Source: Epiperipatus broadwayi (lineage: Eukaryota; Animalia; Onychophora). Taken from it: a stretch of 64,000 nucleotides of DNA. Positions within the stretch are counted from its first letter, which is position 1, and each line of letters begins with the position of its first letter. Positions 1 through 64,000 of the stretch are shown here, one piece after another. The stretch is taken from the NCBI GenBank assembly GCA_028023455.1, contig JAQFVV010000002.1:10106001-10170000 (forward strand). The letters are read 5' to 3'. The notes under the pieces are model-generated. The model did not search any database, was not told the DNA's origin, and worked only from the letters and a program-made list of their open reading frames with translations. The position numbers were made by a program, and so were the translations under genes.

Positions 1-1203
1 AAATGCAGCAATCTTCTCACTAGTCATGAAAAAAAAACGTTTCTCCCACTGACATCCCTACTGTAGTTAATGCAAGAGGTTCACCAATGGTCTTAACATT
101 CAGGGGGGATGCAGCCTCAGTGCTTTCACTGTTTACAAAGGACACACTTTATAAAAGACTTTGGTACATATCTGCACTACCTGAAATCAAAAGAAAGGCA
201 AGTTCCACCGCTGCAGTGGAAAGAATATAGAAACAACAACAAACTACAGACACCAAACAGTCACCTAAAACAGACAATAATATTGAAAACCACACTGATA
301 AACACAGGGCTACAACATCAAACTACACCAAATCTATAGACATAACTCCCACAGATGTAACACCAGACCACATAATATCTAGAGATGAAGATCAAGATGA
401 TAATCTTTCCCAACAAACTGAAATGGAATTCCACAACAATACAACCAAAAATAGAAATGATAAACAAACAACTACATCAAGTACACCTCATCTCATTTCA
501 AACCAATACACAGATAATATTCAGTCAATAAACAGTACAACATTGGAAAAAAAGGGCTATGAATCAATGCTTTACAATCCTTCAGACTTGAAATCACTTC
601 CAATAGAAGAAACAGACACCAGAATCAAAATAGACAAAAATAACACCCAATCACATAACTCCACATCCTCAAAAAGAAAGTAGCAAAACCAATAAACCAA
701 GGAAAAAATTCAATCCAGCACACACCAAAACTCCAAACCTGGGGGAAAAGAATGGTTTATCTGGACATTGGAATCAGGATCTTTCACAAGAAGTAGAGCT
801 AACACGACAAGCTATACCAAATATTAATAAACGGAAATCAGATGTTCCGGATAAATCAAGCTCAGATGACGATATGAATTCTGGGTTTATAACACAACTA
901 CCTACATTAAAACCAGATTCACAAGAGTCACAAATTAAACACAAATTGTCATGGGAAAAAAAGAAAAGAAAAACCTCTGAGCACTCTGATACTGATTCAG
1001 CACCAATGGAAGATGATCCCTATTTGGAATTACCAGATTCTATGGAAAATGAGGACCTTCCAGTACTCATGGAATCAAATCTACATAAATTCTCATTGGA
1101 AGAAGCATCAGATCAAGAAAACAATTATAGTCATTTACTTCCAAATTCTCCCCGAGACCAGGGGCCGGCTAGGGGGATGGGGACACTATATTATGAACTA
1201 TAA
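1..1203 (+). pseudogene. Disrupted ORF1 (gag-like nucleic-acid-binding protein) of copy 1
   Basis: PQCFHCLQRTHFIKD (109-339) aligns with PPQCFHCRQRGHLKKD in ORF1 of copy 2. It is followed by broken low-complexity frames; the last stop (1201-1203) overlaps the ORF2 start. Confidence 0.75.
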
Positions 1204-4200
1204 AATTGCAGGGATTAATGTCCATGGCCTCAACTCATTGGCCCATGCTCACGCAATTAGAAATTGGATAAGCATTAACTCTCCCCACATCCTTCTATTT
1301 GGGGAAACCAAATTCCATAATAACACTGACACTAAAATAGAAACATTAATTGCCACTATGGGCTTCACTAAATTTTCAGTTGGACATTCAGCAGCTGGAG
1401 GGGTTGGAGTATTAATTAACAAAAAATTTCCTCCAAACAAATTCTGTATTCTCTATTTGGATAACAACTTAATCTTATTAAAAATAGACTATTGGGGCTA
1501 CAGCATAAATCTAGCTTATATGTACACTTCAAACAATCCTACTATCTATCACAAAATCATTCAGATTTTAAATGCTATCCTTAGCAACAAATCAGGCTCT
1601 TTACTTATATTGGGAGATTTTAACACCACATATGGTCGCTTTAACCTAAAATTTCTTCCACTGATAAATAGAAACTTGATGTGTGGGGAAGGATTCCTTC
1701 CTCCCGGATCCTACTTTTTTTACACCAAATCCCACCAAACCCTAATAGACCTATTATATTATTCACCAGATTTACATTTTCATCTAAATGCAAAACTTTT
1801 ACCGGTTTCGTTTTCGGACCATATGGCCCTTGTAGTTACTCTTGAAACCATGGTTGGCCTCCCAACCACAGAGGCTCTTCACAAAACCATGTGGATGGTA
1901 ACAAAATCAAACATGACAGAGGCCATAGTGTCCGAATCTTATATATATTTTCACAAAATCAACATCCTTTCAAGACCAGCTGAAGAAGCTTGGTTTTCAT
2001 TTATAGGCATCCTACAGACAATATTAAAACACCACACCATGAAAGTCAAAGGCCCTAATGGCCTCTTCAGAGATCTTCTACAAAAAGAGAATCAGCTTCA
2101 GATGCTCCAAAGTCAATCTATCAAAACACAAGATGTATATAGTCTTAAAAACCTATACCGATCAAGACAAAAATCCCTGGCGGAATACCTATCCATTAGG
2201 AGAGCCAAATGCTATTTATCACAACAACATCACTGGACAAAAGGCTACTTGAGATGGGCACTTGGAGGGAAAAATAACAAAACCACTCCCACCTCCATCA
2301 TTGCAGACGGGAAAACCTTACTGGGAACACCTATGATGAACACAATAAAAGAACACTTCCGGCAAAGAATGCAAACCGCAATCTTCAATGGCACACAAAT
2401 CTGGTCTGAAGTTGATCTACAGGCACCACATGGGATCACAGAAAACCTACTCCAACAGAAAATATCTTCCCTTCCAGATGGTTACATCCTGGATTACATG
2501 GGATTCCCAGATTCCTAATCCTACACCTCAATCAATTTGCAATTCCCATAATGAAGAAGATGGTGGATTACTTAGCAACTGGTAATAGAGTGATACCTAA
2601 CCTTTAACCAGTGATGCTAGTTCCATTTATAAAAAAAAAATCAGGTTATGGATCTTTCAAACATCAGACCTATTTCCATGACACCCCTGCTAATTAAAAT
2701 TGTTGAGTTCGTGATCAAAGACCTCATCCAACCAAATGTCTTAAAGCACATATCTAACAACCAATATGCCAAGAAGGGATCCTCTACTGCACATGCAATG
2801 GGCAACATAATCTCCATCATTGACTATGTCAGAATCCACCGGAAGTCAGGGCCAATAGCTATTCAACTGGACATTGCTACAGCCTTTGACTCTGTACATA
2901 TAGACATACTCTTAAATATTTTGGCCGAGTATGATGTTCCTGCAGCTGCTGTCCAGATCATAAGCAATTTACTATACAACAGGGAAATTTTTATCACTAT
3001 GGATGGTAACATCACCTCCAGATTTAAACCAATACAAGCTCTCCCTCAGGGTTCCCCCCCTCAGTGCCCTATGCTTCATCGCATATATAAATCCTCTCCT
3101 GATGGATTTGGAAAAAAATCTACCAGGTCTTTTTATACCCAATTTAAGCAGAGAATTCAACACGTTTGCCTACATGGATGATGTAATGATTATCCTACCA
3201 TCAAGAAAACATATTCCTTTGCTACAAACAATATTAAGCCGCTATACTGAGAAATACAGGCTGCAATTCAACCCCAGCAAGTCTGCCTCCTGGCAAATTG
3301 TTTCAGGAAGGAAAATTAACACCATCTTCTCTGCCAAGCCACAGAGATATCTTGGGTTTTCCATATTCAAATCTACCACAGCAATGACCAAAGAGATTCA
3401 GGATAACATCCTAGAAACAACAAACAAATTCATCACTTCCTTGTCACAAGTCTACCTTCCCCTCCCTGGCAAGGTAGCACTAATTAACATGAATGTGATG
3501 CCAAAAATAGCATACTTTCTTCCATTTATCAAATGCAACAAAAGCTTCATAAATAAAATAAATGGCTTGTGCTCAAGGCTTTTCTGGAAAGGTAAAACGG
3601 TCGCGATCAGCCTCAAAGGCACTCAGTGACCAAGAAAGCTAAATGGTCTTATTCTCCACTCCATTCAGGCATTTATTTACCAAAAAACCCACAATGTCAT
3701 ACACAACTTGGTAGCATCATATGGTTTAACACAATTTTCCAAAAAACTTCCCTTCAAAAGGTAACACCCACTGACCAACTCCCACCAGACAGACAAACAT
3801 GGATCACTAGAAACACAAGCTTTATCAAACAGCACTGCCCAATAAATGACTCCACATTCAATTCTAAAATATCATTATGGCAAGCATACACAATCCTCCA
3901 TCCAATCTTACATCCTATAATCAACACATTTTATTACAATAATCAGAAACTGGTATCCAACTTTAAAAGATGGAGTCTAGAGGCCAAATACCTAGACTTC
4001 CTCATTAAATACAACATTAATGGACTACCTACTAATCACTTCCTCTTTTACAAACGTGGTCACAACATAGACCCTACTTGCAGCATTTGCATGAACGGCG
4101 ATGAGACATTGGAACACCTTTTCTCACAATGTATGGGATTTAGAGTGATCCAAGAAATCATACTCTCCAACACCAAGATAGATTTTCAACTGATCTCATC

Positions 4201-4426
4201 TCTGAAAGATAGTATCAATACTAAAACCTATCCAATTATACGTCTCTCGGTGTTTTTGAACTATGCCATATGGGTTACACATTGTAAACTAATCATGGAA
4301 CACCCACTACCTAATATAAAACAGGTTTTTTCCAAAACAATGATTAAAATCCAGAAGAGAGACCAACTCCTGGCATCGTTGAAAACATTTGAAGACACTT
4401 GGACATTATACAATATGCCAAACTAA
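1193..4426 (+). pseudogene. Frameshifted ORF2 (APE endonuclease + reverse transcriptase + zf-RVT-like finger) of copy 1
   Basis: MNYKIAGINVHGLN, LFGETK, LILGDFN, DLLY and SDH are APE motifs; RPISM, QLDIATAFDSV, PQGSP and YMDD are RT motifs; CSICMNGDETLEHLFSQC is the finger. Split over ORFs 1013-2518, 2648-3181, 3003-3629 and 3626-4426. Confidence 0.92.
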
Positions 4427-7400
4427 CAACAAGGCAAAAGGGGGGGGGGGCTAACAATCAGATAACAAATATGTGAAAGATCTAATGTTCACACCATATT
4501 GGACAACATAGACTCATCAGAACCCAAATGGAAATAACAAGATAGTTAGAACAACAATGTCAACCCCAATTGTATGATTACACATCACTGTATACATTAG
4601 AAATAATAAATTATTATTGAAACTAAATCTTATTCTTTCATCACAAATTCAATCTTTTGTAAAATTTTATTTAATGTCATTAAATTCTGTTTGTTTTCTA
4701 TGATGTTAATTCTTCATCTTCATTTATTTCACTTCATTAACTAAAATCAGCCAGAGGAAAAAATTGAAAAGGAAAGTCTCATGATAATTAATAGTTTAAT
4801 CTTTCTCAAAACTTATCTATTTTTATTTTGCTAATTAAAAAAAAAATATTAGGTAGTTTTATCTTATGCAGAATAATTTTTTATTTCATAACAAGTGTGA
4901 AAAATTTACTTTTGATAATTAGTTAATAAACAGTTAGCTTAATAAGTTTTAAATGAATAGAGATCTCAAAATGAATTCATTATTTGATAACATGTCATTT
5001 TACAGAAATGCACTGGTTTAAAAATTATTTTTAAAAAAATTAGTTTAATCATACTTCTTTAGTATAGAACTTATCTCTTATTTCATCCTTTGTAATTGAT
5101 TGATAGTAGTATAGAAAACAAAAACAGTAGTTTTATAATATTATAGAAAACTTACATTCAGATACCTTTGCTATTTTTGGTACACTTTGTTAATCTTAGT
5201 TATATTTATCTGTATTTTTAACTTTGCTTAATTAAGTTAAACATTAATCAATCTTATTCAAATAATATTTTGGTAGATTTAGCTTAATTGAAAGTTTCAT
5301 TAAAAATATTTATTTATTGTAATGCTGTACAAACTGTTAAAATAATTGTATAATTGATCTATATTTGCAAGGGGTGCATTTTAGCAATATAGCTTTTAAA
5401 AAAAGGACAATGTTAATTTATTTTATATATGTTAAATTTTCTGGATGTTATGTTTGAGAGTAATAAATCGGCAATAAAGTTAACAATTTTTTATTTATAT
5501 CAAATGTTGGATAATTACAAATAATAATTTACAAATTCATTGTATATGATCAACATCTAGCAGGAAATTAAACTTTTTGTAAATACAACTCAGTTTAGTT
5601 TTAAGATGGTTACCAAAAGTAATTTAGTTATGATTATAACTGACTAATAGAATATTCTGTAATTAATAAGAGACAGTATGGTATCATGTTTAAGTAATGA
5701 ATAATACCATGCTTTATCACTGGCAAGGTTAAAATTGCTTAATTATCAGTCATGTAAGCAATTTGTGTTATCTTTAAATACAATGTTGTAATCACTTACA
5801 GCAGTATAATAATTACTTATATTGTAAATATTACCCATGTTACCCATGATGACAACAATTACGCAGTTGATAATGTAACCATAAGGGACTTGAAACAGAC
5901 TTTCAAGCTCCCTTCAGTTATCCACTCTATCTCATACAACCAATACATGTAACTACACAGGAAGTCTGTGTTCAAGTTCTTTATGGTTACATCTAAATTC
6001 CAAGTATATAAATTATACTTGTATTCAATTAAATATTACAGGGGATAATGGTAATGATTGTCTGACAGATTACATTAATAAATATTGTGATTTTGGGTTT
6101 TTATTTATCTACAGGATTTGAATCATGATGCAAAAAATGGATCCTACCGATTTACATCACTGACAGTTTTAATTTTAAGCTGATAAAAGATTAATTGAAT
6201 GAATAATTCTGATCCTGTAGCATGATTTATAGTAGTGGTTTAGTATATAGAATTGCTTCATAAGTGCTTTTTTAATCAGATTTTCTATAAACTAATTAAT
6301 TTTATTTGTTCTGTGTTTGTTCAATTGTTAAAGAAAATATTGAATGGAAATGAAATTTAACCTCAAGTAAGTAGACAGATAATAATCAATATCAATAAAC
6401 ATGGCTCATTTAATACATTTCGCCATTAGTAAGTAATGAGTGATAATTTATGCTTAGTAAAAAAAAAATGCTTTAAGAGCAACAAAGTTGAAGGATTGTT
6501 TAATCTATAATTTTTTCAATTGAAAAAAAAAAAAAGAAATAAATAAATTGCTTTTTTTATTGGCATAAACATTAAATATAACTAATATATTAAAAGTATT
6601 GAAAATAAGTTTCTTTTATTTTTTTCTATGATGAATCTTTTATAGATAAGGATTTTATATATATTCTTTTTTTTAAAAAAATTAGCAAAATATAAAAATC
6701 AACTAAAAATTCTAGTTAGTTTCTAGAAATCATCTATCATCATTTTAAAATTTTATTTATATTATTTAATATCTTTTTTAAAACATATTCTAACATAATA
6801 ATTATGCTACAGATTGTATTTACTTCAAATTAATTATTTTTTATTAATTATATTTATTAAAGCTATTATAATAACCTATTAAACAGAACTTTTGTTTGTT
6901 GAATTAAAGTGTACTTGACAAACAAGAAAATAAAAATTCAAATTAAATACATATTAAAAAATACTAAAATTAATCCTTTTTAAATTTCATTTTCACTGTC
7001 AGCAGTTAAGGTTTTACAATGCTTTTTATATATTTTTAAACAGCTTTTGTTTAACTTAGTAATTCTGTTTGTTTTAGGAAAAATTTTGAAATGAGGTGTA
7101 ACATTTGCACTTAAGAGCATATTCTATAATACCGGCCAGGTGGCGGGCACCATTTATTTTTTCAATGTAAATTTATAGTTGGATATTGTTAATAATACAT
7201 ATAATGTACAAAAAAATATTTATTTCAAAAATAAAATTTTAACATAATTAACGTAGTTTATATTTTACGTTGTAAAAGTATAGTATGCCCTACAATTTGA
7301 TTACAATATAATACAATAATTTATAAAAAATTTTAAAAAGTAAATTTATTTGGGTCAGATAAATAATTTTTTATCGTGTTTGGATAGCGGCGGGCGCACA

Positions 7401-8064
7401 TAAAATGGTCTGCGGGCATCATGGTGCCCGTGGGCATAGGGTTGGGGATCCTGATTTACATGTTAGAAATCGAGAGCATTGTAGTATGAATGAAATATTT
7501 CAGGGTTATCAAATTATTTACAAGTGGTTTTTACAATCCAAGGATATCTGGTACACCAAATTTCAAATGGGATGATATTGCTTCAGTAAATTTTTAGTGA
7601 TTTATATTTACAAAAAAAAAAAAAAAACAAATAATGAAAGTGTTGATGTTAAATTTAAATAGAAATGAAAACAAATTTTATTTTCTCTTGATTGTAAAAG
7701 TTGTTTTAAATTTTAATTTCTCTTGATTATTAAATATTTTTTTAAAATGCTTCTTTTATAAACAAAATAATATTGGAATCATTTTTTTTATGAGATAAAT
7801 TTTATTGATAGCAAATTATATATGAACATTAATATATTTATCAAAGAATAAATTTAAATTGCATAACTTTTGACACACTATATATGAAAACATAGGAAAC
7901 TAATTGGGTGTTCAAAGCAAATAAAGGATAAAAATATTGGATAATAGCCATAGAAGAATGAGAGAGGAATATCTACATGGGTAAAATAGATTTAGTAATA
8001 ACTGATGTAAATGGAAACTGGATAGATGTACTAAGGATTGTCATGGTACCAGTAAAAGTAAACA

Positions 8065-8918
8065 TTCAAAACTCTCTAAGCCAGAGTAATCAATGGATCC
8101 CAGAAGGCTTGCACATAAAATCCCCATCTAGTGCCTACTCATCCAATATCCCCAGCCTAGTTTCTGGCTTGTGGCCTTCATTAGTGAGGAGCCTTAGATC
8201 TGAGAGCACTGCACCTAGATCTTAGGATCTAATGCAACCCTCCAGCAGCCACCTTTTATCTCTACTTAACTACAAAACCATGAGTCTTACCTTGAAAACA
8301 CTAATATTTTCAATCCAAACTCATTATTATATAGTCATTAGGTCTGAACTCAGTTCAGTACCTTACTCTGGCTTTCACTGAGTGGCAATACGTATAGAGA
8401 GTTTTGCCTGTTTTAATAACAGTTATAAGCAAGCATAGAAAATGGTGATCATGTGATGTTTATTGGGTTAAAATTAATTTTGCCTAATAGGATAGTGATG
8501 GTTATGGTTATTAAAGAACCAGCCACCAAAATGTATAGTACTGAACTGAGTTCAGACCTATATGATTATATAAGCTAATGAGCTTGGATTGAAAATATTA
8601 CAGTGTTTTCAATTTGACTCATGGTTTTGTAGTTAAGTAGAGATAAAAGGTGGCTGCTAGAGAGTTGCATTAGATCCTAGGATCTAAGTGCAGTGCTCTT
8701 TGATCCAAAGTTCCTCACTGATGAAGGCCACAAGCCAGAAACTAGTCTGGGAATATTGGATGAGTAGGCACTAGATGGGGATTTTATGCACAAGCCTTCT
8801 GGCATCCATTGATTATTCTGGCTTGCACTGAGTGGCAATATCTATAGAGAGTTTTGCCTGTTTTGATAACAGTTACAAATAAGCATAGAAAAGGATGATC
8901 ATGTGATGTTTTTTGGCT
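8065..8918 (+). mobile_element. Composite insertion of a ~370-bp hammerhead-bearing dispersed repeat (family H): inverted copy + 3' fragment + sense copy
   Basis: ~8079-8360 is the reverse complement of ~8537-8825. The same 3' block (CTGGCTT.CACTGAGTGGCAATA...GATCATGTGATGTT) occurs at ~8368-8470 and ~8818-8918. A 12-bp direct repeat TAAAAGTAAACA lies at 8053-8064 and 8919-8930. Confidence 0.8.
8714..8751 (+). ncRNA. Minimal type I hammerhead ribozyme motif (family H), predicted cleavage after GUC 8747
   Basis: CTCA-CTGATGA-A-GGC(CACAA)GCC-A-GAAACTAGTC-TGGG: intact CUGANGA and GAAA cores, palindromic stem III ACTAGT, GUC triplet, stem I CTCA/TGGG. Confidence 0.75.
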
Positions 8919-9369
8919 TAAAAGTAAACAAGAGAATGAAGAATGTATCTCTTTATATTGTGGCTAGAGATTGGAATCCAATTTTAGGAGAAACTTGTTT
9001 AAATCTCTAGGCATTCAAATAAAAATAATACAAGAGTCCAAATAGAATCTGAAATCTGGGATAAATTTCCAAAACTGTTCAAGCTGAATCGATCAGAATT
9101 GAATACACTACTGATTGATATAAAGTTATGGTTATGATGATCAGCCTGTTGTCTGTGGACCATGAAAGGTTTCATTTACTTTGAAAACCAAGGAGTTGAT
9201 ATGGTTATACTCACTGTAGTAATTTTGAAACCTGATGATACTGTACATCTTTGCAGTGACTATTACATAATTGTGAATAAACCTATGCAGTGACTTGCAT
9301 AATGATATATAATTTAAGAAACAAACCAGTACTTAGTGTTCAGGAGTAGTGTTCAGGATATTATCTTCT

Positions 9370-12300
9370 TTGCAAAGGACTTTCTATTTTGTTAAAGTTG
9401 ACCTATGGTCAGCATTTCATCAGATTACAGTTTTAACAAAACAGCTGAACTCCTAATCATTAATATGCATTGGGACTAATCAAGGATAATAAGCTACCAT
9501 AGATATTAATGTGTTTCAAACAAAAGTGGATGGTCTACTGCAGGGAATTACATGGATGACATTCTGATAACCACTGAAACAGAGTGAACTAAGAGTATGC
9601 ATTAATAAAATATGTGAAAAGTTGAAAAGAATGGGTGCTTAACTGAATACCCTGAAATGCAAATGGTAAATGAAAGAAATTAAGTTCTTAAGACATATTA
9701 TTACTAATAAAGGGAAATAACTGAGTCCAGAGATAATGAAAAATGTACCTAAACTCAAAAACATCAAGGATCTCCAAGTATTCTGAGGATCTTAAAAATT
9801 TTTTGAAAGTTTTCTGAAAGGAAAACCTCATGTTGCAACTTCACTTTATAATTTGTTAAAGAAAAAACAATGATTAAAATGAGGAATCAAGCAAGATATT
9901 GCCTTTAAAAAAGTAAAATACTTACTAATGTCAATTTCTGATACACTACAAAAAACAGCAGAATGTAATATAATAACTATGAAGCTTGTGTTGTCATTTT
10001 TCATAGAGATTATGGTAGTTAATACATATTGTGCATGCATCTAGAATTTTGAATGGTTGAAAAAATTATAGCTATCTTAATGAAAAGGCTCTAGCAATAT
10101 TATTTGCCATGAAGAAGTTTCACCAACAAGTATACGAACATACTTTTTATATTTACACAGACCATAGTCACCTATTGGAAATACTGGCAAATCTGAAAAG
10201 ATATCCTGGTCATGTTACTTAATGTATGATCAGATGGATATACATATTAGCATTCCTTGATTTTGAACTTGGGTATAAGCATGAGAAACAAATTATTCAA
10301 GCCAATATTTATCAATAATAATAGATATGCAAGAGCATGATCCATGGACTACTGAAATAAACTATATTAATTCAATGAAATCTGAATTATTAAACAGTGC
10401 AGTCATAACTAATTGGACAAAAGATAACTCTGGATTCTAATTAGTTAAAAGATAAATAAAAAAAGGATGGCATCAAAGATGACCAAAGTACTTGTTTGAG
10501 TCATGAGAGTATATCCACATGTAACAGATGCATTTTAATGACAGACCACATGTTGATTTTGACATATGGATGAAACGTGTTGGATTTATATGAAAAACAT
10601 CCTGGAATTATTAGAACAAAGGAATTAGCTACATTATATATATATGGTGACCTGGAATGAACCAAGATATTGAACAAACAGTCAAAAGATATTGAGCTTG
10701 TCAGCTGACAGTTAGGCTATTATTTAGTCATTGAAATCATAGTCACAGGCAGAGGATCTATATAGATCATAACAGAACTTTCAATCATTATCCTTTACTA
10801 GCGATCACTGAATCTTATTCAAGATGGGCTGAATACAAAGCAATGAAGAATACAAGTATGGACACCATAGTAAAAATACTAAACTAAATGTTTTTATGTC
10901 ATAAATATCCAGAAATAATTGTATCATTACAATTAAAACATTTTTTAACTAGTAAGAAAATACAACATATTTTAGCAAATCCCATTATCGCCCAATAGAT
11001 TAGCTGAAAAAGCAGTGCAATAGGCAAAATTGTTGCTGAATAAAATGCAATATAAAGATATTAATAAAGCCTTAATGCCAGCTATGTTTTATCAACATTT
11101 CATGCCTAGTACAGTAACCAAAAAAATATCTGCAAAACTGTTGATCAGAAATTAAATTCAAAACATGTGTCATCACTGACTCCTAGCATGAGTAAGATAT
11201 GCGAGACCAATTTAAGTAACCTAAAACTTACTGTGGGAGAAACCATTTTGATACATGATGCATTAAAAAAATAGCAAAGAGGAATCATATCAAAACAACT
11301 ACATGATGCATTATAATAATATTAAATAGTGCTATCACACTTATAACATAAAGCTGTATAAATTAATAGCAATTAATCAATTAAAATGGCTTAGTGCTTT
11401 CGAGAAAATATATTTCTCATAATCATAGCCTATTATGACATTCATTGGAATCATTCTATATATATAATGTGCAAACTCTATGCAAATGAGTCAATTAGCC
11501 AATCGGTTTGATATAAGCAAAACATGCTTTACGATTAATGGTGAAGGAGTCTTCTGATATGAAGTAAGCCTCCTTTCCCTTATGTTTAACATCGTCTACT
11601 GAGAAGCATGATGTTAAAAGTAAAGTAAAGGAGGCTTACTTCATAGCAGAAGGCTCCTTTGCCATTAATCATAAAGATGGGCTAATTGACTCATTTGCAT
11701 AGAGTTTGCATATTATATATATAGAATGATTCCAATGAATGAGTCATAATAGGCTATGATTATGAGAAATACATTTTCTTGAAAGCACTAAGCCATTTTA
11801 ATTGCTATTAATTCATACAGCTTTATGTTATAAGTGTGATAGCACTATTTAATATTATTATAATTTGGACAAGCATAAAGCATAAATCTATAATTTATTA
11901 CATGATGCATTAAAAAGACAGTAAGCAGGAATTGTATCAAAACAACTATGAGTTGTACAGTTGTCTGATGGTAGGGAAGTCAGAAGATGTCAGTTATTGT
12001 AGAAGCTGTTTAAGTGATTCATTTGATCATATATATGGAAGAGTGAGTACTCGTGCAACTGAGTGGTTCTCATGCAGCTTGTATTGCTGATTCCATAAAA
12101 AGCAAGAATTATAAAGAAGTGTCATTGGAAGTTCAAATTGATGAGACATCCAGAAGTGAACAAAAAAGATTCTTCAAGAATAAGTCTCTGTACCAATGAC
12201 TCATCTGAAGTATCTATGGAGTTGTGCAATACAGAACAAATCAAGGAAGCACAGCAATATCAATTTCTAGATAATCTAGAGAGTGCAAAAGGTCAGAATG

Positions 12301-12480
12301 ATTTAAAGACTATATGCACATTTAGATTTAGAATCATTTTCTAGAATGAGGGAAGATATGCAATATCCAATTAAATATTTGAGGGAAGATGTGCAATATC
12401 CAATTAAATATTTGATGTATAATTTGTGAAGTATTGTAAATAAAATTTATATATTTGTGTATGTAAACATTAGTCAGACA
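9370..12480 (+). mobile_element. Degraded Ty3/gypsy (K02A2.6-like) pol, interrupted by a palindromic insertion
   Basis: Broken frames read KVDLWSAFHQI (~9394) and IYMDDILI (~9547) for RT, ALAILFAMKKFH..TDH (~10090-10170) for RNase H, and HPGIIRTKELA..WPGMNQDIEQ (~10600-10680) for the integrase zinc finger. A purine tract GAGGGAAGA lies in a 33-bp tandem duplication at 12347-12412. Confidence 0.8.
11314..11898 (+). mobile_element. Fold-back insertion of a Penelope-like 3' end (long palindrome + 34-nt tail)
   Basis: Arms 11310-~11593 and ~11610-11864. Direct repeat TACATGATGCATTA at 11300-11313 and 11899-11912. The right arm starts KVKEAYFIAEGSFAINHKDG, resembling the C-terminus of PLE GIY-YIG domains. 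Confidence 0.75.
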
Positions 12481-13199
12481 AAAAAATAATAAAAACCTCA
12501 ATAAAGTTATACTTTAAAAAATTAATATATGCAGTTATGCTAAACATACAAGTGTAAATTTGCATATTATGCAAATTAGCTTAATTGTGCTGTTCATATG
12601 AACTACAGATAAAATTGCATCTTACTAGTACTTAAAAAAATCTTAGGAGTGGTCATACTCATGTCACTGAAGCAATACATACATTGTAAAAAATTTGTGA
12701 ACTTAATGTGCAAAAAGCTTTAATGGTTGAATAACCAACAAGCAGCTAGTTGTAATGTTTTTATAGTTAATAATCTTTCATTGTTAGGTTTATTCTCTGA
12801 GTTAAGTGTTTATTTTAATACAATGTAGATGGTTATTCAGCTAGTGGTAGAGAATTATCCTTGACATAGCAAATACGACAAATATAAATGTAGCAATTTT
12901 TTTCTCTTAGACATTCTTCTATTGTTCAGATTTTTCATCCAAATTTTGAAGAGTCATTACAAATTTAAAATAGAGCATCATACACTTCAGGTAAATATTT
13001 ATAAAGAGGTTTTATGCCATCAATTCTGCTTGATCACTATGTTTCAAATAATGCTTTAATGTTAAATCATTTACATGAGTAATTAAAATATTCCATGGTA
13101 AACAGAAGAGGAAAAAAAGTATATAACTCTTGTACCATATTGAAGAAACCAGTAGTTTCATGATTAATATTTACAATATAATTAACTATCAGTTTCAGC

Positions 13200-13600
13200 T
13201 ATGATTTGGGACATAAAATACAGGGGATTAAAATCAAAAATTCCTTTTTGTAAACCTATATTTTTTCCAATCATAGCCTTAATCTTTTAATTTGTTTATG
13301 CTCAAATTTAATTTTTTCAGTAAATTAATAAGAAATATTGTCAATCCAAACTCTGTAACATCTAAATTGTATAGAATGTTAAAAAGTGTTCATGTATTTC
13401 AACACTTTTATATCCTACTGAAATGAATGTTCAAAATTCATGACATGATTCCCAATTATTATGATTACACAAACTGTTCATACAGTAGCAAACTCTTTAT
13501 ACAGCAGTATAATGCCATGAATTGTTTTGAATCTGTTAATGAGACTCCTATAATGTCTAGGAATATCAAATTTAAGTGGGTTTATTGTTTTATCATTTAG
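13200..13600 (-). mobile_element. Possible old non-LTR retrotransposon C-terminal relic
   Basis: The minus strand near 13505-13558 reads RHYRSLINRFKTIHG, similar to the LNRxRTGHG motif downstream of some LINE RTs. Boundaries are approximate. Confidence 0.3.
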
Positions 13601-16356
13601 TTTAGATTCTCATTAAAAAATTGGATTTTTTAATGCTATAATTCTTTAGTCATTTGTAGAAATTCTTAGTTGAATATCCAAAAAGAGGGGTTTGATCTGA
13701 GATGTGATTCATTTACATCTTATTGCTCTAAATTCTAATTTATTATTATCTTTAAATGTTTATTTTACAATTATACTTTTTGTTTCCTTTTATTTTTTTA
13801 AAGAACATAAGACATTGTAACTAAAAGAATCCATTTTTTTAATAGTTTGCAAATTAACAAATATTTATTTACTTTGTTTCTACCTTAAACCCATTTTCAA
13901 TTTTTTACTTAACTTTGAAACAGAAGAGAAAATATTTTCTACACAAATATTATCTATCTAAAAAACTTAATGCATCTTCTTATTAATGTTATGCACCAAA
14001 GCTTATTAAAGTTTATGGTATATGCTAAATATAAGACACTAGACTAAATTGTATTAAAGGATTAAAAAGTATTGACAGATTACAATTGCATTGATTGTAG
14101 TAATTAATCTTCTTGATAGCTGAACTCATTGTTATATAAGGGATTTTAGAAACATATTTATTGTGTGTATAATTTAGTTTTATAAAATATTAATCAGAAC
14201 AATTATCATTTTATAATGATAACAATGATAACAAAAGTAATAATTTAAAATAGGAATTCAGTAAACATAATTTAGAGAGTACACTTTTTGAATAGATTAA
14301 AAAAGAAAAGTTATGAAAATATTTTAATTTAAATTATATCATTATATTTGTTGCTCCACACTCAAGGTTTAGAGGATCCTGGATGCATTCCCAGATTAAG
14401 AAATAATAAAGAAAACCGTTTGAACTCTTGAATGGAACTGCATTGGATCACCTGTTTCTTTTATTCTTGAGTATTATATGTTCTCTTAACAGTATTTACT
14501 TGCTCCAAATTTTATTTACTTAGGAGTGGCCGCTGTACTTTGGAGTTCAAGGTCCATAAATCATGGCCCCTGCTCTGTCATTTCCATTCTGTATCAACTC
14601 TTGAACAATAAACTATTTAATTATGTATAAGCTTTTTGTTCTTTTCTATAAAATTGAAATTTTACTTTTTGTTTCTATTTATATTTAATAATAAATTTGG
14701 AGTTAAATCAATTTGTTTCAACGCAGCGAAACAAAATAACAGTCTCTCAAGGTTAAGTTTTCATAAAATCCTACATGTCAGAATGATAAATTAAGTTCTA
14801 TTTATTTACAGTTGGTTATGATTGATAGTCAGGAAGTTTCTTAGAAAGTAAATTTTTCCATTGATTTTCAACTGGGTTTAGATAATTAATTTCAGCAATA
14901 AAAATCAAAATATTTGATTTAAAATATTTTGTTATGAGGGACTACATATAGAGAAGTTACTATTTAAATAGTATTGTATTTTTAAAACAACATCTCCATA
15001 TATTAAAAAATTATATATCTAAAATTTTATTGAAATTTAAAGTAAGTTTACATAATAATTTTATAAGAAGTGGATTTTGCACTTATACATATATATATAA
15101 ATGTATACACACCTATATATATATCTTACAGTATATCTATATATTTACCATTATAACAATATTAGAGTAAGACTATGGATATTTTAGGTTTTAAGCCAGT
15201 AAGTTTTGATCTCAAAAATAGCAAAGTGTATGTTTTGATGTTTGGAATTCAGTACCACTATAAATGCTGAACACAAAACAGTATCTAAATTCAAAGATGA
15301 AAATTTTTACTGTTAAGCTGCAAAAATATTTTGTAGAAAGTTGATATTTTCTCACTTTTCATCTCAATCATGGAATATAAAAGAGAGTAAATGTAGGTGA
15401 TTAAAAAAGGCTTTGATATTATTAATAAACTTATAATCAATTACAGATTGTTGCTAATAATTGATGGTAGTATAAATTTTATTCAACAGAACTTTCTAAG
15501 TTCAAATGTAAATAGAAAACAAAGCTGCAAAATGATTATGCAAAGTTTTTTTCCAAAATAATAAAAATCTCATAAATAATGGCTTTACATAGAAATACTG
15601 ATCATGCACTGCTGTGTATACCAAGATTATTAAAAAGTAAACTTTCTGCTAATATTAATCGGATTAAGCCTAACAGAGTATCTATCATAACAGTCTATCA
15701 AAAATATAAAATCATTACTAGTGTATGTGTAAACAATTTAATTACTAGAAATTTTCAATGTATGACTACCAGATTTAAATTTTTTTTTTTCACTTATAAA
15801 CAGTGATAAAACATTACTCAGCCACAGCAATGCCATAAGTTGTGCATGTGGTAAAATTTGTGAAAAAATTTCATCATCTAAAAAGTCTGAAAGTTTTTTT
15901 TGGTAAGTTCAACTAGACATACAATTATTAGTTAGTAAATAAGTACTGTTTATAACTATTTTAAATTAGAAACTAAAACTGATGAACAAAAAATAAACCT
16001 TCAATTTTTATCATTTGACTAGTTTGGTGAAGCTTGAATTCTGTTTCATATTTCTCTATGGGAAAAGCTGGAAAGTCTTTTTTACTGTAATGGCTATTAA
16101 ATGAAATATTGACCCTAGTTCAAAATATGGGTTAGTTAATATAGTAAATTATGTTATTCTTTTGATCACCTAAGATCTAATTATTATATACATTTCAATA
16201 AATTATATAAAACATACATAAAAAATTATAAATATATGCACTAACATGCTCTCTTAAAAAAATCTATAATTGCATGAAAAATTATTGAAGCAGAGCATTT
16301 TCAAGGGTGCTAAATGTTCTCATAGCCATAGCCTTAGAATGTGCATAATTATGTGG

Positions 16357-16361
<5 letters not shown>

Positions 16362-16403
<42 letters not shown>
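16362..16403. repeat. (TA)n microsatellite, ~21 units
   Basis: Directly visible. Confidence 0.98.
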
Positions 16404-16406
<3 letters not shown>

Positions 16407-17440
16407 GCAATAGATTATTCAATGTGTATGCCAATTGTATTGCCATTTCTTTAAGAAAAGGGGGAGCAGGATTCATTCTGATTTATGGTGTTAGGATTGT
16501 TAGCTGTATACCATGCCTCTTTAACCTTCCATTTAGAGTCTTCATGCTCAATGCATGCTATGTTGGTGGCTATGAGCTCCAATGTATGGCCTTTTGTGCA
16601 TATGATTCACCATAATATATATTGCTGCATCCTGATTGGGAGCATGTGTTTTTATATAAGGTGTATAAAGTTTGTTCTGTGTCAATTCTGTCCTTAGAGT
16701 TATTAATTAATCTGTTTGTTGTGGGAGGATTATTGTATGTGTTTGTGAACAAGCTTTATTTACGTTTTTGGCTATCCATGATATGTATTGAAGCAGTAGC
16801 CAGGATTTATCATTTTTGGGTGGATTTTATTTTATTTTATTGTAAAATTGTTTCGACTTTTTGTCTGAAGTCATTGTATTTGAAGCCTATCCCATTTAAA
16901 TCTTTAAGGTATTGCTCAATGTTGGCTTTTTGAGAAGCTAACTTGCATAGGTGGAAGTTTCTGTAAAGAAACAATGGAAAACTGGCTTATTTGTGAGAAT
17001 AAGATAAAATAGATTTGGGATGCATTAAATCTCTGATTTCTTTATGTTTGAGATGAATATTGTAATTTAGTTGGAGATTATTTCTCTGGAGATGAATGCC
17101 TAGGTATTTTAACTTCCTTTGGTCATCTTCCCATTCAATAGTCCACAGTAATGCAGATTTTGCCTCAAAGCATGTTTTAATTTCATTGATTAAAGACTCT
17201 AGGTCAAATATAAATACATTGTCTACAGGTCATGTATAAATAAGGTTAGGAGTATTTGTGATTTATTTAGGGAAGAGCTGGTTTTCAATGTGAATAAGAT
17301 AAATACTCAAGATAATCCCACATATAGGTAGACCCATTGGCCATCCATCAATCATATAATTTGTCCATCAAACATAGCAATAATGTTGCTATTGAGCCAA
17401 TTAAAGCAGTCTATTATAAAAATTCATATTGATGAGTAAT

Positions 17441-17442
<2 letters not shown>
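16404..17442 (-). mobile_element. Degraded Penelope-like element fragment (RT followed by GIY-YIG)
   Basis: Minus strand 17378-17311 reads MFDGQI/DGWPMGLPICGII, matching the PLE RT motif F.G..Y.Q.DG.AMGSP with a frameshift. ORF 16570-16752 has SKDRID..TLYKNTCSQSGCSNIYYGES, a GIY-YIG N-terminal motif. Confidence 0.7.

Positions 17443-17486
<44 letters not shown>
17443..17486. repeat. (AT)n microsatellite, ~22 units
   Basis: Directly visible. Confidence 0.98.
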
Positions 17487-17489
<3 letters not shown>

Positions 17490-17764
17490 GTGCTATTGAA
17501 TAGCATCACATAAATTGTAATATTTATACAGAAAACATATAACTAGTTTAATCTTTCAAAAACCAAATTTATTGTACATTTAGACCATAGAAATACAGAC
17601 CAAAAAGTAAAAAAAAACAACAAGTAAATGATTATGAAATAGCATGCAAATAAAAAAAGGATATATTTGAGTTAATGTTTGCACAGGAAACTTTTGTGAC
17701 TTGTTTGTTGTTCCAAAAATAGACCATAGAAACCCAATTTGTCTAAAGTTCATAGCAGGGAAGA

Positions 17765-20700
17765 TTAAAATGAGATGCTGTTAGTAGGTAGTATTAATAT
17801 CCGTGTTTGAGTTTTATGAAATGATGAAAAGCAACAGCCACCCAATAAACAGCAAAGTTGCAGGGAGCTCCATCCAATTGCAATGGAGTCCCAGGTTTGT
17901 GCAGCTGTGAAGGGGTCAGCAGTGTGCATATCTCTATCCCTTTCCTTGTTTAGTATTTGGCAAAATGCTGTGAATATATTATTCAAGGTCTCAGCCTGGA
18001 ACACCAGCTTACAGCGCAATGCCCAGATGGAAAAGTTAATTATGGCCGAAAGCCGGATCTCAGAGAATATGCCCTTTTCAATTGCTGTCTTGAGGTTCAT
18101 TTCAATTTGATTTCTTGTCATGTTTTGTTGAAAATGAGTTCTTAAATGGTTCAAAGTTGTGCATTCGAAGAGGAAGTGATCGGTAGTCTCTTCCTGTCTT
18201 TGACACAATGTGCAATTAGGGTCAATATCTTGCCCCCTTTTATAGTGGAGGAAGGCATTTGTTGGGAGGGCACACAAGTTCGATTTCAATAGGAAGTCCA
18301 TGATTTTTGGCGGCAACTTCCAGAGCTTGGTCATCCTTATCATTCGAGGGATGTTGATTGAAAGGCAGCTGGGGATCCTCTGTTTTTGATGGTCAAGAAG
18401 ATCAAACACTTCCCAATACGCAAGTTTTCTTTGAAATAGGGTTGATGTTGGTTTGATGTTATCAAAGATAAAGTTGATCTGCTGTTGAAGGAGCAAGGCA
18501 CGTCCTCTGGGGGGTGGCCGATCAGTAGGTTGAATGTCCTTTTCCGGAAGTGGGCATTGAGCACGTTCATTTTCCTTGAAGATGTTGTAGAGTAGATTAT
18601 GGATGTGTTGTAAGTTGAATATAGTTAGCGAGTGTAGTGAGAGACCATTTAAAGTTTGGGGCTTTTGGAGGATTCTCAACCTAATTACAGGTGATCGGCC
18701 TGCCCAACACAGTTTTCTACAGGCGGTTTCTACTTTGTTGTGAACCCTGCCAAATAGTATATTATTTTTGGAAGAATGAGAGCATTTAAAAGGGCTACTT
18801 TCCCAAATAGGGAAAGGTATATTTTTGACAAAGATGCGATTGTGGTTTCAATTTTCTCTTTTAATGAGTCCTGTATCTCTTTACACATCACCATGGGTGT
18901 TTTTGATAGGTGAAATCCTAGAAATTTCTGTGGCGCTGCTTCAAATCCACCAGAGATCTTCTGGCCAGTAAGAATTAACCAAATAGCTGATTTTTTTGGG
19001 TTGACAAGGAAACCAGATAATTTGGCATGGTGATCAAGAAGTTGTTTTAGCTTACCCAGTTCATCATGGGATGAAAGAAACACAACTACATCATCCATAT
19101 AGGAGATGTGATTGATGTTCTCATTAAGTAGTGGAACAGCGATACCAGAAAACGTGGCCTCGATGTTCAACAGCATTGGATTGATATAGGCAGCAAAGAG
19201 AAGTGCACTCAGGGGAGAACCTTGGGGGATGGAGATGTAGGGCATAAAACCCGGGGCAATGCGACCATCTAGGGACAAGAACACTTCCCGATTGTAAAGA
19301 AGGTTCTCAATCATTTGAATGTATATGGGTGGTACATTTAGCTGTTCCAGAACACTGAGAGGAACATCAATTCTCACGGAGTCGAATGCCCCAGCTATAT
19401 CAAGTTGGACTGCAATGGGCTGGGACTTCCTTTGTCTCCACACATGATCGACCAGAAGTCTGAAGCGGCTGACAGCATCAGATGTTGAAGTGCCTTTTTT
19501 TGCAAATTGATAGTGCGAAAGTTGTTTAATTATGTTATATTGAATCTTGTCTTTAATGATGCTCTCGATGTCTTTAATGATGCTTTCGATGATCTTTGTC
19601 AATAGAGGAATCATCGAGATAGGATGCAGGTTATTGAGATCTGGTTGTGCATCTCGCTTCTTTAAAAAGGGTACCATGGAGATGGGACATAGGTTTATTA
19701 GGTGATGACTTTCCAGTGGCAATGAGGTCTATCATTCTGTGGATTACTGGATAGTAAAAGCTCTTAGGTGTAAAAGTAGAAATCTGGGAATTCCATGCAT
19801 GCAGGATGGACACTTTCTGGGAGTGATTGCAGTTTGTCAAGAATATCACCATCTGTGATGTTATGTTCCATACGGTTGTTAGTAACAAAAACTCTACGGA
19901 TGTTAGTGACACCAATAGGTTGTAATTTTCTTTTGTAAAAGTCTCTTATTTTGGAAAGCATGGAGAAGCCGATATATTGTTTACTATGTATCTTGATCAA
20001 TGAGGGTGCCTTGTTTTGTTGGTTGGATCCTAGGGCCCATCTGATGTAACCTCGAGTCCAGCAGTGTTGATATGCTAAGTAACTGCACGCTCGTTTAATT
20101 GATAAGTATTCAGCCAGGGATTGTTGGGTAGCTTTGTATTGTAGTTTAAGGTGAGTAATTTCTTGGATATTTTGCCTTTGTATGGGAAAATGTTTAAGTG
20201 TGTCGGCTATCTTGTCCAATTGTCTTAGTAATTTGAGGGGACCTTTATTATGTTGAGTGCATTTATGAATATGTGATTGTAGAATATTTATGAAGTTATT
20301 CCATTTATCACATGGTGAAAGTGTGTTTATATTAGCAGAGTTGAATGATATGTAAATCTCAGATATGAGTTGTATAGTGGCAGATTCCTTTGTGAGGATC
20401 CTCATTGTTCGTGGAATGTTGCTATATGAATGTGTGTTATCCACAATTCGGATAAGGACCTCTAGTGCCATGTGATCCATAAAGACAACAGGCCACAGGT
20501 TAACTTCAATGAAGGGAGCAAGTGAAGGAGAGAAGTATAAAAGATCAATGAGGGACTTAAACTGTGATGAATAGAATGAGAAGGCAGACACATCAAAAAG
20601 CTGTCTTCCACTTGTAAAGGTGTTGCTCAGTGATTTTAAGTGACTCCTTTCAAAAGAATCATATGTATGATTAAAGTCACCCAACATCAATGCAGGAAAA

Positions 20701-21081
20701 GGGTTAGTTCTTAGGACTGCGTTGATAGTGTGGATGATTCTATAGATTATATCTGATATGTTAAGTGTCCATCCATTTACCTGTATAATGGCTATGAGGC
20801 AGTTAGAGTCTATATGAATTATTTTGAAAAAGGTTATTTTAGATTTTTTATTAAAAAGAATTGCTACTCCACCAGATGCAGAGGAGGAGAAGGAATAATG
20901 GAAGTATCCAAATTTTTTGTATTCTCTGTATGATGTTTTGGTCAGATAGTGTGTGAAGTTTTGTTTCATTGAGGCAAAGAACATCAGGTGTATTATGCTT
21001 AAGCCAGAATGATAATGCTTGGATTCTGCCAAGGGAGTTCATGCCTCTGACGTTAATCGATGTTATGTTGAAAGTCATCAT
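17765..21081 (-). pseudogene. Frameshifted ORF2 (APE + RT + zf-RVT-like finger) of copy 2
   Basis: MMTFNITSINVRGMN..CLNETK, LMLGDFNH, IDLLY, VQLDIAGAFDSV, PQGSPLS, SYMDD and CTLCQRQEETTDHFLFEC across ORFs 20851-21081, 19764-21032, 18730-19722 and 17765-18679. In-frame 21-bp duplication IKDIESIIKD at ~19550-19590. Confidence 0.93.
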
Positions 21082-23511
21082 TGATAGTGAAACCGCTCTC
21101 TCGTGTGGGAGAGTTTGCCTGATTGGAATGTGATCCAGTTTCTAAGACCATAATATTCTGTTCCAGCATCAAATTGGTGGGGTGATGATAAGGTTCAGAT
21201 TGTATTAGGTTCTTAGATAAGTTGAGGTCTGGTGGAATAGGTTCAGGAATAGGCCACAATGATGGAGATAAGTCTATCAGTAAGCATTCATTATCATTTT
21301 TCATGTTGACATAAGGCCACTTTATTTTGAGACAAAGGGTCAATCAGTTGTATGTTGTTATCTTGGTCTATTGTTTTTGTTTCATTTGTGAGGTTATATG
21401 AACTTGTGACTTTTGGAGAATGGTCTCTTCATTTTTTTTCACAAGGTCTATTTGGTGGGGGAATATTAGTCTTTGTTGCATCTCGAAGATTGTCACATTC
21501 ATTGCTATTGCTACTTTCTTGTGATTGTTCAGAGCTAATTTTTTTTTTTATGTTTTCTTTTACGTGGAATTCTGTTGCTGGCCATTGTAGTGTTGCTTTG
21601 TTCAGCATCGGTGTCCATGTCTATTTGGCTGATTGTTGCTGTATCTGATGATGATACGCAATTGTCATTGGTATGCAGCTATTCAGGAGTGAGTTGAAAT
21701 TATTCTGTTTCCAAGGAAGTTTTATCATTAGGAATTTTTGATGATGATGTAGTGTGATCTGTGGTATTGCTAGAGATATATTGTTGCTTGAGACTTGGGT
21801 ATGTATTTGTTAGATGTTGATTTTCTTGATCGCTATCACATTTGTGGAATTTGTACCGAATCTCTCCACAAATTATGCATTTTCTCTCTTGACAATCTTT
21901 TTTTAGATGGCCTCTCTGCCTGCAATGGAAGCATTGGGGTGGAAGGCCATGAAAGATGATGTTGAGTGGGGATTCTCCATGTTGAATTAGAGATGGGACT
22001 GATTGAGATGGAATTCCTTTTTTAAGAACTAGCTGAAATTGTGCAGTGTTGATGTATACTGAGGGATCATCGTTGTCTGCTACTAGGTATTGAAATTTGG
22101 TAATGGTGCCATAGTCTTTGAAGTGGTGCTGAAGGTCTGCCTTTTCAAAGTCCATGGTACATTTTTGAATTCGCCCTGTTAAAACAACTGGGTGGTTGAG
22201 GTCAATGTAGACAAGAAATTTGTTGTTTAGGAGTTTATGACTATTTCTAAAGGCAGCTTTAACTTGTTGGTTTGTGAACTGGATGATAAGATATCTTTCA
22301 TTTGGATGAAAGAGGATCTTATGGATCGATTTCCACCAGCCATGTGCTTTACATAGTTCGTATAGTGATGATGTAGGGAATGTGTATAGATTTAAACAGT
22401 TATCTGTAGTGGAAAGTATGAGAGAACACTCATTATAATAGTTGAGTAGAGATTTGTGGAGTGGCAATGGGATGGTTTGGTTAAACTGTTCATTTATTAT
22501 TTCATGGTTCTGAATATCACAAGTAGGATTATCTGTAGATGTTGTTTGAGGATTAGAGTAATTTGAAGTAGACTGTTCTGTTTCTATTTCTTGTAAAAGT
22601 CGAATTGCTTCCATGTATTTATCAGGTTGTGATGTTTGATGATGTGTATTTATCATTATGTTAGCTCTGACCTTGTTTGCATATGTCATTTCATTCATCA
22701 TTGGGCTTGTGGTTTTATTATGCTCAGAGTTGTGAGGTAGTTGGTTTGAATCCCTGTATTCAGGGCCTGTGATATTGAATTTGTCAAACTCTGGGTGACT
22801 TAGTGAAGATTGTTTTGGAATGGGAGAGTGCATATCATTATGGTTTGTGGTCGATTTCTGATTTGGTTTAATTATTGTAGTTTTGGAATTTTTATTTTCC
22901 TTTAAATGTTTTGGAGATTTTATGAGATTTAGATTTGTGTTATTATATAAATTATTGTTGTTAATCTGTTTTCCCAGTTCTGGATTATTTAGTGGAGATA
23001 GATTAGTTTTTGATGGTGTTTGTAAAGTTTTGGTATTCTCTAAGTGATTCATTTTTTTGTTTGAGGCTGTAATTGGGGAATCATCATTTTTCCCCTGTTG
23101 CAAAGTTTTCCCATTGTTTCGCGAGTTTATGAGAGGAATTATACTTTTTTTAACGGTATGATCATTTCGAACATTTTCACCGCTATTTTTAGGTTCATTA
23201 GGGGTTGCAATCTTTGCATTTACAATTTGGAAATCACTAGATAATTTTGAATTATTTTCCCCTTTCACGTGACAGTGTTTCGATTTTAGCATAGATTTTA
23301 TTATCGGGTCGTTAGTAGTTGGAGAAGAAAGAAATTGATTTTGATTATTTGAAATGCTTTCTACCGTTGTAGATTTATTCTTAGGTTCTTTGGAGGGTTT
23401 ATTGTTGTAATCCAAACTTTGGGACTCATCAGAGGTTTTAAGGTTAGTATATATATTTTTCCTCCCATTAGAGCGTTTAGGCCTTAGTATAGGCTTTATT
23501 ACAGAGTCCAT
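21053..23511 (-). pseudogene. ORF1 of copy 2 (603-aa open part; originally probably ~820 aa)
   Basis: Low-complexity N-terminus, RRM-like middle, CFHCRQRGHLKKDC knuckle plus a second degenerate knuckle CIICGEIRYKFHKC. The frame continues past TAA 21700-21702 and TAG 21679-21681; the last segment (21053-21343) overlaps the ORF2 start. Confidence 0.85.
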
Positions 23512-23718
23512 TTTAGCGGTTAACCGTAATTAATAAATGTTATTTAATTTAATGTTTCAAAACTACTTTAAAGTAGTAAATTGTGCTAAATAATTGCATA
23601 GAATAATAAAGATTGTACTCACAGATATAGTTTTGTAATTTTCTCTCAAATTTTTCCCTTTTTAGTGCAAATATATTCACATCAGATGAGAGATAATGCA
23701 GAAGATCTGCATTCAGAG

Positions 23719-23739
23719 GCCGCCATTAAACCGGAAGTG
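23719..23739. promoter_or_regulatory. YY1-like and ETS motifs at the extreme 5' end of copy 2 (candidate internal promoter)
   Basis: GCCGCCATT (23719-23727) and ACCGGAAGTG (23730-23739) lie within 30 bp of the 5' TSD, in an otherwise CpG-poor context. Confidence 0.55.
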
Positions 23740-26700
23740 ATCTATGAACATATAACTAGTTTAATGATTTTAAAACAAAATTTTAAAAGAAATAAAATAC
23801 TGCAGAAGCATTTTATCAATAAATGATTGGAGTAAAACTTTTTAAAAGAAATAAGTAAAAGATTTAAGAAAGAAATGTAATTTAGAATAAATTTAAAGAT
23901 TTTTTTTATCTTTTGAAATGCAGGTCACCAAAAGACAAAGTGCTGCATCATTTTATTTTAATAAAAAAAAAAAGACAGAAAAATCTAGTAGTCAAAGAGT
24001 GAGTAGGAAAAGGGGAATAAATATAATTAAATAAAAGACTTAAAAACTATAGTTCTCTTTTTTCATTTACATAAAGAAAAGAAAAATTGTGTGTGTAAAA
24101 AAATGAAAGTTGAATTAAAATAGGTAAAAGGAAAGCATATAATATAAGCTTAAATCTACTCAAAGATTGCTCAGCCAATAAATATAAAAAAAAGAATGGG
24201 AACAGCAACTATAAATGAAAACAATGGGAAATAATTTCAGATGATATCTTATCCAAAGGCTAGATTAATCTATGCAGGGATGCAGATTAAAAAAACAATG
24301 GGAATATAATTAGAAAAATTTGCAAATTAATTAAACTAGATGGAAGTGCTAATCAGGGAAACAATAAGGAGGACTCACATAAAAGGACTAAAAATCTATT
24401 CATCATTATTGGTTGATTCTCTTGATTCTTGATTCACAGCACTCGCTACTACTACTGTGAAAGAGTTCCAGTGAAAAAAGATGGGAAAAGCCATCAACAC
24501 CCCCAGAATGCAGTCTTTGTGTCTTCATATTCATTTAAGAATCATCTAACCTTATGCATTGTTAAGCAGTTACCAGAGTATATTACCTGTCTCCAGTTCC
24601 AGTCCTCCATAACACCAGAGACCCTACATCTAGGAGTCATGCTCACATAATAATCTGAACTGTCAGGAAAGGTCCATCTCAATGAATGCCAAAGTCAGCC
24701 AGGAGGCAAAACTATTAGTGAAATCCAAAATCCAACCAGTTGGAAATCCATACAGAGTGCCAAGTGTCAAAATCCTAGATAAATATAAGTTTTATATTCC
24801 CATTTATAAACAGAAGTGTTCAAATAAAAAGACTTGGTTAGGCTTTGAAAGCCATAACAATCTTTTAAGTGCCATAATTATCTTTGAGTGTGCCCTATAA
24901 TTAACTTTTAGAGTTTTATATAATCATCAATAAGTGTTTCCTATAACTACCATATATAATCAATTTTAGTATTTGCATATATTTTAGTCTTCTCATAATA
25001 TTTTCAAAAAGCTTTCCTTAAGTGATGAACGATATTTAAAAGTGTGTGTCCATATTCATATTTATAATGTATTATTAAGTCAGTCTTTATTATCATGTAT
25101 TTATTAAGAGTGTGCTTAAAACAAAAATATAAATTTCTTTACTATAATGATTTAGCCTTAGGTTTAATCAAAATGTCTTAGAATAAATTATTTGTTTGCT
25201 AATTAATGTTGGTCAGTTCTTTTTAAATAATTATGCCACTAATAGACAATATTTAGTTAAGTGTAGACACTAAGCAGTCTAATATGTTTTATTTCCTGTA
25301 ATTAGGTGGAGAGCTAGCTAGGGATTAACTAAGAGCTAAATTGTTTACATGTCGTCTAAGCATGCTAATTCTAATTTGTGATTTAGCTGGCACCTGAGGT
25401 TTTACCTTAAAACAAATAAAATGCTTTGGATGACCGGGGTTTGAATTTAGCAGCTGAGAAGTTCCATAGCCTGGAAATGTGGCTGCAGGTTATACTTTAT
25501 ATAGCCTTGGACTAGTTATAGGTGCCATTGGTCTTATCAACCTTCTATATTAGACTTCTCCACTTGGAGGGCTGATGTGCTGTGATAATAAAGTGCAGCT
25601 GGAGTAGATCGAGATTTTTTTAAAATTTAAATAATCAGTGATCTTCTCCCACCCAGTTCAATATATACCCACATAATTATGCACATTCTAAGGCTATGAC
25701 TATAAGGACATTTAACACACTTGAAAGTGCTCAGTTTCGATAATTTTCACGTTGTTGCATATATTTATAATTTACAGCAGTCTAAAAAGTTTTTTAATTG
25801 TATAAATTACAATACATAAAAAATATATAGATGTAATGGATTTAGGGTGATTAGTAATATTTTTTGAATGCAGGCCACATAAATTTTTATATGATCTATA
25901 ACAAGCTGCATGTCAAAAAAATGTTTTACTTTCTAGGATAATTTCATAGTAGAGAAAAGTATTACAATCATAAAAAACTAACTTTCTATTTTGAATGAAT
26001 TTTTATAAAATAAAGCTTTTAAATTCTGTTCAGGCAATTTTAGAATGATGTCCAACATTGTATGCATGTGTGATAATGAAACAAAATTTTGTGATAAAAT
26101 TTATACAATGATTTTTGTAGGCTAACTTATATATCTATTATTATGTAACAATATCCATTCATGAAAACCTATGGTTTGATGCTATCCCAATTTATCACTA
26201 GTTAACTAAGATAAGATGCTTATATGTCAACATTTTTTATAATAAATTTTTTTAAACATCTTACACTTGTGATATGCCATGGGATATACAAAACATTGCC
26301 ATGGACTGCAAGTGATCCAAAGATTATAGTTTTTTCATCTTTAATTTAGATTACATTAAATCATATATGATGTTGAATATATATATATATATACATCAAT
26401 GAAGTTTGATTCATAAAGAGTTTCAGAGGCAATAAGCAGATTTGCAATGCTGATAAGCTTTAAATGTAAAATATTAATAGACAATGCAAAAATAATTATA
26501 TTTATAGGTATCTAGTATGTTATATATATATCAGAAATCTTGAGTCTAATTAACTGAGTCTCAGCAGCTATATCATTAAAAATAATCTATTAATTCAGAT
26601 ACTTACTAGAAACAAAATACATAAAGAAGTTAATAAAGATATATTTTTGGAACCCATATACTGTGATATGAGAAATAGGTGGAACTGAAAATTTCTAAAT

Positions 26701-28197
26701 ACTCACCTTATCAATTAAGATTAAGATTTCTGAATTTTTTTTATTGATTATAATAATAGTCTGCCATGCCATGAAATGAAGATATTTGGTATCTTAAGTT
26801 TCCTTAAATTTTGAATGAGAAACTAAAGTGTTTTTTTTTTTAAATAGATTTAATTTTTTAATTTTATTTATTTAGCATTATTTCCACATCTAAACATGTA
26901 TTTACTATAAGGATTCATACATCTGATATGTTAAAAAATTTTTTTAGCCATTCATTTATTTTATATAGGATTATTAGTTATTAAAATTGCCTATTGGTGG
27001 TTTTTTAAAATTTAAATCTCCCATGTTTAATTTTAAATCATTAACTTGTTTCTATGAATGCATTATCTTTGATGAGTTTCAGAATGATCTTTTGTCTGAT
27101 TTTAGTCTATTATAAACATTTCAAAATATAGAACAATTTATAATTTGTTTACTATATTATAACATATTCATCAAAATTAAAGTTAATAACTACTCTTTCT
27201 TATTGTATTGCCAAATGTATATAATATAATATTAAATCATCTATGCACTTTATGAAATGTATTTAAGTTATATGTTCATGTATATTTATATTCATATTTG
27301 TTTTACGTTGTAGTTCTGAAAAAGATTGCTGAGACAATCAAAACTGTAAAGGAGGGTGGTAATTAAAGCATTGTAAAACAGTGATAAAGTGCATAAATGA
27401 TTTAAGTTAATTACAAGTTTAAAATGAAGACTATACATATGTTTTGCTTTTAATAAAACAGTGATATAGTATTTATTTATATATTTTAACAGCAATAGGT
27501 TTTATTCAAAATGATAGATTACATTCTTATGAGGGTATTTATATATTCATATATTGATTTTAAAATTAAAAATATTGTAAGGATGATATTTAATATTTTT
27601 GTGATAATTAGTTTGAATAAGACATTTAAAAGTCATTATTATCATTTTGCTTGTTATCATAAAGTCTAAGAATAAATTAAAATGCTGACTTGTTTATAAC
27701 ACAACAGTATTAATAAAATGAATTTGAGCATGTCAATGTTAACTATGACCTAGATAGTGTATCAATTGAGCAGATAATTCTATAGCCACGAATCCACCTG
27801 AACATCCCTTATTTTTATACTGTTTGCATATATAGATATATATTTGCTTAATCCAATATTTTTTTGATGGACAAAATTGCAATGTACATATTTTAAAGAT
27901 GTCTGCTGCAAATTTAAAAGTTTTTGGAATAACAACAAAAGAAAATACATTGGCATAGCATTCTGAAAATATTTTACTAGAAATTTTTAAATGTTTATTT
28001 AAAGTTATGTGCCTGATATATAATGTAAGTGCCAATGAATAAACAAATAATTTAACAAGGAGTTGAATAATAGCAATTTAGTAAAATGAAACAATTATTT
28101 TATTAAGAAATATGCTAAATCTTTGATCCTTTGTATCTATATTATTACATCCTTAATGCCATCTATTGGAATCATTTTAAAATGTTGATAAACCTTT

Positions 28198-28364
28198 ACT
28201 CTCCATACAGTAATGCCAATCTGTGCCAACCAGAGTAATCAATGGAAGCCAGAAGGCTTGTGCATAACTCCCTCTGGCTGGCACAGGGTGGCACTACTTT
28301 ATGGAAAGTTTTGCCTTGTTTAATAACAATATGTGCTAGTATGAGATAGTGATCACGTGATATT
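28198..28364 (+). mobile_element. Short fold-back copy of family H (variant subfamily)
   Basis: ACTCTCCATACAGTAATGCCAATCTGTGCCAACCAGAG is inverted at CTCTGGCTGGCACAGGGTGGCACTACTTTATGGAAAG. Shares CAGAGTAATCAATGGA and the TGATCA.GTGAT tail. Confidence 0.7.
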
Positions 28365-29599
28365 TATACCACACAGTGCCTACAAATTATTTAATGCTCT
28401 AATGGATAAAATGAATACTTTCAAATAAAAATTACAAAGACAAAAATATTGGATAAACCATTCTTGGAAATTGATTTGTATATATATAGTGATACTTTAT
28501 CTATATGTGTAAATAATTTTAAACTACAAGGATATACAGGATGTTCTGTTGAAAATTTATATTGACTGTTGATAAACTTCATCTTATTTTTGTATTGTAT
28601 TACTTGTTTCATAGCCATTGGATATTTAATGAATTCTATTTGAATTTTATTATAAAAATCTAAAGTGCATTATGACTTTGGATAACAAATATTTTATCAT
28701 TAAATGCAGGTTGTTTAATTTCATTTAAAATTTATTATTATATTTGTATTTAAAAGATTAATTTAATGTATGTTTTGTATTAGAGCAAATATTTGTACAT
28801 ATCCTTAATCTGAGTAAAATTATAATGCTTATTTAGAACTTATTAATAATAATAAAATAGGTTTCATTTGATAACATATTCAGATTTTTCTTAACATCTT
28901 TATGGTGAATAAATCATATAAATAATGTTTTTTATTTAATATGCATCAATACATTTTTTTAACATTATATATTTTAATTTTTGATTTTAAAGAATCTCTA
29001 TCTCTTGGTCATCATACACCATTAGTTTTGTTGATACTTATGTATTAGACTTGCTTTGTCTTTTCATATTTGTATCAATCCACTGATAACTTTCTAATCT
29101 TGTGATCTGACCAAATAACACATACCCTTGGATCTTGTACAAACTTAAAATGATAAATTTGTCAAAACAGACTACATGTACATGATATTTTCAGAAGATT
29201 TACAAAGTTATTGGCAGTTTGAATACATATGCGAAAAAGCTTAGCAGTTGTAATACATGACAGAAATTGCACCAGACTAAATCTAACAATACTAGAAATA
29301 TTAATTTCTAACAATACTAAAAATATGAATTTCACACAAAAATAAATCTGAAAAAGTTTTATGTAATTCCCAAATGTTACTTTAAATATGGACAAAACAA
29401 TCATTAACTTACAAAATGCTTAAAATTTATAGATGTGGTACTTACTGTGAAATATATAATAGGAATTGTCATGATGATGAAACATTCAATTCATCTGTCC
29501 TGCTTTATTTTATATATTGCCTGCACAAAAATATTAAATTAAATTACTACACTTTTATTATTTCTTCAATGTGGCAGACTAATTTTTTTGATGTTGTCC

Positions 29600-30060
29600 A
29601 GTATGATTCATATGAAAATGGTCAGTAACTAGAAAATTGTAAATCAGTAGTTTTATAGGCTTTCCAGCAGTCTGAATACATTGTCGATTCTTCTTTCTCA
29701 ATTTGCAGAGTTGCCACTGTTCTACCATGAATTCTCATGGTGAAACACTCATGATTCTTCCTGTTCCAGAAGAATTCATCCAGCTTAGTTTTTTTCTTTT
29801 TGTGCAAAAGGCTCTTATCAATTTCAGTAATTTTGTTAGGATCTCAAATTTTACATTTTCCTCTGCTAAACCAATCTCTGTTTTCCCCATTTTATGGATG
29901 TTACTTTGGAAGCCCAGCTGTGTCAAAAATGGAAAGACCTATTTTATTATTATATCCTCAAATGTTACAACACTATTTATTGCTTGTCCAAAGCATGGAT
30001 GTATTCGACTGCATCGATCTCAGTAGCAGGTTCAACATTTTGTACTGTTTAAAAAAAGAA
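29600..30060 (-). mobile_element. Merlin / IS1595-like DNA transposase relic
   Basis: ORF 29622-29807 has KLDEFFWNRK..RTVATLQ..STMYSDCWKAY, matching the ISXO2-type DE..RK, R...TL and I.SD.W.AY motifs. Confidence 0.7.
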
Positions 30061-30479
30061 AAAGAAAAAAATTGTAGTCTTAATCAGAAAATTGGAAAAA
30101 ATAAATCAGCACTGAAGTAATAAACACTTTGAAAAGAACTTGTCCAAACTTAATCTGGACAATAAATGAAAGTGTAAATTTATCACAATATTGGATGAGA
30201 TCGGATGAGATCACAGAGTTCATTTGATGGGATCACAAGGTTAGACATTTATCATGAATGTGAAAAGGCATACCATCTCTCCTACATTGCAGGACTAATA
30301 TATAAACACCATTTTTTCACTTCAATTCATAAGCCTTATTAAAAATTTATGTATTTTGTTTAATTTTCTTTATGCAATAGGTTGATATCTTAATTTGGGT
30401 ATAAAATTGATGTTATTCCCATTGCTCCTATTTATACCAGTACAATATATTATAAAAAATAGAAATGCAGATTATTTCC

Positions 30480-31420
30480 ATGTAAACAGAGATTATTTGT
30501 AGTTGCTTTTGATATTGCCAAAAAACTATCAATTACTACTAATTAACCATCCCTGAGACTAAAAAGTTTTTTCTAGCTCTTTTGTTGGTGTTTTTTTTCT
30601 AGAAGTAAAAGAAGGTCCTTTTTATTTTAAACCCAAGTTCTTATATGGATTTAAACCCCAAAAGCTATTTTTATAAGTTTGAGAGTATGAAAGAACATTT
30701 TCTTGACATTCTGCAAACAATATTTTAAACTTCTCCAGATAATTGTATATGTTGAATTAAATATTCCAAAAAAAAAAAAAACTCCAACAAAAAAGATATT
30801 ATAGGTTAATAAGAAAACTTGTTTAGCCTCAGGGATTTTCAATTAGTAGTAATTGATAGTTTCTTGGCAATATCAAAAGTTACAAATTATCTCTGTTTAC
30901 ATAAACATAATCCCCTCATTTCTAATCTTTGTTATTATAATAACAACCTAAAGAAATATTTAATTCAACATATTCAACTCTATGGAGAAGTTTAAAATAT
31001 TGTTTGCAGAATGTCAAGAAAGATATGATTCTTTAATATTCATACACATATAAAAAATAGCTTTCTGTGTTCAAGTCCATAAAATAATTTGATTTGAAGT
31101 AAAAGACCTTCTTTTACATAAAAGAAACTTCAATTAAAGACCTATTATAGATTAATGAGAAAAATTATTTTACCTCAAGGATCGTCAATTAGTATTAATT
31201 GATAATTTCTTGGCAACATCAAAAGCTACAAGTTATCTCTGATTACATGAAAATAATCTTAACAATCTATGAAAATATTTAATTCTATATATACATATAC
31301 AGTATAACGGATGGTCAACTATACCTGGATTTGCACTTGTCCACACACCAAATATAACAGATGGGAAAATAACTTGCAAACTGTAATACTATGCAGATGT
31401 AGCAATCTGGTGTAGGATAA
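30480..31420. mobile_element. Rearranged, partly inverted LINE RT fragments
   Basis: 30480-30575 is inverted at ~30812-30902, with a third direct copy at ~31170-31250. PQGFSIS..KLSLF (30826-30900) and YADVAIW (~31388-31410) resemble RT motifs. Confidence 0.5.
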
Positions 31421-31782
31421 GTTAATATGCCCTAATTTATTGCCCCTAATGACATAATTTGCAGAGACCTACCAGGCTTAGAAGGGGAAAAAGTTGCATC
31501 TAACTATGGTTGGACTTTAGGTCTTCTGGTAGAATGCTAATGAGAACCTGATGAAATGCTTAACCAATGATTACATATGCTTTAATTGACTAACTCTATC
31601 CCTATTTAATAATATTAAATGCAATTTAGGTTAGTTCATCCACTTTTCCCTCTTTTTAATTCCGTTATGCCCTAATATTCAAGCCCAGAGAGAATATTGC
31701 TTTTGACTCCTCTAACAGGTATGAACAGATAAACACAGCAACTCCTGCACCTATATATAGGTTACAACTAGCATTATATTTG

Positions 31783-32280
<498 letters not shown>

Positions 32281-34126
32281 TATATATATGATAGAGGTAG
32301 AAATTAATACTAGCTGATTAGTCAATCATACTGGAAAATATATATACAAGGTTAATCAACAAAATAAAACATATATGTATTCTGTGTCAAGTGTTGCAAT
32401 TTAATCTATAAAAATAAATGCAGAAAATCTTAACTTACTATTTATGTGGATAACCTGATGTAAAGCAGGTGGGTTAACCTAAATTTTATTTACAATGAAA
32501 ATAAAAAAATATCAAAGTGAATAATCCCCCCTTTTCTTCTTTGTTAATTCTGAAAAATGAGGCTTCAGCATCAGAGTGTGAAAATACAACATAGATAACA
32601 AGAATAAAAAATAAATAAACAGAAATTTACAATATTGATTTCTTGATTAAAAATTGTAATTGGAACAAAGTTCATAAAAAATCATCCTAATAGAAGTTGT
32701 TGTTGATAATTAGGCATGTTGTTCTCTAAAAGCAGTTTCACTTAGTAAATCATTTTCCTTAGCAAGGATAGATAGGTACAATGGGATCTCCTGTAGTTGT
32801 GTATGGTAAACACCTTGATTCTTAATTGATTCTCCATTAAATATTTCAATGCTTGTTTACTTTGGACTGCAGACATCCTCTTGTGTGTTTTACAATAAAG
32901 TAGAAAAATAAATAAATAGAGGTTTAATGCAGCTGTTAGGAAATAACATGATGCACAATAGGATGTTTTACTTTAGCCCATATTCATATTAAAGTACATT
33001 TCAATAATTATTTGTAATCATAAATTTATATTGGATAATATAGAAGCACTTTACGTATATATATATATATTAAGAAAATTATTTCATTTTTTTCTTTTTT
33101 TAATTTTCAGCAGATTAATTTTCGTTATTCTTTTTGAAAAGATTTAAAATATTAAAAATTACTACAACTTTCAAAACATGCTTTAATTATTACAAAATTT
33201 ATCAATTATTCTTACTACTTATTTCACTTTCTTTCTTCTGAATTTGGCAGAATATTAGTTACAGCATTTGACTTTTTAAAATGTTTATGATTTAAATAAA
33301 AGAAAAAACAAAACTCCATTGGAGCATTTTAAATTTTAGTTTACACTGCTTTCTATTGTTATAGCTGCTATATTATGACAAGAAGAACGATTTGTAAAAA
33401 GTTTCTGTTTTGTAAAAAGTTTCTGAAACGCTGAGATTTTTAACTGCCTGTTGTTTAAATACATTTAGATTTTTAAATGCCTATTGTTTAAATACATTTC
33501 ATTTATTACAGATAAATAAAGTAATAAAATCAGTTTTATTTTCACACTCGGCCACCTAACTTAACCTCAGGCCATCCTTAAATCCTTTGATTATAAATAT
33601 TCAATTTTAAATTTAAAAAAAAAAATCTATACATTACAGTTTATTAATCCAATAGTATATATATACAATATTACTTTCTAAAATATTGATCGTATTAAAT
33701 TTATCATCAAATAACAATTTATTGTGCATTATATATATATAATAATAACAAACAAATAATCTTTCCATTATTAATACAAATTCCAAATGGATTGGGTTCG
33801 ATAAGTTAGGCTTGATATTTTTAGGAATATTTGCATTGTAAGCTACCCTTTACAACAGTAATCACTCATATTCTGACATTTCAGTTAAGTGAAATTCAAC
33901 AGATATTAAATGAAAATAAACAAAAATTAAATATTAAGAAAAAATATTCACAGTGCATATACAATATGTATACATATATTGTAAAAGTGGTATGAAAAGA
34001 TATAAGCAGATAACTTCACCGTCAGCATGGATCTTTCATTTTACGGAATTAGCATTAACTATTATATATAAAATTCTTGGTATGACCTAATATATGTTAA
34101 AAATTAAATACTACCTAATTCTATAC

Positions 34127-35424
34127 TAGTAATAATAAATAAAATAAAAATTCATATAACTCTACAATACTAGCCAAAAAAACTAAACTTCATTAAAACT
34201 CTTCCACAAACATGGTTTTATTTATTAACAAATAGATCTTTTCAAATGAAATTCAACTAAATATACCACCAATATATACCAAAAAAAATAGATTTCTCAT
34301 CATTCACTTCAAAAGTCAATTTCCTTTAATATCAAATGATGTCTTTATGAGATTGATGGTTTCAGATTCAACATATTTTATCCATCAAATATTTTTTTAC
34401 TTTTTTTTTTTCAATTTATTTTTTTCATAGAAGATAACCTCTGCATTGTCAAATAATATTTTATGACCGCTATTCAGTTCATGAATATACAAAGCTGAGT
34501 TATTATATTTATTTTTAACTCTAGGTCTTATGAGTTTTAACTTTTCATTAAGACTTAATTTACTCTGCCCTATATAAATTTTATAACAACTACAAGCAAT
34601 TTTATAAACTACTCTAGGAATAGATTTACAATCAATTATCTATTTTGAACTATTTAGTAATAAATTTAAATCAAGTCCTTTTTTCCAGGCCACTTTCATA
34701 CCACCCAATAAAAAACTATTCTCATAAATCAAGTTACTAATTGATAACTTATATGTCAAAGAAATAAATTCTTTATTTCTTTGCCATATAAGTCATTAAT
34801 TATTAATTGATTTTAAGAAATTTTTATTGGGTAATAAGAAAATGGCTTGAAAGAAAAGCCTAAATTTAAATTCATTACTAATTGGTTCAAAACAGTTAAT
34901 TGATTACAAATCTATTCTTGGCATGGTATAAAAAAATTCTTTGTAGTTTTCATAAAAATTATATAGGCTAGAGTAAATTAAGTCTTAATGAAAGATTAAA
35001 ATTCATAAGAATAAAGTTAAAAATAAACAGAATAACTGAGCTTTGTATATTAATACAGGTTACAAAATATTATTTGACAATACAGAAGTTATCTTTTAAG
35101 GAAAAAAATGAATTGAAGAGTAAAGAAAACTTTGATAATAAAATATTTTGAATCTGTGGCCATCAATCTCATGAAGACTTGTTGATGTTAAAGGAAGTTG
35201 GGTTTAAAAAGTAATGATGGGAAGCTATTATATATATATATATATATGGTATGTTTATAGCTATTATATATATATATATATATGGTATGTTTAGTTGAAT
35301 TTCACTTGAAAAGTTCTATTTGTTAGTAGATAAAACCCATGGTTGAGGAAGAGTTTTAGTAAAGTTTAGTTTTTTGGCATGTATTGTAGTGTTATATAAA
35401 TTTATATATCTTGAACTATTACTA
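34127..35424. mobile_element. ~1.3-kb imperfect palindrome made of a Penelope-like 3' end
   Basis: Arms of ~640 bp around the apex AAGAAATAAA-TTC-TTTATTTCTT (~34770). The right arm reads LCSFHKNYIG*SKLSLNERLK (GIY-YIG) and is collinear with 63340-63830. Confidence 0.8.
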
Positions 35425-35427
35425 AAA

Positions 35428-36930
35428 AGAGAGATGACATCATGAAATCGGTAGAAGAGTTCTAACAAGAATTATATAGTTATAAAGAACAAATACCTTC
35501 TACAACTTTTATACCTTCTGAATTTCCCAGGATTTTAAATAAAAAAGTCAGACATGCAATTATTATGAAGAAGGGAAAAGCTCCAGGTAATAATGGAATT
35601 GTAATTGAGATTTTAAGAGAAGCAGGTGAAGAAATGTAAAAAAAAATGGCAATGTTATATACCAAATATCTTAATGATAATGATGTACCAGATGATTGAA
35701 AAAATACAGTATTAATATTAATATTTAAAAAAGGTGATAAAGAAGATATTAGATATTACAGGCCTATCAGTCTTTTATCAGTTTTACATAAAAGTTTTAA
35801 TAAGATAATTACAATTTGGCTACAGAGAACTGTGGATTTCAGCCAACCAAAAGAATAAGCTGGATTTACAAGTGGTTTTAGTACAGTGGATCATATCCAA
35901 GTATTGAGAGAAGTTATAGAAAGGACAAATAGATATAAGTTGATTATGAAAAGGTATTTAATTCTATAAGTGTTTTTTCATTGATTAAAGCATTAAATCA
36001 TTAAGCTACAGACCCAAGAAGAATATTTATAAAACTGCAACAGCTACAATTAGATTACATAATGATACTAGGAAGGTTAACATTGAGAAGGGATGACTCT
36101 ATATTTTCAAAACTTTTTGCAGCAATGCTGCCAGAAGTATTTTGTGGATTAAAATGGGAAGCTAAAGAAATAAAAGTAAATGAAGATTATTTAAGACATT
36201 TGGATTTTGCAGATGATGTAGTTCTTTTTACAAATAATGCCTCAGAGCTTCAGGAAATATTGCAATAGTTATCAAATGAAAGTAAGAAAGTAGGTCTAAA
36301 GATAAATGCTAAAAAGACTATAGTGGTGTTCAATGGATCTTCTCAAAAGATTTAAAATAAAAATTGGTTATGATGAGTTATAAGAAGTTAACAATTACAA
36401 ATACTTTGGTCAGATTATTACTACAGATGGAAACATAATGGATGAAATTAATCATAGAATTAATCTTGGTTGTAGTGGTTTTGGTAAAAATAACTTAATA
36501 TTAAAAGGTAATATGCCCATGTGTTTGAAAAGAAAGGTATTTAATAAATGGGTTTTACCAGTTCTTATTTATGGATGTGAAATTTGGACACTCAACAGAA
36601 AGGCAATACAAAGACTTCAGAGCACTCAAAGAAATATGGAGAGATGCATGTTAAGAGTAATAAGAAGAGATTGAAAATGAAATACATGGGTAAAAAAACA
36701 AACAGGTGTTATTTATCTCTTTAAAAGAATTATATGGACAGTTGAATCTTAAACTAGATTCCAGGAGACTTTTAAAGATCCAGAAAGAGGCTACATGTGA
36801 AATGCATAGATGAAGTAATAGTGTGTGTGGAGTTGATGTGGGAAAAAGAGGCTAAAAATCAAAGAATCTGGATTGAACTTGGAGAGACCTTCATCCTGCA
36901 ATGGATTGATAATAGTTGACAATGATGATA
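35428..36930 (+). mobile_element. 5'-truncated, degraded RTE-clade LINE
   Basis: MKKGKAPG, KKGDKED..YRPISLLS, HLDFADDVVL and LKRKVFNKWVLPVLIYGCEIWTL..LQSTQRNMER; ends ETFILQWI followed by a short TGA-rich tail. Confidence 0.9.
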
Positions 36931-37231
36931 TACATTTTTATAATGTATATGTGCTACATGTATATATATATGTGAAAAATAAATACTGCATATGGTATGC
37001 TATAGTTTGCAAATTTCAATATCTGTAGTGAAGTTTGAAATAAAATATTTTAAATATGCAGACTACTGTATGTATATATGTAAATAATAAATAACTCAGA
37101 TTATGTGCAATTGAAAAGAAAATAACTGAAGCTTCCAATGAATTATATATGTATCATTTGTCTTTTGAAGAGTTTATTTATATATATAAATCATGAGAAG
37201 CATCAGTTACTTCCTGATTAATTATATATAC

Positions 37232-37466
37232 ACAAAGGGAGTAAATTACCCTCTCTTGGGCTATAAATTAAAAGCACTCTAAATGTTGAACAAAAGATCA
37301 AGCATAGAAAGAATCTATGTACTCTTGGCAGCATACCTTTGTTAACATTGTTGGTAAGTGTATTCTACTTATTTGTTCAACATTTAGAGTGCTTTTAATT
37401 CATGGCTTGGGAAGATGATTTACTCCCTTTGTTTAAATATCCATTGAGCCATATTTAATTTAATGT
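37232..37466 (+). mobile_element. Small fold-back insertion (~62-bp arms + 34-nt tail)
   Basis: 37232-37294 is inverted at ~37371-37432. TTATATATAC occurs at 37222-37231 and 37467-37476. Confidence 0.55.
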
Positions 37467-37854
37467 TTATATATACGTAATATATTCGTAAAATAGTTTT
37501 TTATTTTATTTATATATATATTCCTTTTGAATAGACTACAAAATACAAGTTTTTCTTTATTTAAAGAGGGATTATGGCTAAAAGAATATAGCTATAGGGT
37601 ATTTTTATATATTGAAGAAACTTTTTATTTTTTTCAAAGTCATTGCAATAAATATTTATTTCTAACATTTTTTCACCATAATTAAATATGCGATCATTCT
37701 AGTCAACTTCCAATATAGATTTTACTGATTCAAGCCACAAATGTTCAAGCTTCAAGAATATTTCTCTAGTTTGAAAATAAGGTTGTTTTATAATAGCATG
37801 TTGAAACCGCCTGAGGGCATGGTTTGTTTGTAAACAAAGATTAATATAATGTTT

Positions 37855-38240
37855 CCGGGGTTGGGTTTTTTTTTTTTGGCTTTGGTTTTTTTGTTTATCA
37901 CATTTATAAAAGTAATATCAAATCAATTTTTTAAACACAACCAAAAAAAAAATGCATAAAAAAATTTAAAAAAAAATGAATTTATATATAAAAGTACTTA
38001 ATTATTTTTTTTATTCTTTTCATTATTTATATTTTTGGGGTCCGGGGGTTTTTTTTTTGGTCTATGTATTTTTTTTTTGTTGTTGTTGTTTTTATCACAT
38101 TTAAAAAGTACGGCGGCTATCAAATCAATTTTGGCAACCCCCCCCCCCAAAAAAAAAAAAATACATCAATTAAAAATGAACTTTAAAAAGTAGTTACCAC
38201 TTTTTTTTTTTTTAATTCTTCTCATTAAAACCTTATATTT
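37855..38240. repeat. Diverged tandem duplication, ~185-bp homopolymer-rich unit x2
   Basis: CCGGGG-T-run-GG..TTTATCACATTT.AAAAGTA..TATCAAATCAATTTT recurs at ~37855 and ~38042. Confidence 0.7.
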
Positions 38241-40787
38241 TCGGTTCGGTATTCTACGACAAAAAAATCAGCCGATTCTTCTTTTTTTTTGTTTGTTTGT
38301 TTTATTTTTATAACTTATAAATAAATCTATTTCCATTTAATGTTAACATTTACAAGCCAAAGTCAAACTTTGGGAGAGGGGGAAAGGGGGGGAAGGGTGT
38401 TTCCAATTGCTAACAGAATGGAACACAAAAAACTCGAAGGTTGACAAAGTTTTGATGGTAATTCTCCAAAACATCAATATATACAGCAATTAAAACCAAC
38501 TTTTTGGGCTCTTCAGGAAAAAAACAGCAGGCATGCAGCTTCAAGTTGTTTTGTTTGATAACCCAGTTCCAGCAGTCAGAGAAGAATTATTTCTTTGACA
38601 TTCGCAAAGTTTCCTATTTCAGCCATTTGATTCAGCTCGCAGTTATTGTCGCACGAAATGTGACTTAGAGCATGATTTGATAGGAATCACACTTAAACCT
38701 ACACTTGTCCAATTTTTTCAGCAGGAAATGGGGGCTAGGGAAGCATGAGACTCTGCTCATAATTGTTAGTAGACCTTCCTAAAACATGGGAGATAGAGGG
38801 GGAGGTGGTCTTAATGAATATTAAAATAGTTTTGACAATCAGAATTCCAGCCACCCTCAGACAATACTGTAGCCAAAAGTGAAATGTGATCGCACATCCA
38901 AAATGTTTAGCCCAAATCTGAGCTGTAAGCTGACACGATAGCTTCTGCGGCAGATTGACAAATCTCATGTTTCTGTGCATTAGCATTGAAATAAACACAG
39001 CAGCCACCCACCCCCCATATCAACGGACTATTTCTAGGCTTACGCATTAGAAATAGAACGTCCAATAGCGGCAGAGGCTGCATAAATGGCATATTTCTGT
39101 GTGCTATCATAGAAAAATGCCCTCCGGCAGTTTCAACATGCTATTGTAAAACAACCGGAAATAATTATCCAATAACTATAAAAAAACTGAGTTTCATAAT
39201 CTTATTCCAATGTATTCTTTTAACAACTTAAGTTCTTTTAATCTTTCTCCATACATAAATTAAAATCTCTGCCATTTAATCATTGACTCCACTAAGTCAT
39301 AAACTCTTAATCTTGATTTCTAAACTATAAGGATTTAGGTAAACAAATTTTTGAATGACTGGATTTATAAAAAGCTATATAACATTCTTGTATCCTCTTC
39401 AGCAATGAATCAATGATAGAATTTTTCAAAAGTTTGATTCTCTTCCAATCAAAGAATACAAAACTCTACCATTTAAGTTTTTTACCCACATAATTTGCAT
39501 TATATTCTTCATGTTGAACAGTTTTAATAAAGAATTTCCAGCTTTGAAGGAGATACACCATTAATGCTGTTTTAATAAAGATTTTACTACTTTTACTAGA
39601 AGTAACTAAAATTAATTAAAACTCATGTTAAAAAAAAACATGATTAGTAAAAAAAATAAATCATGCATCATAGGGGGGAGCAAAGTTCTCTGATAATGTG
39701 ATACATAGACTTTTATAAGTTTATAGTGGGCCATATGTAAAGAAAAGTTTTTCCTTTGCAATATATGAAGTGTTCATAATAGAGGAAAATATTGTGATCA
39801 TGCTGGAAAACAAGTTTCTATTTTCAATGAATTTTATGAAAGAAAGCTTTTAAAATTCATTTCAGGAAATCTTAGGATAATATCCAGCATTGTGTGTGTG
39901 CGTATGTTCATATGTAATAAACTCATAATCAGCTAAGTAGATTAGAGACTAATCATATACTCCAAACATGTATTAGTCAATTAAATAATTTATCATTTTT
40001 ATGGTAAATTTTGAAAAAAAAAATCTTTAATTTGTGCATGGATAATAGTTCACACAGGTAGTTATATTTGCACATCGTCTGTAAATAGTCACTAAGTCAA
40101 TGATTTTATTGACTTATATTTGATTAATTTCATCTGGAAATCTAGAACTACAAATGAGATGATTGAGGTTTAATAAATATATCCTTTGGAGTTACTTTTG
40201 GAAATATTTTTACATTCATATTTTTTTATGGGAATTGAATGAAGATTACACAGAGCAGGAAAGAGAGGCCATTCACTTTGTTAAAGATACCATATTAGAA
40301 TGGTTTTTGAATGAAATATAGAGGTAAACTATATTTGTAAGTAAGAGAGTAGTAAAATTTACATTTTCAAATATGTTTTTAGGATTGAATTTTAAAATTA
40401 ATTTTACTAAGTAAAAAAATTGGAGTGATAAGCTCATGTAGATTACTATTGTAAGCTATATAGGCTGGATGTATAAAGTTGGTTATAAAATACTGTGTAA
40501 TATCACAATCAATTTATGTTCAAATAAGAAATAAAATCATCATCAGTTGTCAGTATATATGTACCATATACATAAAAGAAGAATAGTATATAAAAAGAAT
40601 GAAATTACAGATAATTGATTGAAAATTTTAAATTTCTGATATAATATTTTAATCTTTTATGTGCATATGTCACTTTCTGATGCATTAAAAAAATTAATAA
40701 ATAATTTTTAATATTAATAAAAGTATTATTCAACTTGTCAGGTATATTTTTAATGAACTAATGAAGAGATTTATTTAAATATTTTTA

Positions 40788-40882
40788 AAACAGGCAAAAC
40801 TCACTATATGTATTGCCACACACAGCAAATTAGAGTAATCAATGGATGCCAAAGAAGTGATGATCATGTGATGTTTATTGGC
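40788..40882 (+). mobile_element. Minimal family H copy (inverted arm joined directly to the 3' tail)
   Basis: AAACAGGCAAAACTC..GAGTAATCAATGGATGCCA then TGATCATGTGATGTTTATTGGC. Flanked by TTAAATA(T/C)TTTTA at 40775-40787 and 40883-40895. Confidence 0.75.
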
Positions 40883-43800
40883 TTAAATACTTTTACAAAG
40901 TGATTGTCATTGCCAAATTGTATAATGAAATCCAGGTTTAGATAGGATATAAATGAAAAGAAAATCTCAAGTTTCAATAGTAATCAATATTTTTATTAGA
41001 TAATTAATGGAAGTTAGAACACTGAGATTCTTCTTTTATATATGGAAATTAGATATTGTGATTTGGAATTCTAAATGAAAGCAGATTATATCAATTATGT
41101 CTTAATTATTTTTACAATAATATATTTTTATTTTAGACCAAAAAGTTATTTTAGAAACAAAATATGATTTATTAGATGTACTGTGATAAATGAGTACAAA
41201 TTATAGGGAAGAAGAACTGATGGCATGTACAAAATAATTGCCATAGAATTTTACCTGGCAAACTCAAAGTTTGTGAATGAGGTGTTAAAGTCTTTCATGT
41301 CTTTGAAAGACCTTGGATAATCAAAAGTCACGTGAAGTAATTTATTCTGTGTATAAGTATGATAAAGAGCATGAGTGAAGAGTGAAGCAATGAAGAGAAG
41401 ACAAAACATGTCAGTATTTTTTCCATGGATTGCACACATGGAAAAAAGGATATTTGATGAACTAGGAAAATTTTTTATTGTATGCAAAAAATAAGTAATT
41501 TATTCTGAAGAGTCAGTTATATAAAATGATAAGAATTTGTATAAATTATCATGCTTACAAAAAATATCTATAACACATACAATGAGAACAGAATTTAAAA
41601 TGGGAGAAAAGTTTTTTTCTAGTCTTATCAAGGTTTGATTTTTTTTTAAAAATATATATATACAATATATGTGTTTTTATTTAAAATACTATTTAGAAAA
41701 TTTTGTAAATATTACCTAGAATTAATTTTTTAAAAGTATATTATGGCATTAATTATTTCTTGCAAAAGAATATCTTTATTTTTTTAACATTTATTAGTCT
41801 CGTTATCTTAGTAGTCATGGATCATTGCTTAGTTGTTATAATGCTTTTGCTGTAGCTATAACAACATAATAAGTAATTTATTTTACTTTTATGATTATAT
41901 ACAATTACAAAAACGAGAATATATGATTTGTTAGCAAAAAATTTTAATAGATAATATAACAGCTATTAATTGAGCACAAACTCAACAATAAGTCTATCAT
42001 ACAAATACAAACACACACAAATATCTCCTTAATAAATGTTCACTACTATAAGTTATAAGTAAGCAACTAAATTTTATTGATATGTTTTAAATAATTATGA
42101 AAATGTAGAATTAATTTTAAAAAAAGATAGCAAATCCTGTAATTTATTTAGAACTTATGTTATTACTTAATTTTGAATCATTTAATTAGACAATATACAA
42201 ATATGTCTGTGAGCTTAATTTGTCATCCTATATATATATATGTCACTACAGACTTATAAATAAATCATATATATATATATATGTTTGTGCAAGACAGTTA
42301 GATGCATATGGATTATCATCTTATACATATGATATATTACCATAAGCTTATTATAAGTCATATCCTTCATCAAAAAAAAATACTGAAATCAGAATTTTGG
42401 CTTTATACATGAACAACAAGCTCCACTGACTATGAATTCCTCAAATATCTACACAAAGATATATTATATTGCTGTTATATGTTAGTTCAAATCTTATTAA
42501 TATATTAAAATAATTTAAAATCTTGGATATAGTAATTTTCATTGTATTCATATAATTTATAAGATTTTTATTACAAACATAAATTAATGTACATTAAATT
42601 AAATGAAACAAATTCTTCATAATAAAAAATTATTTCTTTATAGTTTATTTCTAAAGTTGTTATCTTTTAAGAATTTTCAATAATCTTTGTATAGTTATAG
42701 AGTTATTAAAATTATTAAGATTTTTTTTTTTTTAATAAATAAAAATTTTGATTATTTTTTTACCACTTTAAAATAACCTGTATTATAGGAAAGGGGGGCA
42801 ATTCAGGAATTTCATGCAACTAAATTAATTAATTTTATTTGGGGTTATGGAATGTAAAACTTAAAAAAAGAATCATGCTTAAAAAATATATACCATCAAA
42901 GTAATGCATCAAAAATTACCTTGTTTGCAATACTTGAAAGAAGTGAAATGCTAATGGGGGGGGGGAGAGATGAACTTCTTATTTATTTCACTAATACTCC
43001 ACAAATTTAATCAATAGATATTTCTTCAGTTGATAACATTCTCCATCATTAGAACTTATATCTGGCACATTCAATTTCAGATATTTTACTTATTTCAGGG
43101 TATATTTCATCAAATGTATTGAAACAATGGAAGAGAAAATAAAGACAAAAAAGTGTGATAGTAATAAAAAAAATATGTTAAATGAGCCAATTCTACAAAA
43201 TCTAAAAATATAAATTTAGAATTGACAAGAGAAAAAAAACATTGTCAAAAATAATTATAATCAAAGAATAACACAAAAATAAAAGTGAATATCTGTGATC
43301 AATCCTTGTAAACATTGACTAAAATTCATTATAGTACAAAAAAGATAAAACAATCAAACAAAATTAAGAAATAACAAGTCCATTATGCATATGCAAAAGT
43401 TAATAACTTGTAGAGAAGATTTTCCTCTGTCATTAACTAAGGTACTGATGTTCAGAAAATCAATAGACTCTCTATTGTCAAGACCTAATGGAAAATTTAT
43501 TTAGTTTACATAATGGAAGTTTATTGAAGCAGTTAACTATATAGATTCATTCTATACAAAATATAATATTTACAGTATACATTTTAATGAAGACTATTCA
43601 CTTTATGCAAAGTGCAATATTATATAACCAATCCTGTAATAAAGTCAGTGTTGTGTGTCAAAGGTTGTTCATTCTTGAATTTTTAGAAGACTATCACATA
43701 TTCAACTTTCATAAAAATAATTTTAAAGAATAATTTTTGAATACGCAGACATCATTAATATGCAGAGGAAATTGGTATTCATTTAGCATTCTTTTTACAA

Positions 43801-43887
43801 AAATGCATTAGTTTCTCAAAATGTAAAAAAAAAATAAAAAGTGATACAAGCATAAAAATTTACCACATTATAAGTAACTGGTGAAGA

Positions 43888-44058
43888 TTAAACAAGGCAA
43901 AACTCTCTCTCTATACAGTAGTGTCACCCTGTGCCAATCAGAGTAATCAATGGATGCCAGAAGACACAGGGTGGCACTACTGTATGGAGAGAGTTTTGCC
44001 TTGTTTAATAACAATTATGTGCTAGTATGAGATAGTGATCATGTAATGTTTTGTGGTT
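43888..44058 (+). mobile_element. Short fold-back copy of family H (variant subfamily)
   Basis: Arms 43887-~43933 and ~43966-44009, 49-nt tail. TAACTG(G/A)TGAA(G/A)A occurs at 43875-43887 and 44059-44071. Confidence 0.75.
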
Positions 44059-46056
44059 TAACTGATGAAAAGTCAACTTAACATTTAAAAATTATTCTAA
44101 ACTTATATTGTTATTTAAATAAACAGTTCTGACCACAATACACTAATTGGTTACTATAATTTTAATTGATATGGTGACTGGTTGTAAAATAAACAGTAGT
44201 TTAAAAATTTTATTAAGTCTTTGAGAGTCATTAGCAATTTTCTATTCAAAGCTAAGATTATAATAGTGAGTCAAAATGTTAAAGAATGAGCATTTGATCC
44301 ATTTAATAATTAAATGGAGACACAGGTAACAAAATGCATAAAGTTTGAGAAAGACAATCACCATTACTTTACTTCTAATAGGAAAGATGCTGTGCTTTGC
44401 ATTTATAGAAAAATAAAACAACAACAAAAAAGATAAATATATATATATATCATGATATTGCATTATTATCACAGTTGTTGACCTTTTGAAAGCTTTTCTG
44501 TTAAAGATTAACCTTTATTAATAAAAATTATTCTTTGGCAAGATGGAAAATCAGTTTCATCTTTTTTCATAAGATTATATTGTTCTAATCTTTTAATCAT
44601 TAATTAATATTTAATTTCTATACAATTTCTTTCAATAAACTATATTCATTATTAATTTATTTTGGAAGTATCATTATTCACTGAAACTACTATATGATTA
44701 TTTTAATTATATAATTATTTTAAACCAATAAAATATCACATAACTCTATCATCTAACCTCAGCTTACATATTGCTATTTTATCATCATAACATTTCTTTC
44801 ATCACCTCTATGCCACCTATTACCCACAGAGTAAAGATACCTATAGGTATTAAAAAACAAGATATTATAATATATAGATGCTGAACTGATTTCAGATCTA
44901 TACAAGTAAGTTGCCTTATATTGAAAGCATTTATGTGTTTTTTAGTTTGGCCCAACATCTTGATGGTATAACAAAAAGATAAATAATGGTTTCTAGAAGA
45001 AAGATGTATTAGATCCTGAATATGCACTGTTCCAAGATTCAAAACTCTTTACTGATAAAAACCATGCACTTGAAATCAGTCTAGAAATATACGATATGAC
45101 AACATGAAATAGAGATTTATTTATTAAACACTATCATTTAGTATATTCTTATTTAATAAGGTTTATTTAAACTTATGGGAAATCAAAAATCTTGATTTTT
45201 GTCTATATTAAGATATTAGACCAGAATGAAAATTGGAATCCATTTTTTTTATTATTTATAGATTGTTATTTTTACAACAGTTTGAAGATTCTACCGTTTA
45301 TATAAACTTAGACTGTTATCATGTGATTTGTAATATATATATATCGTATTATCTTAATATTTAACATAGACTCTCAATTAATTAACGCCATTATCAAGAT
45401 ATCAATAATGATTTTTTCTTCTTTTCTTCAGGCTTTTTCTGTCACGTTTACACATACCTGCTATTTATTTTACTTTTTTTTTTTTAATCTTTTCTACTTT
45501 TTAATTTTTTTGCCAACTATTGGGTCAAATGCATAGTTTAAAATGAGACTTAAACGCTTTAATTTTTGATATTCACATAAATAAGTAAGACAGAAACTTT
45601 ATCAGTCAGTACTTAACTAATTTTAAAAAAAAAAAAAAAAACACAGTTTGCACATATTAATGATTAGTTTTAATGCTTGAAGAGTGATGTAAAAAAAAAG
45701 AGAATCTTGAATTACTATTTATATCAGGAAGCTTTTTATGTGAAGTGGAATCATATTACCGCCCCTAAAGATGAGAAAGAGCAAGTCAGATTTTAAAAAG
45801 GATTCTCACATCTCTGAAATTGTATAACAACGATAATAAAAAAAATACTGAAAGAGGATTATTATATTTTCCTATCAAAATATTATTAACCTTATATATA
45901 TATAACATTATGTAATATTTTTATTGCACAATATTTTTGCAGCATGTTCTGTTTTGTACATATATTATGTATGTATTCATGTATTTGGGTTTACAATTAT
46001 TTTTTAAAAATAATGCTGCAGAGGACTGAATTCATTAAAGTTAAGAGAGTGTAATA

Positions 46057-46139
46057 GTGGCAATACGTATAGAGAGTTTTTGCCTGTTTTAATAACAGTT
46101 ATAAACAAGCATAAGAAATGGTGATCATGTGATGTTTAT
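46057..46139 (+). mobile_element. 3' fragment of family H
   Basis: GTGGCAATACGTATAGAGAGTTTTTGCCTGTTTTAATAACAG...GATCATGTGATGTTT, nearly identical to 8382-8461. Confidence 0.8.
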
Positions 46140-48473
46140 AATACTACAATAGTGAGTTGCTAGTTACTCATGCTGTTTTGGACAGAGAACATAACATATT
46201 TAAAAACATTTAAAACTTTGTACATAATTTAAAAATATGTAAAAATATTTTATACAAAAAATATTTAATAAAAATGGCAAAGAGGATTTTTATGCCATTA
46301 AATGAAAAGAACAAAGGTATATTGTTAATGAGATGAATTCGTTCTCATATGTAGTTACACATGTAGATGTTAATAATAAGCTTCAATGGTGTTAAATATA
46401 TGACTAATTCTTCGGTTATTTATTATTCAAACAAATATATTTATAGTTCAGTTAACAAAGATGAGTCAACGGGATATAATCCATTAAAATAAAGGCTATA
46501 GCATAGACAAGTAATATTAATGCATAATTAACAACACGATTAGAATTGACTATCAATTCATAAGTATTGATAAATAATAGATATTATGAAGTCTTGATAC
46601 GAGTTTGTTGTAGAAGAAATCATTTAATGTGATATCTCAGATTACATATACAAAATGCAAATTAGTTATAATATATACATATTACATATAAATAATATAT
46701 CATTATTGAAGTCATATGTATTATATGCTAAGTTTATTTTAAATTATGTAGCATTGTTTTTAAACATTTATTTAAGTTTGCTAAAATTAGCCGTTTAAAC
46801 AATTAATAAACCACAGAACTCACCTTGTTAAACAATCTAATTGATGTGATAACCAAATAGATAGAAATTCTTTGAGATAGACATTAAGACAATTTTTTAA
46901 TAATTATTATTGTGAGTATATAAAGAAAGCTGCAGAGATTAATGAATATGATATAAATAATAATGGAAGAACAGTTACAATGGGCTCAGTAATGGTATTA
47001 ATAATGAAATGTTATTATGAGTATAAACTATTGTCTTAAATAAATGTATTTACATAGATTGTAAAAAGGCATATTTTAAATGTATAAAGACATTTAAAAA
47101 AAATGCAATTTCTATATTGGTTTTTTTTTATTTTTAAAAAATAAACAAAACTTTTATAATTTGTTTATTAGTGCTATGTGATTATTAAGTGTTAAAATTT
47201 AAGAATTAGTTGTATGTGTTCATTGAGATTATCCTACATGTTTGATGTTATAAAATATTTGTTATTGCTGCTTCTCATTTGTTACTATTGTCTTTGCTCC
47301 AGATAATAGATTGCTTTCAAATAAATTTGTTACCTATTTATATATTTAATTTTTATGTTTCATATGTTTTATTTTTGTAGACAGACACAAATGTTGCATG
47401 AAGCTATTTTTCAGGAATATACATGTGCTTAACATGGTTGCAATGAATTTTATTATTTTGAATTTGAGTACATGTTTGTACTATATTAAGTTCATTGCTC
47501 AAAGATAGGTGGAATAACTAGAAAGTAGATTCTGTGACTCATGGATAATACTTAATCATTTTTAGAGATAATTTACTTTTGCTTGCCACTTGTATAGAGC
47601 AATTTATTATTAATAAAACTTTATATCAGTCAAGTGGCAAAATAAATTACATTTTAATTAAATGTCACCAGAAGAAATTGATAACATTAAATAACAGTCA
47701 ATCTCATGTATATTATTAAGACTAACAATACCACATTTCTGTGAAAATAACACCAGATCTTATATTAATTTTTGCTCCAAAAGACACTATAGGGCTTATT
47801 TCCAGGAGATGTCTTATTTTTTATATACAAAAATCTACATTTATTCAAGTCCTTTTTTTCTTTACAGGAACCTGTAAAATTCTTACTCTGGAAGTCATCC
47901 ATAATTTGTTTCTTGTAGTCACCAAAATAGTTTTTTTTTTTGTACTCATCTTATCTGATGATCAGGATATTATTCCATTTAAATTTACCATTAAATCAAG
48001 TGTTAATTGAAGGCTTGCAAGACAGGAGTTGACTATAGTTAAAAGTGATTTGTCCACACAAAAGCAGCAAAAAAATGCAAGCATAAAAATTCAGAAAATA
48101 TTTTTATTTCACACATGCACATTAAATATGTCAATTTATAACAAGCAGCATATTCAATTACAACTACATCCATTATCAAGTGTGTACATTGTAAACAGTT
48201 CCAAATTAGTTGTAATAATCCTACTTGGGTAGTCTTTTAAAAAAAAAATTTAGGAGAAAGATTGATGATTTAACTGTATTTTTATATTGGACTATTTCCA
48301 TCATCTAATATGTGTGTTGAATGTCTTTAGAAAAGTTTAATTTTGAGTTAAATGTTCCAAATGCATTCAACTGTTAGTAATATCACAGCAAACAAATGTT
48401 AATAATATCACAGCAAACAGGTTAGTATATGCACTAACTGTTAGTAATATCACAGCAAACAGGTTAGTATACG

Positions 48474-48516
48474 CACAACGTTTCGAGAGGTATTTTTCTC
48501 CCCTCTTCTTCAGGTG
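48474..48516 (-). ncRNA. Mirror copy of the same hammerhead motif (left arm)
   Basis: Exact reverse complement of 48727-48769. Confidence 0.75.
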
Positions 48517-48618
48517 TTGCTGGCCTGACCAGTGACAGTACTAGCATGGGATTCGAACCTGGGTCCTTAGATTCTTGATTATTGAAATTTAAGGTAACGT
48601 TCTAACCAACTGAGCCAT

Positions 48619-48700
48619 GGCAGGATGGCTCAGTTGGTTAGAGCATTACCTTAAATTTTAATAATCAAGAATCTAAGGACCCAGGTTCGAATCCCATGCT
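48619..48700 (+). promoter_or_regulatory. tRNA-derived Pol III internal promoter (SINE head); mirror copy on the minus strand at ~48543-48618
   Basis: A box TGGCTCAGTTGG (48626-48637) and B box GGTTCGAATCC (48684-48694). The acceptor stem does not pair, so this is not called a tRNA gene. Confidence 0.85.
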
Positions 48701-48726
48701 AGTACTGTCACTGGTCAGGCCAGCAA

Positions 48727-48769
48727 CACCTGAAGAAGAGGGGAGAAAAATACCTCTCGAAACGTTGTG
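48727..48769 (+). ncRNA. Minimal type I hammerhead ribozyme motif in the SINE body (right arm)
   Basis: CAC-CTGAAGA-A-GAGGGG(AGAAAAATA)CCTCTC-GAAACGTT-GTG: intact cores, 6-bp stem II, palindromic ACGT stem III, GUU triplet, 3-bp stem I. Confidence 0.75.
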
Positions 48770-48780
48770 CGTATACTAAC

Positions 48781-48915
48781 CTGTTTGCTGTGATATTACT
48801 AACAGTTAGTGCATATACTAACCTGTTTGCTGTGATATTATTAACATTTGTTTGCTGTGATATTACTAACAGTTGGTGCATATACTAACCTGTTTGCTGT
48901 GATATTACTAACAGT
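48781..48915 (+). repeat. 42-bp / shorter-unit tandem repeat in the SINE body
   Basis: The core TTTGCTGTGATATTA occurs four times in the right arm and three times (inverted) in the left arm at ~48370-48462. Confidence 0.9.
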
Positions 48916-51900
48916 TGAATGCATTTGGAATATTTAACTCAAAATTAAACTTTTCTAAAGACATTCAACACACATATTAGATGATGGAAATAGTCCAATA
49001 TAAAAATACAGCTAGAACACCATCATCACAAACCTTCAGAAAAACATTGATGATTTAACTTAAGATAAACTTTGATTATTAAAATCACTTGTGTTATTTT
49101 AATAAAAAAAGTTAGGGTGAAAAAATGTTTCAGAAATCAAACTATTTTTTTTAAAACTTGAATATTTAAAAGCTGCTATGATGAAAAGATCTAAGTATTA
49201 AATAAAATAAATTCCTAAATGTATATAAATGAAATTATAAATAGTACCTGATATACTTAGTTATAGTAGATAAATTGTTTTTCAATACAAGTAAAATTAT
49301 TTTTGTTGAAAATTGTCAATGGAAAAATACAAAAGAACTACATAATTTCATTATCATTTATTTAAAGCATTAATGTCAATAAAATTGTTTATTTATACTT
49401 TTATTACTTCATAATTTAAAATATGTTCATTGATGTTCTATGTGGCTAGCAATCTTAACTAGGGTTTATATTTAGAGTAGGGTTTAAATTATAAGCATCC
49501 TGAAAAATTATGCTAGGGCTTATTTTTTGGTTAGATCCCTTTTTGGGGGAAACATGGTAGTAAAAAACACACAATTTAAAAATATAAATAGCTCACTATA
49601 TATCAAAAGCTTTTAAAATCCCCTCAAAGAAACCAGTGAAAAAAAAAATTGATGGTGAAGATGTCAGTTAACTCCTAATATAGGGTGAAAACCAGTTCAA
49701 TAAAGAAAATATTTATTATTTTTATATAGTTGTTTTATTTCAATTGTGTTGGAACCATTACTGTAATAATATTATATACAATATTACAAGACAATACATA
49801 TAATATTAATAATAATAGCAATCATGACATAAACTTTTTGTTTCATATTTTTTCTTGTGAAACTAAGAACGAAATCTTCAGTGCAACCATTTAAAATCTG
49901 CAGCATGATATGATTGATAAATACTTTTTTCCATATGAGTACATTTCATATTTATTTATTAGTTTAAACTGTAATTCTAGTATGTTGCTGGATCTATAAA
50001 CAATTATAGTTTTCATCTGATAACTTCAACACTTTGTTATTCTGGAAATTAAAAAAAAGTTGAAGATAAACATTGGTTCTTAACTTCATCATCGTATATG
50101 GATTTCATATACTTTATTGACTAATAGCACTATTTAATAATTGACACATTAGAAATCTGATCCACAATATGATTAATACAGTAATTAATATATCAAAGTT
50201 TAAGTTGACATTTGATTCACTTTTAATGAGATTCTACAACCCAGTTTACTAAACATATCAATTCCACTTGTTACTGGAAGTTACAAGATGGTATATTCAT
50301 TTCTGCCCTAACAAGAGTTTTAAGGCAATGTTTAGACTATCTCATATTAAAAGTCTTAATAAATATTTTATAAACTTATAATTTAGTATCTTCATTTATA
50401 TTGTTTTATTAGGTAGGTATAAGTTATTGCTGTGCTTTTATTTAATTGCAATATAACATTTTTTTAAATTTATTTTCTCCACCTAATAAAATTAATACAA
50501 CATAATAAAATTGTGCCAGTTGGAGTTAACATTAATATAATATCTCACATTAGTTTAAACATATCACAAGAGCCTTATCAATTTCAAAATTGCAATAAAA
50601 GACATTAAGTATCTCCTATATAGTTCTGCTTATTTTTGAATTTATTCTGACTGAAATTACAAAATAATTTTCTTTTTTTTTCTTCTTGTTATCCCAAATA
50701 AATTATAAGTATTTTTATAATGCACACAGTAAATATAATTAAAATATTTATAAAATAAGGAGTAAATTTTCATTCTTATGAACTTCTGAGTTTGTTTAAA
50801 TTTGAAGTCCATTTGGCAGGATTTTTCTTTCAATATGTCTACCAGTTTTAAATGTGAACCTTTTACAATTATAAATTGACAGTAGCAATGTGTTTCATGC
50901 ATGTAGGTCAAATGGAGTTCCTACTCCATTAGTTGCAAGTTAAAATTCAATTCAATTCCATTTTTAATTCAGTTCAAATTCAGTTTTACTTTTTAATAAT
51001 TTTCAGCTTAAATTTTCAGTTTCATTATTTTCAGTTGTTATCATTTCTTCATTTAATTCTTCCTGGTTCTCCTCTATAAAAATCTATGTTGACCTATTTA
51101 TAAACTTTTATCAGAGAGGATGATTGTACAAATTAACAGAGCAATTGAATTATTGTATATGCATACATTAACATACAATTAATAATTCTCTATCTATAAG
51201 CATAAGTGATAACTAATTAAGCTGTTCAAAACTATTTTAAATTGCAATAAAAATATGCTTGAGAATTAATTATAAATATTAATTTAGAATAACTATAATT
51301 TTAAGTCTCCATGACTATTATTTAATAGTAATGAAATACCAAGTATTTCTATACTTTAATTTAATCATAATATTAATAAATTATTCTGATACTATTGAAA
51401 TTATTCTGACAGACTGCATATAAAAAGTCTCATACACAATCTGGCAGAGAGCCTATCACACATCTTGAACAGTTTAATTATTCATCACTCTCAGGAGATT
51501 TATAGATGAAGTTTATTTATTTTCATAATATAATTTAGCAATCATGATAACACACCACTGATATAATATACCTATTTGATATATTTAATTATTGTCAATT
51601 AAAATTTAAAATTTTATATAATTGACCATTTAAATAGGTCTTGACAAACATCAAGTCAACCATAAGGTTACAATATATATATAAATGATACATTTTGTGG
51701 GTTCGTCCATGTATGATTTTAATTATAAACATACTGATGTTTCAGCTTGATCTCATTAAGCCATCAACTGAGTAATGAATAAAATATTATAAAGATACTT
51801 GTAGAGGTACTGAAACACTAATTTATAACAATGCTAAAGTTCCATCAATAGAGGGGAAAAAACAGGTACATAAAATTTAAAAAATAAAATGTCAGAAAAT

Positions 51901-52385
51901 CTTAAGAGTAATTTATTATTTTTAAATATTCTTTCAAATAGAAGGAAATTTGCATATGTCACCATGTTTGATGTTAGTATTTCAATGACTTTTCTGATCT
52001 TACATTGGTAGAGAATGTCATATCTGGATAGAATTCTGGTAATAGAGTGACCGAATCCATGGCATAAAGTGCTACTGATGATGAGTGTTCTTAACTGAAT
52101 TAGCATGTTCATCTCTTCTAGTACTGATGCAATGCAAATACCACATGAAATATATGTGTTTAATTCAAATAAATGTGGCTGTACCTATCACTGAGTTATA
52201 TAAACATCAATAAACTATAAAAAGGCAGAATGATAATATCACTCTCTTTTTTAGCTTTGTTGATATATAAGCTTACTTTATTGACATAGTTTAAAAAAGA
52301 GAAAGAATTTTATCTATTATTTTAACTTATGTGTAGAATAAATAATCTGAAATTATTATTCAAATATTCAGAGGATCAAGGTATA

Positions 52386-52598
52386 ATCCCAGTTTTAACA
52401 ACCTACATAAATGTGCGTATATGTATATTCTGCAACTTTATTTCGTTTACCCACAACTATTAGATTGTTTGCTCCAACATATTACAGATGTTATCCCAGT
52501 CTTAACAACTTATATATATATATATATGTATGTATCCTGTAACTTTATTTCGTTTACACACAACTATTAGATCGTTTGCTCCAACATATTACAGATAT
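52386..52598. repeat. ~107-bp tandem duplication
   Basis: ATCCCAGT.TTAACAAC..AACTTTATTTCGTTTAC.CACAACTATTAGAT.GTTTGCTCCAACATATTACAGAT occurs twice. Confidence 0.9.
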
Positions 52599-53709
52599 TA
52601 TTGGCCTATATATGCTTCAAATTAACTGCCTAAATGAAGACTGAAATAATTAATAGAGTATTATACCCAAATCATAATGCTTGATCATTAATAATTATCT
52701 ACTCTTTCTTTTCATCCATTCAACATGATTATTCTAAGTTCACATTTGAAACTAAGTTATAAAAAATAAGACTTTCATAATATAGTTATTTTTGTTTTGA
52801 TTTTTTATATATTTTATATTTTTTATATGTTGCTGTATTATTTTTAAATTTTACTATTTATGAGTACTAATAGTTATTACTATTCTGTATTATCTTCTAA
52901 AGCACATTTTACTTTTTAATAAATATTTAAACTGAAAAATGTACTTATTTTTAGCCCTTAGATAAATAGCTGAATTATTTCTCTCTTTCATGGTTATATT
53001 TTATAGTTATTATATACCTTCAATCTAAAGATTAAAAAATTATACTATTCGAAAATGCTTTTCTTTCATTTCTAGATTAATATTAACAGTCTTAATTTTA
53101 TTTAATTGTGGTGGTTCTTTTGTTTTTATATTTAAAGGATAAATAACCAATTTATTCATTGATGCTACTAATTTTTTGTCTTTTATTATAATTGAATGTT
53201 TTTCACTGTTTAAAAACAAGTCAATATCCAAATACCAAACAAATTAAATTTAATTATATTTTTTATTTTGCCTTTGTTTGATGCACCAATCGATTGATCC
53301 TCATTCATCATATTTTACAAATATCTTATATAAATAGAGTTGATCATGGGTTTGGCTTCAGATTTTTTATGTCAAAAAGAAGCATATCTTTAGTCAATAT
53401 GAATTGATAAAGGATTATACTTTTATAATTGCATTTTTTTGATCTTCCAATTGATAGAAATTTGCAAAATAGCATAGTAAGATGTAAATTCAGTTTAATT
53501 TTTATGATCATTCAGTATATAATATTGCCATAGTCTAGATTGCTAAAATCACAATATCTTTAAAGTATTTTTTGATAAGGATTTTTCTAGAATATATCTG
53601 ATTTGTCTGCATTTAAAACATTTAAATTTTCACTTTTCATTATAATTATAATTGAAACTTCAAAATCTTTATCAAGTGATATATATTTTTTAATTGCAAT
53701 AAAATTTTA

Positions 53710-56480
53710 AGTTATTCTATATATGTTGGACTTTAATGGATTAATCCAGATTCCATTTATCTTGATCAGATTAAGTTATTTATTACCCCAAACCAATAAA
53801 TAAATGGATAACAAATATCCATTGCAAATACAAGCCAATGGGTGATTATGCTCAGTGAATCCAATTATTTTCATTATGGAAGGGGATATGGCTATAAATA
53901 AGCCAATCTAGTTGAAGGTAAAGGGGAAGCAATGGCCATTTACTATCAGCAACAGTAGGAATGTTGTCCACTATATGATCAAAGCAGTGAGGCAAGTTTA
54001 TATTGGAACTAGAAGCTTTTAGAAAGTAAATCAGATATGAGGCAAATTGTCACACTATAGCTGGAAGTATCACCATACCTACATATGAGTTAAGTTGCTA
54101 CAGAAGAGTCAGAAGTGTCAACCATACCTATCCATGACACAAGCTGTCACAGTACAATTGGAAATAGAAAGATATCTAATGTCACTTACATTAATAGATG
54201 CATGGCAACTAAATGTTATACCAAGCCAACAATGTCACGCAAAAGTATAAGTTGTATATATTGTAAATACGCATTTATCATTTATTTTAATTATTGTATT
54301 TTTATGAGTCTGTATTTATTATAATCATGAATGAACATAACAATTGGTACAATAATGATAGGTCTTACCTTCATTTAAGTATTTGTTCTTAAAAATTGAC
54401 AGATAACATTATTAGCACATCAATAGAAATTTGGTTACGCATTAATGATAAATAAGAGTTAAACAATTTTTTTTTCTTTCTCATGGCAGAAAAAGAAAAA
54501 GATCAAAATAGCTACAATTGGACCATTAAAGGGGTTTGGTCTTGGCCATCCAAAATGGATAGAGTGTTTTTCCATATGCAAGCTAATCAAATCAAAAAGC
54601 CTAACTTAAAATTAGCCACATTCGTGTCTATATGTGGATCTCAGATCCACAAGATATTACAATCACATATAGCATGATACTTCCAGTAGAGCTTGACTAT
54701 GATAAAGCATTATCTCTACCGCTAAACTTTTTCAACCCAAAATATTCAATGATAATGTAGAGATACACAAGGGGCAGGAAAGAAAGTGAAAGATTTTGCT
54801 GTTAAACTCAGAAAACTAACTCTTAACTGCAACATGAAGCTTTAAGAGATTGTTTATTTAAAGATCACAGTCTTAGGGTCAAAGTGTTGATGAACCTGAT
54901 ATCACATTTGATTCAGATTTCTCTCAAGGAAACAATTTGTCAGTGAGTCAGGCAACTTCTTTGAACAAAATTGGTCTAGCTTAAATTGAAGGTCTCTGGG
55001 ACAGAATTCATGTTAGTCATGCAGTGACTTATTAATAGTTGATTTATACTCCGTGTCTGGAGATATAGCAAGTATCATCACTCCAGTCCTCAGCAGCTAT
55101 GAAGACTCTTAGAAGGCTATTTGCCATCTATGGACTGCCTAAAATTAAACTTTCAGACAATGGCACAACTTTCACATTGACTGCATTCAGACAATTTTGT
55201 ACCAAAAAAGCATTGAACTAATGTTATCATTTTATCCTGAGCACAATCGCCAGGCTGAGAAACAAGCTCATGAGACTAAAAAATAATAAAAAGGCTAACA
55301 CAGGTAGTAGAGATACCGCTATTGTCAGAATGCTTTTAGCATAGCAATATACACAAAGAACTGTCACTTGTAAAATGCCAACTGAATTATTATTTAACAG
55401 TGACTTAAAAACTAACTTGTCAGTTTTCAGGTCTAATTTTACTAAAGAAAAAATTGAAAGTAGAAGTACTAATGTGCAGATAGGCATCCAAATTCTATGA
55501 TGCATGTATGCATGATAGAATCATCAAATGGGTTTCAACTGTTGTGATCAAATTTAAAAAATTACAAACAGTGGTTATCTAAACAGATGCTGAACAACAA
55601 GCCTAACACCACAGAAGTGAGGTAATGAACTATATATGACCATTCAACAGTGAAAAATGTTTATTCAAAGTGAAGAATGATTAGCTAACAGTGAAGAATC
55701 CAGATATGATGAAGTTACAAATTTTAAAGTCATCAGATGTACAAATAAAGACACTGGATTTGCTGATAAAGTCATTGAACCTGATGAAGACAGAAATTGA
55801 TGAAAATGTCCACCAAAGTATCTGAATGATAACATTTTTCAGGGTTAATTTTAGCCAGAGGTATGAAATGTTATATATTAACTTATCTTCAATTAATGAT
55901 CTAGTCCGGCTTCCATTTTATATTGATTGGCTTGAGAATTTATCACCACAGAACATTTTGAATAGACAACATATATCCAATGGAAGATATAGTCAATGGA
56001 TGATGATGCTCAATAAATCTAACTGTTTTTCATTATAAAAAGGCAGCAGACTATAAATTGTCATTCCAGTTGAAAGTAAAGGAGACAACAACAATTTTTA
56101 TCAGGTTTAAATGGTAGTATATATGTTTCTCTCTATATGGTTAAAGCAGTGAAGTAAGTTTATGCTAAAACTTGAAGCTGCTAGAAGCTAAATCAGACAT
56201 AATGTAAGTTGTCACACTATATCTAGAAGTGTCACCATCCCTTCACATGAGTCAAGCTGTTATAGAACACCTGAAAGTGTCAACCATATCTACTCATGAG
56301 GCAAATTGAAAAGATAAATAAATCTGGAACCTTACTTGAAGTCCTTTACATTAATAGTTGTATGGCAGCTAAAGGCTATACCAAGTCAGGTGAAGTTATA
56401 CATTTCTATATTTGGTTTTAATTAATAAATATTTAATCATATGAGTTCTGTGTTTATTATAATCACATATAAACACAACA
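53710..56480 (+). mobile_element. Internally deleted, old Ty3/gypsy LTR element with both LTRs
   Basis: Diverged direct repeats ~53710-54342 and 55869-56480 (TG..ACA), with TGGTAC just after the first. The interior has gag-like FAVKLRKL..C (~54795) and integrase-like LRRLFAIYGLP..SDNGTTFT (~55110-55180); no RT was found. Confidence 0.75.
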
Positions 56481-56745
56481 TCTATAAACAAATAAAGTGA
56501 AGTTTTGGAAACCAATTTTTAGTGATATATAAGTGATAAATTTAACTTGGGATAAATTTAAATAATTAAAAAAATATTTTGGAAATATTTATACAAAAAT
56601 TATTAGTTAGTCTATTATATTGGAAATATTTATACAAAAAATATTAGTTAGTCTATTATAATAAGCATGGCTTTTTGAGATATAAAAAAACTTGAAGATG
56701 ATCAATTTTCCCATAACTTTGAAAATAATATATATATAAGGGTAA

Positions 56746-57236
56746 AAACAGGAAAAACTCTCTATAGTATTGCCACTCAGTGCAAGCCAGAGTAATCAAT
56801 GGGTGCCAGAAGGCTTGTGTATAAAATCCCCATCTAGTGCCTACTCATCCAATATCCCCAGACTAGTTTGTCTTGTGACCTTTGTCAGTGAGGAGCCTTA
56901 GATCTGAGAGAACTGCATCTAGATCTTAGGATCAAATGCAACCCTCCAGCAGCCACCTTTTATCTCTACTTAACTACAAAAGTATGAGTCTTGAAAACAC
57001 TAATATTTTCAATCCAAGTTCATTATCTTATATAGTCATATAGGTCTGAACTCAGTTCAGTACCTATATATAGTCTGGGGATATTGAATGAGTAGGCACT
57101 AGATGGGGATTTTATGCACAAGCCCCTGTAATCCATTGATTACTCTGGCTTGCACTGAGTGGCAATATGTATAGAGAGTTTTGCCTGTTTTAATAACAGT
57201 TATAAGCAAGCATAGGAAATCATGATCATGTGATGT
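56746..57236 (+). mobile_element. Fold-back copy of family H
   Basis: Long inverted arm to ~57063, short sense arm ~57071-57191, ~45-nt tail. TATATATAAG(G/C)GTAA occurs at 56731-56745 and 57237-57251. Confidence 0.85.
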
Positions 57237-57304
57237 TATATATAAGCGTAATAAGCTATCAATTAAAATGGAATAAATTTAGAGAAACTGGTTACAATAA
57301 TTAC

Positions 57305-58190
57305 AATAAACTCTTAAGCTATCAATAATCTCAATATGTAATGATGGTACCACTTTTATTTATGGCCTGATGTATTTATATAGACACTAAAAATTGCAAT
57401 TTGATCAAGGAATGTGAGATTAATAATGCAAAGAAGTTTAAGCAAACCTTATTAATAAGGCAAATATAACCTTTTCTGAAAGCAAACTAATAAATAGTCA
57501 ATTTCACTTTCCAAATTCCATATAAAGTATATAATTTACTATAAATGTAGATGATAACAATCAACCTTAAGCTATCAACAATCTCAACCTGTAATATGTT
57601 TTCAGAACAGGTTACAACTGTCTGATTAATGAAGTTTGTTTGAACTTCTTTGCATTATTAATTTCACATTCCTTGATCAAGTTGCAAACTTTAGTGTCTA
57701 TATAAACATACCAGGCCATAGAAAAAGGTGATACCACATTTATTGTTTAAGGAGGTTGCCTTGATTACAGGTTGAGATTGTTAATAACTTAAGGATTGAT
57801 TGTTATCATCTACATTTATAAACCTATTAATGCCTTGAATAGCTTTATTGCCTTAGTAAATATATATTTTACATAGAATTTGGAAGGTATACATGACTTT
57901 TATTAGTCTGCTTTCAGAATCTGGAAGTTATAATTCACTATTTATTGCCTGCTTTCAGAATAGGTTATATTCGCCTGATTAAAATGGGAGATTTGTTTAA
58001 ACTTCTTTGCATTATTAACCTCACACTACTTGGTCAAGTTGCAGTTTTTCACATATAAAGGTGGTAACATCATTATTGTTTAAGGAGATTGCCTTGACTT
58101 AGAGATTGAGATCATTGAGAGCTTAATGATTGATTATTATCATCTACATTTACAATCCTACTAAAGCCTTGAGTAATTTGTTTTATTAGA
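57305..58190. repeat. ~300-350-bp unit tandem array with an orientation switch near 57600
   Basis: AACTTCTTTGCATTATTAA..CACA..CTTG.TCAAGTTGCA occurs forward at ~57642 and ~58000 and inverted at ~57400-57445. TTATCATCTACATTTA occurs forward at ~57803 and ~58137 and inverted at ~57542. Confidence 0.8.
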
Positions 58191-61100
58191 TTAGAAAAAT
58201 GAATTGTATGTGAGTTTTTTCTAATTCTATGATTTGATGATCTTTTTTTTGGGGGGGGAGGGATGTCAAATATTTCACAAAGTTTTTACTTGGAACTTTT
58301 GTTTTCATTGCAAAGTCTTAAAACATGACATGCATAAAGTTTGGTGCTATAATTTTTTGCAATATGCTTCTATATTTACTTAATCTAATTTTAACAGCAA
58401 GATGAAATTAAGAAAAGAGATAAGATAGATCAATCATTATCTGATGCTCCATATTTAAAAAAAAGACATATAGGATTAATGTCACATGTAAACTGCAGAA
58501 ACAATGTAATGCTTTCTAAAATAGTAAATGATCAAAAAGGATGACCTGAACTATTTAAAAAAAAGAAAATTCTAGTAGAATCAGAATGAAGGAACTATAA
58601 ATAAAACTATAAAAAGAAGCTGCACTATTATAATGTTGTGCTTTTATTTCTTTTCATTAAAGAAAGTCATTAAAAAACCTTAGAGATACAAGTATATTGC
58701 ATCATATAAAAACTTGAAACCAAAACTACCTACAATAGAAATGTATCAGAATTTCTTTTATGCAAAAATTTTTCAACAATGTATATATTTTGTCTTAATG
58801 AATATGTTATATGTAAGCATTGAAGTGTATATATACACAGAATATTGTTAATCCAACTTTATCCTATAATTTGGAAATACCTTATCTGCCAAGAAAAATT
58901 ATGAGTAGATTTAATTTTTATGACCCCTGACTTTACTATTTTAGTAAAAGTTACAATTGACTTAAATAATATTTTCATTTAATCTGTAATAAACATGCAT
59001 TAAGTGAATAATAAGCAAAATACAGCAAATATTATTAATGCAGCAGATAAATATGCATAGTTAAAAAAAACAAAAGTCAATACTATTACAGTATGCAATT
59101 CATTTTAAATATCAGAATCAATTCACCAATGACCACTTTAAAGAAAAAGCAATGAAGAAATCAATCTACAAAGAATTAAATGTACATAATTCTTTGTCCA
59201 AAAATGTGCAAAATAGTAATAAAAAAAACACCCTAATAATTTGAATGGGATTATAAAGTGTGGCTAATGTAACTGACATTTGCTTAAAGGGTGAAAAAAG
59301 ATATATTTTTTTAAAAATTATAATTGAGGTAACAACTAAGAACCACAATCTTTATTGTAGATAATTGTGGGGTGGAGAAGGGGTGGATATCGTAAATTAA
59401 TAATAGAAAATGTACATTTTTAAAATATAAGTAACCATGATATTACAATTCAAAAATGTATTCCCACCATACTTTTTTTATTTTGCAATTTTTTGGGGGG
59501 ACAAATATATAGGGCACTTAAAACTCTTTAAAGATTATTTTATTTTATTGCCTTTATTTAACACTATTATTGACATAATGTTAATTTGAGATCAAATGCA
59601 AGATTAAAAAAAGAAAGATACATGTTGAGAACTTTCATTAAGTACATCTGTATTATTAATTGTGAGAAATTTTACAACAAAATATGAATCCATAGCCTTC
59701 TTGACTGATATTAGAAATACTTTCTGTATATTAAGTTATCACTAATGTGAAATTATATTTCAAATGGTTTTTAAAATATTTTATTTATCTTGTCATGGAT
59801 TACTTTCTTTTGTTTTGTTTTATAATTTTCTTTAATAAATACATACATGCTAGATATATTGTTTATTTCATAATATATTTGATGGATTTTGACATGAAGG
59901 AAATGCATAGCTGCCTGATATATTATTTTAGAACTGTAAATCTTTAAAGAATGTTAACAGGTGGTGACATTACTGAATAAATTGTTGGGGCATTTAATTT
60001 ACAATGAATTATCTTTTCCATTATCTTTATTTAAACTCATTATCATCATCAATTAAATTCTAATGGATTATTTTTAGTATTGCTTTATTGTTAAAACATA
60101 GCTTAATAAATTCAATAATAAATATCTACATTTTATTTCTTAAAAATTAATTTCTTCACTGAAACTTAAGGTAGATCACATATTATAACATTATTGATGA
60201 GAGTGTCATATTTTTATTTTGTCTTTTAATGTTTTATTTTTTCATTGGATAAGTTTTCTCTTGGTATATATTGCAGTAAGTGGAAATTTATATTAAAATC
60301 AACTGCAACAGTTTTTAAAAATAGATTTTAGTGAAGAAAAAATGCTTGAAGCGCTCCATAAATTTTTATATATTTATTTTTTGATTATATAAAAAATAAA
60401 GGTCTATACAATATATATTAAAATTAATACATATTATATTTAAAATTTCTTTAAGTTTTCAGCAGCATATGAATGTTTAAAGATGTGGGAGCTTGTAAAG
60501 AAAATGGGTATTGATAAATTATTCTTAATTTGGTAAAATTCCTAATTTGGAAAAGCTTTATAATCAAGGATATCATATTAATAGCATTGGTCTTGTATAT
60601 ATATAGTGATTGTTTAATTATTAATTTGGAAAATCTGAGATCTTTTGAACAGGATTAATTACAATGTGATTAATGATTAATGATAAAAGTAATTTTTTTT
60701 TGCTTTGAAATTAATCTTTTTTTCATATGTAATACTTTTGATTAAAAACTATTTTTTTAAAGGATTTGTTGTGGTTATAGATGTAATTGTAATTTGAATA
60801 AAGCACTGATGGAAAGTTTGATTTGCATTCATGAGTGAAAAAGGAGTTTAATATATTTATACATACTTATAAAAATTCTCGACTTTCTTGTTTATGTTTA
60901 AAATGTTTAAATATATAACTTTTAATTTATGTTTATAAACTATTTCATTTGGAAGTGATTTAGTTAAATTTATTTATTAAATAATTTATAATCTCACTTT
61001 TTGTTTCTGTATACAATAATTAAATTAATTATTATTTAAATGTAAAAAAAATTAAAAAAATAATTATTCACCAATTAGAGTAAAAATACTATATATCTTA

Positions 61101-61779
61101 ATTTAAATATACAGACTAATTTTTAACATAAGAAAAAAACTAAGACAACTCAACCATTTAAAAAAGAATACATTAAAAGTAATATTAAAATCTCCATATA
61201 AGGAGAAAATAATAATATTAAATATATTTAAAGTTATCCATATTTTTCCTATGTATACATTCCTAGCAGCTGCTTTTCGTCTTTTTAAAATAATATATAT
61301 TATTCAATCCATGGAAGATGAATCTGTATCATATTGTTTAAACTTTTTTTATTTCAAACTATTGTAAAAGCATCTTTTTAACTGCAAATTATTAAAAAAT
61401 ATACATATGCCAAAAATTTAAATAAAAATGTAATCTGACTTTCATGTTGAATAAGGTAGGATGCACAATGCAATTAAATAATTTAAACTAAAGATTTTCA
61501 TTTTTGTATTTGCAAACATTTATAAATAACATGCTAGTTTTGGTAATCAACATCAAATATTTTTTCTTTATATATTTAATACTACTGTACCAATAATTAA
61601 TAATCTTATGAGTAACTATTCAGAAGTCATATGAGGCTGAATCTATACAATAATCAAAAACAGAAAGTCATATATAGTGTGACATTGCTTTTGTAAGCTT
61701 ATATTTACAAATATGTAATATAGAGAGCATACCAATAGCTCTTTATTGATAAGTGTGGTAAGAAAAAATATTTAAAATC

Positions 61780-62047
61780 TCTATCTGGAAAGTTCCTATT
61801 CCCAGACCAATTGTTTTTGAGCTTATGGTTCACCTCAGTGAGGAGCTAGAACATTCAGACACTAGATCTAAAATTCAACTCAAAACAGCACTTATTTAAT
61901 ATGTAATATTTAAGTAGAAATTCTGAAATTTTCACTGGAGTTAAAGACATTTTCATGTCCGAAAATTTCTAAGTTTCTACTTAAATATTATGTACTAAGT
62001 AAGTACTAGAGTTGACATTTTAGATCTAGTGTCTGAATGTTCTAGCT
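61780..62047. repeat. ~205-bp hairpin attached to a diverged relative of family H
   Basis: AGCTAGAACATTCAGACACTAGATCTAAAA (61845) is inverted at ~62018-62047, with an inner pair TAATATTTAAGTAGAAA / TTTCTACTTAAATATTA. The upstream CCCAGAC..TCAGTGAGGAGC resembles 56858-56896. Confidence 0.7.
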
Positions 62048-62379
62048 ACTGTATGTTGTAGAAATATTTCAGATAATAATAAAATGTCTTTATTAATAAT
62101 TTTAAATAGTCAATTACTTGAGAGGAAAATTTGTATTTTTACTGAAAGCAAATAATCTTATTTTAAAAAAAAGACCAATAACAAGACAAATGTGAGCATT
62201 TTTCATTATTGAATAATAGTGATTTTAAAAATAAAGTTTCTTTAAAGTTAAATAGTGGAAAGTATTATATTTAAAATTTTATTCCTGGCAAAAAAATAAA
62301 ATCTAAGATAAGTGAAATTATAAAAAAAATATAAAAAAATTGATAGAACTATTTATTTAAGTTGTTATCCTAGTGATTA

Positions 62380-63840
62380 TTTGGCTCCTAAAGTTTTCTT
62401 TAATCCGAATTTTGGAAAGTTAATTTACTTACAGGGGAGTTCATTGATAACATTTCAAATTTTTTCATAAGGTTTTTTAAGAATTTATATAAATTTAGGT
62501 AAATTTTGTGCATCTTTTTTTTGAGGCATTTGATAATATAAATGGATTTTAGAGAGTGATTTTTGGTAGTTTAGATATTAAAAATATGTATCAATCAGTT
62601 GACAGAATAAAAAGTATTATTTTTTTTTATTCTAATAAAACATAAATATTTTTCTGCAAATAGCATTAAGGTTATTCATGATTTGCTATTATTCTTAGTT
62701 TATGAATTTTATGCATAATAATGTGTTTTATAAGATTAGAGAGAGATGGATTATTGGATGTTATTTCTCCTTTAATGTGCTCTACCTGTATTGATATTTT
62801 GGAGAATGGTGTTAGTAATCATTTTTCTGTTGTTTTTTTTTTTTTAAATTATTTATTAGGTATATTGATAATAGTTTGTTTGTAATTTGGAAAGATAAAT
62901 TGAAGGATTTTATTGATAGATTGAATGCTTTTAATTCTAACATTAATTTTATTATTGAGGGAGGAACTTTTGAGTTTGTTAAATTAAAATTTCTAGATTT
63001 AAGCATCGATAAAGTTGATAGTATTTTATTTTGCAGACATTTTATTAAAACAAAAAGTTTTAAAAATATGATACAGCTAGACAGTTCTCATGAGAAAATT
63101 TCTTTATTGAATTTTTGTTATAGGAATAGAAGGCTTAATAATTTGTAAATAATGTTTATATTCAGAACAGTCAATTTGCTTCTGGTTATATTGATTTACA
63201 TTATAATCATAAATTTATTAGAAATATTATATTTAATAAGAATATTTATAGGTCTGATAATATGAAAATTTAATTGTTAGTCAGAATATTTCTTTACCAT
63301 TCATCAATTTATAGAGTGATTTATAAGAATTGCATGGCATAAAAGTTGTCTGAAAGAAAGCCTTGATTTAAATTCATTATTAAATAGTTCAAAATAGTCA
63401 ATTGATAGTAAATCTTTTTCTGATGCAGTTTGTAAGATTTCTTGTAGTTGTAAAATTTATATAGGTCAAAATAAATTAAGACTTAATGAAAAAGTTAAAA
63501 TTCATAAGAGTACAGTTAAAAATAGGTATGGTAACTCAGTTTTGTATATTTATAAACTGAATACAGGTCATAATATACTATTTTGCAATGCAGATTATTT
63601 TTTTTATAAAGAAAATAAATCAAAGGAAAGAGTATAAGAAATTCTGATAATAAATATTTTTGAATTTGAGATCATCACTCTCATGAAGATATTCTTTCAT
63701 GTTAAAGTGAATTATGGGAAGGATATTTTCTATTGTATTTTGTTGAATTTTACTTGAGAAGGTTTATTAGTTAATAGATAAAACCATAATTGTGAGAGAA
63801 TTTTAATTAGTTTTTTTTTGGCTAGTTTTATAAAGTTTTG
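62380..63840 (+). mobile_element. Degraded Penelope-like element (RT C-terminal half + GIY-YIG + 3' region)
   Basis: FIRYIDN (~62856), then FVIW..LNAFNSNINFIIE..KFLDLSI (ORF 62876-63148), then SCSCKIYIGQNKLRLNEKVKIHK (~63441-63510). The 5' boundary is approximate. Confidence 0.8.
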
Positions 63841-64000
63841 ATTTTCTATTATATATATATTGTAACTGTACAAAATGTACAAGCCACATGAAAATCATCC
63901 AAGGGCAATCTGCATGTGTGTTCCATATTCCAATGTCACAAAACAATTTTTTCCTTTATAGCCCACTAAGATCAGCTAGACACATAAGACACTTATACTA

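What the first reader, a model, noticed from the sequence alone, without database searches (positions are those of the whole stretch)
11300..49060. Three unrelated fold-back insertions share an unpaired 3' tail of exactly 34 nt
Seen: from the end of the sense arm to the second direct repeat is 34 nt at 11865-11898 (14-bp repeat), 37433-37466 (10-bp, low-complexity repeat) and 49012-49045 (15-bp repeat), although the three sequences are unrelated. The inverted arm starts within or at the edge of the left repeat (overlaps of 4, 0 and 2 nt). From memory, a short ~30-40-nt tail beyond inverted pLTRs has been reported for Penelope. Inference: a sequence-independent length rule, e.g. an RT or endonuclease footprint that stops self-copying ~34 nt from the priming site. 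This would fingerprint the mobilising enzyme and tie the tRNA-SINE to PLEs.
Basis: partly seen in the sequence, partly recalled or inferred. Interest (0 to 1): 0.82.

Follow-up and report, generated by a model that had tools for sequence, protein, structure and literature searches.

The report
Penelope-type insertion tails, 34 nt
Three unrelated small repeats are each inserted as a head-to-head double copy whose outer copy runs 34 bases further than the inverted one; this is the published insertion footprint of Penelope-like retrotransposons (a 30-40-base "tail"), not a new rule, and another family in the same window has 45-55-base tails.

Summary
Fold-backs A (arms 11310-11864), B (37232-37432) and C (48274-49011) are each followed by 34 unpaired bases and flanked by exact direct repeats of 14, 10 and 15 bp. 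These repeats are rarer than chance (P<0.001, about 0.006, about 0).

"Exactly 34" depends on giving the 4, 0 and 2 overlapping bases to the arm. If they go to the target duplication, the tails are 38, 34 and 36.

The architecture is the published footprint of Penelope-like elements (PLEs): an inverted 5' copy plus a one-sided tail of 30-40 bp, 34-37 bp in Drosophila virilis Penelope itself. In vitro work explains it by two reverse-transcription start sites and priming from both target strands. A and C carry hammerhead-type motifs, as PLE termini do.

A universal, sequence-independent 34-nt ruler is not supported. A fourth, hammerhead-bearing family (X) has four insertions in this window with target duplications and tails of 45-55 nt. 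Its inverted arms end at one sequence position while tail length varies.

In two X insertions the inverted copy holds sequence that the sense copy lacks. That excludes "self-copying that stops early" for them.

The scan had already noted this architecture many times elsewhere in this genome. Verdict: new examples of a known kind.

The parts
11300..11313 (+). A: left target-site duplication TACATGATGCATTA; its last 4 nt also pair with the arm end
   Evidence: anchored-repeat null P<0.001
11310..11593 (-). A: inverted copy, lacking the last 34 nt; holds an A3-U8-type hammerhead motif at 11426-11392
11610..11864 (+). A: sense copy; hammerhead-type motif AUGAUUA..GAAA at 11756-11790
11865..11898 (+). 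A: unpaired 3' tail, 34 nt (38 if the overlap is given to the duplication)
11899..11912 (+). A: right target-site duplication
37222..37231 (+). B: left direct repeat TTATATATAC (low complexity, probably a target duplication)
   Evidence: P 0.005-0.007 window-wide, 0.03 given a TA-rich flank
37232..37432 (.). B: fold-back; arms about 37232-37294 and 37372-37432, loop about 77 nt; no hammerhead motif found
37433..37466 (+). B: unpaired tail, 34 nt
37467..37476 (+). B: right direct repeat
48261..48275 (+). C: left target-site duplication ATTGATGATTTAACT; its last 2 nt also pair with the arm end
   Evidence: P about 0
48274..48618 (-). C: inverted copy (345 nt), one internal repeat unit of about 42 nt shorter than the sense copy; lacks the tail
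48625..49011 (+). C: sense copy starting at a tRNA-like head (A and B boxes by eye); hammerhead-type motif CUGAAGA(+A)..GAAAC at 48730-48766
   Evidence: not recognised by ARAGORN or Rfam
49012..49045 (+). C: unpaired 3' tail, 34 nt, 79% A+C; part of the family's normal 3' end
   Evidence: 334 contigs of other copies diverge behind 49046
49046..49060 (+). C: right target-site duplication
8053..8930 (+). Family X insertion F8k: TSD TAAAAGTAAACA (8053-8064 and 8919-8930), inverted copy 8065-8362, 5'-truncated sense fragment with tail 8363-8466, full sense copy 8539-8918 with minimal hammerhead 8718-8747; tail 8864-8918, about 55 nt
   Evidence: TSD P<0.001
56731..57251 (+). Family X insertion F56k: TSD 14 of 15 matches (56731-56745 and 57237-57251), inverted copy 56746-57070 (its outer 120 nt, 56746-56865, pair with the sense arm; 56866-57070 is element sequence the sense copy lacks), sense arm 57071-57191, tail 57192-57236 (45 nt)
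   Evidence: TSD P=0.001
43875..44070 (+). Family X insertion F43k: TSD 10 of 12 matches (43875-43886 and 44059-44070), inverted 43887-43963, sense 43965-44009, tail 44010-44058 (49 nt)
   Evidence: TSD weak, P=0.12
40775..40895 (+). Family X insertion F40k: TSD 12 of 13 matches (40775-40787 and 40883-40895), inverted copy 40788-40851, then only a 31-nt 3'-terminal sense piece 40852-40882; the two pieces share no element sequence
   Evidence: TSD P=0.009

Best explanation
A, B and C are ordinary insertion products of Penelope-like retroelement (PLE) machinery acting on short, non-coding, mostly hammerhead-bearing RNAs.

Proposed steps:
1. The endonuclease makes a staggered cut, which gives target duplications of 10-15 bp.
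2. The bottom strand primes cDNA at the outer start site near the RNA's 3' end. This gives the sense copy with its tail.
3. The top strand primes a second cDNA at an inner start site some tens of bases upstream, often through 0-5 nt of microhomology. This gives the inverted copy without the tail.
4. The two cDNAs meet head to head.

The unpaired tail is the interval between the two start sites. Its length is set for each family by where those sites lie on the RNA: 34 nt in A, B and C, and about 45-55 nt in family X. The shared value of 34 lies inside the published 30-40-bp range and equals the tail of Penelope itself. It may reflect a common partner enzyme or coincidence, but it is not a universal, sequence-blind ruler.

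Shown here: the anatomy, the target duplications, the hammerhead-type motifs, the fixed inner end in X, and inverted copies that hold sequence the sense copy lacks. Inferred: the order of priming events and which enzyme is responsible.
For: Anatomy and target duplications.

Published footprint: an inverted 5' copy plus a one-sided 30-40-bp tail (PMC8557442); a 31-bp tail in Adineta vaga (PMC3846280); the '34-37-bp repeat' at the pLTR 3' end of D. virilis Penelope (PMC2377424). A purified PLE protein cuts and extends both strands and starts reverse transcription at two adjacent internal sites whose interval is the tail (PMC11167929).

Hammerhead-type motifs lie upstream of the tail in A (A3-U8 type) and C, and in X by reading.

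The C tail is the family's normal 3' end, since 334 contigs diverge behind 49046.

Family X: inverted arms end at consensus positions 13, 5-12, 16 and 12-15; outer ends lie at 58-71; tails are 45-55 nt.

F40k and F56k: the inverted copy is not contained in the sense copy.

Target duplications vary in length (10-15 bp). No poly(A) is present.
Against: No PLE gene lies in the window; the only reverse transcriptases are two APE-type LINEs.

Rfam does not call any hammerhead, and ARAGORN calls no tRNA. The ribozyme motifs therefore rest on a regular-expression scan and on reading.

B has no hammerhead motif and only a 10-bp, low-complexity duplication.

Three identical values out of three would be unlikely (about 1 in 121) if tails were uniform over 30-40 nt, so a real shared spacing is not excluded.

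No empty site was seen for any of the three.
Confidence: 0.72

Rival explanations
1. A true molecular ruler. One PLE lineage of this genome holds the last 34 nt or so of any template RNA, so the second strand can only prime 34 nt in from the end, whatever the sequence. Family X, at about 50 nt, would be served by another lineage with a different spacing.
For: Three unrelated sequences give 34 nt under one consistent convention, taking the arm end as the limit of complementarity. That convention fits a footprint model physically. Penelope's own tail is 34-37 bp. A fourth family (Y, 34127-35459) may have 35 nt, but with only a weak duplication of 7 of 8 matches.
Against: There are only three cases. 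Each boundary is uncertain by 1-4 nt. Within X, the inner end is fixed in sequence while the tail varies by 10 nt. The in vitro work places both start sites at defined RNA positions in a stem-loop.
Confidence: 0.2
2. Snap-back self-copying. A single cDNA turns round at the RNA's 5' end, copies itself and stops about 34 nt short of the priming site.
For: In A and C the arms meet at a very short spacer (16 and 6 nt), and in C the apex is the element's 5' head. Self-priming has been discussed for PLE palindromes (PMC3846280).
Against: In F40k the sense piece is only the last 31 nt, while the inverted copy carries about 65 nt of upstream element sequence. In F56k the inverted copy carries about 205 nt that the sense copy lacks. 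Neither can be a copy of its neighbour. C's arms differ by one internal repeat unit. The PLE protein extends both strands in vitro.
Confidence: 0.05
3. Twin priming by the APE-type LINEs of this genome, acting on SINE-like RNAs.
For: Two LINE copies lie in the window. Duplications of 10-15 bp also fit APE-type LINEs.
Against: There is no poly(A) or microsatellite tail, and BLAST finds no similarity between the elements and the LINE copies in the window. Hammerhead motifs and a one-sided tail are PLE traits. Twin priming normally gives inversions, not full duplications (from general knowledge of L1 biology).
Confidence: 0.03

Closest known systems
Penelope-like element insertion footprint: pseudo-LTRs, an inverted 5'-truncated copy and a one-sided 'tail' (Evgen'ev and Arkhipova; Craig et al. 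2021, PMC8557442; Arkhipova et al. 2013, PMC3846280)
   Same: Variable-length target duplication, a head-to-head inverted copy, a tail of tens of bases at one end only, a hammerhead motif upstream of the tail, and AT-rich targets. F8k also shows the partial tandem plus inverted copy arrangement.
   Different: The units here are short (about 130-420 nt) and non-coding, with no PLE gene nearby. One has a tRNA-like head. Family X has a longer tail (45-55 nt) than the published 30-40 bp.
The '34-bp repeat' (34-37 bp) at the 3' end of the pseudo-LTRs of Drosophila virilis Penelope (PMC2377424)
   Same: The same length as the tails of A, B and C, and the same position at the element's 3' end.
   Different: A different organism and unrelated sequences.
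Internal initiation of reverse transcription at two adjacent sites by the Anolis PLE protein PAc (PMC11167929)
   Same: The tail is the interval between two start sites, both target strands prime, and the start sites lie roughly 75-250 nt downstream of the hammerhead cut site. The C tail is AC-rich, and the inner end lies in the loop of a stem (48980-48987 with 49020-49027, z = -3.8).
   Different: In PAc the start site shares no homology with the cut DNA. Here 2-5 nt of microhomology are common at both junctions. No biochemistry exists for this genome's elements.
Metazoan retrozymes: hammerhead-bearing non-autonomous retroelements
   Same: Short, non-coding, high-copy repeats that carry hammerheads and are presumed to depend on PLEs.
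   Different: Retrozymes are described mainly as tandem head-to-tail arrays that yield circular RNAs. Here the units are single head-to-head insertions.

Membership tests
PLE-type insertion (mobilised by Penelope-like element machinery) | Inverted 5'-truncated copy directly next to the sense copy | tested here: met
   Arms 11310-11593/11610-11864, 37232-37294/37372-37432 and 48274-48618/48625-49011
PLE-type insertion (mobilised by Penelope-like element machinery) | One-sided tail of 30-40 bp at the 3' end | tested here: met
   34 nt in A, B and C. Family X exceeds the range at 45-55 nt
PLE-type insertion (mobilised by Penelope-like element machinery) | Target-site duplication of variable length | tested here: met
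   14, 10, 15, 12, 15 and 13 bp, with nulls of P<0.001 to 0.009. No empty site was seen
PLE-type insertion (mobilised by Penelope-like element machinery) | Minimal hammerhead ribozyme motif in the terminal repeat | tested here: inconclusive
   A motif scan finds AUGAUUA..GAAA in A and CUGAAGA(+A)..GAAAC in C, each with a 6-bp helix II. X has CUGAUGA..GAAACUAGUC by reading. None is found in B. Rfam reports none. Cleavage is untested
PLE-type insertion (mobilised by Penelope-like element machinery) | A partner PLE (telomerase-like RT plus GIY-YIG endonuclease) that shares the 3' end | not testable with these tools
   No PLE gene lies in the window. Earlier scan notes report PLEs elsewhere in this genome, but their sequences could not be fetched
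tRNA-derived SINE (element C) | A recognisable tRNA-related head with A and B boxes | tested here: inconclusive
   By eye, GCTCAGTTGGTTAGAGC and GGTTCGAATCC at 48630-48710. ARAGORN finds no tRNA. Rfam gives only a weak tRNA-clan hit, E=0.075. Contigs of other copies carry a partly conserved sequence upstream of the head, so the head may not be the family's 5' end
   Family X: 45, 49, about 51 and 55 nt with significant duplications
   In X the inner ends cluster at consensus 12-16, while outer ends range over 58-71 and tails over 45-55 nt. Only four insertions, so suggestive only

The most novel reading that the evidence does not exclude
The interval between the two reverse-transcription start sites of one PLE lineage is a fixed physical distance of about 34 nt, set by the ribonucleoprotein and not by the RNA sequence. 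Tail length would then identify which PLE lineage mobilised a given non-autonomous family: 34-nt families by one lineage, families of about 50 nt such as X by another.
Probability: 0.2. Interest if true: 0.55.

Novelty: new member of a known kind. Interest (0 to 1): 0.3.

Why it matters
The tail is the one feature of Penelope-like insertions that has a published biochemical explanation. Clean, young, non-coding examples with exact target duplications are therefore useful natural test pieces for that model.

The data in this window already favour two points. The second strand primes independently, because the inverted copies are not copies of their neighbours. The inner start is fixed in the sequence.

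If tail length proved to be lineage-specific, it would give a simple way to assign orphan hammerhead repeats to their partner retrotransposons. As it stands, the finding re-identifies a known signature and adds no new class.

Tried and rejected
1. Rfam at gathering threshold over the whole window, and at E up to 1-10 over the four elements. It returned only generic hairpin (miRNA-precursor) hits, with no hammerhead or tRNA.

2. ARAGORN found no tRNA.

3. A search for a PLE gene in the window found only two APE-type LINEs.

4. Fetching more of this genome failed. The look-up of encoding contigs with a LINE ORF found nothing on record. A metagenome scan with an 18-mer of family C gave 29 loci, all chance matches with no homology to A, B, C, X or Y.

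5. Empty sites. No paralogous empty site lies in the window. No skipping joint for C appeared among the rows that read laying printed, although 1512 joints were not printed.

6. A common fold of the tails. Only C shows a stem better than shuffles (z = -3.8); A, B, X and Y do not. No shared structure was found.

7. Shared tail sequence. BLAST finds none. A and X share only the 8-mer CAAGCATA, which I judged marginal.

8. Reading F43k and F40k as having arms that extend to consensus position 31, which would give tails of about 34 nt. I rejected this. The extension is the reverse complement of the target duplication, is AT-rich and needs gaps. F43k's duplication is weak (P=0.12), so that case stays open.

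9. Other fold-backs (30.4 kb, 34.1 kb, 57.3 kb, 61.8 kb, 27.2 kb, 59.5 kb) are too old, too complex or lack a duplication, so they give no clean tail length.


Full report
**1. The observation**

Reading the three places and scanning for inverted repeats confirms the coordinates.

| Element | Left repeat | Arms | Tail | Right repeat | Arm/repeat overlap |
|---|---|---|---|---|---|
| A | TACATGATGCATTA, 11300-11313 | 11310-11864 | 11865-11898 (34 nt) | 11899-11912 | 4 nt |
| B | TTATATATAC, 37222-37231 | 37232-37432 | 37433-37466 (34 nt) | 37467-37476 | 0 nt |
| C | ATTGATGATTTAACT, 48261-48275 | 48274-49011 | 49012-49045 (34 nt) | 49046-49060 | 2 nt |

Complementarity stops sharply at the stated arm ends.

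I tested the flanking repeats against random placements of the same geometry in the window. A direct repeat this long, anchored at the arm start and lying within 100 nt beyond the other arm, has these probabilities:
- A: 0.0003-0.0007.
- C: 0 in 3000 and in 1500 trials.
- B: 0.005-0.007, or 0.03 when the null is limited to TA-rich left flanks.

So two of the duplications are beyond doubt. The third is probable, not merely low complexity.

A's target lies in an older tandem duplication of about 49 bp (11252-11301 against 11899-11948, about 85% alike). A 14-bp duplication inside the second unit remains the simplest reading.

BLAST finds nothing convincing between the units of A, B, C and the other families, so they are unrelated as claimed.

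**2. How exact is 34?**

The figure rests on counting the bases shared by the left repeat and the arm as arm. Counted as target, the tails are 38, 34 and 36 nt.

For C, contigs of other family copies in public runs of the same organism diverge just behind 49046 (334 contigs in run X1). This shows that the tail is the family's normal 3' end. It also leaves the end at 49045 or 49046.

With one mismatch, C's repeat extends 4 nt into the tail (18 of 19 matches).

Every boundary therefore carries 1-4 nt of microhomology ambiguity. The equality is still notable. If tails were uniform over 30-40 nt, three equal values would be expected about once in 121.

**3. What the elements are**

The window holds no Penelope-like gene. 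Its only reverse transcriptases are two APE-type LINE copies, at 1013-4426 (+) and 17765-23511 (-).

Rfam and ARAGORN recognise neither hammerheads nor a tRNA. A direct motif scan finds:
- In both arms of A: AUGAUUA, a 6-bp helix II, then GAAA. This is an A3-U8 core of the type that earlier follow-ups of this scan reported for this genome's PLEs.
- In both arms of C: CUGAAGA, one extra A, a 6-bp helix II, then GAAAC.

B has no such motif.

In each case the motif lies 75-250 nt upstream of the inner boundary. This is the same order as in the Anolis element PAc.

**4. The literature**

- PLE insertions are described as partial tandems with, often, an inverted 5'-truncated copy and a 30-40-bp tail at one end only (PMC8557442).
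- In Adineta vaga the tail is 31 bp (PMC3846280).
- In Drosophila virilis Penelope it is the '34-37-bp repeat' at the 3' end of the pseudo-LTRs (PMC2377424).
- A purified PLE protein cleaves and extends both target strands. It starts reverse transcription at two adjacent internal sites of the RNA, and the interval between them corresponds to the tail (PMC11167929).

The architecture, including a value of 34, is already published.

Earlier notes of this scan record the same architecture many times in other parts of this genome. At least one follow-up filed it as the PLE footprint.

**5. Test of the ruler inside the window**

Family X has at least six copies here. Four are insertions with target duplications. 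Positions are counted on the family consensus from the first T after GAGAG.

| Insertion | Target duplication | P | Inverted-arm end | Sense-copy end | Tail |
|---|---|---|---|---|---|
| F8k | 12 of 12 | <0.001 | 5-12 | 67-71 | 55 nt |
| F56k | 14 of 15 | 0.001 | 13 | 58-59 | 45 nt |
| F40k | 12 of 13 | 0.009 | 12-15 | 66-71 | about 51 nt |
| F43k | 10 of 12 | 0.12 | 16 | 67-70 | 49 nt |

None of the tails is 34 nt. The inner end is nearly fixed in the sequence, while the outer end and the tail length vary by about 10 nt. A start site defined by the RNA predicts this pattern. A distance measured from the priming site predicts the opposite. Four insertions make this suggestive, not conclusive.

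Other fold-backs gave no clean values: Y at 34127-35459 with 25-35 nt, a tandem/inverted complex at 57.3-58.2 kb with roughly 50 nt, and others.

**6. Test of 'self-copying that stops'**

In F40k the sense part is only the last 31 nt of the element (40852-40882). The inverted part carries about 65 nt of element sequence from further upstream (40788-40851), and the two share nothing.

In F56k the inverted copy carries about 205 nt (56866-57070) that the sense copy lacks.

An inverted copy that holds sequence absent from its neighbour cannot have been made by copying that neighbour. It must have been made from an RNA template by a separate priming event. This agrees with the two-strand extension seen in vitro.

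In A and C the arms are near-symmetrical, so they do not decide the point. C's arms do differ by one internal repeat unit of about 42 nt.

Microhomology occurs at both junctions: 4, 0 and 2 nt at the inner junction of A, B and C, and 3-5 nt at the outer junction of three X insertions. This suggests annealing of the cut DNA ends to the RNA, which differs in detail from the PAc report.

**7. Structure or sequence in the tails**

Only C folds better than shuffles (z = -3.8). It forms an 8-bp stem, 48980-48987 with 49020-49027, and the inner boundary lies in its loop. Its tail is 79% A+C, which recalls the AC-rich stem-loop of PAc.

A, B, X and Y show nothing comparable, so I found no common determinant.

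**8. What could not be done**

The decisive test is a genome-wide histogram of arm-end and 3'-end positions per family. It needs the genome, and no tool supplied it:
- A look-up by protein found nothing.
- A metagenome scan gave only chance 18-mer hits.
- The runs available are short-read contigs that break at these high-copy repeats.

No empty site was seen.

**9. Verdict**

It is wrong in its mechanism for at least family X. It is unproven in claiming a sequence-independent 34-nt rule.

The best reading is that the tail is the interval between two reverse-transcription start sites, fixed for each family. The value 34 falls in the known range and equals that of Penelope itself. A lineage-specific physical spacing of about 34 nt remains possible; I put it at about 0.2.

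These are new examples of a known kind, of modest interest.

Noticed in passing
window 1013-4426 (+) and 17765-23511 (-): Two non-LTR retrotransposon copies (APE endonuclease, RVT_1, zf-RVT). The second also has a 603-aa upstream ORF with a zinc knuckle. Both are split over several ORFs, so they are probably decayed.
   Followed up: partly
window 34127-35459 and 63211-63892: Family Y. A 1.3-kb head-to-head dimer (arms about 75% alike, 3-nt apex at 34769-34771) sits at 34.1 kb, and a single monomer of about 680 nt at 63.2 kb. They share 25 nt beyond the dimer's arm end, so Y also has a one-sided tail (25-35 nt). Its duplication is weak.
   Followed up: partly
window 30429-31297 and 57297-58170: Two older complexes with both tandem and inverted copies of one unit, the 'partial tandem plus inverted copy' layout described for PLEs. 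No target duplication could be called.
   Followed up: partly
window 8363-8466: Inside F8k, between the inverted and the full sense copy, lies a 5'-truncated sense fragment of family X. It is complete to its 3' end, including TTGGGTTAAAA. This shows that TTAAA belongs to the element and that the outer junctions of three X insertions overlap the target by 3-5 nt.
   Followed up: yes
window 48618/48619: 275 contigs of other C-family copies carry a partly conserved sequence (agreement 0.61) just upstream of the tRNA-like head. In many copies the head is therefore not the 5' end, and C may be the terminal part of a longer element.
   Followed up: no
window 49011 and 49015: Most C-family copies in the runs have A where this copy has G at 49011. 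The inverted arm has the matching C at 48274, which the target duplication could also explain.
   Followed up: no
window 43891-44081, 45992-46182, 48284-49047: Families X and C reach summed contig word depths of 1-3 million in runs of this organism. C-family contigs also occur in runs labelled as two other organisms, so these are very high-copy repeats shared across related taxa.
   Followed up: no
window 16362-16403 and 17443-17486: Two (TA)n tracts about 1 kb apart, next to the 3' side of the minus-strand LINE. They generate many spurious inverted-repeat calls.
   Followed up: no
window 37247-37264 and 37401-37417: In B a short inner segment around CTTGGG has the same orientation in both arms, so it breaks the palindrome. 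This looks like a small internal inversion.
   Followed up: no

Follow-up and report, generated by a model that had tools for sequence, protein, structure and literature searches.

Our results suggest that the palindrome at positions 48261-49060 of the window (the whole 64-kb stretch of DNA that was analysed) arose from one insertion of the Penelope-like element (PLE) type, in which both ends of a staggered break probably primed reverse transcription. Priming by both cut DNA ends explains the head-to-head pair of copies better than fold-back of one copy does. The element would be a non-autonomous, tRNA-headed, hammerhead-bearing retroelement mobilised by PLE machinery. The observations are the anatomy of the locus, two classes of family 3' end, a PLE-type ribozyme motif and six further loci with a matching layout; what we infer is the PLE partner, the sequence of steps and the manner of cDNA joining. 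The locus is composed as follows:

48261-48275, no strand: left copy of the target-site duplication (TSD), ATTGATGATTTAACT, an exact 15-mer that directly adjoins the outer end of the left arm
48276-48618, minus strand: left arm, the inverted tail-less copy, 343 nt (arm alignment)
48474-48516, minus strand: minimal hammerhead motif of the left arm, the mirror image of the right-arm motif and identical to it in sequence
48619-48624, plus strand: loop GGCAGG, tRNA-model positions 1-6 (arm alignment and Rfam tRNA model)
48619-48701, plus strand: tRNA-like head of the plus-strand copy (Rfam tRNA model 1-71 end to end, 16.4 bits, below threshold)
48625-49009, plus strand: right arm, 385 nt, comprising the palindromic portion of the plus-strand copy (arm alignment)
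48626-48637, plus strand: A box TGGCTCAGTTGG, read directly
48684-48694, plus strand: B box GGTTCGAATCC, read directly
48727-48769, plus strand: PLE-type minimal hammerhead of the right arm (motif scan; hallmarks per PMC4209133; cleavage predicted)
48767-48917, plus strand: tandem 42-nt units, starting at the predicted ribozyme cleavage site (arm alignment)
48980-49027, plus strand: predicted RNA stem GATGATGG / CCATCATC (fold of the 427-nt unit)
49010-49045, plus strand: AC-rich tail, on the right arm only (arm alignment; first 2 nt, AG, ambiguous)
49046-49060, no strand: right TSD copy ATTGATGATTTAACT, exact 15-mer

The arm alignment resolved 48276-48618 (minus strand) and 48625-49009 (plus strand) as inverted copies of one ~390-nt element, with the 6-nt loop between them. 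The left arm lacks the element's first 6 nt, GGCAGG being present in the plus-strand copy only, and one 42-nt unit: the right arm holds ~3.5 such units and the left arm one fewer, the extra unit lying at ~48849-48890. The inter-arm mismatches (n=4) are all transitions (48643/48600, 48645/48598, 48659/48584 and 48931/48354), and inter-arm identity is 98.8%. The left arm here forms a strict subset of the right one. The first-pass annotation had reported the palindrome with its loop, the differences between the arms and the direct repeat; all were recovered at the positions claimed (arm alignment, 15-mer search), and the differences it gave between the arms, about four transitions and one 42-bp unit, were found exactly so. 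In the 64 kb, ATTGATGATTTAACT matches only 48261-75 and 49046-60, with up to 2 mismatches allowed.

The view that this TSD brackets the whole structure needs a correction. The exact 15-mer does stand on both sides, but the right copy does not abut the palindrome: a tail of 34-36 nt (49010/12-49045), unpaired in the left arm, separates the two. Similarly, the repeat is exactly 15 bp long, but 2 nt (AG) at the left junction can be assigned either to the element or to the target, which makes the duplication 13-15 bp. A single retrotransposition event within one target-site duplication, as had been proposed, is supported. The last part of the tail matches the 16 nt preceding the left TSD at 10/16 positions, a likeness compatible with chance in A-rich sequence. 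We could not confirm the suggested host, a pogo element: the flanks yielded no coding remnant, and their ORFs of at least 50 aa were judged by appearance to be AT-rich noise, though the right flank is itself repetitive. No paralogue of the flanks was found within the window. As a single RNA strand, 48261-49060 is predicted to fold into one hairpin (-627 kcal/mol, versus -173 for shuffles), and this predicted fold gives ~343 bp, in agreement with the idea that a read-through transcript would form long dsRNA. Rfam microRNA matches across the apex (MIR9563 and others) are of a generic long-hairpin kind, below threshold, and were rejected.

The A and B boxes stand at tRNA spacing, which makes the head a putative internal pol III promoter of the type found in tRNA-derived SINEs (SINE2). 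The Rfam tRNA covariance model aligned with it end to end (16.4 bits, gathering score 29, E 0.53), and in this alignment its anticodon arm is longer by ~14 nt; ARAGORN called no tRNA. Counting back from the A box had placed tRNA position 1 at 48619, and the sub-threshold alignment of model positions 1-71 to 48619-48701 agrees with that arithmetic. The location of the apex at the 5' edge of the tRNA-like head is likewise supported, and both tRNA-like promoters point outward from it. Some family contigs from public DNA runs extend upstream of 48619, a candidate for the true 5' end, with common sequence.

The motif at 48727-48769 reads CAC / CTGAAGA plus an extra A / helix II GAGGGG...CCTCTC (6 bp) / GAAA / CG / TT; cleavage is predicted between 48766 and 48767, and GTG follows. 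PMC4209133 lists four hallmarks of PLE minimal hammerheads, and all 4/4 are present here: an extra nucleotide between 9 and 10.1, G10.1-C11.1, a long helix II and a palindromic 15.2-16.2. Helix III is cut down to A-U plus CG, resembling dimer-dependent minimal variants. The Rfam hammerhead models (Hammerhead_1/3/II/HH9/HH10) gave no match at E up to 1 over 2.5 kb, nor at E up to 10 over 189 nt, and metagenome contigs scanned with the hammerhead pattern gave 0 hits.

The element's 3' end, ...CCTTCAGAAAAAC, has no poly-A or simple repeat. The 31-mer contigs from public DNA runs (n=3) were compared with 48600-50600, 2001 letters that comprise one arm and the right flank. In the three runs, 473-485 contigs leave the element at 49010, the commoner of the two canonical family 3' ends, and 257-261 leave it at 49045/6; the flanks beyond the two ends are unrelated to one another (agreement 0.45-0.46). 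These two termini coincide with the outer ends of the two arms, that of the left arm being the equivalent of 49009-49011. Thus, the family has the two genomic 3' end classes by which two adjacent RT start sites, as in PLEs, would be seen. The loop of the predicted stem at 48980-49027 holds the proximal (tail-less) RT start, 49010, and the stem's 3' strand lies within the AC-rich tail, an arrangement that compares with the AC-rich stem loop of PAc (PMC11167929).

Most family contigs are 90-95% like the 48261-49060 copy, and the two arms have at least 5 family-minority letters in common. Contigs placed at 48616-48617, which must read across the loop, were present in all three DNA runs with a summed depth of 510-6178, possibly from other copies (single-copy contig depth is 22-33). 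Among the contigs listed, none that is locus-specific bridges the apex or the junctions, and the matches listed include neither a joint that changes strand nor a loose end ahead of 49046. The RNA run X8 contains the element at an element-to-flank depth ratio like that of the DNA runs, and X8 is therefore no demonstration of transcription. No further copies of the element were found in the window (two 20-mers, up to 3 mismatches; blastn).

Six more TSD-flanked head-to-head insertions, belonging to two other families, are present in the window, and their layout is identical to that of 48261-49060. Five are family H pairs; the other is:

11306-11864: palindrome with a tail of 34-38 nt (11865-11898) and a TSD of 14 bp

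A hammerhead-like motif in this palindrome was not counted as a ribozyme, being non-canonical (A3/U8, no U16.1). In the family H pairs (n=5) the left arm is tail-less and the right arm tailed in 5/5. The tail-less arm extends further 5', which gives each arm unique sequence, clearly so at loci b, d and e; at locus d the tailed arm is the tail alone. Duplications at these related loci are 9-14 bp. Exactly one tail was found in 7/7 insertions, for which the chance is at most 0.5^7 = 0.008 whatever the tail frequency. The palindromes at 30469-31259, 34127-35424 and 57297-57809 (old, arm identity 82-83%, no clear tail or duplication) were excluded from these counts.

PLEs have an inverted copy next to them on the 5' side, and often only one end bears a tail, of 30-40 bp (PMC8557442, PMC3846280). 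A tail of this kind at one end only was found at 48261-49060, 11306-11864 and the five family H loci, and the 5'-adjacent inverted copy lies inside one TSD. Moreover, purified PLE protein in vitro cleaves and extends both target strands, and two adjacent RT start sites define the tail (PMC11167929). On this model, the target would be cut on both strands ~15 bp apart, leaving two 3' ends, each of which would prime reverse transcription of the element RNA. The right end would start at the distal site (49045) and produce the tailed arm; the left end would start at the proximal site (the 49010 equivalent) and produce the tail-less arm. Both cDNAs would run essentially to the short template's 5' end, to position 1 on the right and position 7 on the left. 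Their head-to-head junction would involve no microhomology; probably one cDNA made an end-to-end template jump onto the other's 3' end, and fill-in followed. The four transitions would post-date the insertion, and the 42-bp unit difference may be post-insertion too, or reflect slippage while copying. A PLE reverse transcriptase or GIY-YIG gene was not found in the 64-kb window.

The first-pass annotation had proposed instead that reverse transcriptase turned to copy its own cDNA: the right-primed cDNA reaches the RNA 5' end, its 3' end folds back, and the enzyme copies it in one run. The subset relation of the arms, the loop of merely 6 nt, the 98.8% identity and the minority variants common to both arms all agree with such a snap-back, and a self-priming tendency of Penelope has been inferred from palindromes at inverted junctions (Arkhipova et al. 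2013, PMC3846280). It is nevertheless not supported, and we consider it unlikely. The copying must halt exactly at the family's canonical tail-less 3' terminus, where the left arm stops (a ~3-in-427 chance), and fold-back copying is disfavoured because it gives no reason for a halt at the 49009-49011 equivalent. The loop, moreover, has no base pairing to hold a fold-back primer. Finally, a snap-back is impossible at family H loci b, d and e, whose layout matches that of 48261-49060: since each arm there has sequence missing from the other, one cDNA copied back cannot yield them. In addition, purified PLE protein cleaves and extends both target strands (PMC11167929).

That the palindromic unit spread as such, as a foldback/MITE-like DNA element or a retrocopied palindromic master, or that an older solo copy underwent a DNA-level inverted duplication, is very unlikely. 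The depth of 510-6178 at 48616-48617, against 22-33 for single-copy contigs, may mean that the same apex recurs at several loci; a recurrent apex is expected anyway, however, if a short RNA is often copied through to its 5' end, and only 11-27 contigs per run pass the stretch ends, compared with 166-229 that break at 48618. The ends are asymmetric, with the tail on one side only, a 15-bp duplication is long for a DNA transposon, and with the promoters pointing outward from the apex no internal promoter could transcribe the whole unit. The window also contains two APE+RT LINEs, and the 15-bp duplication would fit LINE-type target-primed reverse transcription, followed by inversion through twin priming or a template switch. 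An APE-type LINE insertion is highly unlikely, however: the element does not end 3' in poly-A or a microsatellite and shows no similarity to these two LINEs (blastn), thus also lacking the LINE-derived 3' tail of a SINE2, and its tail, two 3' termini and minimal hammerhead are PLE traits. In the L1 twin priming attributed to Ostertag and Kazazian (2001), both target 3' ends reportedly prime reverse transcription and give an inversion in one duplication; the second primer is said to anneal inside the same RNA, so that the inverted and direct parts are different segments. Twin priming would thus give adjoining, non-overlapping parts of one RNA, whereas both arms here start at element 3' start sites and overlap completely, covering the same 343 nt. 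As for an artefact of assembly (a chimeric long read from fold-back, for instance), assemblies are known to have trouble with inverted structures of the PLE type (PMC8557442) and no listed contig bridges the junctions of 48261-49060. This is extremely unlikely even so, given that the arms differ in four substitutions, the 42-bp unit and the tail, that the flanks are continuous with an exact duplication at canonical family ends, that six similar loci lie in the same window, and that short-read contigs from the same sample cross an apex of such form (the depth at 48616-48617).

Priming from both break ends, our preferred reading, has difficulties of its own. The left arm as a strict subset of the right counts against it and leaves room at 48261-49060 for the fold-back that we disfavour. 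Since the arms are 98.8% alike and have minority letters in common, two separate cDNAs would need to come from one template or from sister templates; gene conversion between the arms could be another source of this likeness. In addition, the one-tail rule implies that the two priming events are not independent, and the simple two-ended model holds no account of the rule. Also counting against our reading are the negative search for a PLE reverse transcriptase or GIY-YIG gene in the window, the failure of Rfam's hammerhead models to match, and the lack of a locus-specific bridging contig among those listed. A speculative and quite unlikely elaboration is that the arms were copied from two RNAs dimerised via the palindromic helix III (ACGU), in a dimeric PLE particle priming both break ends at once. 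If this were true, the PLE minimal hammerhead would serve mainly to pair templates and not to cleave, which would explain the near-identical arms, the one-tail rule and the dispensability of hammerhead cleavage in vitro; with its pol III tRNA-like head, the element would then represent the first SINE class dependent on PLEs instead of LINEs.

The insertions of endonuclease-positive PLEs (Penelope/Poseidon, Neptune, Nematis, Naiad) show pseudo-LTRs, an inverted, 5'-truncated copy alongside and, at one of the ends, a tail of 30-40 bp (PMC8557442, PMC3846280, PMC11167929). The element shares with them the head-to-head copy in one variable-length duplication, the one-ended 34-36-nt AC-rich tail, the two alternative family 3' termini and the PLE-type minimal hammerhead. 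In contrast to them, its unit is ~390-430 nt and non-coding, with an A/B-box head in place of the ORF between pseudo-LTRs, and both copies are essentially full length, which gives a near-perfect palindrome and not a short inverted stub. Metazoan non-LTR retrozymes and non-autonomous PLE derivatives, including MRC1 of Chlamys, are likewise short, non-coding and hammerhead-bearing, are thought to use PLE enzymes and have duplications >4 bp (PMC7229834; bioRxiv 10.64898/2026.07.22.740005; PMC8557442). Unlike the element here, retrozymes are described as tandems in head-to-tail order, whose canonical type I hammerheads yield circular RNAs, and neither a tRNA-like head nor head-to-head palindromes are described for them in the retrozyme literature searched. 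By description, the element also resembles another group in joining a tRNA-like head to a hammerhead. These are the schistosome SINE-like elements Sm-alpha and Sj-alpha, which Ferbeyre et al. (1998) and Laha et al. (2000) are said to have described as short high-copy retroposons with a tRNA-like pol III head and a hammerhead. Compared in the same way, their hammerhead is a canonical efficient type I and that of the element the PLE minimal type. We know of no tail or palindromic insertion described for Sm-alpha or Sj-alpha. Both are touched on in PMC4209133.

The origin of PLE inverted and tandem structures has been stated as unresolved (PMC8557442), and the sole biochemical PLE study shows both-strand extension and two RT start sites with no link to inverted copies (PMC11167929). 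Small non-coding passengers such as this one preserve the entire event within <1 kb: the two start sites, the two stops and the junction between them. The insertions in the window set three constraints, namely a canonical start per arm, exactly one tail per insertion and independent truncation of the arms, from which a genome-wide census here could build a quantitative test of two-ended priming. The SINE concept would also widen past LINE partners through the union of a tRNA-like pol III head with a PLE-type 3' module.

Finally, with MITEs and foldback DNA transposons the element shares long inverted arms between short direct repeats, and such palindromes resemble MITEs to annotation pipelines; they are also potential sources of hairpin RNA. 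Unlike MITEs and foldback transposons, in which symmetric TIRs reach both duplications and the duplication is short and fixed, the locus has tailed asymmetric ends with 34-36 unpaired nt, a 13-15-bp duplication (9-14 bp at the related loci) and, as arms, complete retroelement copies whose 3' ends face outward; solo copies of its family occur too, and they end at the same two 3' termini. A true TIR element is present elsewhere in the window, at 61850-62041.

Our analysis indicates that the head-to-head palindrome at 48261-49060 is an instance of the insertion architecture known from Penelope-like elements (PLEs), which in the literature searched we did not find described on a short tRNA-headed element. 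The palindrome, its coordinates and the differences between its arms, as reported in the first-pass annotation, all stand in the assembly by direct reading, repeat finding and alignment.

Parts of the palindrome
48261-75 and 49046-60: duplication ATTGATGATTTAACT, flanking the whole structure
48276-48618, minus strand: left arm, an element copy (arm-versus-arm pairwise alignment, repeat finder, direct reading)
48619-48624: loop GGCAGG, 6 nt, between the arms
48625-49009, plus strand: right arm, an element copy (arm-versus-arm pairwise alignment)
49010/12-49045: tail AGCTAGAACACCATCATCACAAACCTTCAGAAAAAC, 34-36 nt, AC-rich, on the right arm only, with no partner on the left

In the pairwise alignment the arms show four mismatches, all transitions (48643/48600, 48645/48598, 48659/48584 and 48931/48354), and the right arm has one additional 42-nt unit. 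Folding of the full 48261-49060 as a single RNA strand gives one predicted hairpin of -627 kcal/mol. The duplication is found at just two sites in the whole window, even with up to 2 mismatches tolerated. The annotation had a single duplication bracketing the palindrome; exact copies do lie on both sides, but only the left one adjoins the palindrome, since on the right the unpaired 34-36-nt tail, which had been missed, intervenes.

The plus-strand unit, 48619-49045, is 427 nt long and contains the following features.

Features of the element unit
48626-37, plus strand: A box
48684-94, plus strand: B box
48727-48769, plus strand: hammerhead motif CAC-CTGAAGA-A-GAGGGG(AGAAAAATA)CCTCTC-GAAA-CG-TT|GTG, from a motif scan
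48767-48917: 42-nt tandem units

Counting back from the A box had put tRNA position 1 at 48619. The Rfam tRNA model, which fits end to end on 48619-48701, starts at the same base; its score is sub-threshold (16.4 bits versus a gathering score of 29), and ARAGORN called no tRNA in the element. As for the hammerhead, Cervera and de la Peña described four features that mark the minimal hammerheads of PLEs: an extra nucleotide between 9 and 10.1, a G10.1-C11.1 pair, a long helix II and a palindromic 15.2-16.2 (PMC4209133). By these published criteria the motif at 48727-48769 shows all four, and we consider it a putative PLE-type minimal hammerhead with a predicted cleavage site. No Rfam hammerhead model matched it, as expected because helix III of such a motif forms only in the dimer. 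The 42-nt tandem units start precisely at the predicted cleavage site. Note that each unit opens with GTG, the 3' strand of helix I. At the 3' end, GATGATGG (48980-87) is predicted to pair with CCATCATC (49020-27), within the AC-rich tail. In some subfamilies helix II and its loop are swapped for other letters, with the CTGAAGA and GAAAC(G/T)TT-GTG core kept (e.g. AGAATAATGCCACTTGAAACTTTGTGTG); at the sequence level, this suggests conservation of the ribozyme core between subfamilies.

Next, contigs from three DNA runs of a single sample and from a putative RNA run were placed at 85% likeness on 48600-50600, which comprises one arm of the palindrome and the right flank. The element is a high-copy repeat (65,000-74,000 contig pieces per DNA run); the adjoining flank 49076-49337 is matched by a zero-mismatch contig at a depth of just 22-33. 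The 3' ends fall into two sharp classes, with 473-485 contigs exiting after 49010 and 257-261 after 49045/6. Beyond both, the loose letters agree at only 0.45-0.46, so the flanks are unrelated. Thus, the family has tail-less and tailed termini, 35 nt apart, and these coincide exactly with the outer limits of the left and the right arm, respectively. The proximal terminus falls in the loop of the predicted 3' stem. The target ATTGATGATTTAACT (48261-48275) resembles the element's own ATTAGATGATGGAAAT (48976-48991; 12/15 with one gap), the 5' strand of the stem that closes over the proximal start site; to judge from the sequences, this likeness could be due to chance or to the homing-like preference that PLE endonucleases are reported to have.

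At the other end, 166-229 contigs break at 48618|48619. The letters upstream agree at 0.62-0.66 on (G/A)TATATGAAATTTCTACTGACTGTTGCCTT, the RNA-labelled run included, and therefore a subset of copies extends 5' of tRNA position 1 with a common sequence, a consensus that is not present in the window. Given this subset, 48619, where the tRNA model places position 1, is only a possible true 5' end. Contigs also cover 48616-48617 at a summed depth of 510-6178, which implies reading across such a loop, in a repeated family; per run, just 11-27 contigs read past the ends of the 48600-50600 stretch. At least five family-minority letters are common to both arms (48656, 48771, 48922, 48940 and 48969), and at 48659 the right arm alone differs from the family majority.

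The same layout was observed at six further loci in the window, in two other families.

Sister loci
11306-11912: palindrome of another family, arms 11306-11593 and 11610-11864, loop 16 nt
8060-8927, 28198-28365, 40771-40883, 43868-44055, 46056-46137 and 56745-57237: copies of family H, a second hammerhead family
8718-8750: hammerhead of family H, CTGATGA...GAAACTAGTC

The first of these palindromes carries a 34-38-nt tail (11865-11898) on its right arm only, a 14-bp duplication TACATGATGCATTA that lies within a local tandem repeat of ~40 bp, and a hammerhead-like motif that is present but non-canonical. Family H is represented by five head-to-head pairs plus a solo fragment (unit ~8478-8927). 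The left, minus-strand arm of every pair ends at ...CCTGTTTTAA(T) or before, and the right, plus-strand arm extends through a tail of ~43 nt to ...GTGATGTTT. At three of them (loci b, d and e), diverged duplications of 9-14 bp can be made out. The tail-less arm extends further 5' than the tailed arm in 5/5 pairs, and at locus d the tailed arm is made up entirely of a portion of the tail; each arm therefore holds sequence that is missing from its partner, which is clear at loci b, d and e. The apex positions in the unit vary (8538|8813, 8531|8743, 8784|8817, 8796|8884 and 8796|8826). The copy at 8363-8927 is also partly arranged as a head-to-tail tandem.

In known PLE insertions, an inverted, 5'-truncated copy lies beside the main copy, the duplications vary in length, and there is a 30-40-bp tail, frequently confined to one end (PMC8557442, PMC3846280). 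[quoted passage not shown] By analogy, both this picture and the biochemistry fit the locus at 48261-49060. Each of two 15-nt 3' overhangs would serve as primer for a cDNA, which would start at the distal site (49045) in one case and at the proximal site (49010) in the other, and both cDNAs would reach the template's 5' end, at positions 1 and 7, given how short this template is. The left cDNA would then jump end to end, landing on the 3' end of its right counterpart, and fill-in would follow. The junction, ...GAGCCAT|GGCAGGATGG..., leaves an available CCATGG microhomology unused, from which we infer the end-to-end template jump. Two observations lie outside this simple two-ended model. Exactly one tail is present in 7/7 insertions (chance at most 0.5^7 = 0.008), which implies coupling between the two priming events; and arm identity, at 98.8%, is well above that of random family members, which points to both cDNAs stemming from one template or from sister templates, unless the arms were homogenised by arm-to-arm conversion.

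It had been proposed instead that the reverse transcriptase turned back and copied its own cDNA. Such a fold-back is topologically possible, and at 48261-49060, taken alone, it may have occurred, since the left arm is a subset of the right arm. However, a fold-back gives no reason for the second arm to end at the canonical proximal start site and is unable to produce the family H pairs b, d and e, which together disfavour it. Twin priming during a LINE-mediated insertion is unlikely, since poly-A is absent, the arms overlap completely and the element has no similarity to the window's two APE-type LINEs. A one-sided tail and promoters that face outward also speak against duplication at the DNA level and against a palindromic unit that is itself mobile. 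Finally, an assembly artefact is unlikely: the arms differ in sequence, the exact duplication sits at the canonical family termini and the window has six sister loci.

The element also differs from other known systems. In the literature searched, metazoan retrozymes are head-to-tail tandems with canonical hammerheads, whereas here the copies are head-to-head and the putative hammerhead is minimal. In the schistosome Sm-alpha element, a tRNA-like head is joined to a canonical hammerhead; here the head is likewise tRNA-like, but the putative hammerhead is of the PLE minimal type. The remaining elements of the window are as follows.

Other elements in the window
1013-4426, plus strand: APE-type LINE with Exo_endo_phos, RVT_1 and zf-RVT domains
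17765-23511, minus strand: APE-type LINE with the same three domains and, upstream, a 603-aa ORF with a zinc knuckle
30469-31259, 34127-35424 and 57297-57809: older palindromes, arm identity 82-83%
61850-62041: short element with 21-bp terminal inverted repeats AACATTCAGACACTAGATCTA and CTAG on either side

Both LINE copies are split into several ORFs. In the three older palindromes neither a tail nor a duplication is recognisable. The element at 61850-62041, a true TIR element, differs from the retroelement palindromes in being a MITE-like DNA transposon. Note that the tailed end points rightward in the solo copy and in every one of the seven head-to-head insertions (8/8; two-sided chance 0.008), a possible sign of orientation bias with respect to replication or transcription.

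Follow-up and report, generated by a model that had tools for sequence, protein, structure and literature searches.

The segment 48276-49045 of the window (the 64,000-nt stretch of Epiperipatus broadwayi contig JAQFVV010000002.1 analysed here) is very probably a single insertion of a young, very abundant and autonomous Penelope-like retrotransposon (PLE). A sequence-only reading had taken its right-hand part, 48619-49045, for a Pol III-transcribed, non-autonomous SINE parasitising PLE enzymes; that unit proves to be the PLE's own 3' UTR together with codons 1-22 of its ORF. The A and B boxes, hammerhead core and tandem repeats of that reading are all present where it had placed them, and the features of the locus are as follows.

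48261-48275, no strand: target-site duplication (TSD), left copy, 15 bp, ATTGATGATTTAACT, direct repeat of 49046-49060
48276-48618, minus strand: inverted 5'-truncated PLE arm, reference positions about 2422-2806
48619-49045, plus strand: direct PLE arm, the unit first described, reference positions 2415/2416-2843
48626-48694, plus strand: tRNA-derived segment, with the A box in the D-arm and the B box in the T-loop
48727-48769, plus strand: PLE-type minimal hammerhead motif, predicted cleavage after U48766
48767-48917, plus strand: internal tandem repeats with periods of 42, 67 and 25
48981-49046, plus strand: ORF start, ATG and first 22 codons, MMEIVQYKNTARTPSSQTFRKT
49010-49045, plus strand: PLE tail (3' extension), 36 nt, direct arm only
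49046-49060, no strand: target-site duplication, right copy, 15 bp, repeating 48261-48275

The two arms stand head to head (48263/48276-48618 against 48625-49022, 96-99% complementary, with a 6-nt gap), and a single 15-bp TSD encloses them as a pair, not each arm separately. The direct arm, 99.5% identical to the full-length PLE reference, comprises the complete 3' UTR and the start of the ORF, beginning at the tRNA-like head and ending in ...CAGAAAAACA without poly(A). The inverted arm lacks one 42-nt repeat unit and the 36-nt tail, has its 3' end in the 2805-2814 class common to other tail-less arms, and contains A/B boxes (48549-48617) and a hammerhead core (48477-48513) of its own. An inverted truncated arm joined to a direct arm with a one-sided tail is the classic layout of a PLE insertion, published as an adjacent inverted 5'-truncated copy plus a 30-40-bp tail (Craig et al. 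2021, PMC8557442). The head-to-head pair may have formed by cDNA synthesis primed from both cut ends of the target, or by snap-back of the cDNA; either route would leave two 5'-truncated copies within one 15-bp TSD, only one of them bearing the 36-nt tail. This inverted-pair layout, of which the SINE-like unit is the right arm, had been missed in the sequence-only reading.

The full PLE is 2,843 nt long, with the SINE-like unit as its 3'-terminal 429 nt, and codes for one ORF of ~816 aa with a reverse transcriptase (RT) and, at the C-terminus, a GIY-YIG endonuclease. It is permuted relative to this ORF: it starts with codon 23 and continues to the stop codon, then follow a 30-nt spacer, the tRNA-derived segment, the minimal hammerhead, the 42/67-nt repeats and finally the ATG with 22 codons, so that a complete ORF exists only in tandem (pseudo-LTR) arrangements. 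On contig C169 tandem copies recur every 2,842 nt, tail joined to head, and this junction (...GAAAAACA of the tail followed directly by CTAAGTATTC of the head) is present in loci L011, L013, L015, L020 and L026. In such copies the tail ATG (48981), which lies 63 nt before the PLE 3' terminus, opens a frame across the junction into the RT; in L015 the frame extends for at least 521 aa, into RVT_1, with 50% identity to a Harmonia PLE ORF. The 3' end had been correctly described as lacking poly(A); what had been called unique sequence there is coding over the last 66 nt of the unit and contains the ATG and codons 1-22 of the ORF. The 42-bp repeat body is also as described, with its repeats (42/67/25) differing in number among family copies, and reference positions 2605-2672 are missing from many older ones.

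Upstream of the unit, the stop codon of the RT and GIY-YIG ORF lies 30 nt before the tRNA-like head. RVT_1 was found in the ORFs at this position, which are 49-50% identical to insect PLE-type ORFs; the matching PLE-type ORFs, which contain PF00078, PF26215 and PF28514, occur widely among animals. A Pfam scan of the PLE ORF did not call the GIY-YIG domain directly, so this assignment rests on a motif visible by eye in the C-terminus and on homology, the C-terminus aligning to protein P0092 (E=4e-22), of which the aligned part is PF01541 above the cut-off. On these grounds the C-terminus is assigned as a predicted GIY-YIG endonuclease.

The family resembles EN+ PLEs (Penelope/Poseidon, Neptune, Nematis; PMC4209133, PMC8557442) in its single ORF with RT and C-terminal GIY-YIG, in its pseudo-LTR tandems, strong 5' truncation, inverted truncated neighbour and one-sided tail (PMC8557442), and in the same hallmarks of the minimal type I hammerhead (Cervera & de la Pena 2014, PMC4209133). 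The features that define EN+ PLEs, namely an RT ORF, GIY-YIG, pseudo-LTR tandems, an inverted copy with a tail and a hammerhead motif, are all present, and textbook PLE footprints account for the inversion of the arms, the tail on one side, the poly(A)-less 3' end, the hammerhead and the terminal ORF start. The window family differs from canonical EN+ PLEs in that an A/B-box, tRNA-derived segment separates the stop codon from the hammerhead.

The unit is dispersed, as anticipated for a mobile element, with at least 40 scored copies 99-100% identical across all 427 nt. A common 5' end at the tRNA head had also been anticipated; instead 27 of the 30 best copies share upstream sequence past the head, with homology extending at least 1.5 kb further, and the sharp end belongs to the window copy. 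Truncation points vary among family copies, and in an unbiased head-anchored sample about 80% of the copies that have the head extend into the PLE ORF. Exact matches number 10,737 for tail-proximal 30-mers against 1,268 for head 28-mers, so most family copies are cut below the head. Nearby second copies, present at 12 of the 30 best loci, are head to head every time, and TSDs of 12-15 bp around whole inverted pairs recur in L046, L021 and L029. Inverted partners stop 29-38 nt before the full 3' end, and the 3' ends of arms fall into two groups, one at reference 2843 and the other at 2805-2814 (2807/2811/2814). The family is very young (99-100% identity) and very abundant (>10,000 arms). The sequencing runs on record include none of RNA and are all stored as contigs; contigs of four of them cover the whole PLE, with depth increasing towards the 3' end.

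The hammerhead core at 48727-48769 reads CAC-CUGAAGA-A-GAGGG...CUCUC-GAAACGU-U/GUG, in which CAC/GUG forms helix I, CUGAAGA with an extra A the core, GAGGG/CUCUC helix II and the palindromic ACGU after GAAA helix III. This pattern matches at the two arms of the locus only, with 0 matches expected by chance, and the motif shows hallmarks listed for PLE hammerheads, with an additional nucleotide following A9, pairing of G10.1 with C11.1 and a palindromic 15.2-16.2 (PMC4209133). Differences within the family lie mostly at CpG sites in neutral copies and are uninformative on conservation, and covariation was therefore drawn from related PLEs of other genomes. Across six related PLEs the core is kept while stem II covaries (93% of cells paired), with both partners altered in five of the six helix II pairs, a result that none of 500 shuffles attained. 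The Rfam models Hammerhead_1, Hammerhead_3, HH9, HH10 and Hammerhead_II gave no match at gathering score in the window or at E<=10 in 48200-49100, as is to be expected since PLE minimal motifs lack a closed helix III (PMC4209133). The only strong matches at E<=10 in 48200-49100 were to miRNA-hairpin models, which we read as spurious fits to the palindrome. Judged by sequence and covariation, then, the earlier identification of a minimal PLE-type hammerhead is sound, and the motif is genuine and is the normal ribozyme motif of a PLE pseudo-LTR. Because helix III is a palindromic ACGU, it would act as a dimer. The proposed link to PLEs likewise holds, through this dimer-type minimal motif and through copies made by PLE RT/GIY-YIG, although the body and 3' end are a terminal part of the PLE itself and not a separate parasite of it.

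The tRNA-derived head is harder to interpret. Its A box (TGGCTCAGTTGG, 48626-48637) and B box (GGTTCGAATCC, 48684-48694) are both perfect and 47 nt apart, and the combined pattern matches at the two arms of the locus only (0 expected, 100 shuffles); a T4 run at 48656-48659 is particular to the window copy, the reference and the left arm having TTTC in place of TTTT. ARAGORN in standard, intron-allowing and relaxed modes detected no credible tRNA at the head, the Rfam tRNA model gave no match at gathering score across the whole window, and the fold z-score of the head alone is not significant (-0.94; that of the whole unit, -4.5, reflects mainly repeat-repeat pairing). What had been called a tRNA-derived head therefore retains its promoter-like boxes but is not a foldable tRNA. 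Among related PLEs, the Harmonia element carries motifs resembling A and B boxes in the interval from stop codon to hammerhead, no A/B-like module was found in Anthonomus, Oculina and three others, and CCAAT/TATA-like motifs occupy the stop-to-hammerhead slot in several. Homology of the Harmonia module to the head was considered and dropped, the local alignment being no better than shuffles.

Copy 5' ends concentrate at reference 2413-2421, with 14 arms ending in bin 2410-2419 against one or two in neighbouring bins. Copies that start at the head amount to roughly 19% of head-bearing copies (~12/63) and to 1 of 29 arms in a tail-anchored sample. A second hot spot lies at reference 2700-2709, so the head is not the sole site of such a peak. 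No paper in the literature searched joins 'Penelope-like' with 'tRNA-like' in the sense of a pseudo-LTR segment, and we regard the presence of such a segment in a pseudo-LTR, together with the clustering of 5' ends there, as modestly new. As an observation in its own right, the peak at the head is not what random truncation predicts and counts against an account by plain truncation.

It is tempting to ask whether the tRNA-like segment is functional and sets the 5' end of an RNA, by a Pol III start or an RNase P-like cut, yielding a mobilisable RNA of ~429 nt; we think this unlikely. Such a sub-genomic RNA would combine tRNA-like head, hammerhead and RT entry site, and an autonomous PLE would have been caught spawning a SINE-like derivative. 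The Pol III version, in which the A/B boxes act as promoter of a ~429-nt RNA from the head that is mobilised in trans by the PLE, would make the window's right arm and other head-start copies the products of a nascent SINE, and we judge it quite unlikely. The perfection and 47-nt spacing of the boxes, the sharpness of the 5'-end cluster and the solitary full-length head-start copies at L010, L027, L089 and L060, some with TSDs, would all suit it, as would an order of promoter and hammerhead like that of Schistosoma Sm-alpha in the account given in PMC6765202. Against it, head-start copies are a small minority of the family. They are also spread over branches of the family tree both old and young, the 15 head-start rows requiring 11 changes where shuffles average 13.5 (as few in 20 of 500 shuffles), and so do not constitute a self-propagating lineage. 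Pol III initiates about 11-13 nt upstream of the A box, and these copies begin merely 2-8 nt upstream of it; moreover, a T4 run at +334 precedes the RT start sites (~+392 to +399), and the window copy has a further T4 at +38. Both the T4 runs and this short distance speak against a simple Pol III transcript, and for the element as a whole Pol III transcription is implausible, given sense-strand T4/T5 runs at +334, +662, +747 and +2387. Neither a short non-coding unit with a common 5' end at the head nor an amplifying lineage apart from the autonomous partner, as would mark a tRNA-derived SINE, was found.

Cleavage of a Pol II PLE transcript by RNase P or a similar activity at the tRNA-like +1, with reverse transcription of the 3' fragment, would place 5' ends at position +1/-1 of the tRNA, seven nt upstream of the A box, which is where they fall, and the minimum-free-energy structure pairs the initial UGGCAG with CUGUCA, closing off the whole tRNA-like domain. 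It is nevertheless very unlikely: there is no cloverleaf, the T stem as read from the sequence has only 2-3 base pairs, and the tRNA searches and fold statistics above speak against a substrate of this kind. That the ~770-bp palindrome arose at the DNA level, as a foldback transposon or MITE with long TIRs or as an inverted duplication made by replication, is scarcely credible. Near-perfect complementarity of the arms, the 6-nt spacer and the flanking direct repeat are what it would produce, but the arms are asymmetric in the manner of PLE insertions (one-sided tail, unequal repeat number), end variably inside the RT ORF at other loci and are commonly solitary, and the coding capacity of the family is an RT/GIY-YIG ORF without a transposase.

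A PLE insertion also accords with recent biochemistry. The purified protein of PAc, a Poseidon PLE of Anolis carolinensis, cleaves and extends both target strands (Frangieh et al. 2024, PMC11167929), and reverse transcription begins at adjacent internal sites, which accounts for the tail (PMC11167929). In both elements the retrotransposed unit ends within the 5' part of the ORF, and the 3' ends of the window family at 2807/2811/2814 or 2843 fit adjacent internal RT starts. Host and element are different, and the window family is known from its genomic footprints alone; even so, its thousands of natural integration products bear on the internal RT initiation and both-strand extension seen in vitro.

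The joining of a tRNA-like Pol III module to a hammerhead, thought to be possibly novel, has a precedent in the SINE-like Sm-alpha and Sj-alpha of Schistosoma (Ferbeyre et al. 1998; Laha et al. 2000), which, as represented in PMC6765202 and PMC2770079, also have a Pol III-type promoter segment just upstream of the hammerhead and a repeat unit a few hundred nt long that lacks poly(A). By the same accounts Sm-alpha is a stand-alone non-coding repeat, often in tandem, with a canonical hammerhead; in contrast, the window module lies physically within an autonomous PLE, and most copies contain ORF sequence. Metazoan non-LTR retrozymes are likewise non-coding, hammerhead-bearing and related to PLE pseudo-LTRs (Li, Clavereau & Pollet 2026, bioRxiv 10.64898/2026.07.22.740005), and are thought to depend on PLE enzymes; they form tandem arrays of the short unit itself (bioRxiv 10.64898/2026.07.22.740005). 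The window family shares with them a non-coding hammerhead-bearing sequence tied to a PLE pseudo-LTR and PLE enzymes, but its 429-nt unit occurs only as a PLE end or as truncated or inverted arms; no tandem array of it was present among about 100 fetched loci, where tandems are of the whole 2.84-kb PLE only. Should the tRNA-like segment indeed set the end of an RNA, it would connect PLEs with the way SINE-like repeats bearing a hammerhead originate and offer a model for Sm-alpha-type hammerhead SINEs and animal retrozymes arising from PLE ends. In practical terms, a repeat library built from the window would wrongly split one PLE into a "SINE" and a "palindrome".

The unit at 48619-49045 (+), which the sequence-only reading had proposed to be a SINE dependent on a Penelope-like element (PLE), is the right half of a head-to-head inverted pair, a palindrome which that reading overlooked. 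The features it did describe, namely tRNA-type A and B boxes, a hammerhead core, period-42 repeats and a 3' end without poly(A), are all present in the sequence.

48261-48275 and 49046-49060, 15-bp direct repeat ATTGATGATTTAACT bounding the whole inverted pair (repeat analysis)
48263/48276-48618, left inverted arm (repeat analysis)
48625-49022, right arm of the palindrome (repeat analysis)
48626-48637 (+), A box in a tRNA-type D-arm (read from sequence)
48684-48694 (+), perfect B box (read from sequence)
48727-48769 (+), hammerhead core CAC-CUGAAGA-A-GAGGG...CUCUC-GAAACGU-U/GUG (read from sequence)
Reaching 48917 (+), tandem repeats with periods of 42/67/25 nt (repeat analysis)
Unit 3' terminus (+), ...CAGAAAAACA, without poly(A) (read from sequence)

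In the 64-kb window, matches to the A/B-box and hammerhead patterns are confined to this locus, with none expected from shuffles. Neither ARAGORN nor Rfam called a tRNA at the unit, and the Rfam search that had been proposed for the hammerhead called none there; the sole strong Rfam matches at a relaxed threshold were miRNA-hairpin models, which we rejected as caused by the palindrome. Each internal repeat unit (48767-48917) also carries UACUAAC-like boxes (TATACTAACC, TTACTAACAG) that look like branch-point plus AG motifs; introns are retained by PLEs.

A search of the 5.6-Gb source genome with the unit gave 844 candidates, and all 40 other places scored were 99-100% identical across its full length, so the unit is not single-copy. 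The expected common 5' end at the tRNA-derived head was not found; after orienting, 27 of 30 fetched loci instead continue upstream with identical sequence, the homology reaching at least 1.5 kb and the 5' truncation points varying among copies. Two copies on one contig are spaced 2,842 nt apart, and in five loci the tail abuts the start of the next copy (...GAAAAACA directly followed by CTAAGTATTC); this gives a length of 2,843 nt for the full element, which has tandem copies. An ORF terminating 30 nt upstream of the head contains an RVT_1 domain, is 49-50% identical to a large animal ORF family with PF00078, PF26215 and PF28514, and has a 29-residue motif visible in its C-terminus, which aligns (E=4e-22) with a portion of a relative that is Pfam GIY-YIG above cut-off. 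By its predicted protein, the element is an endonuclease-positive PLE.

At the other end, an ATG at 48981 opens a peptide, MMEIVQYKNTARTPSSQTFRKT, that extends to the final base of the element. The frame from this ATG crosses the tail-to-head junction of tandem copies, in one locus staying open for at least 521 aa, into the RT domain, with the consequence that the ORF order is permuted in the retrotransposed unit. This is consistent with an Anolis PLE whose ORF has adjacent internal start sites for reverse transcription in its 5' part (PMC11167929). What had appeared to be a unique 3' end is coding, the start of the PLE ORF, and the unit comprises the entire 3' UTR plus ORF codons 1-22.

In the window, this autonomous PLE is inserted as a 5'-truncated inverted pair. 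Its two arms are complementary at 96-99% around a 6-nt centre, and every nearby second copy at the loci fetched (12 of the best 30, and most of those in other samples) is likewise head-to-head; close pairs among the tail matches listed invariably have the minus-strand copy first and the plus-strand copy second. Entire pairs in the window and at three fetched loci (L021, L029, L046) are bounded by 12-15-bp direct repeats, and arm 3' ends are bimodal, at position 2843 of the full-length reference (the full end) or at 2805-2814, 29-38 nt short. This architecture is exactly that described for PLE insertions, with frequent 5' truncation, partial tandems, a 5'-truncated neighbour in inverted orientation and, on one end, a tail of 30-40 bp (Craig et al., PMC8557442); Frangieh et al. 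(PMC11167929) demonstrated cleavage and extension of both strands of the target by the PLE protein. Judging by footprints that match both descriptions, the window copy may have integrated in the same way. Truncation points of the two arms are close in most inverted pairs examined (11-180 nt apart, L004-L029), which would fit cDNA snap-back or coupled arm synthesis better than two independent primings.

All testable features of PLEs were found in the element. The proposed link to PLEs holds, while the SINE identity does not: there is no shared 5' end, the content is coding and the copies form no lineage of their own. A retrozyme was also rejected because the short unit forms no tandem array at the loci fetched; animal retrozymes have been argued to derive from PLE pseudo-LTRs (2026 preprint, 10.64898/2026.07.22.740005). 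Nor is the pairing of head and hammerhead unprecedented: a Pol III-type segment likewise accompanies a hammerhead in Schistosoma Sm-alpha/Sj-alpha (PMC6765202, PMC2770079). In open-access literature text we found no PLE pseudo-LTR described as containing a tRNA-like segment.

Exact matches in the genome number 10,737 for a tail-proximal 30-mer, 1,268 for a head 28-mer, 474 for a 43-mer across the ORF-head junction, and 6,404 for a D-arm 17-mer (33-position filter). Head copies without the exact junction are mostly mutated variants that keep the upstream sequence, and nearly all D-arm matches continue as PLE family sequence. From these counts and the continuing family sequence, most copies have lost the head by truncation, and 429 nt is not their usual length.

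Variation of the hammerhead within the family is chiefly CpG decay and hence uninformative, so we compared related PLEs of other genomes. Downstream of their stop codons, six PLEs (the window copy, one other assembly, two metagenome contigs, Oculina and Anthonomus) share CAC-CUGANGA-N-helix II-GAAACGU-H-GUG, Oculina with a G-C-G variant. Helix II varies in sequence with pairing kept; across the six, 93.3% of cells hold a standard pair (shuffle mean 73.5%; 0 of 500 as high), as against 31-57% after sliding the partners by 1-3 columns, and five of six helix II pairs are changed on both sides, bearing out the covariation anticipated for stem II. The Anthonomus copy also shows the known U3-A8 core covariation. 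A PLE of Harmonia has the same motif by eye and was left out of the count owing to MAFFT misalignment. On this comparative evidence the PLE motif is real, a predicted ribozyme. A second, unrelated minimal hammerhead lies at 8714-8751 (inside 8537-8918) and reads CUCA-CUGAUGA-A-GGC...GCC-A-GAAA-CUAGU-C/UGGG, with a palindromic helix III (ACUAGU) and, as in the PLE motif, an extra A after A9; it is probably part of the pseudo-LTR of another PLE family.

The head consists of a D-arm and a T-loop, and neither tRNA search nor folding gives a foldable tRNA. Nevertheless, 5' ends concentrate there, as the SINE reading would have it: among 136 arms in three samples, 14 start in reference bin 2410-2419 against 1-2 per neighbouring bin, of the first 63 copies with a head about 12 begin at 2413-2421, and in solitary head-start copies target-site duplications put the true start at 2416-2421. 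Several observations speak against a simple SINE, however. Head-start copies are dispersed over old to young branches of a maximum-likelihood tree (15 rows, 11 changes; shuffled mean 13.5), and another hot spot lies at 2700-2709 (window 48903-48912; 7 of 136 arms, 6 of them among the 29 of the tail-anchored sample), at the point where the last internal repeat gives way to the unique 3' region. Pol III usually starts ~11-13 nt upstream of the A box, whereas these ends lie only 2-8 nt from it on the upstream side. Ahead of the RT start sites there is a T4 run, at +334, and the right arm in the window has another T4 run between the boxes. Further T4/T5 runs make it improbable that Pol III transcribes the whole element. 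Given both the pile-up and these objections, we hold the hot spot at the head to be real, with Pol III initiation at the head, RNase P-like cleavage at the tRNA-like segment and a barrier to reverse transcription as candidate causes. The tRNA-derived segment, with the clustering of 5' ends on it, is the single feature meriting further study.

Between stop codon and hammerhead, the slot of the tRNA-like segment here, several relatives in other genomes have CCAAT/ATTGG and TATAAG-like motifs (L099 2400-2500, L100 2560-2650, L095 2890-2910, L094 3810-3825), as would fit a Pol II promoter at that position. A/B-like motifs of the Harmonia PLE were considered as a counterpart of the head, and the alignment gives no support. 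The 3' UTR of that PLE (L093, 3787-3857) has two tandem stem-loops directly upstream of the hammerhead, scoring 24.3 and 20.3 bits with the histone 3' UTR stem-loop model (gathering score 34), a resemblance that is probably chance. Over the whole genome of E. broadwayi, the Rfam tRNA model gave a rough count of ~713,000 first-look candidates, which suggests very many tRNA-related repeats.
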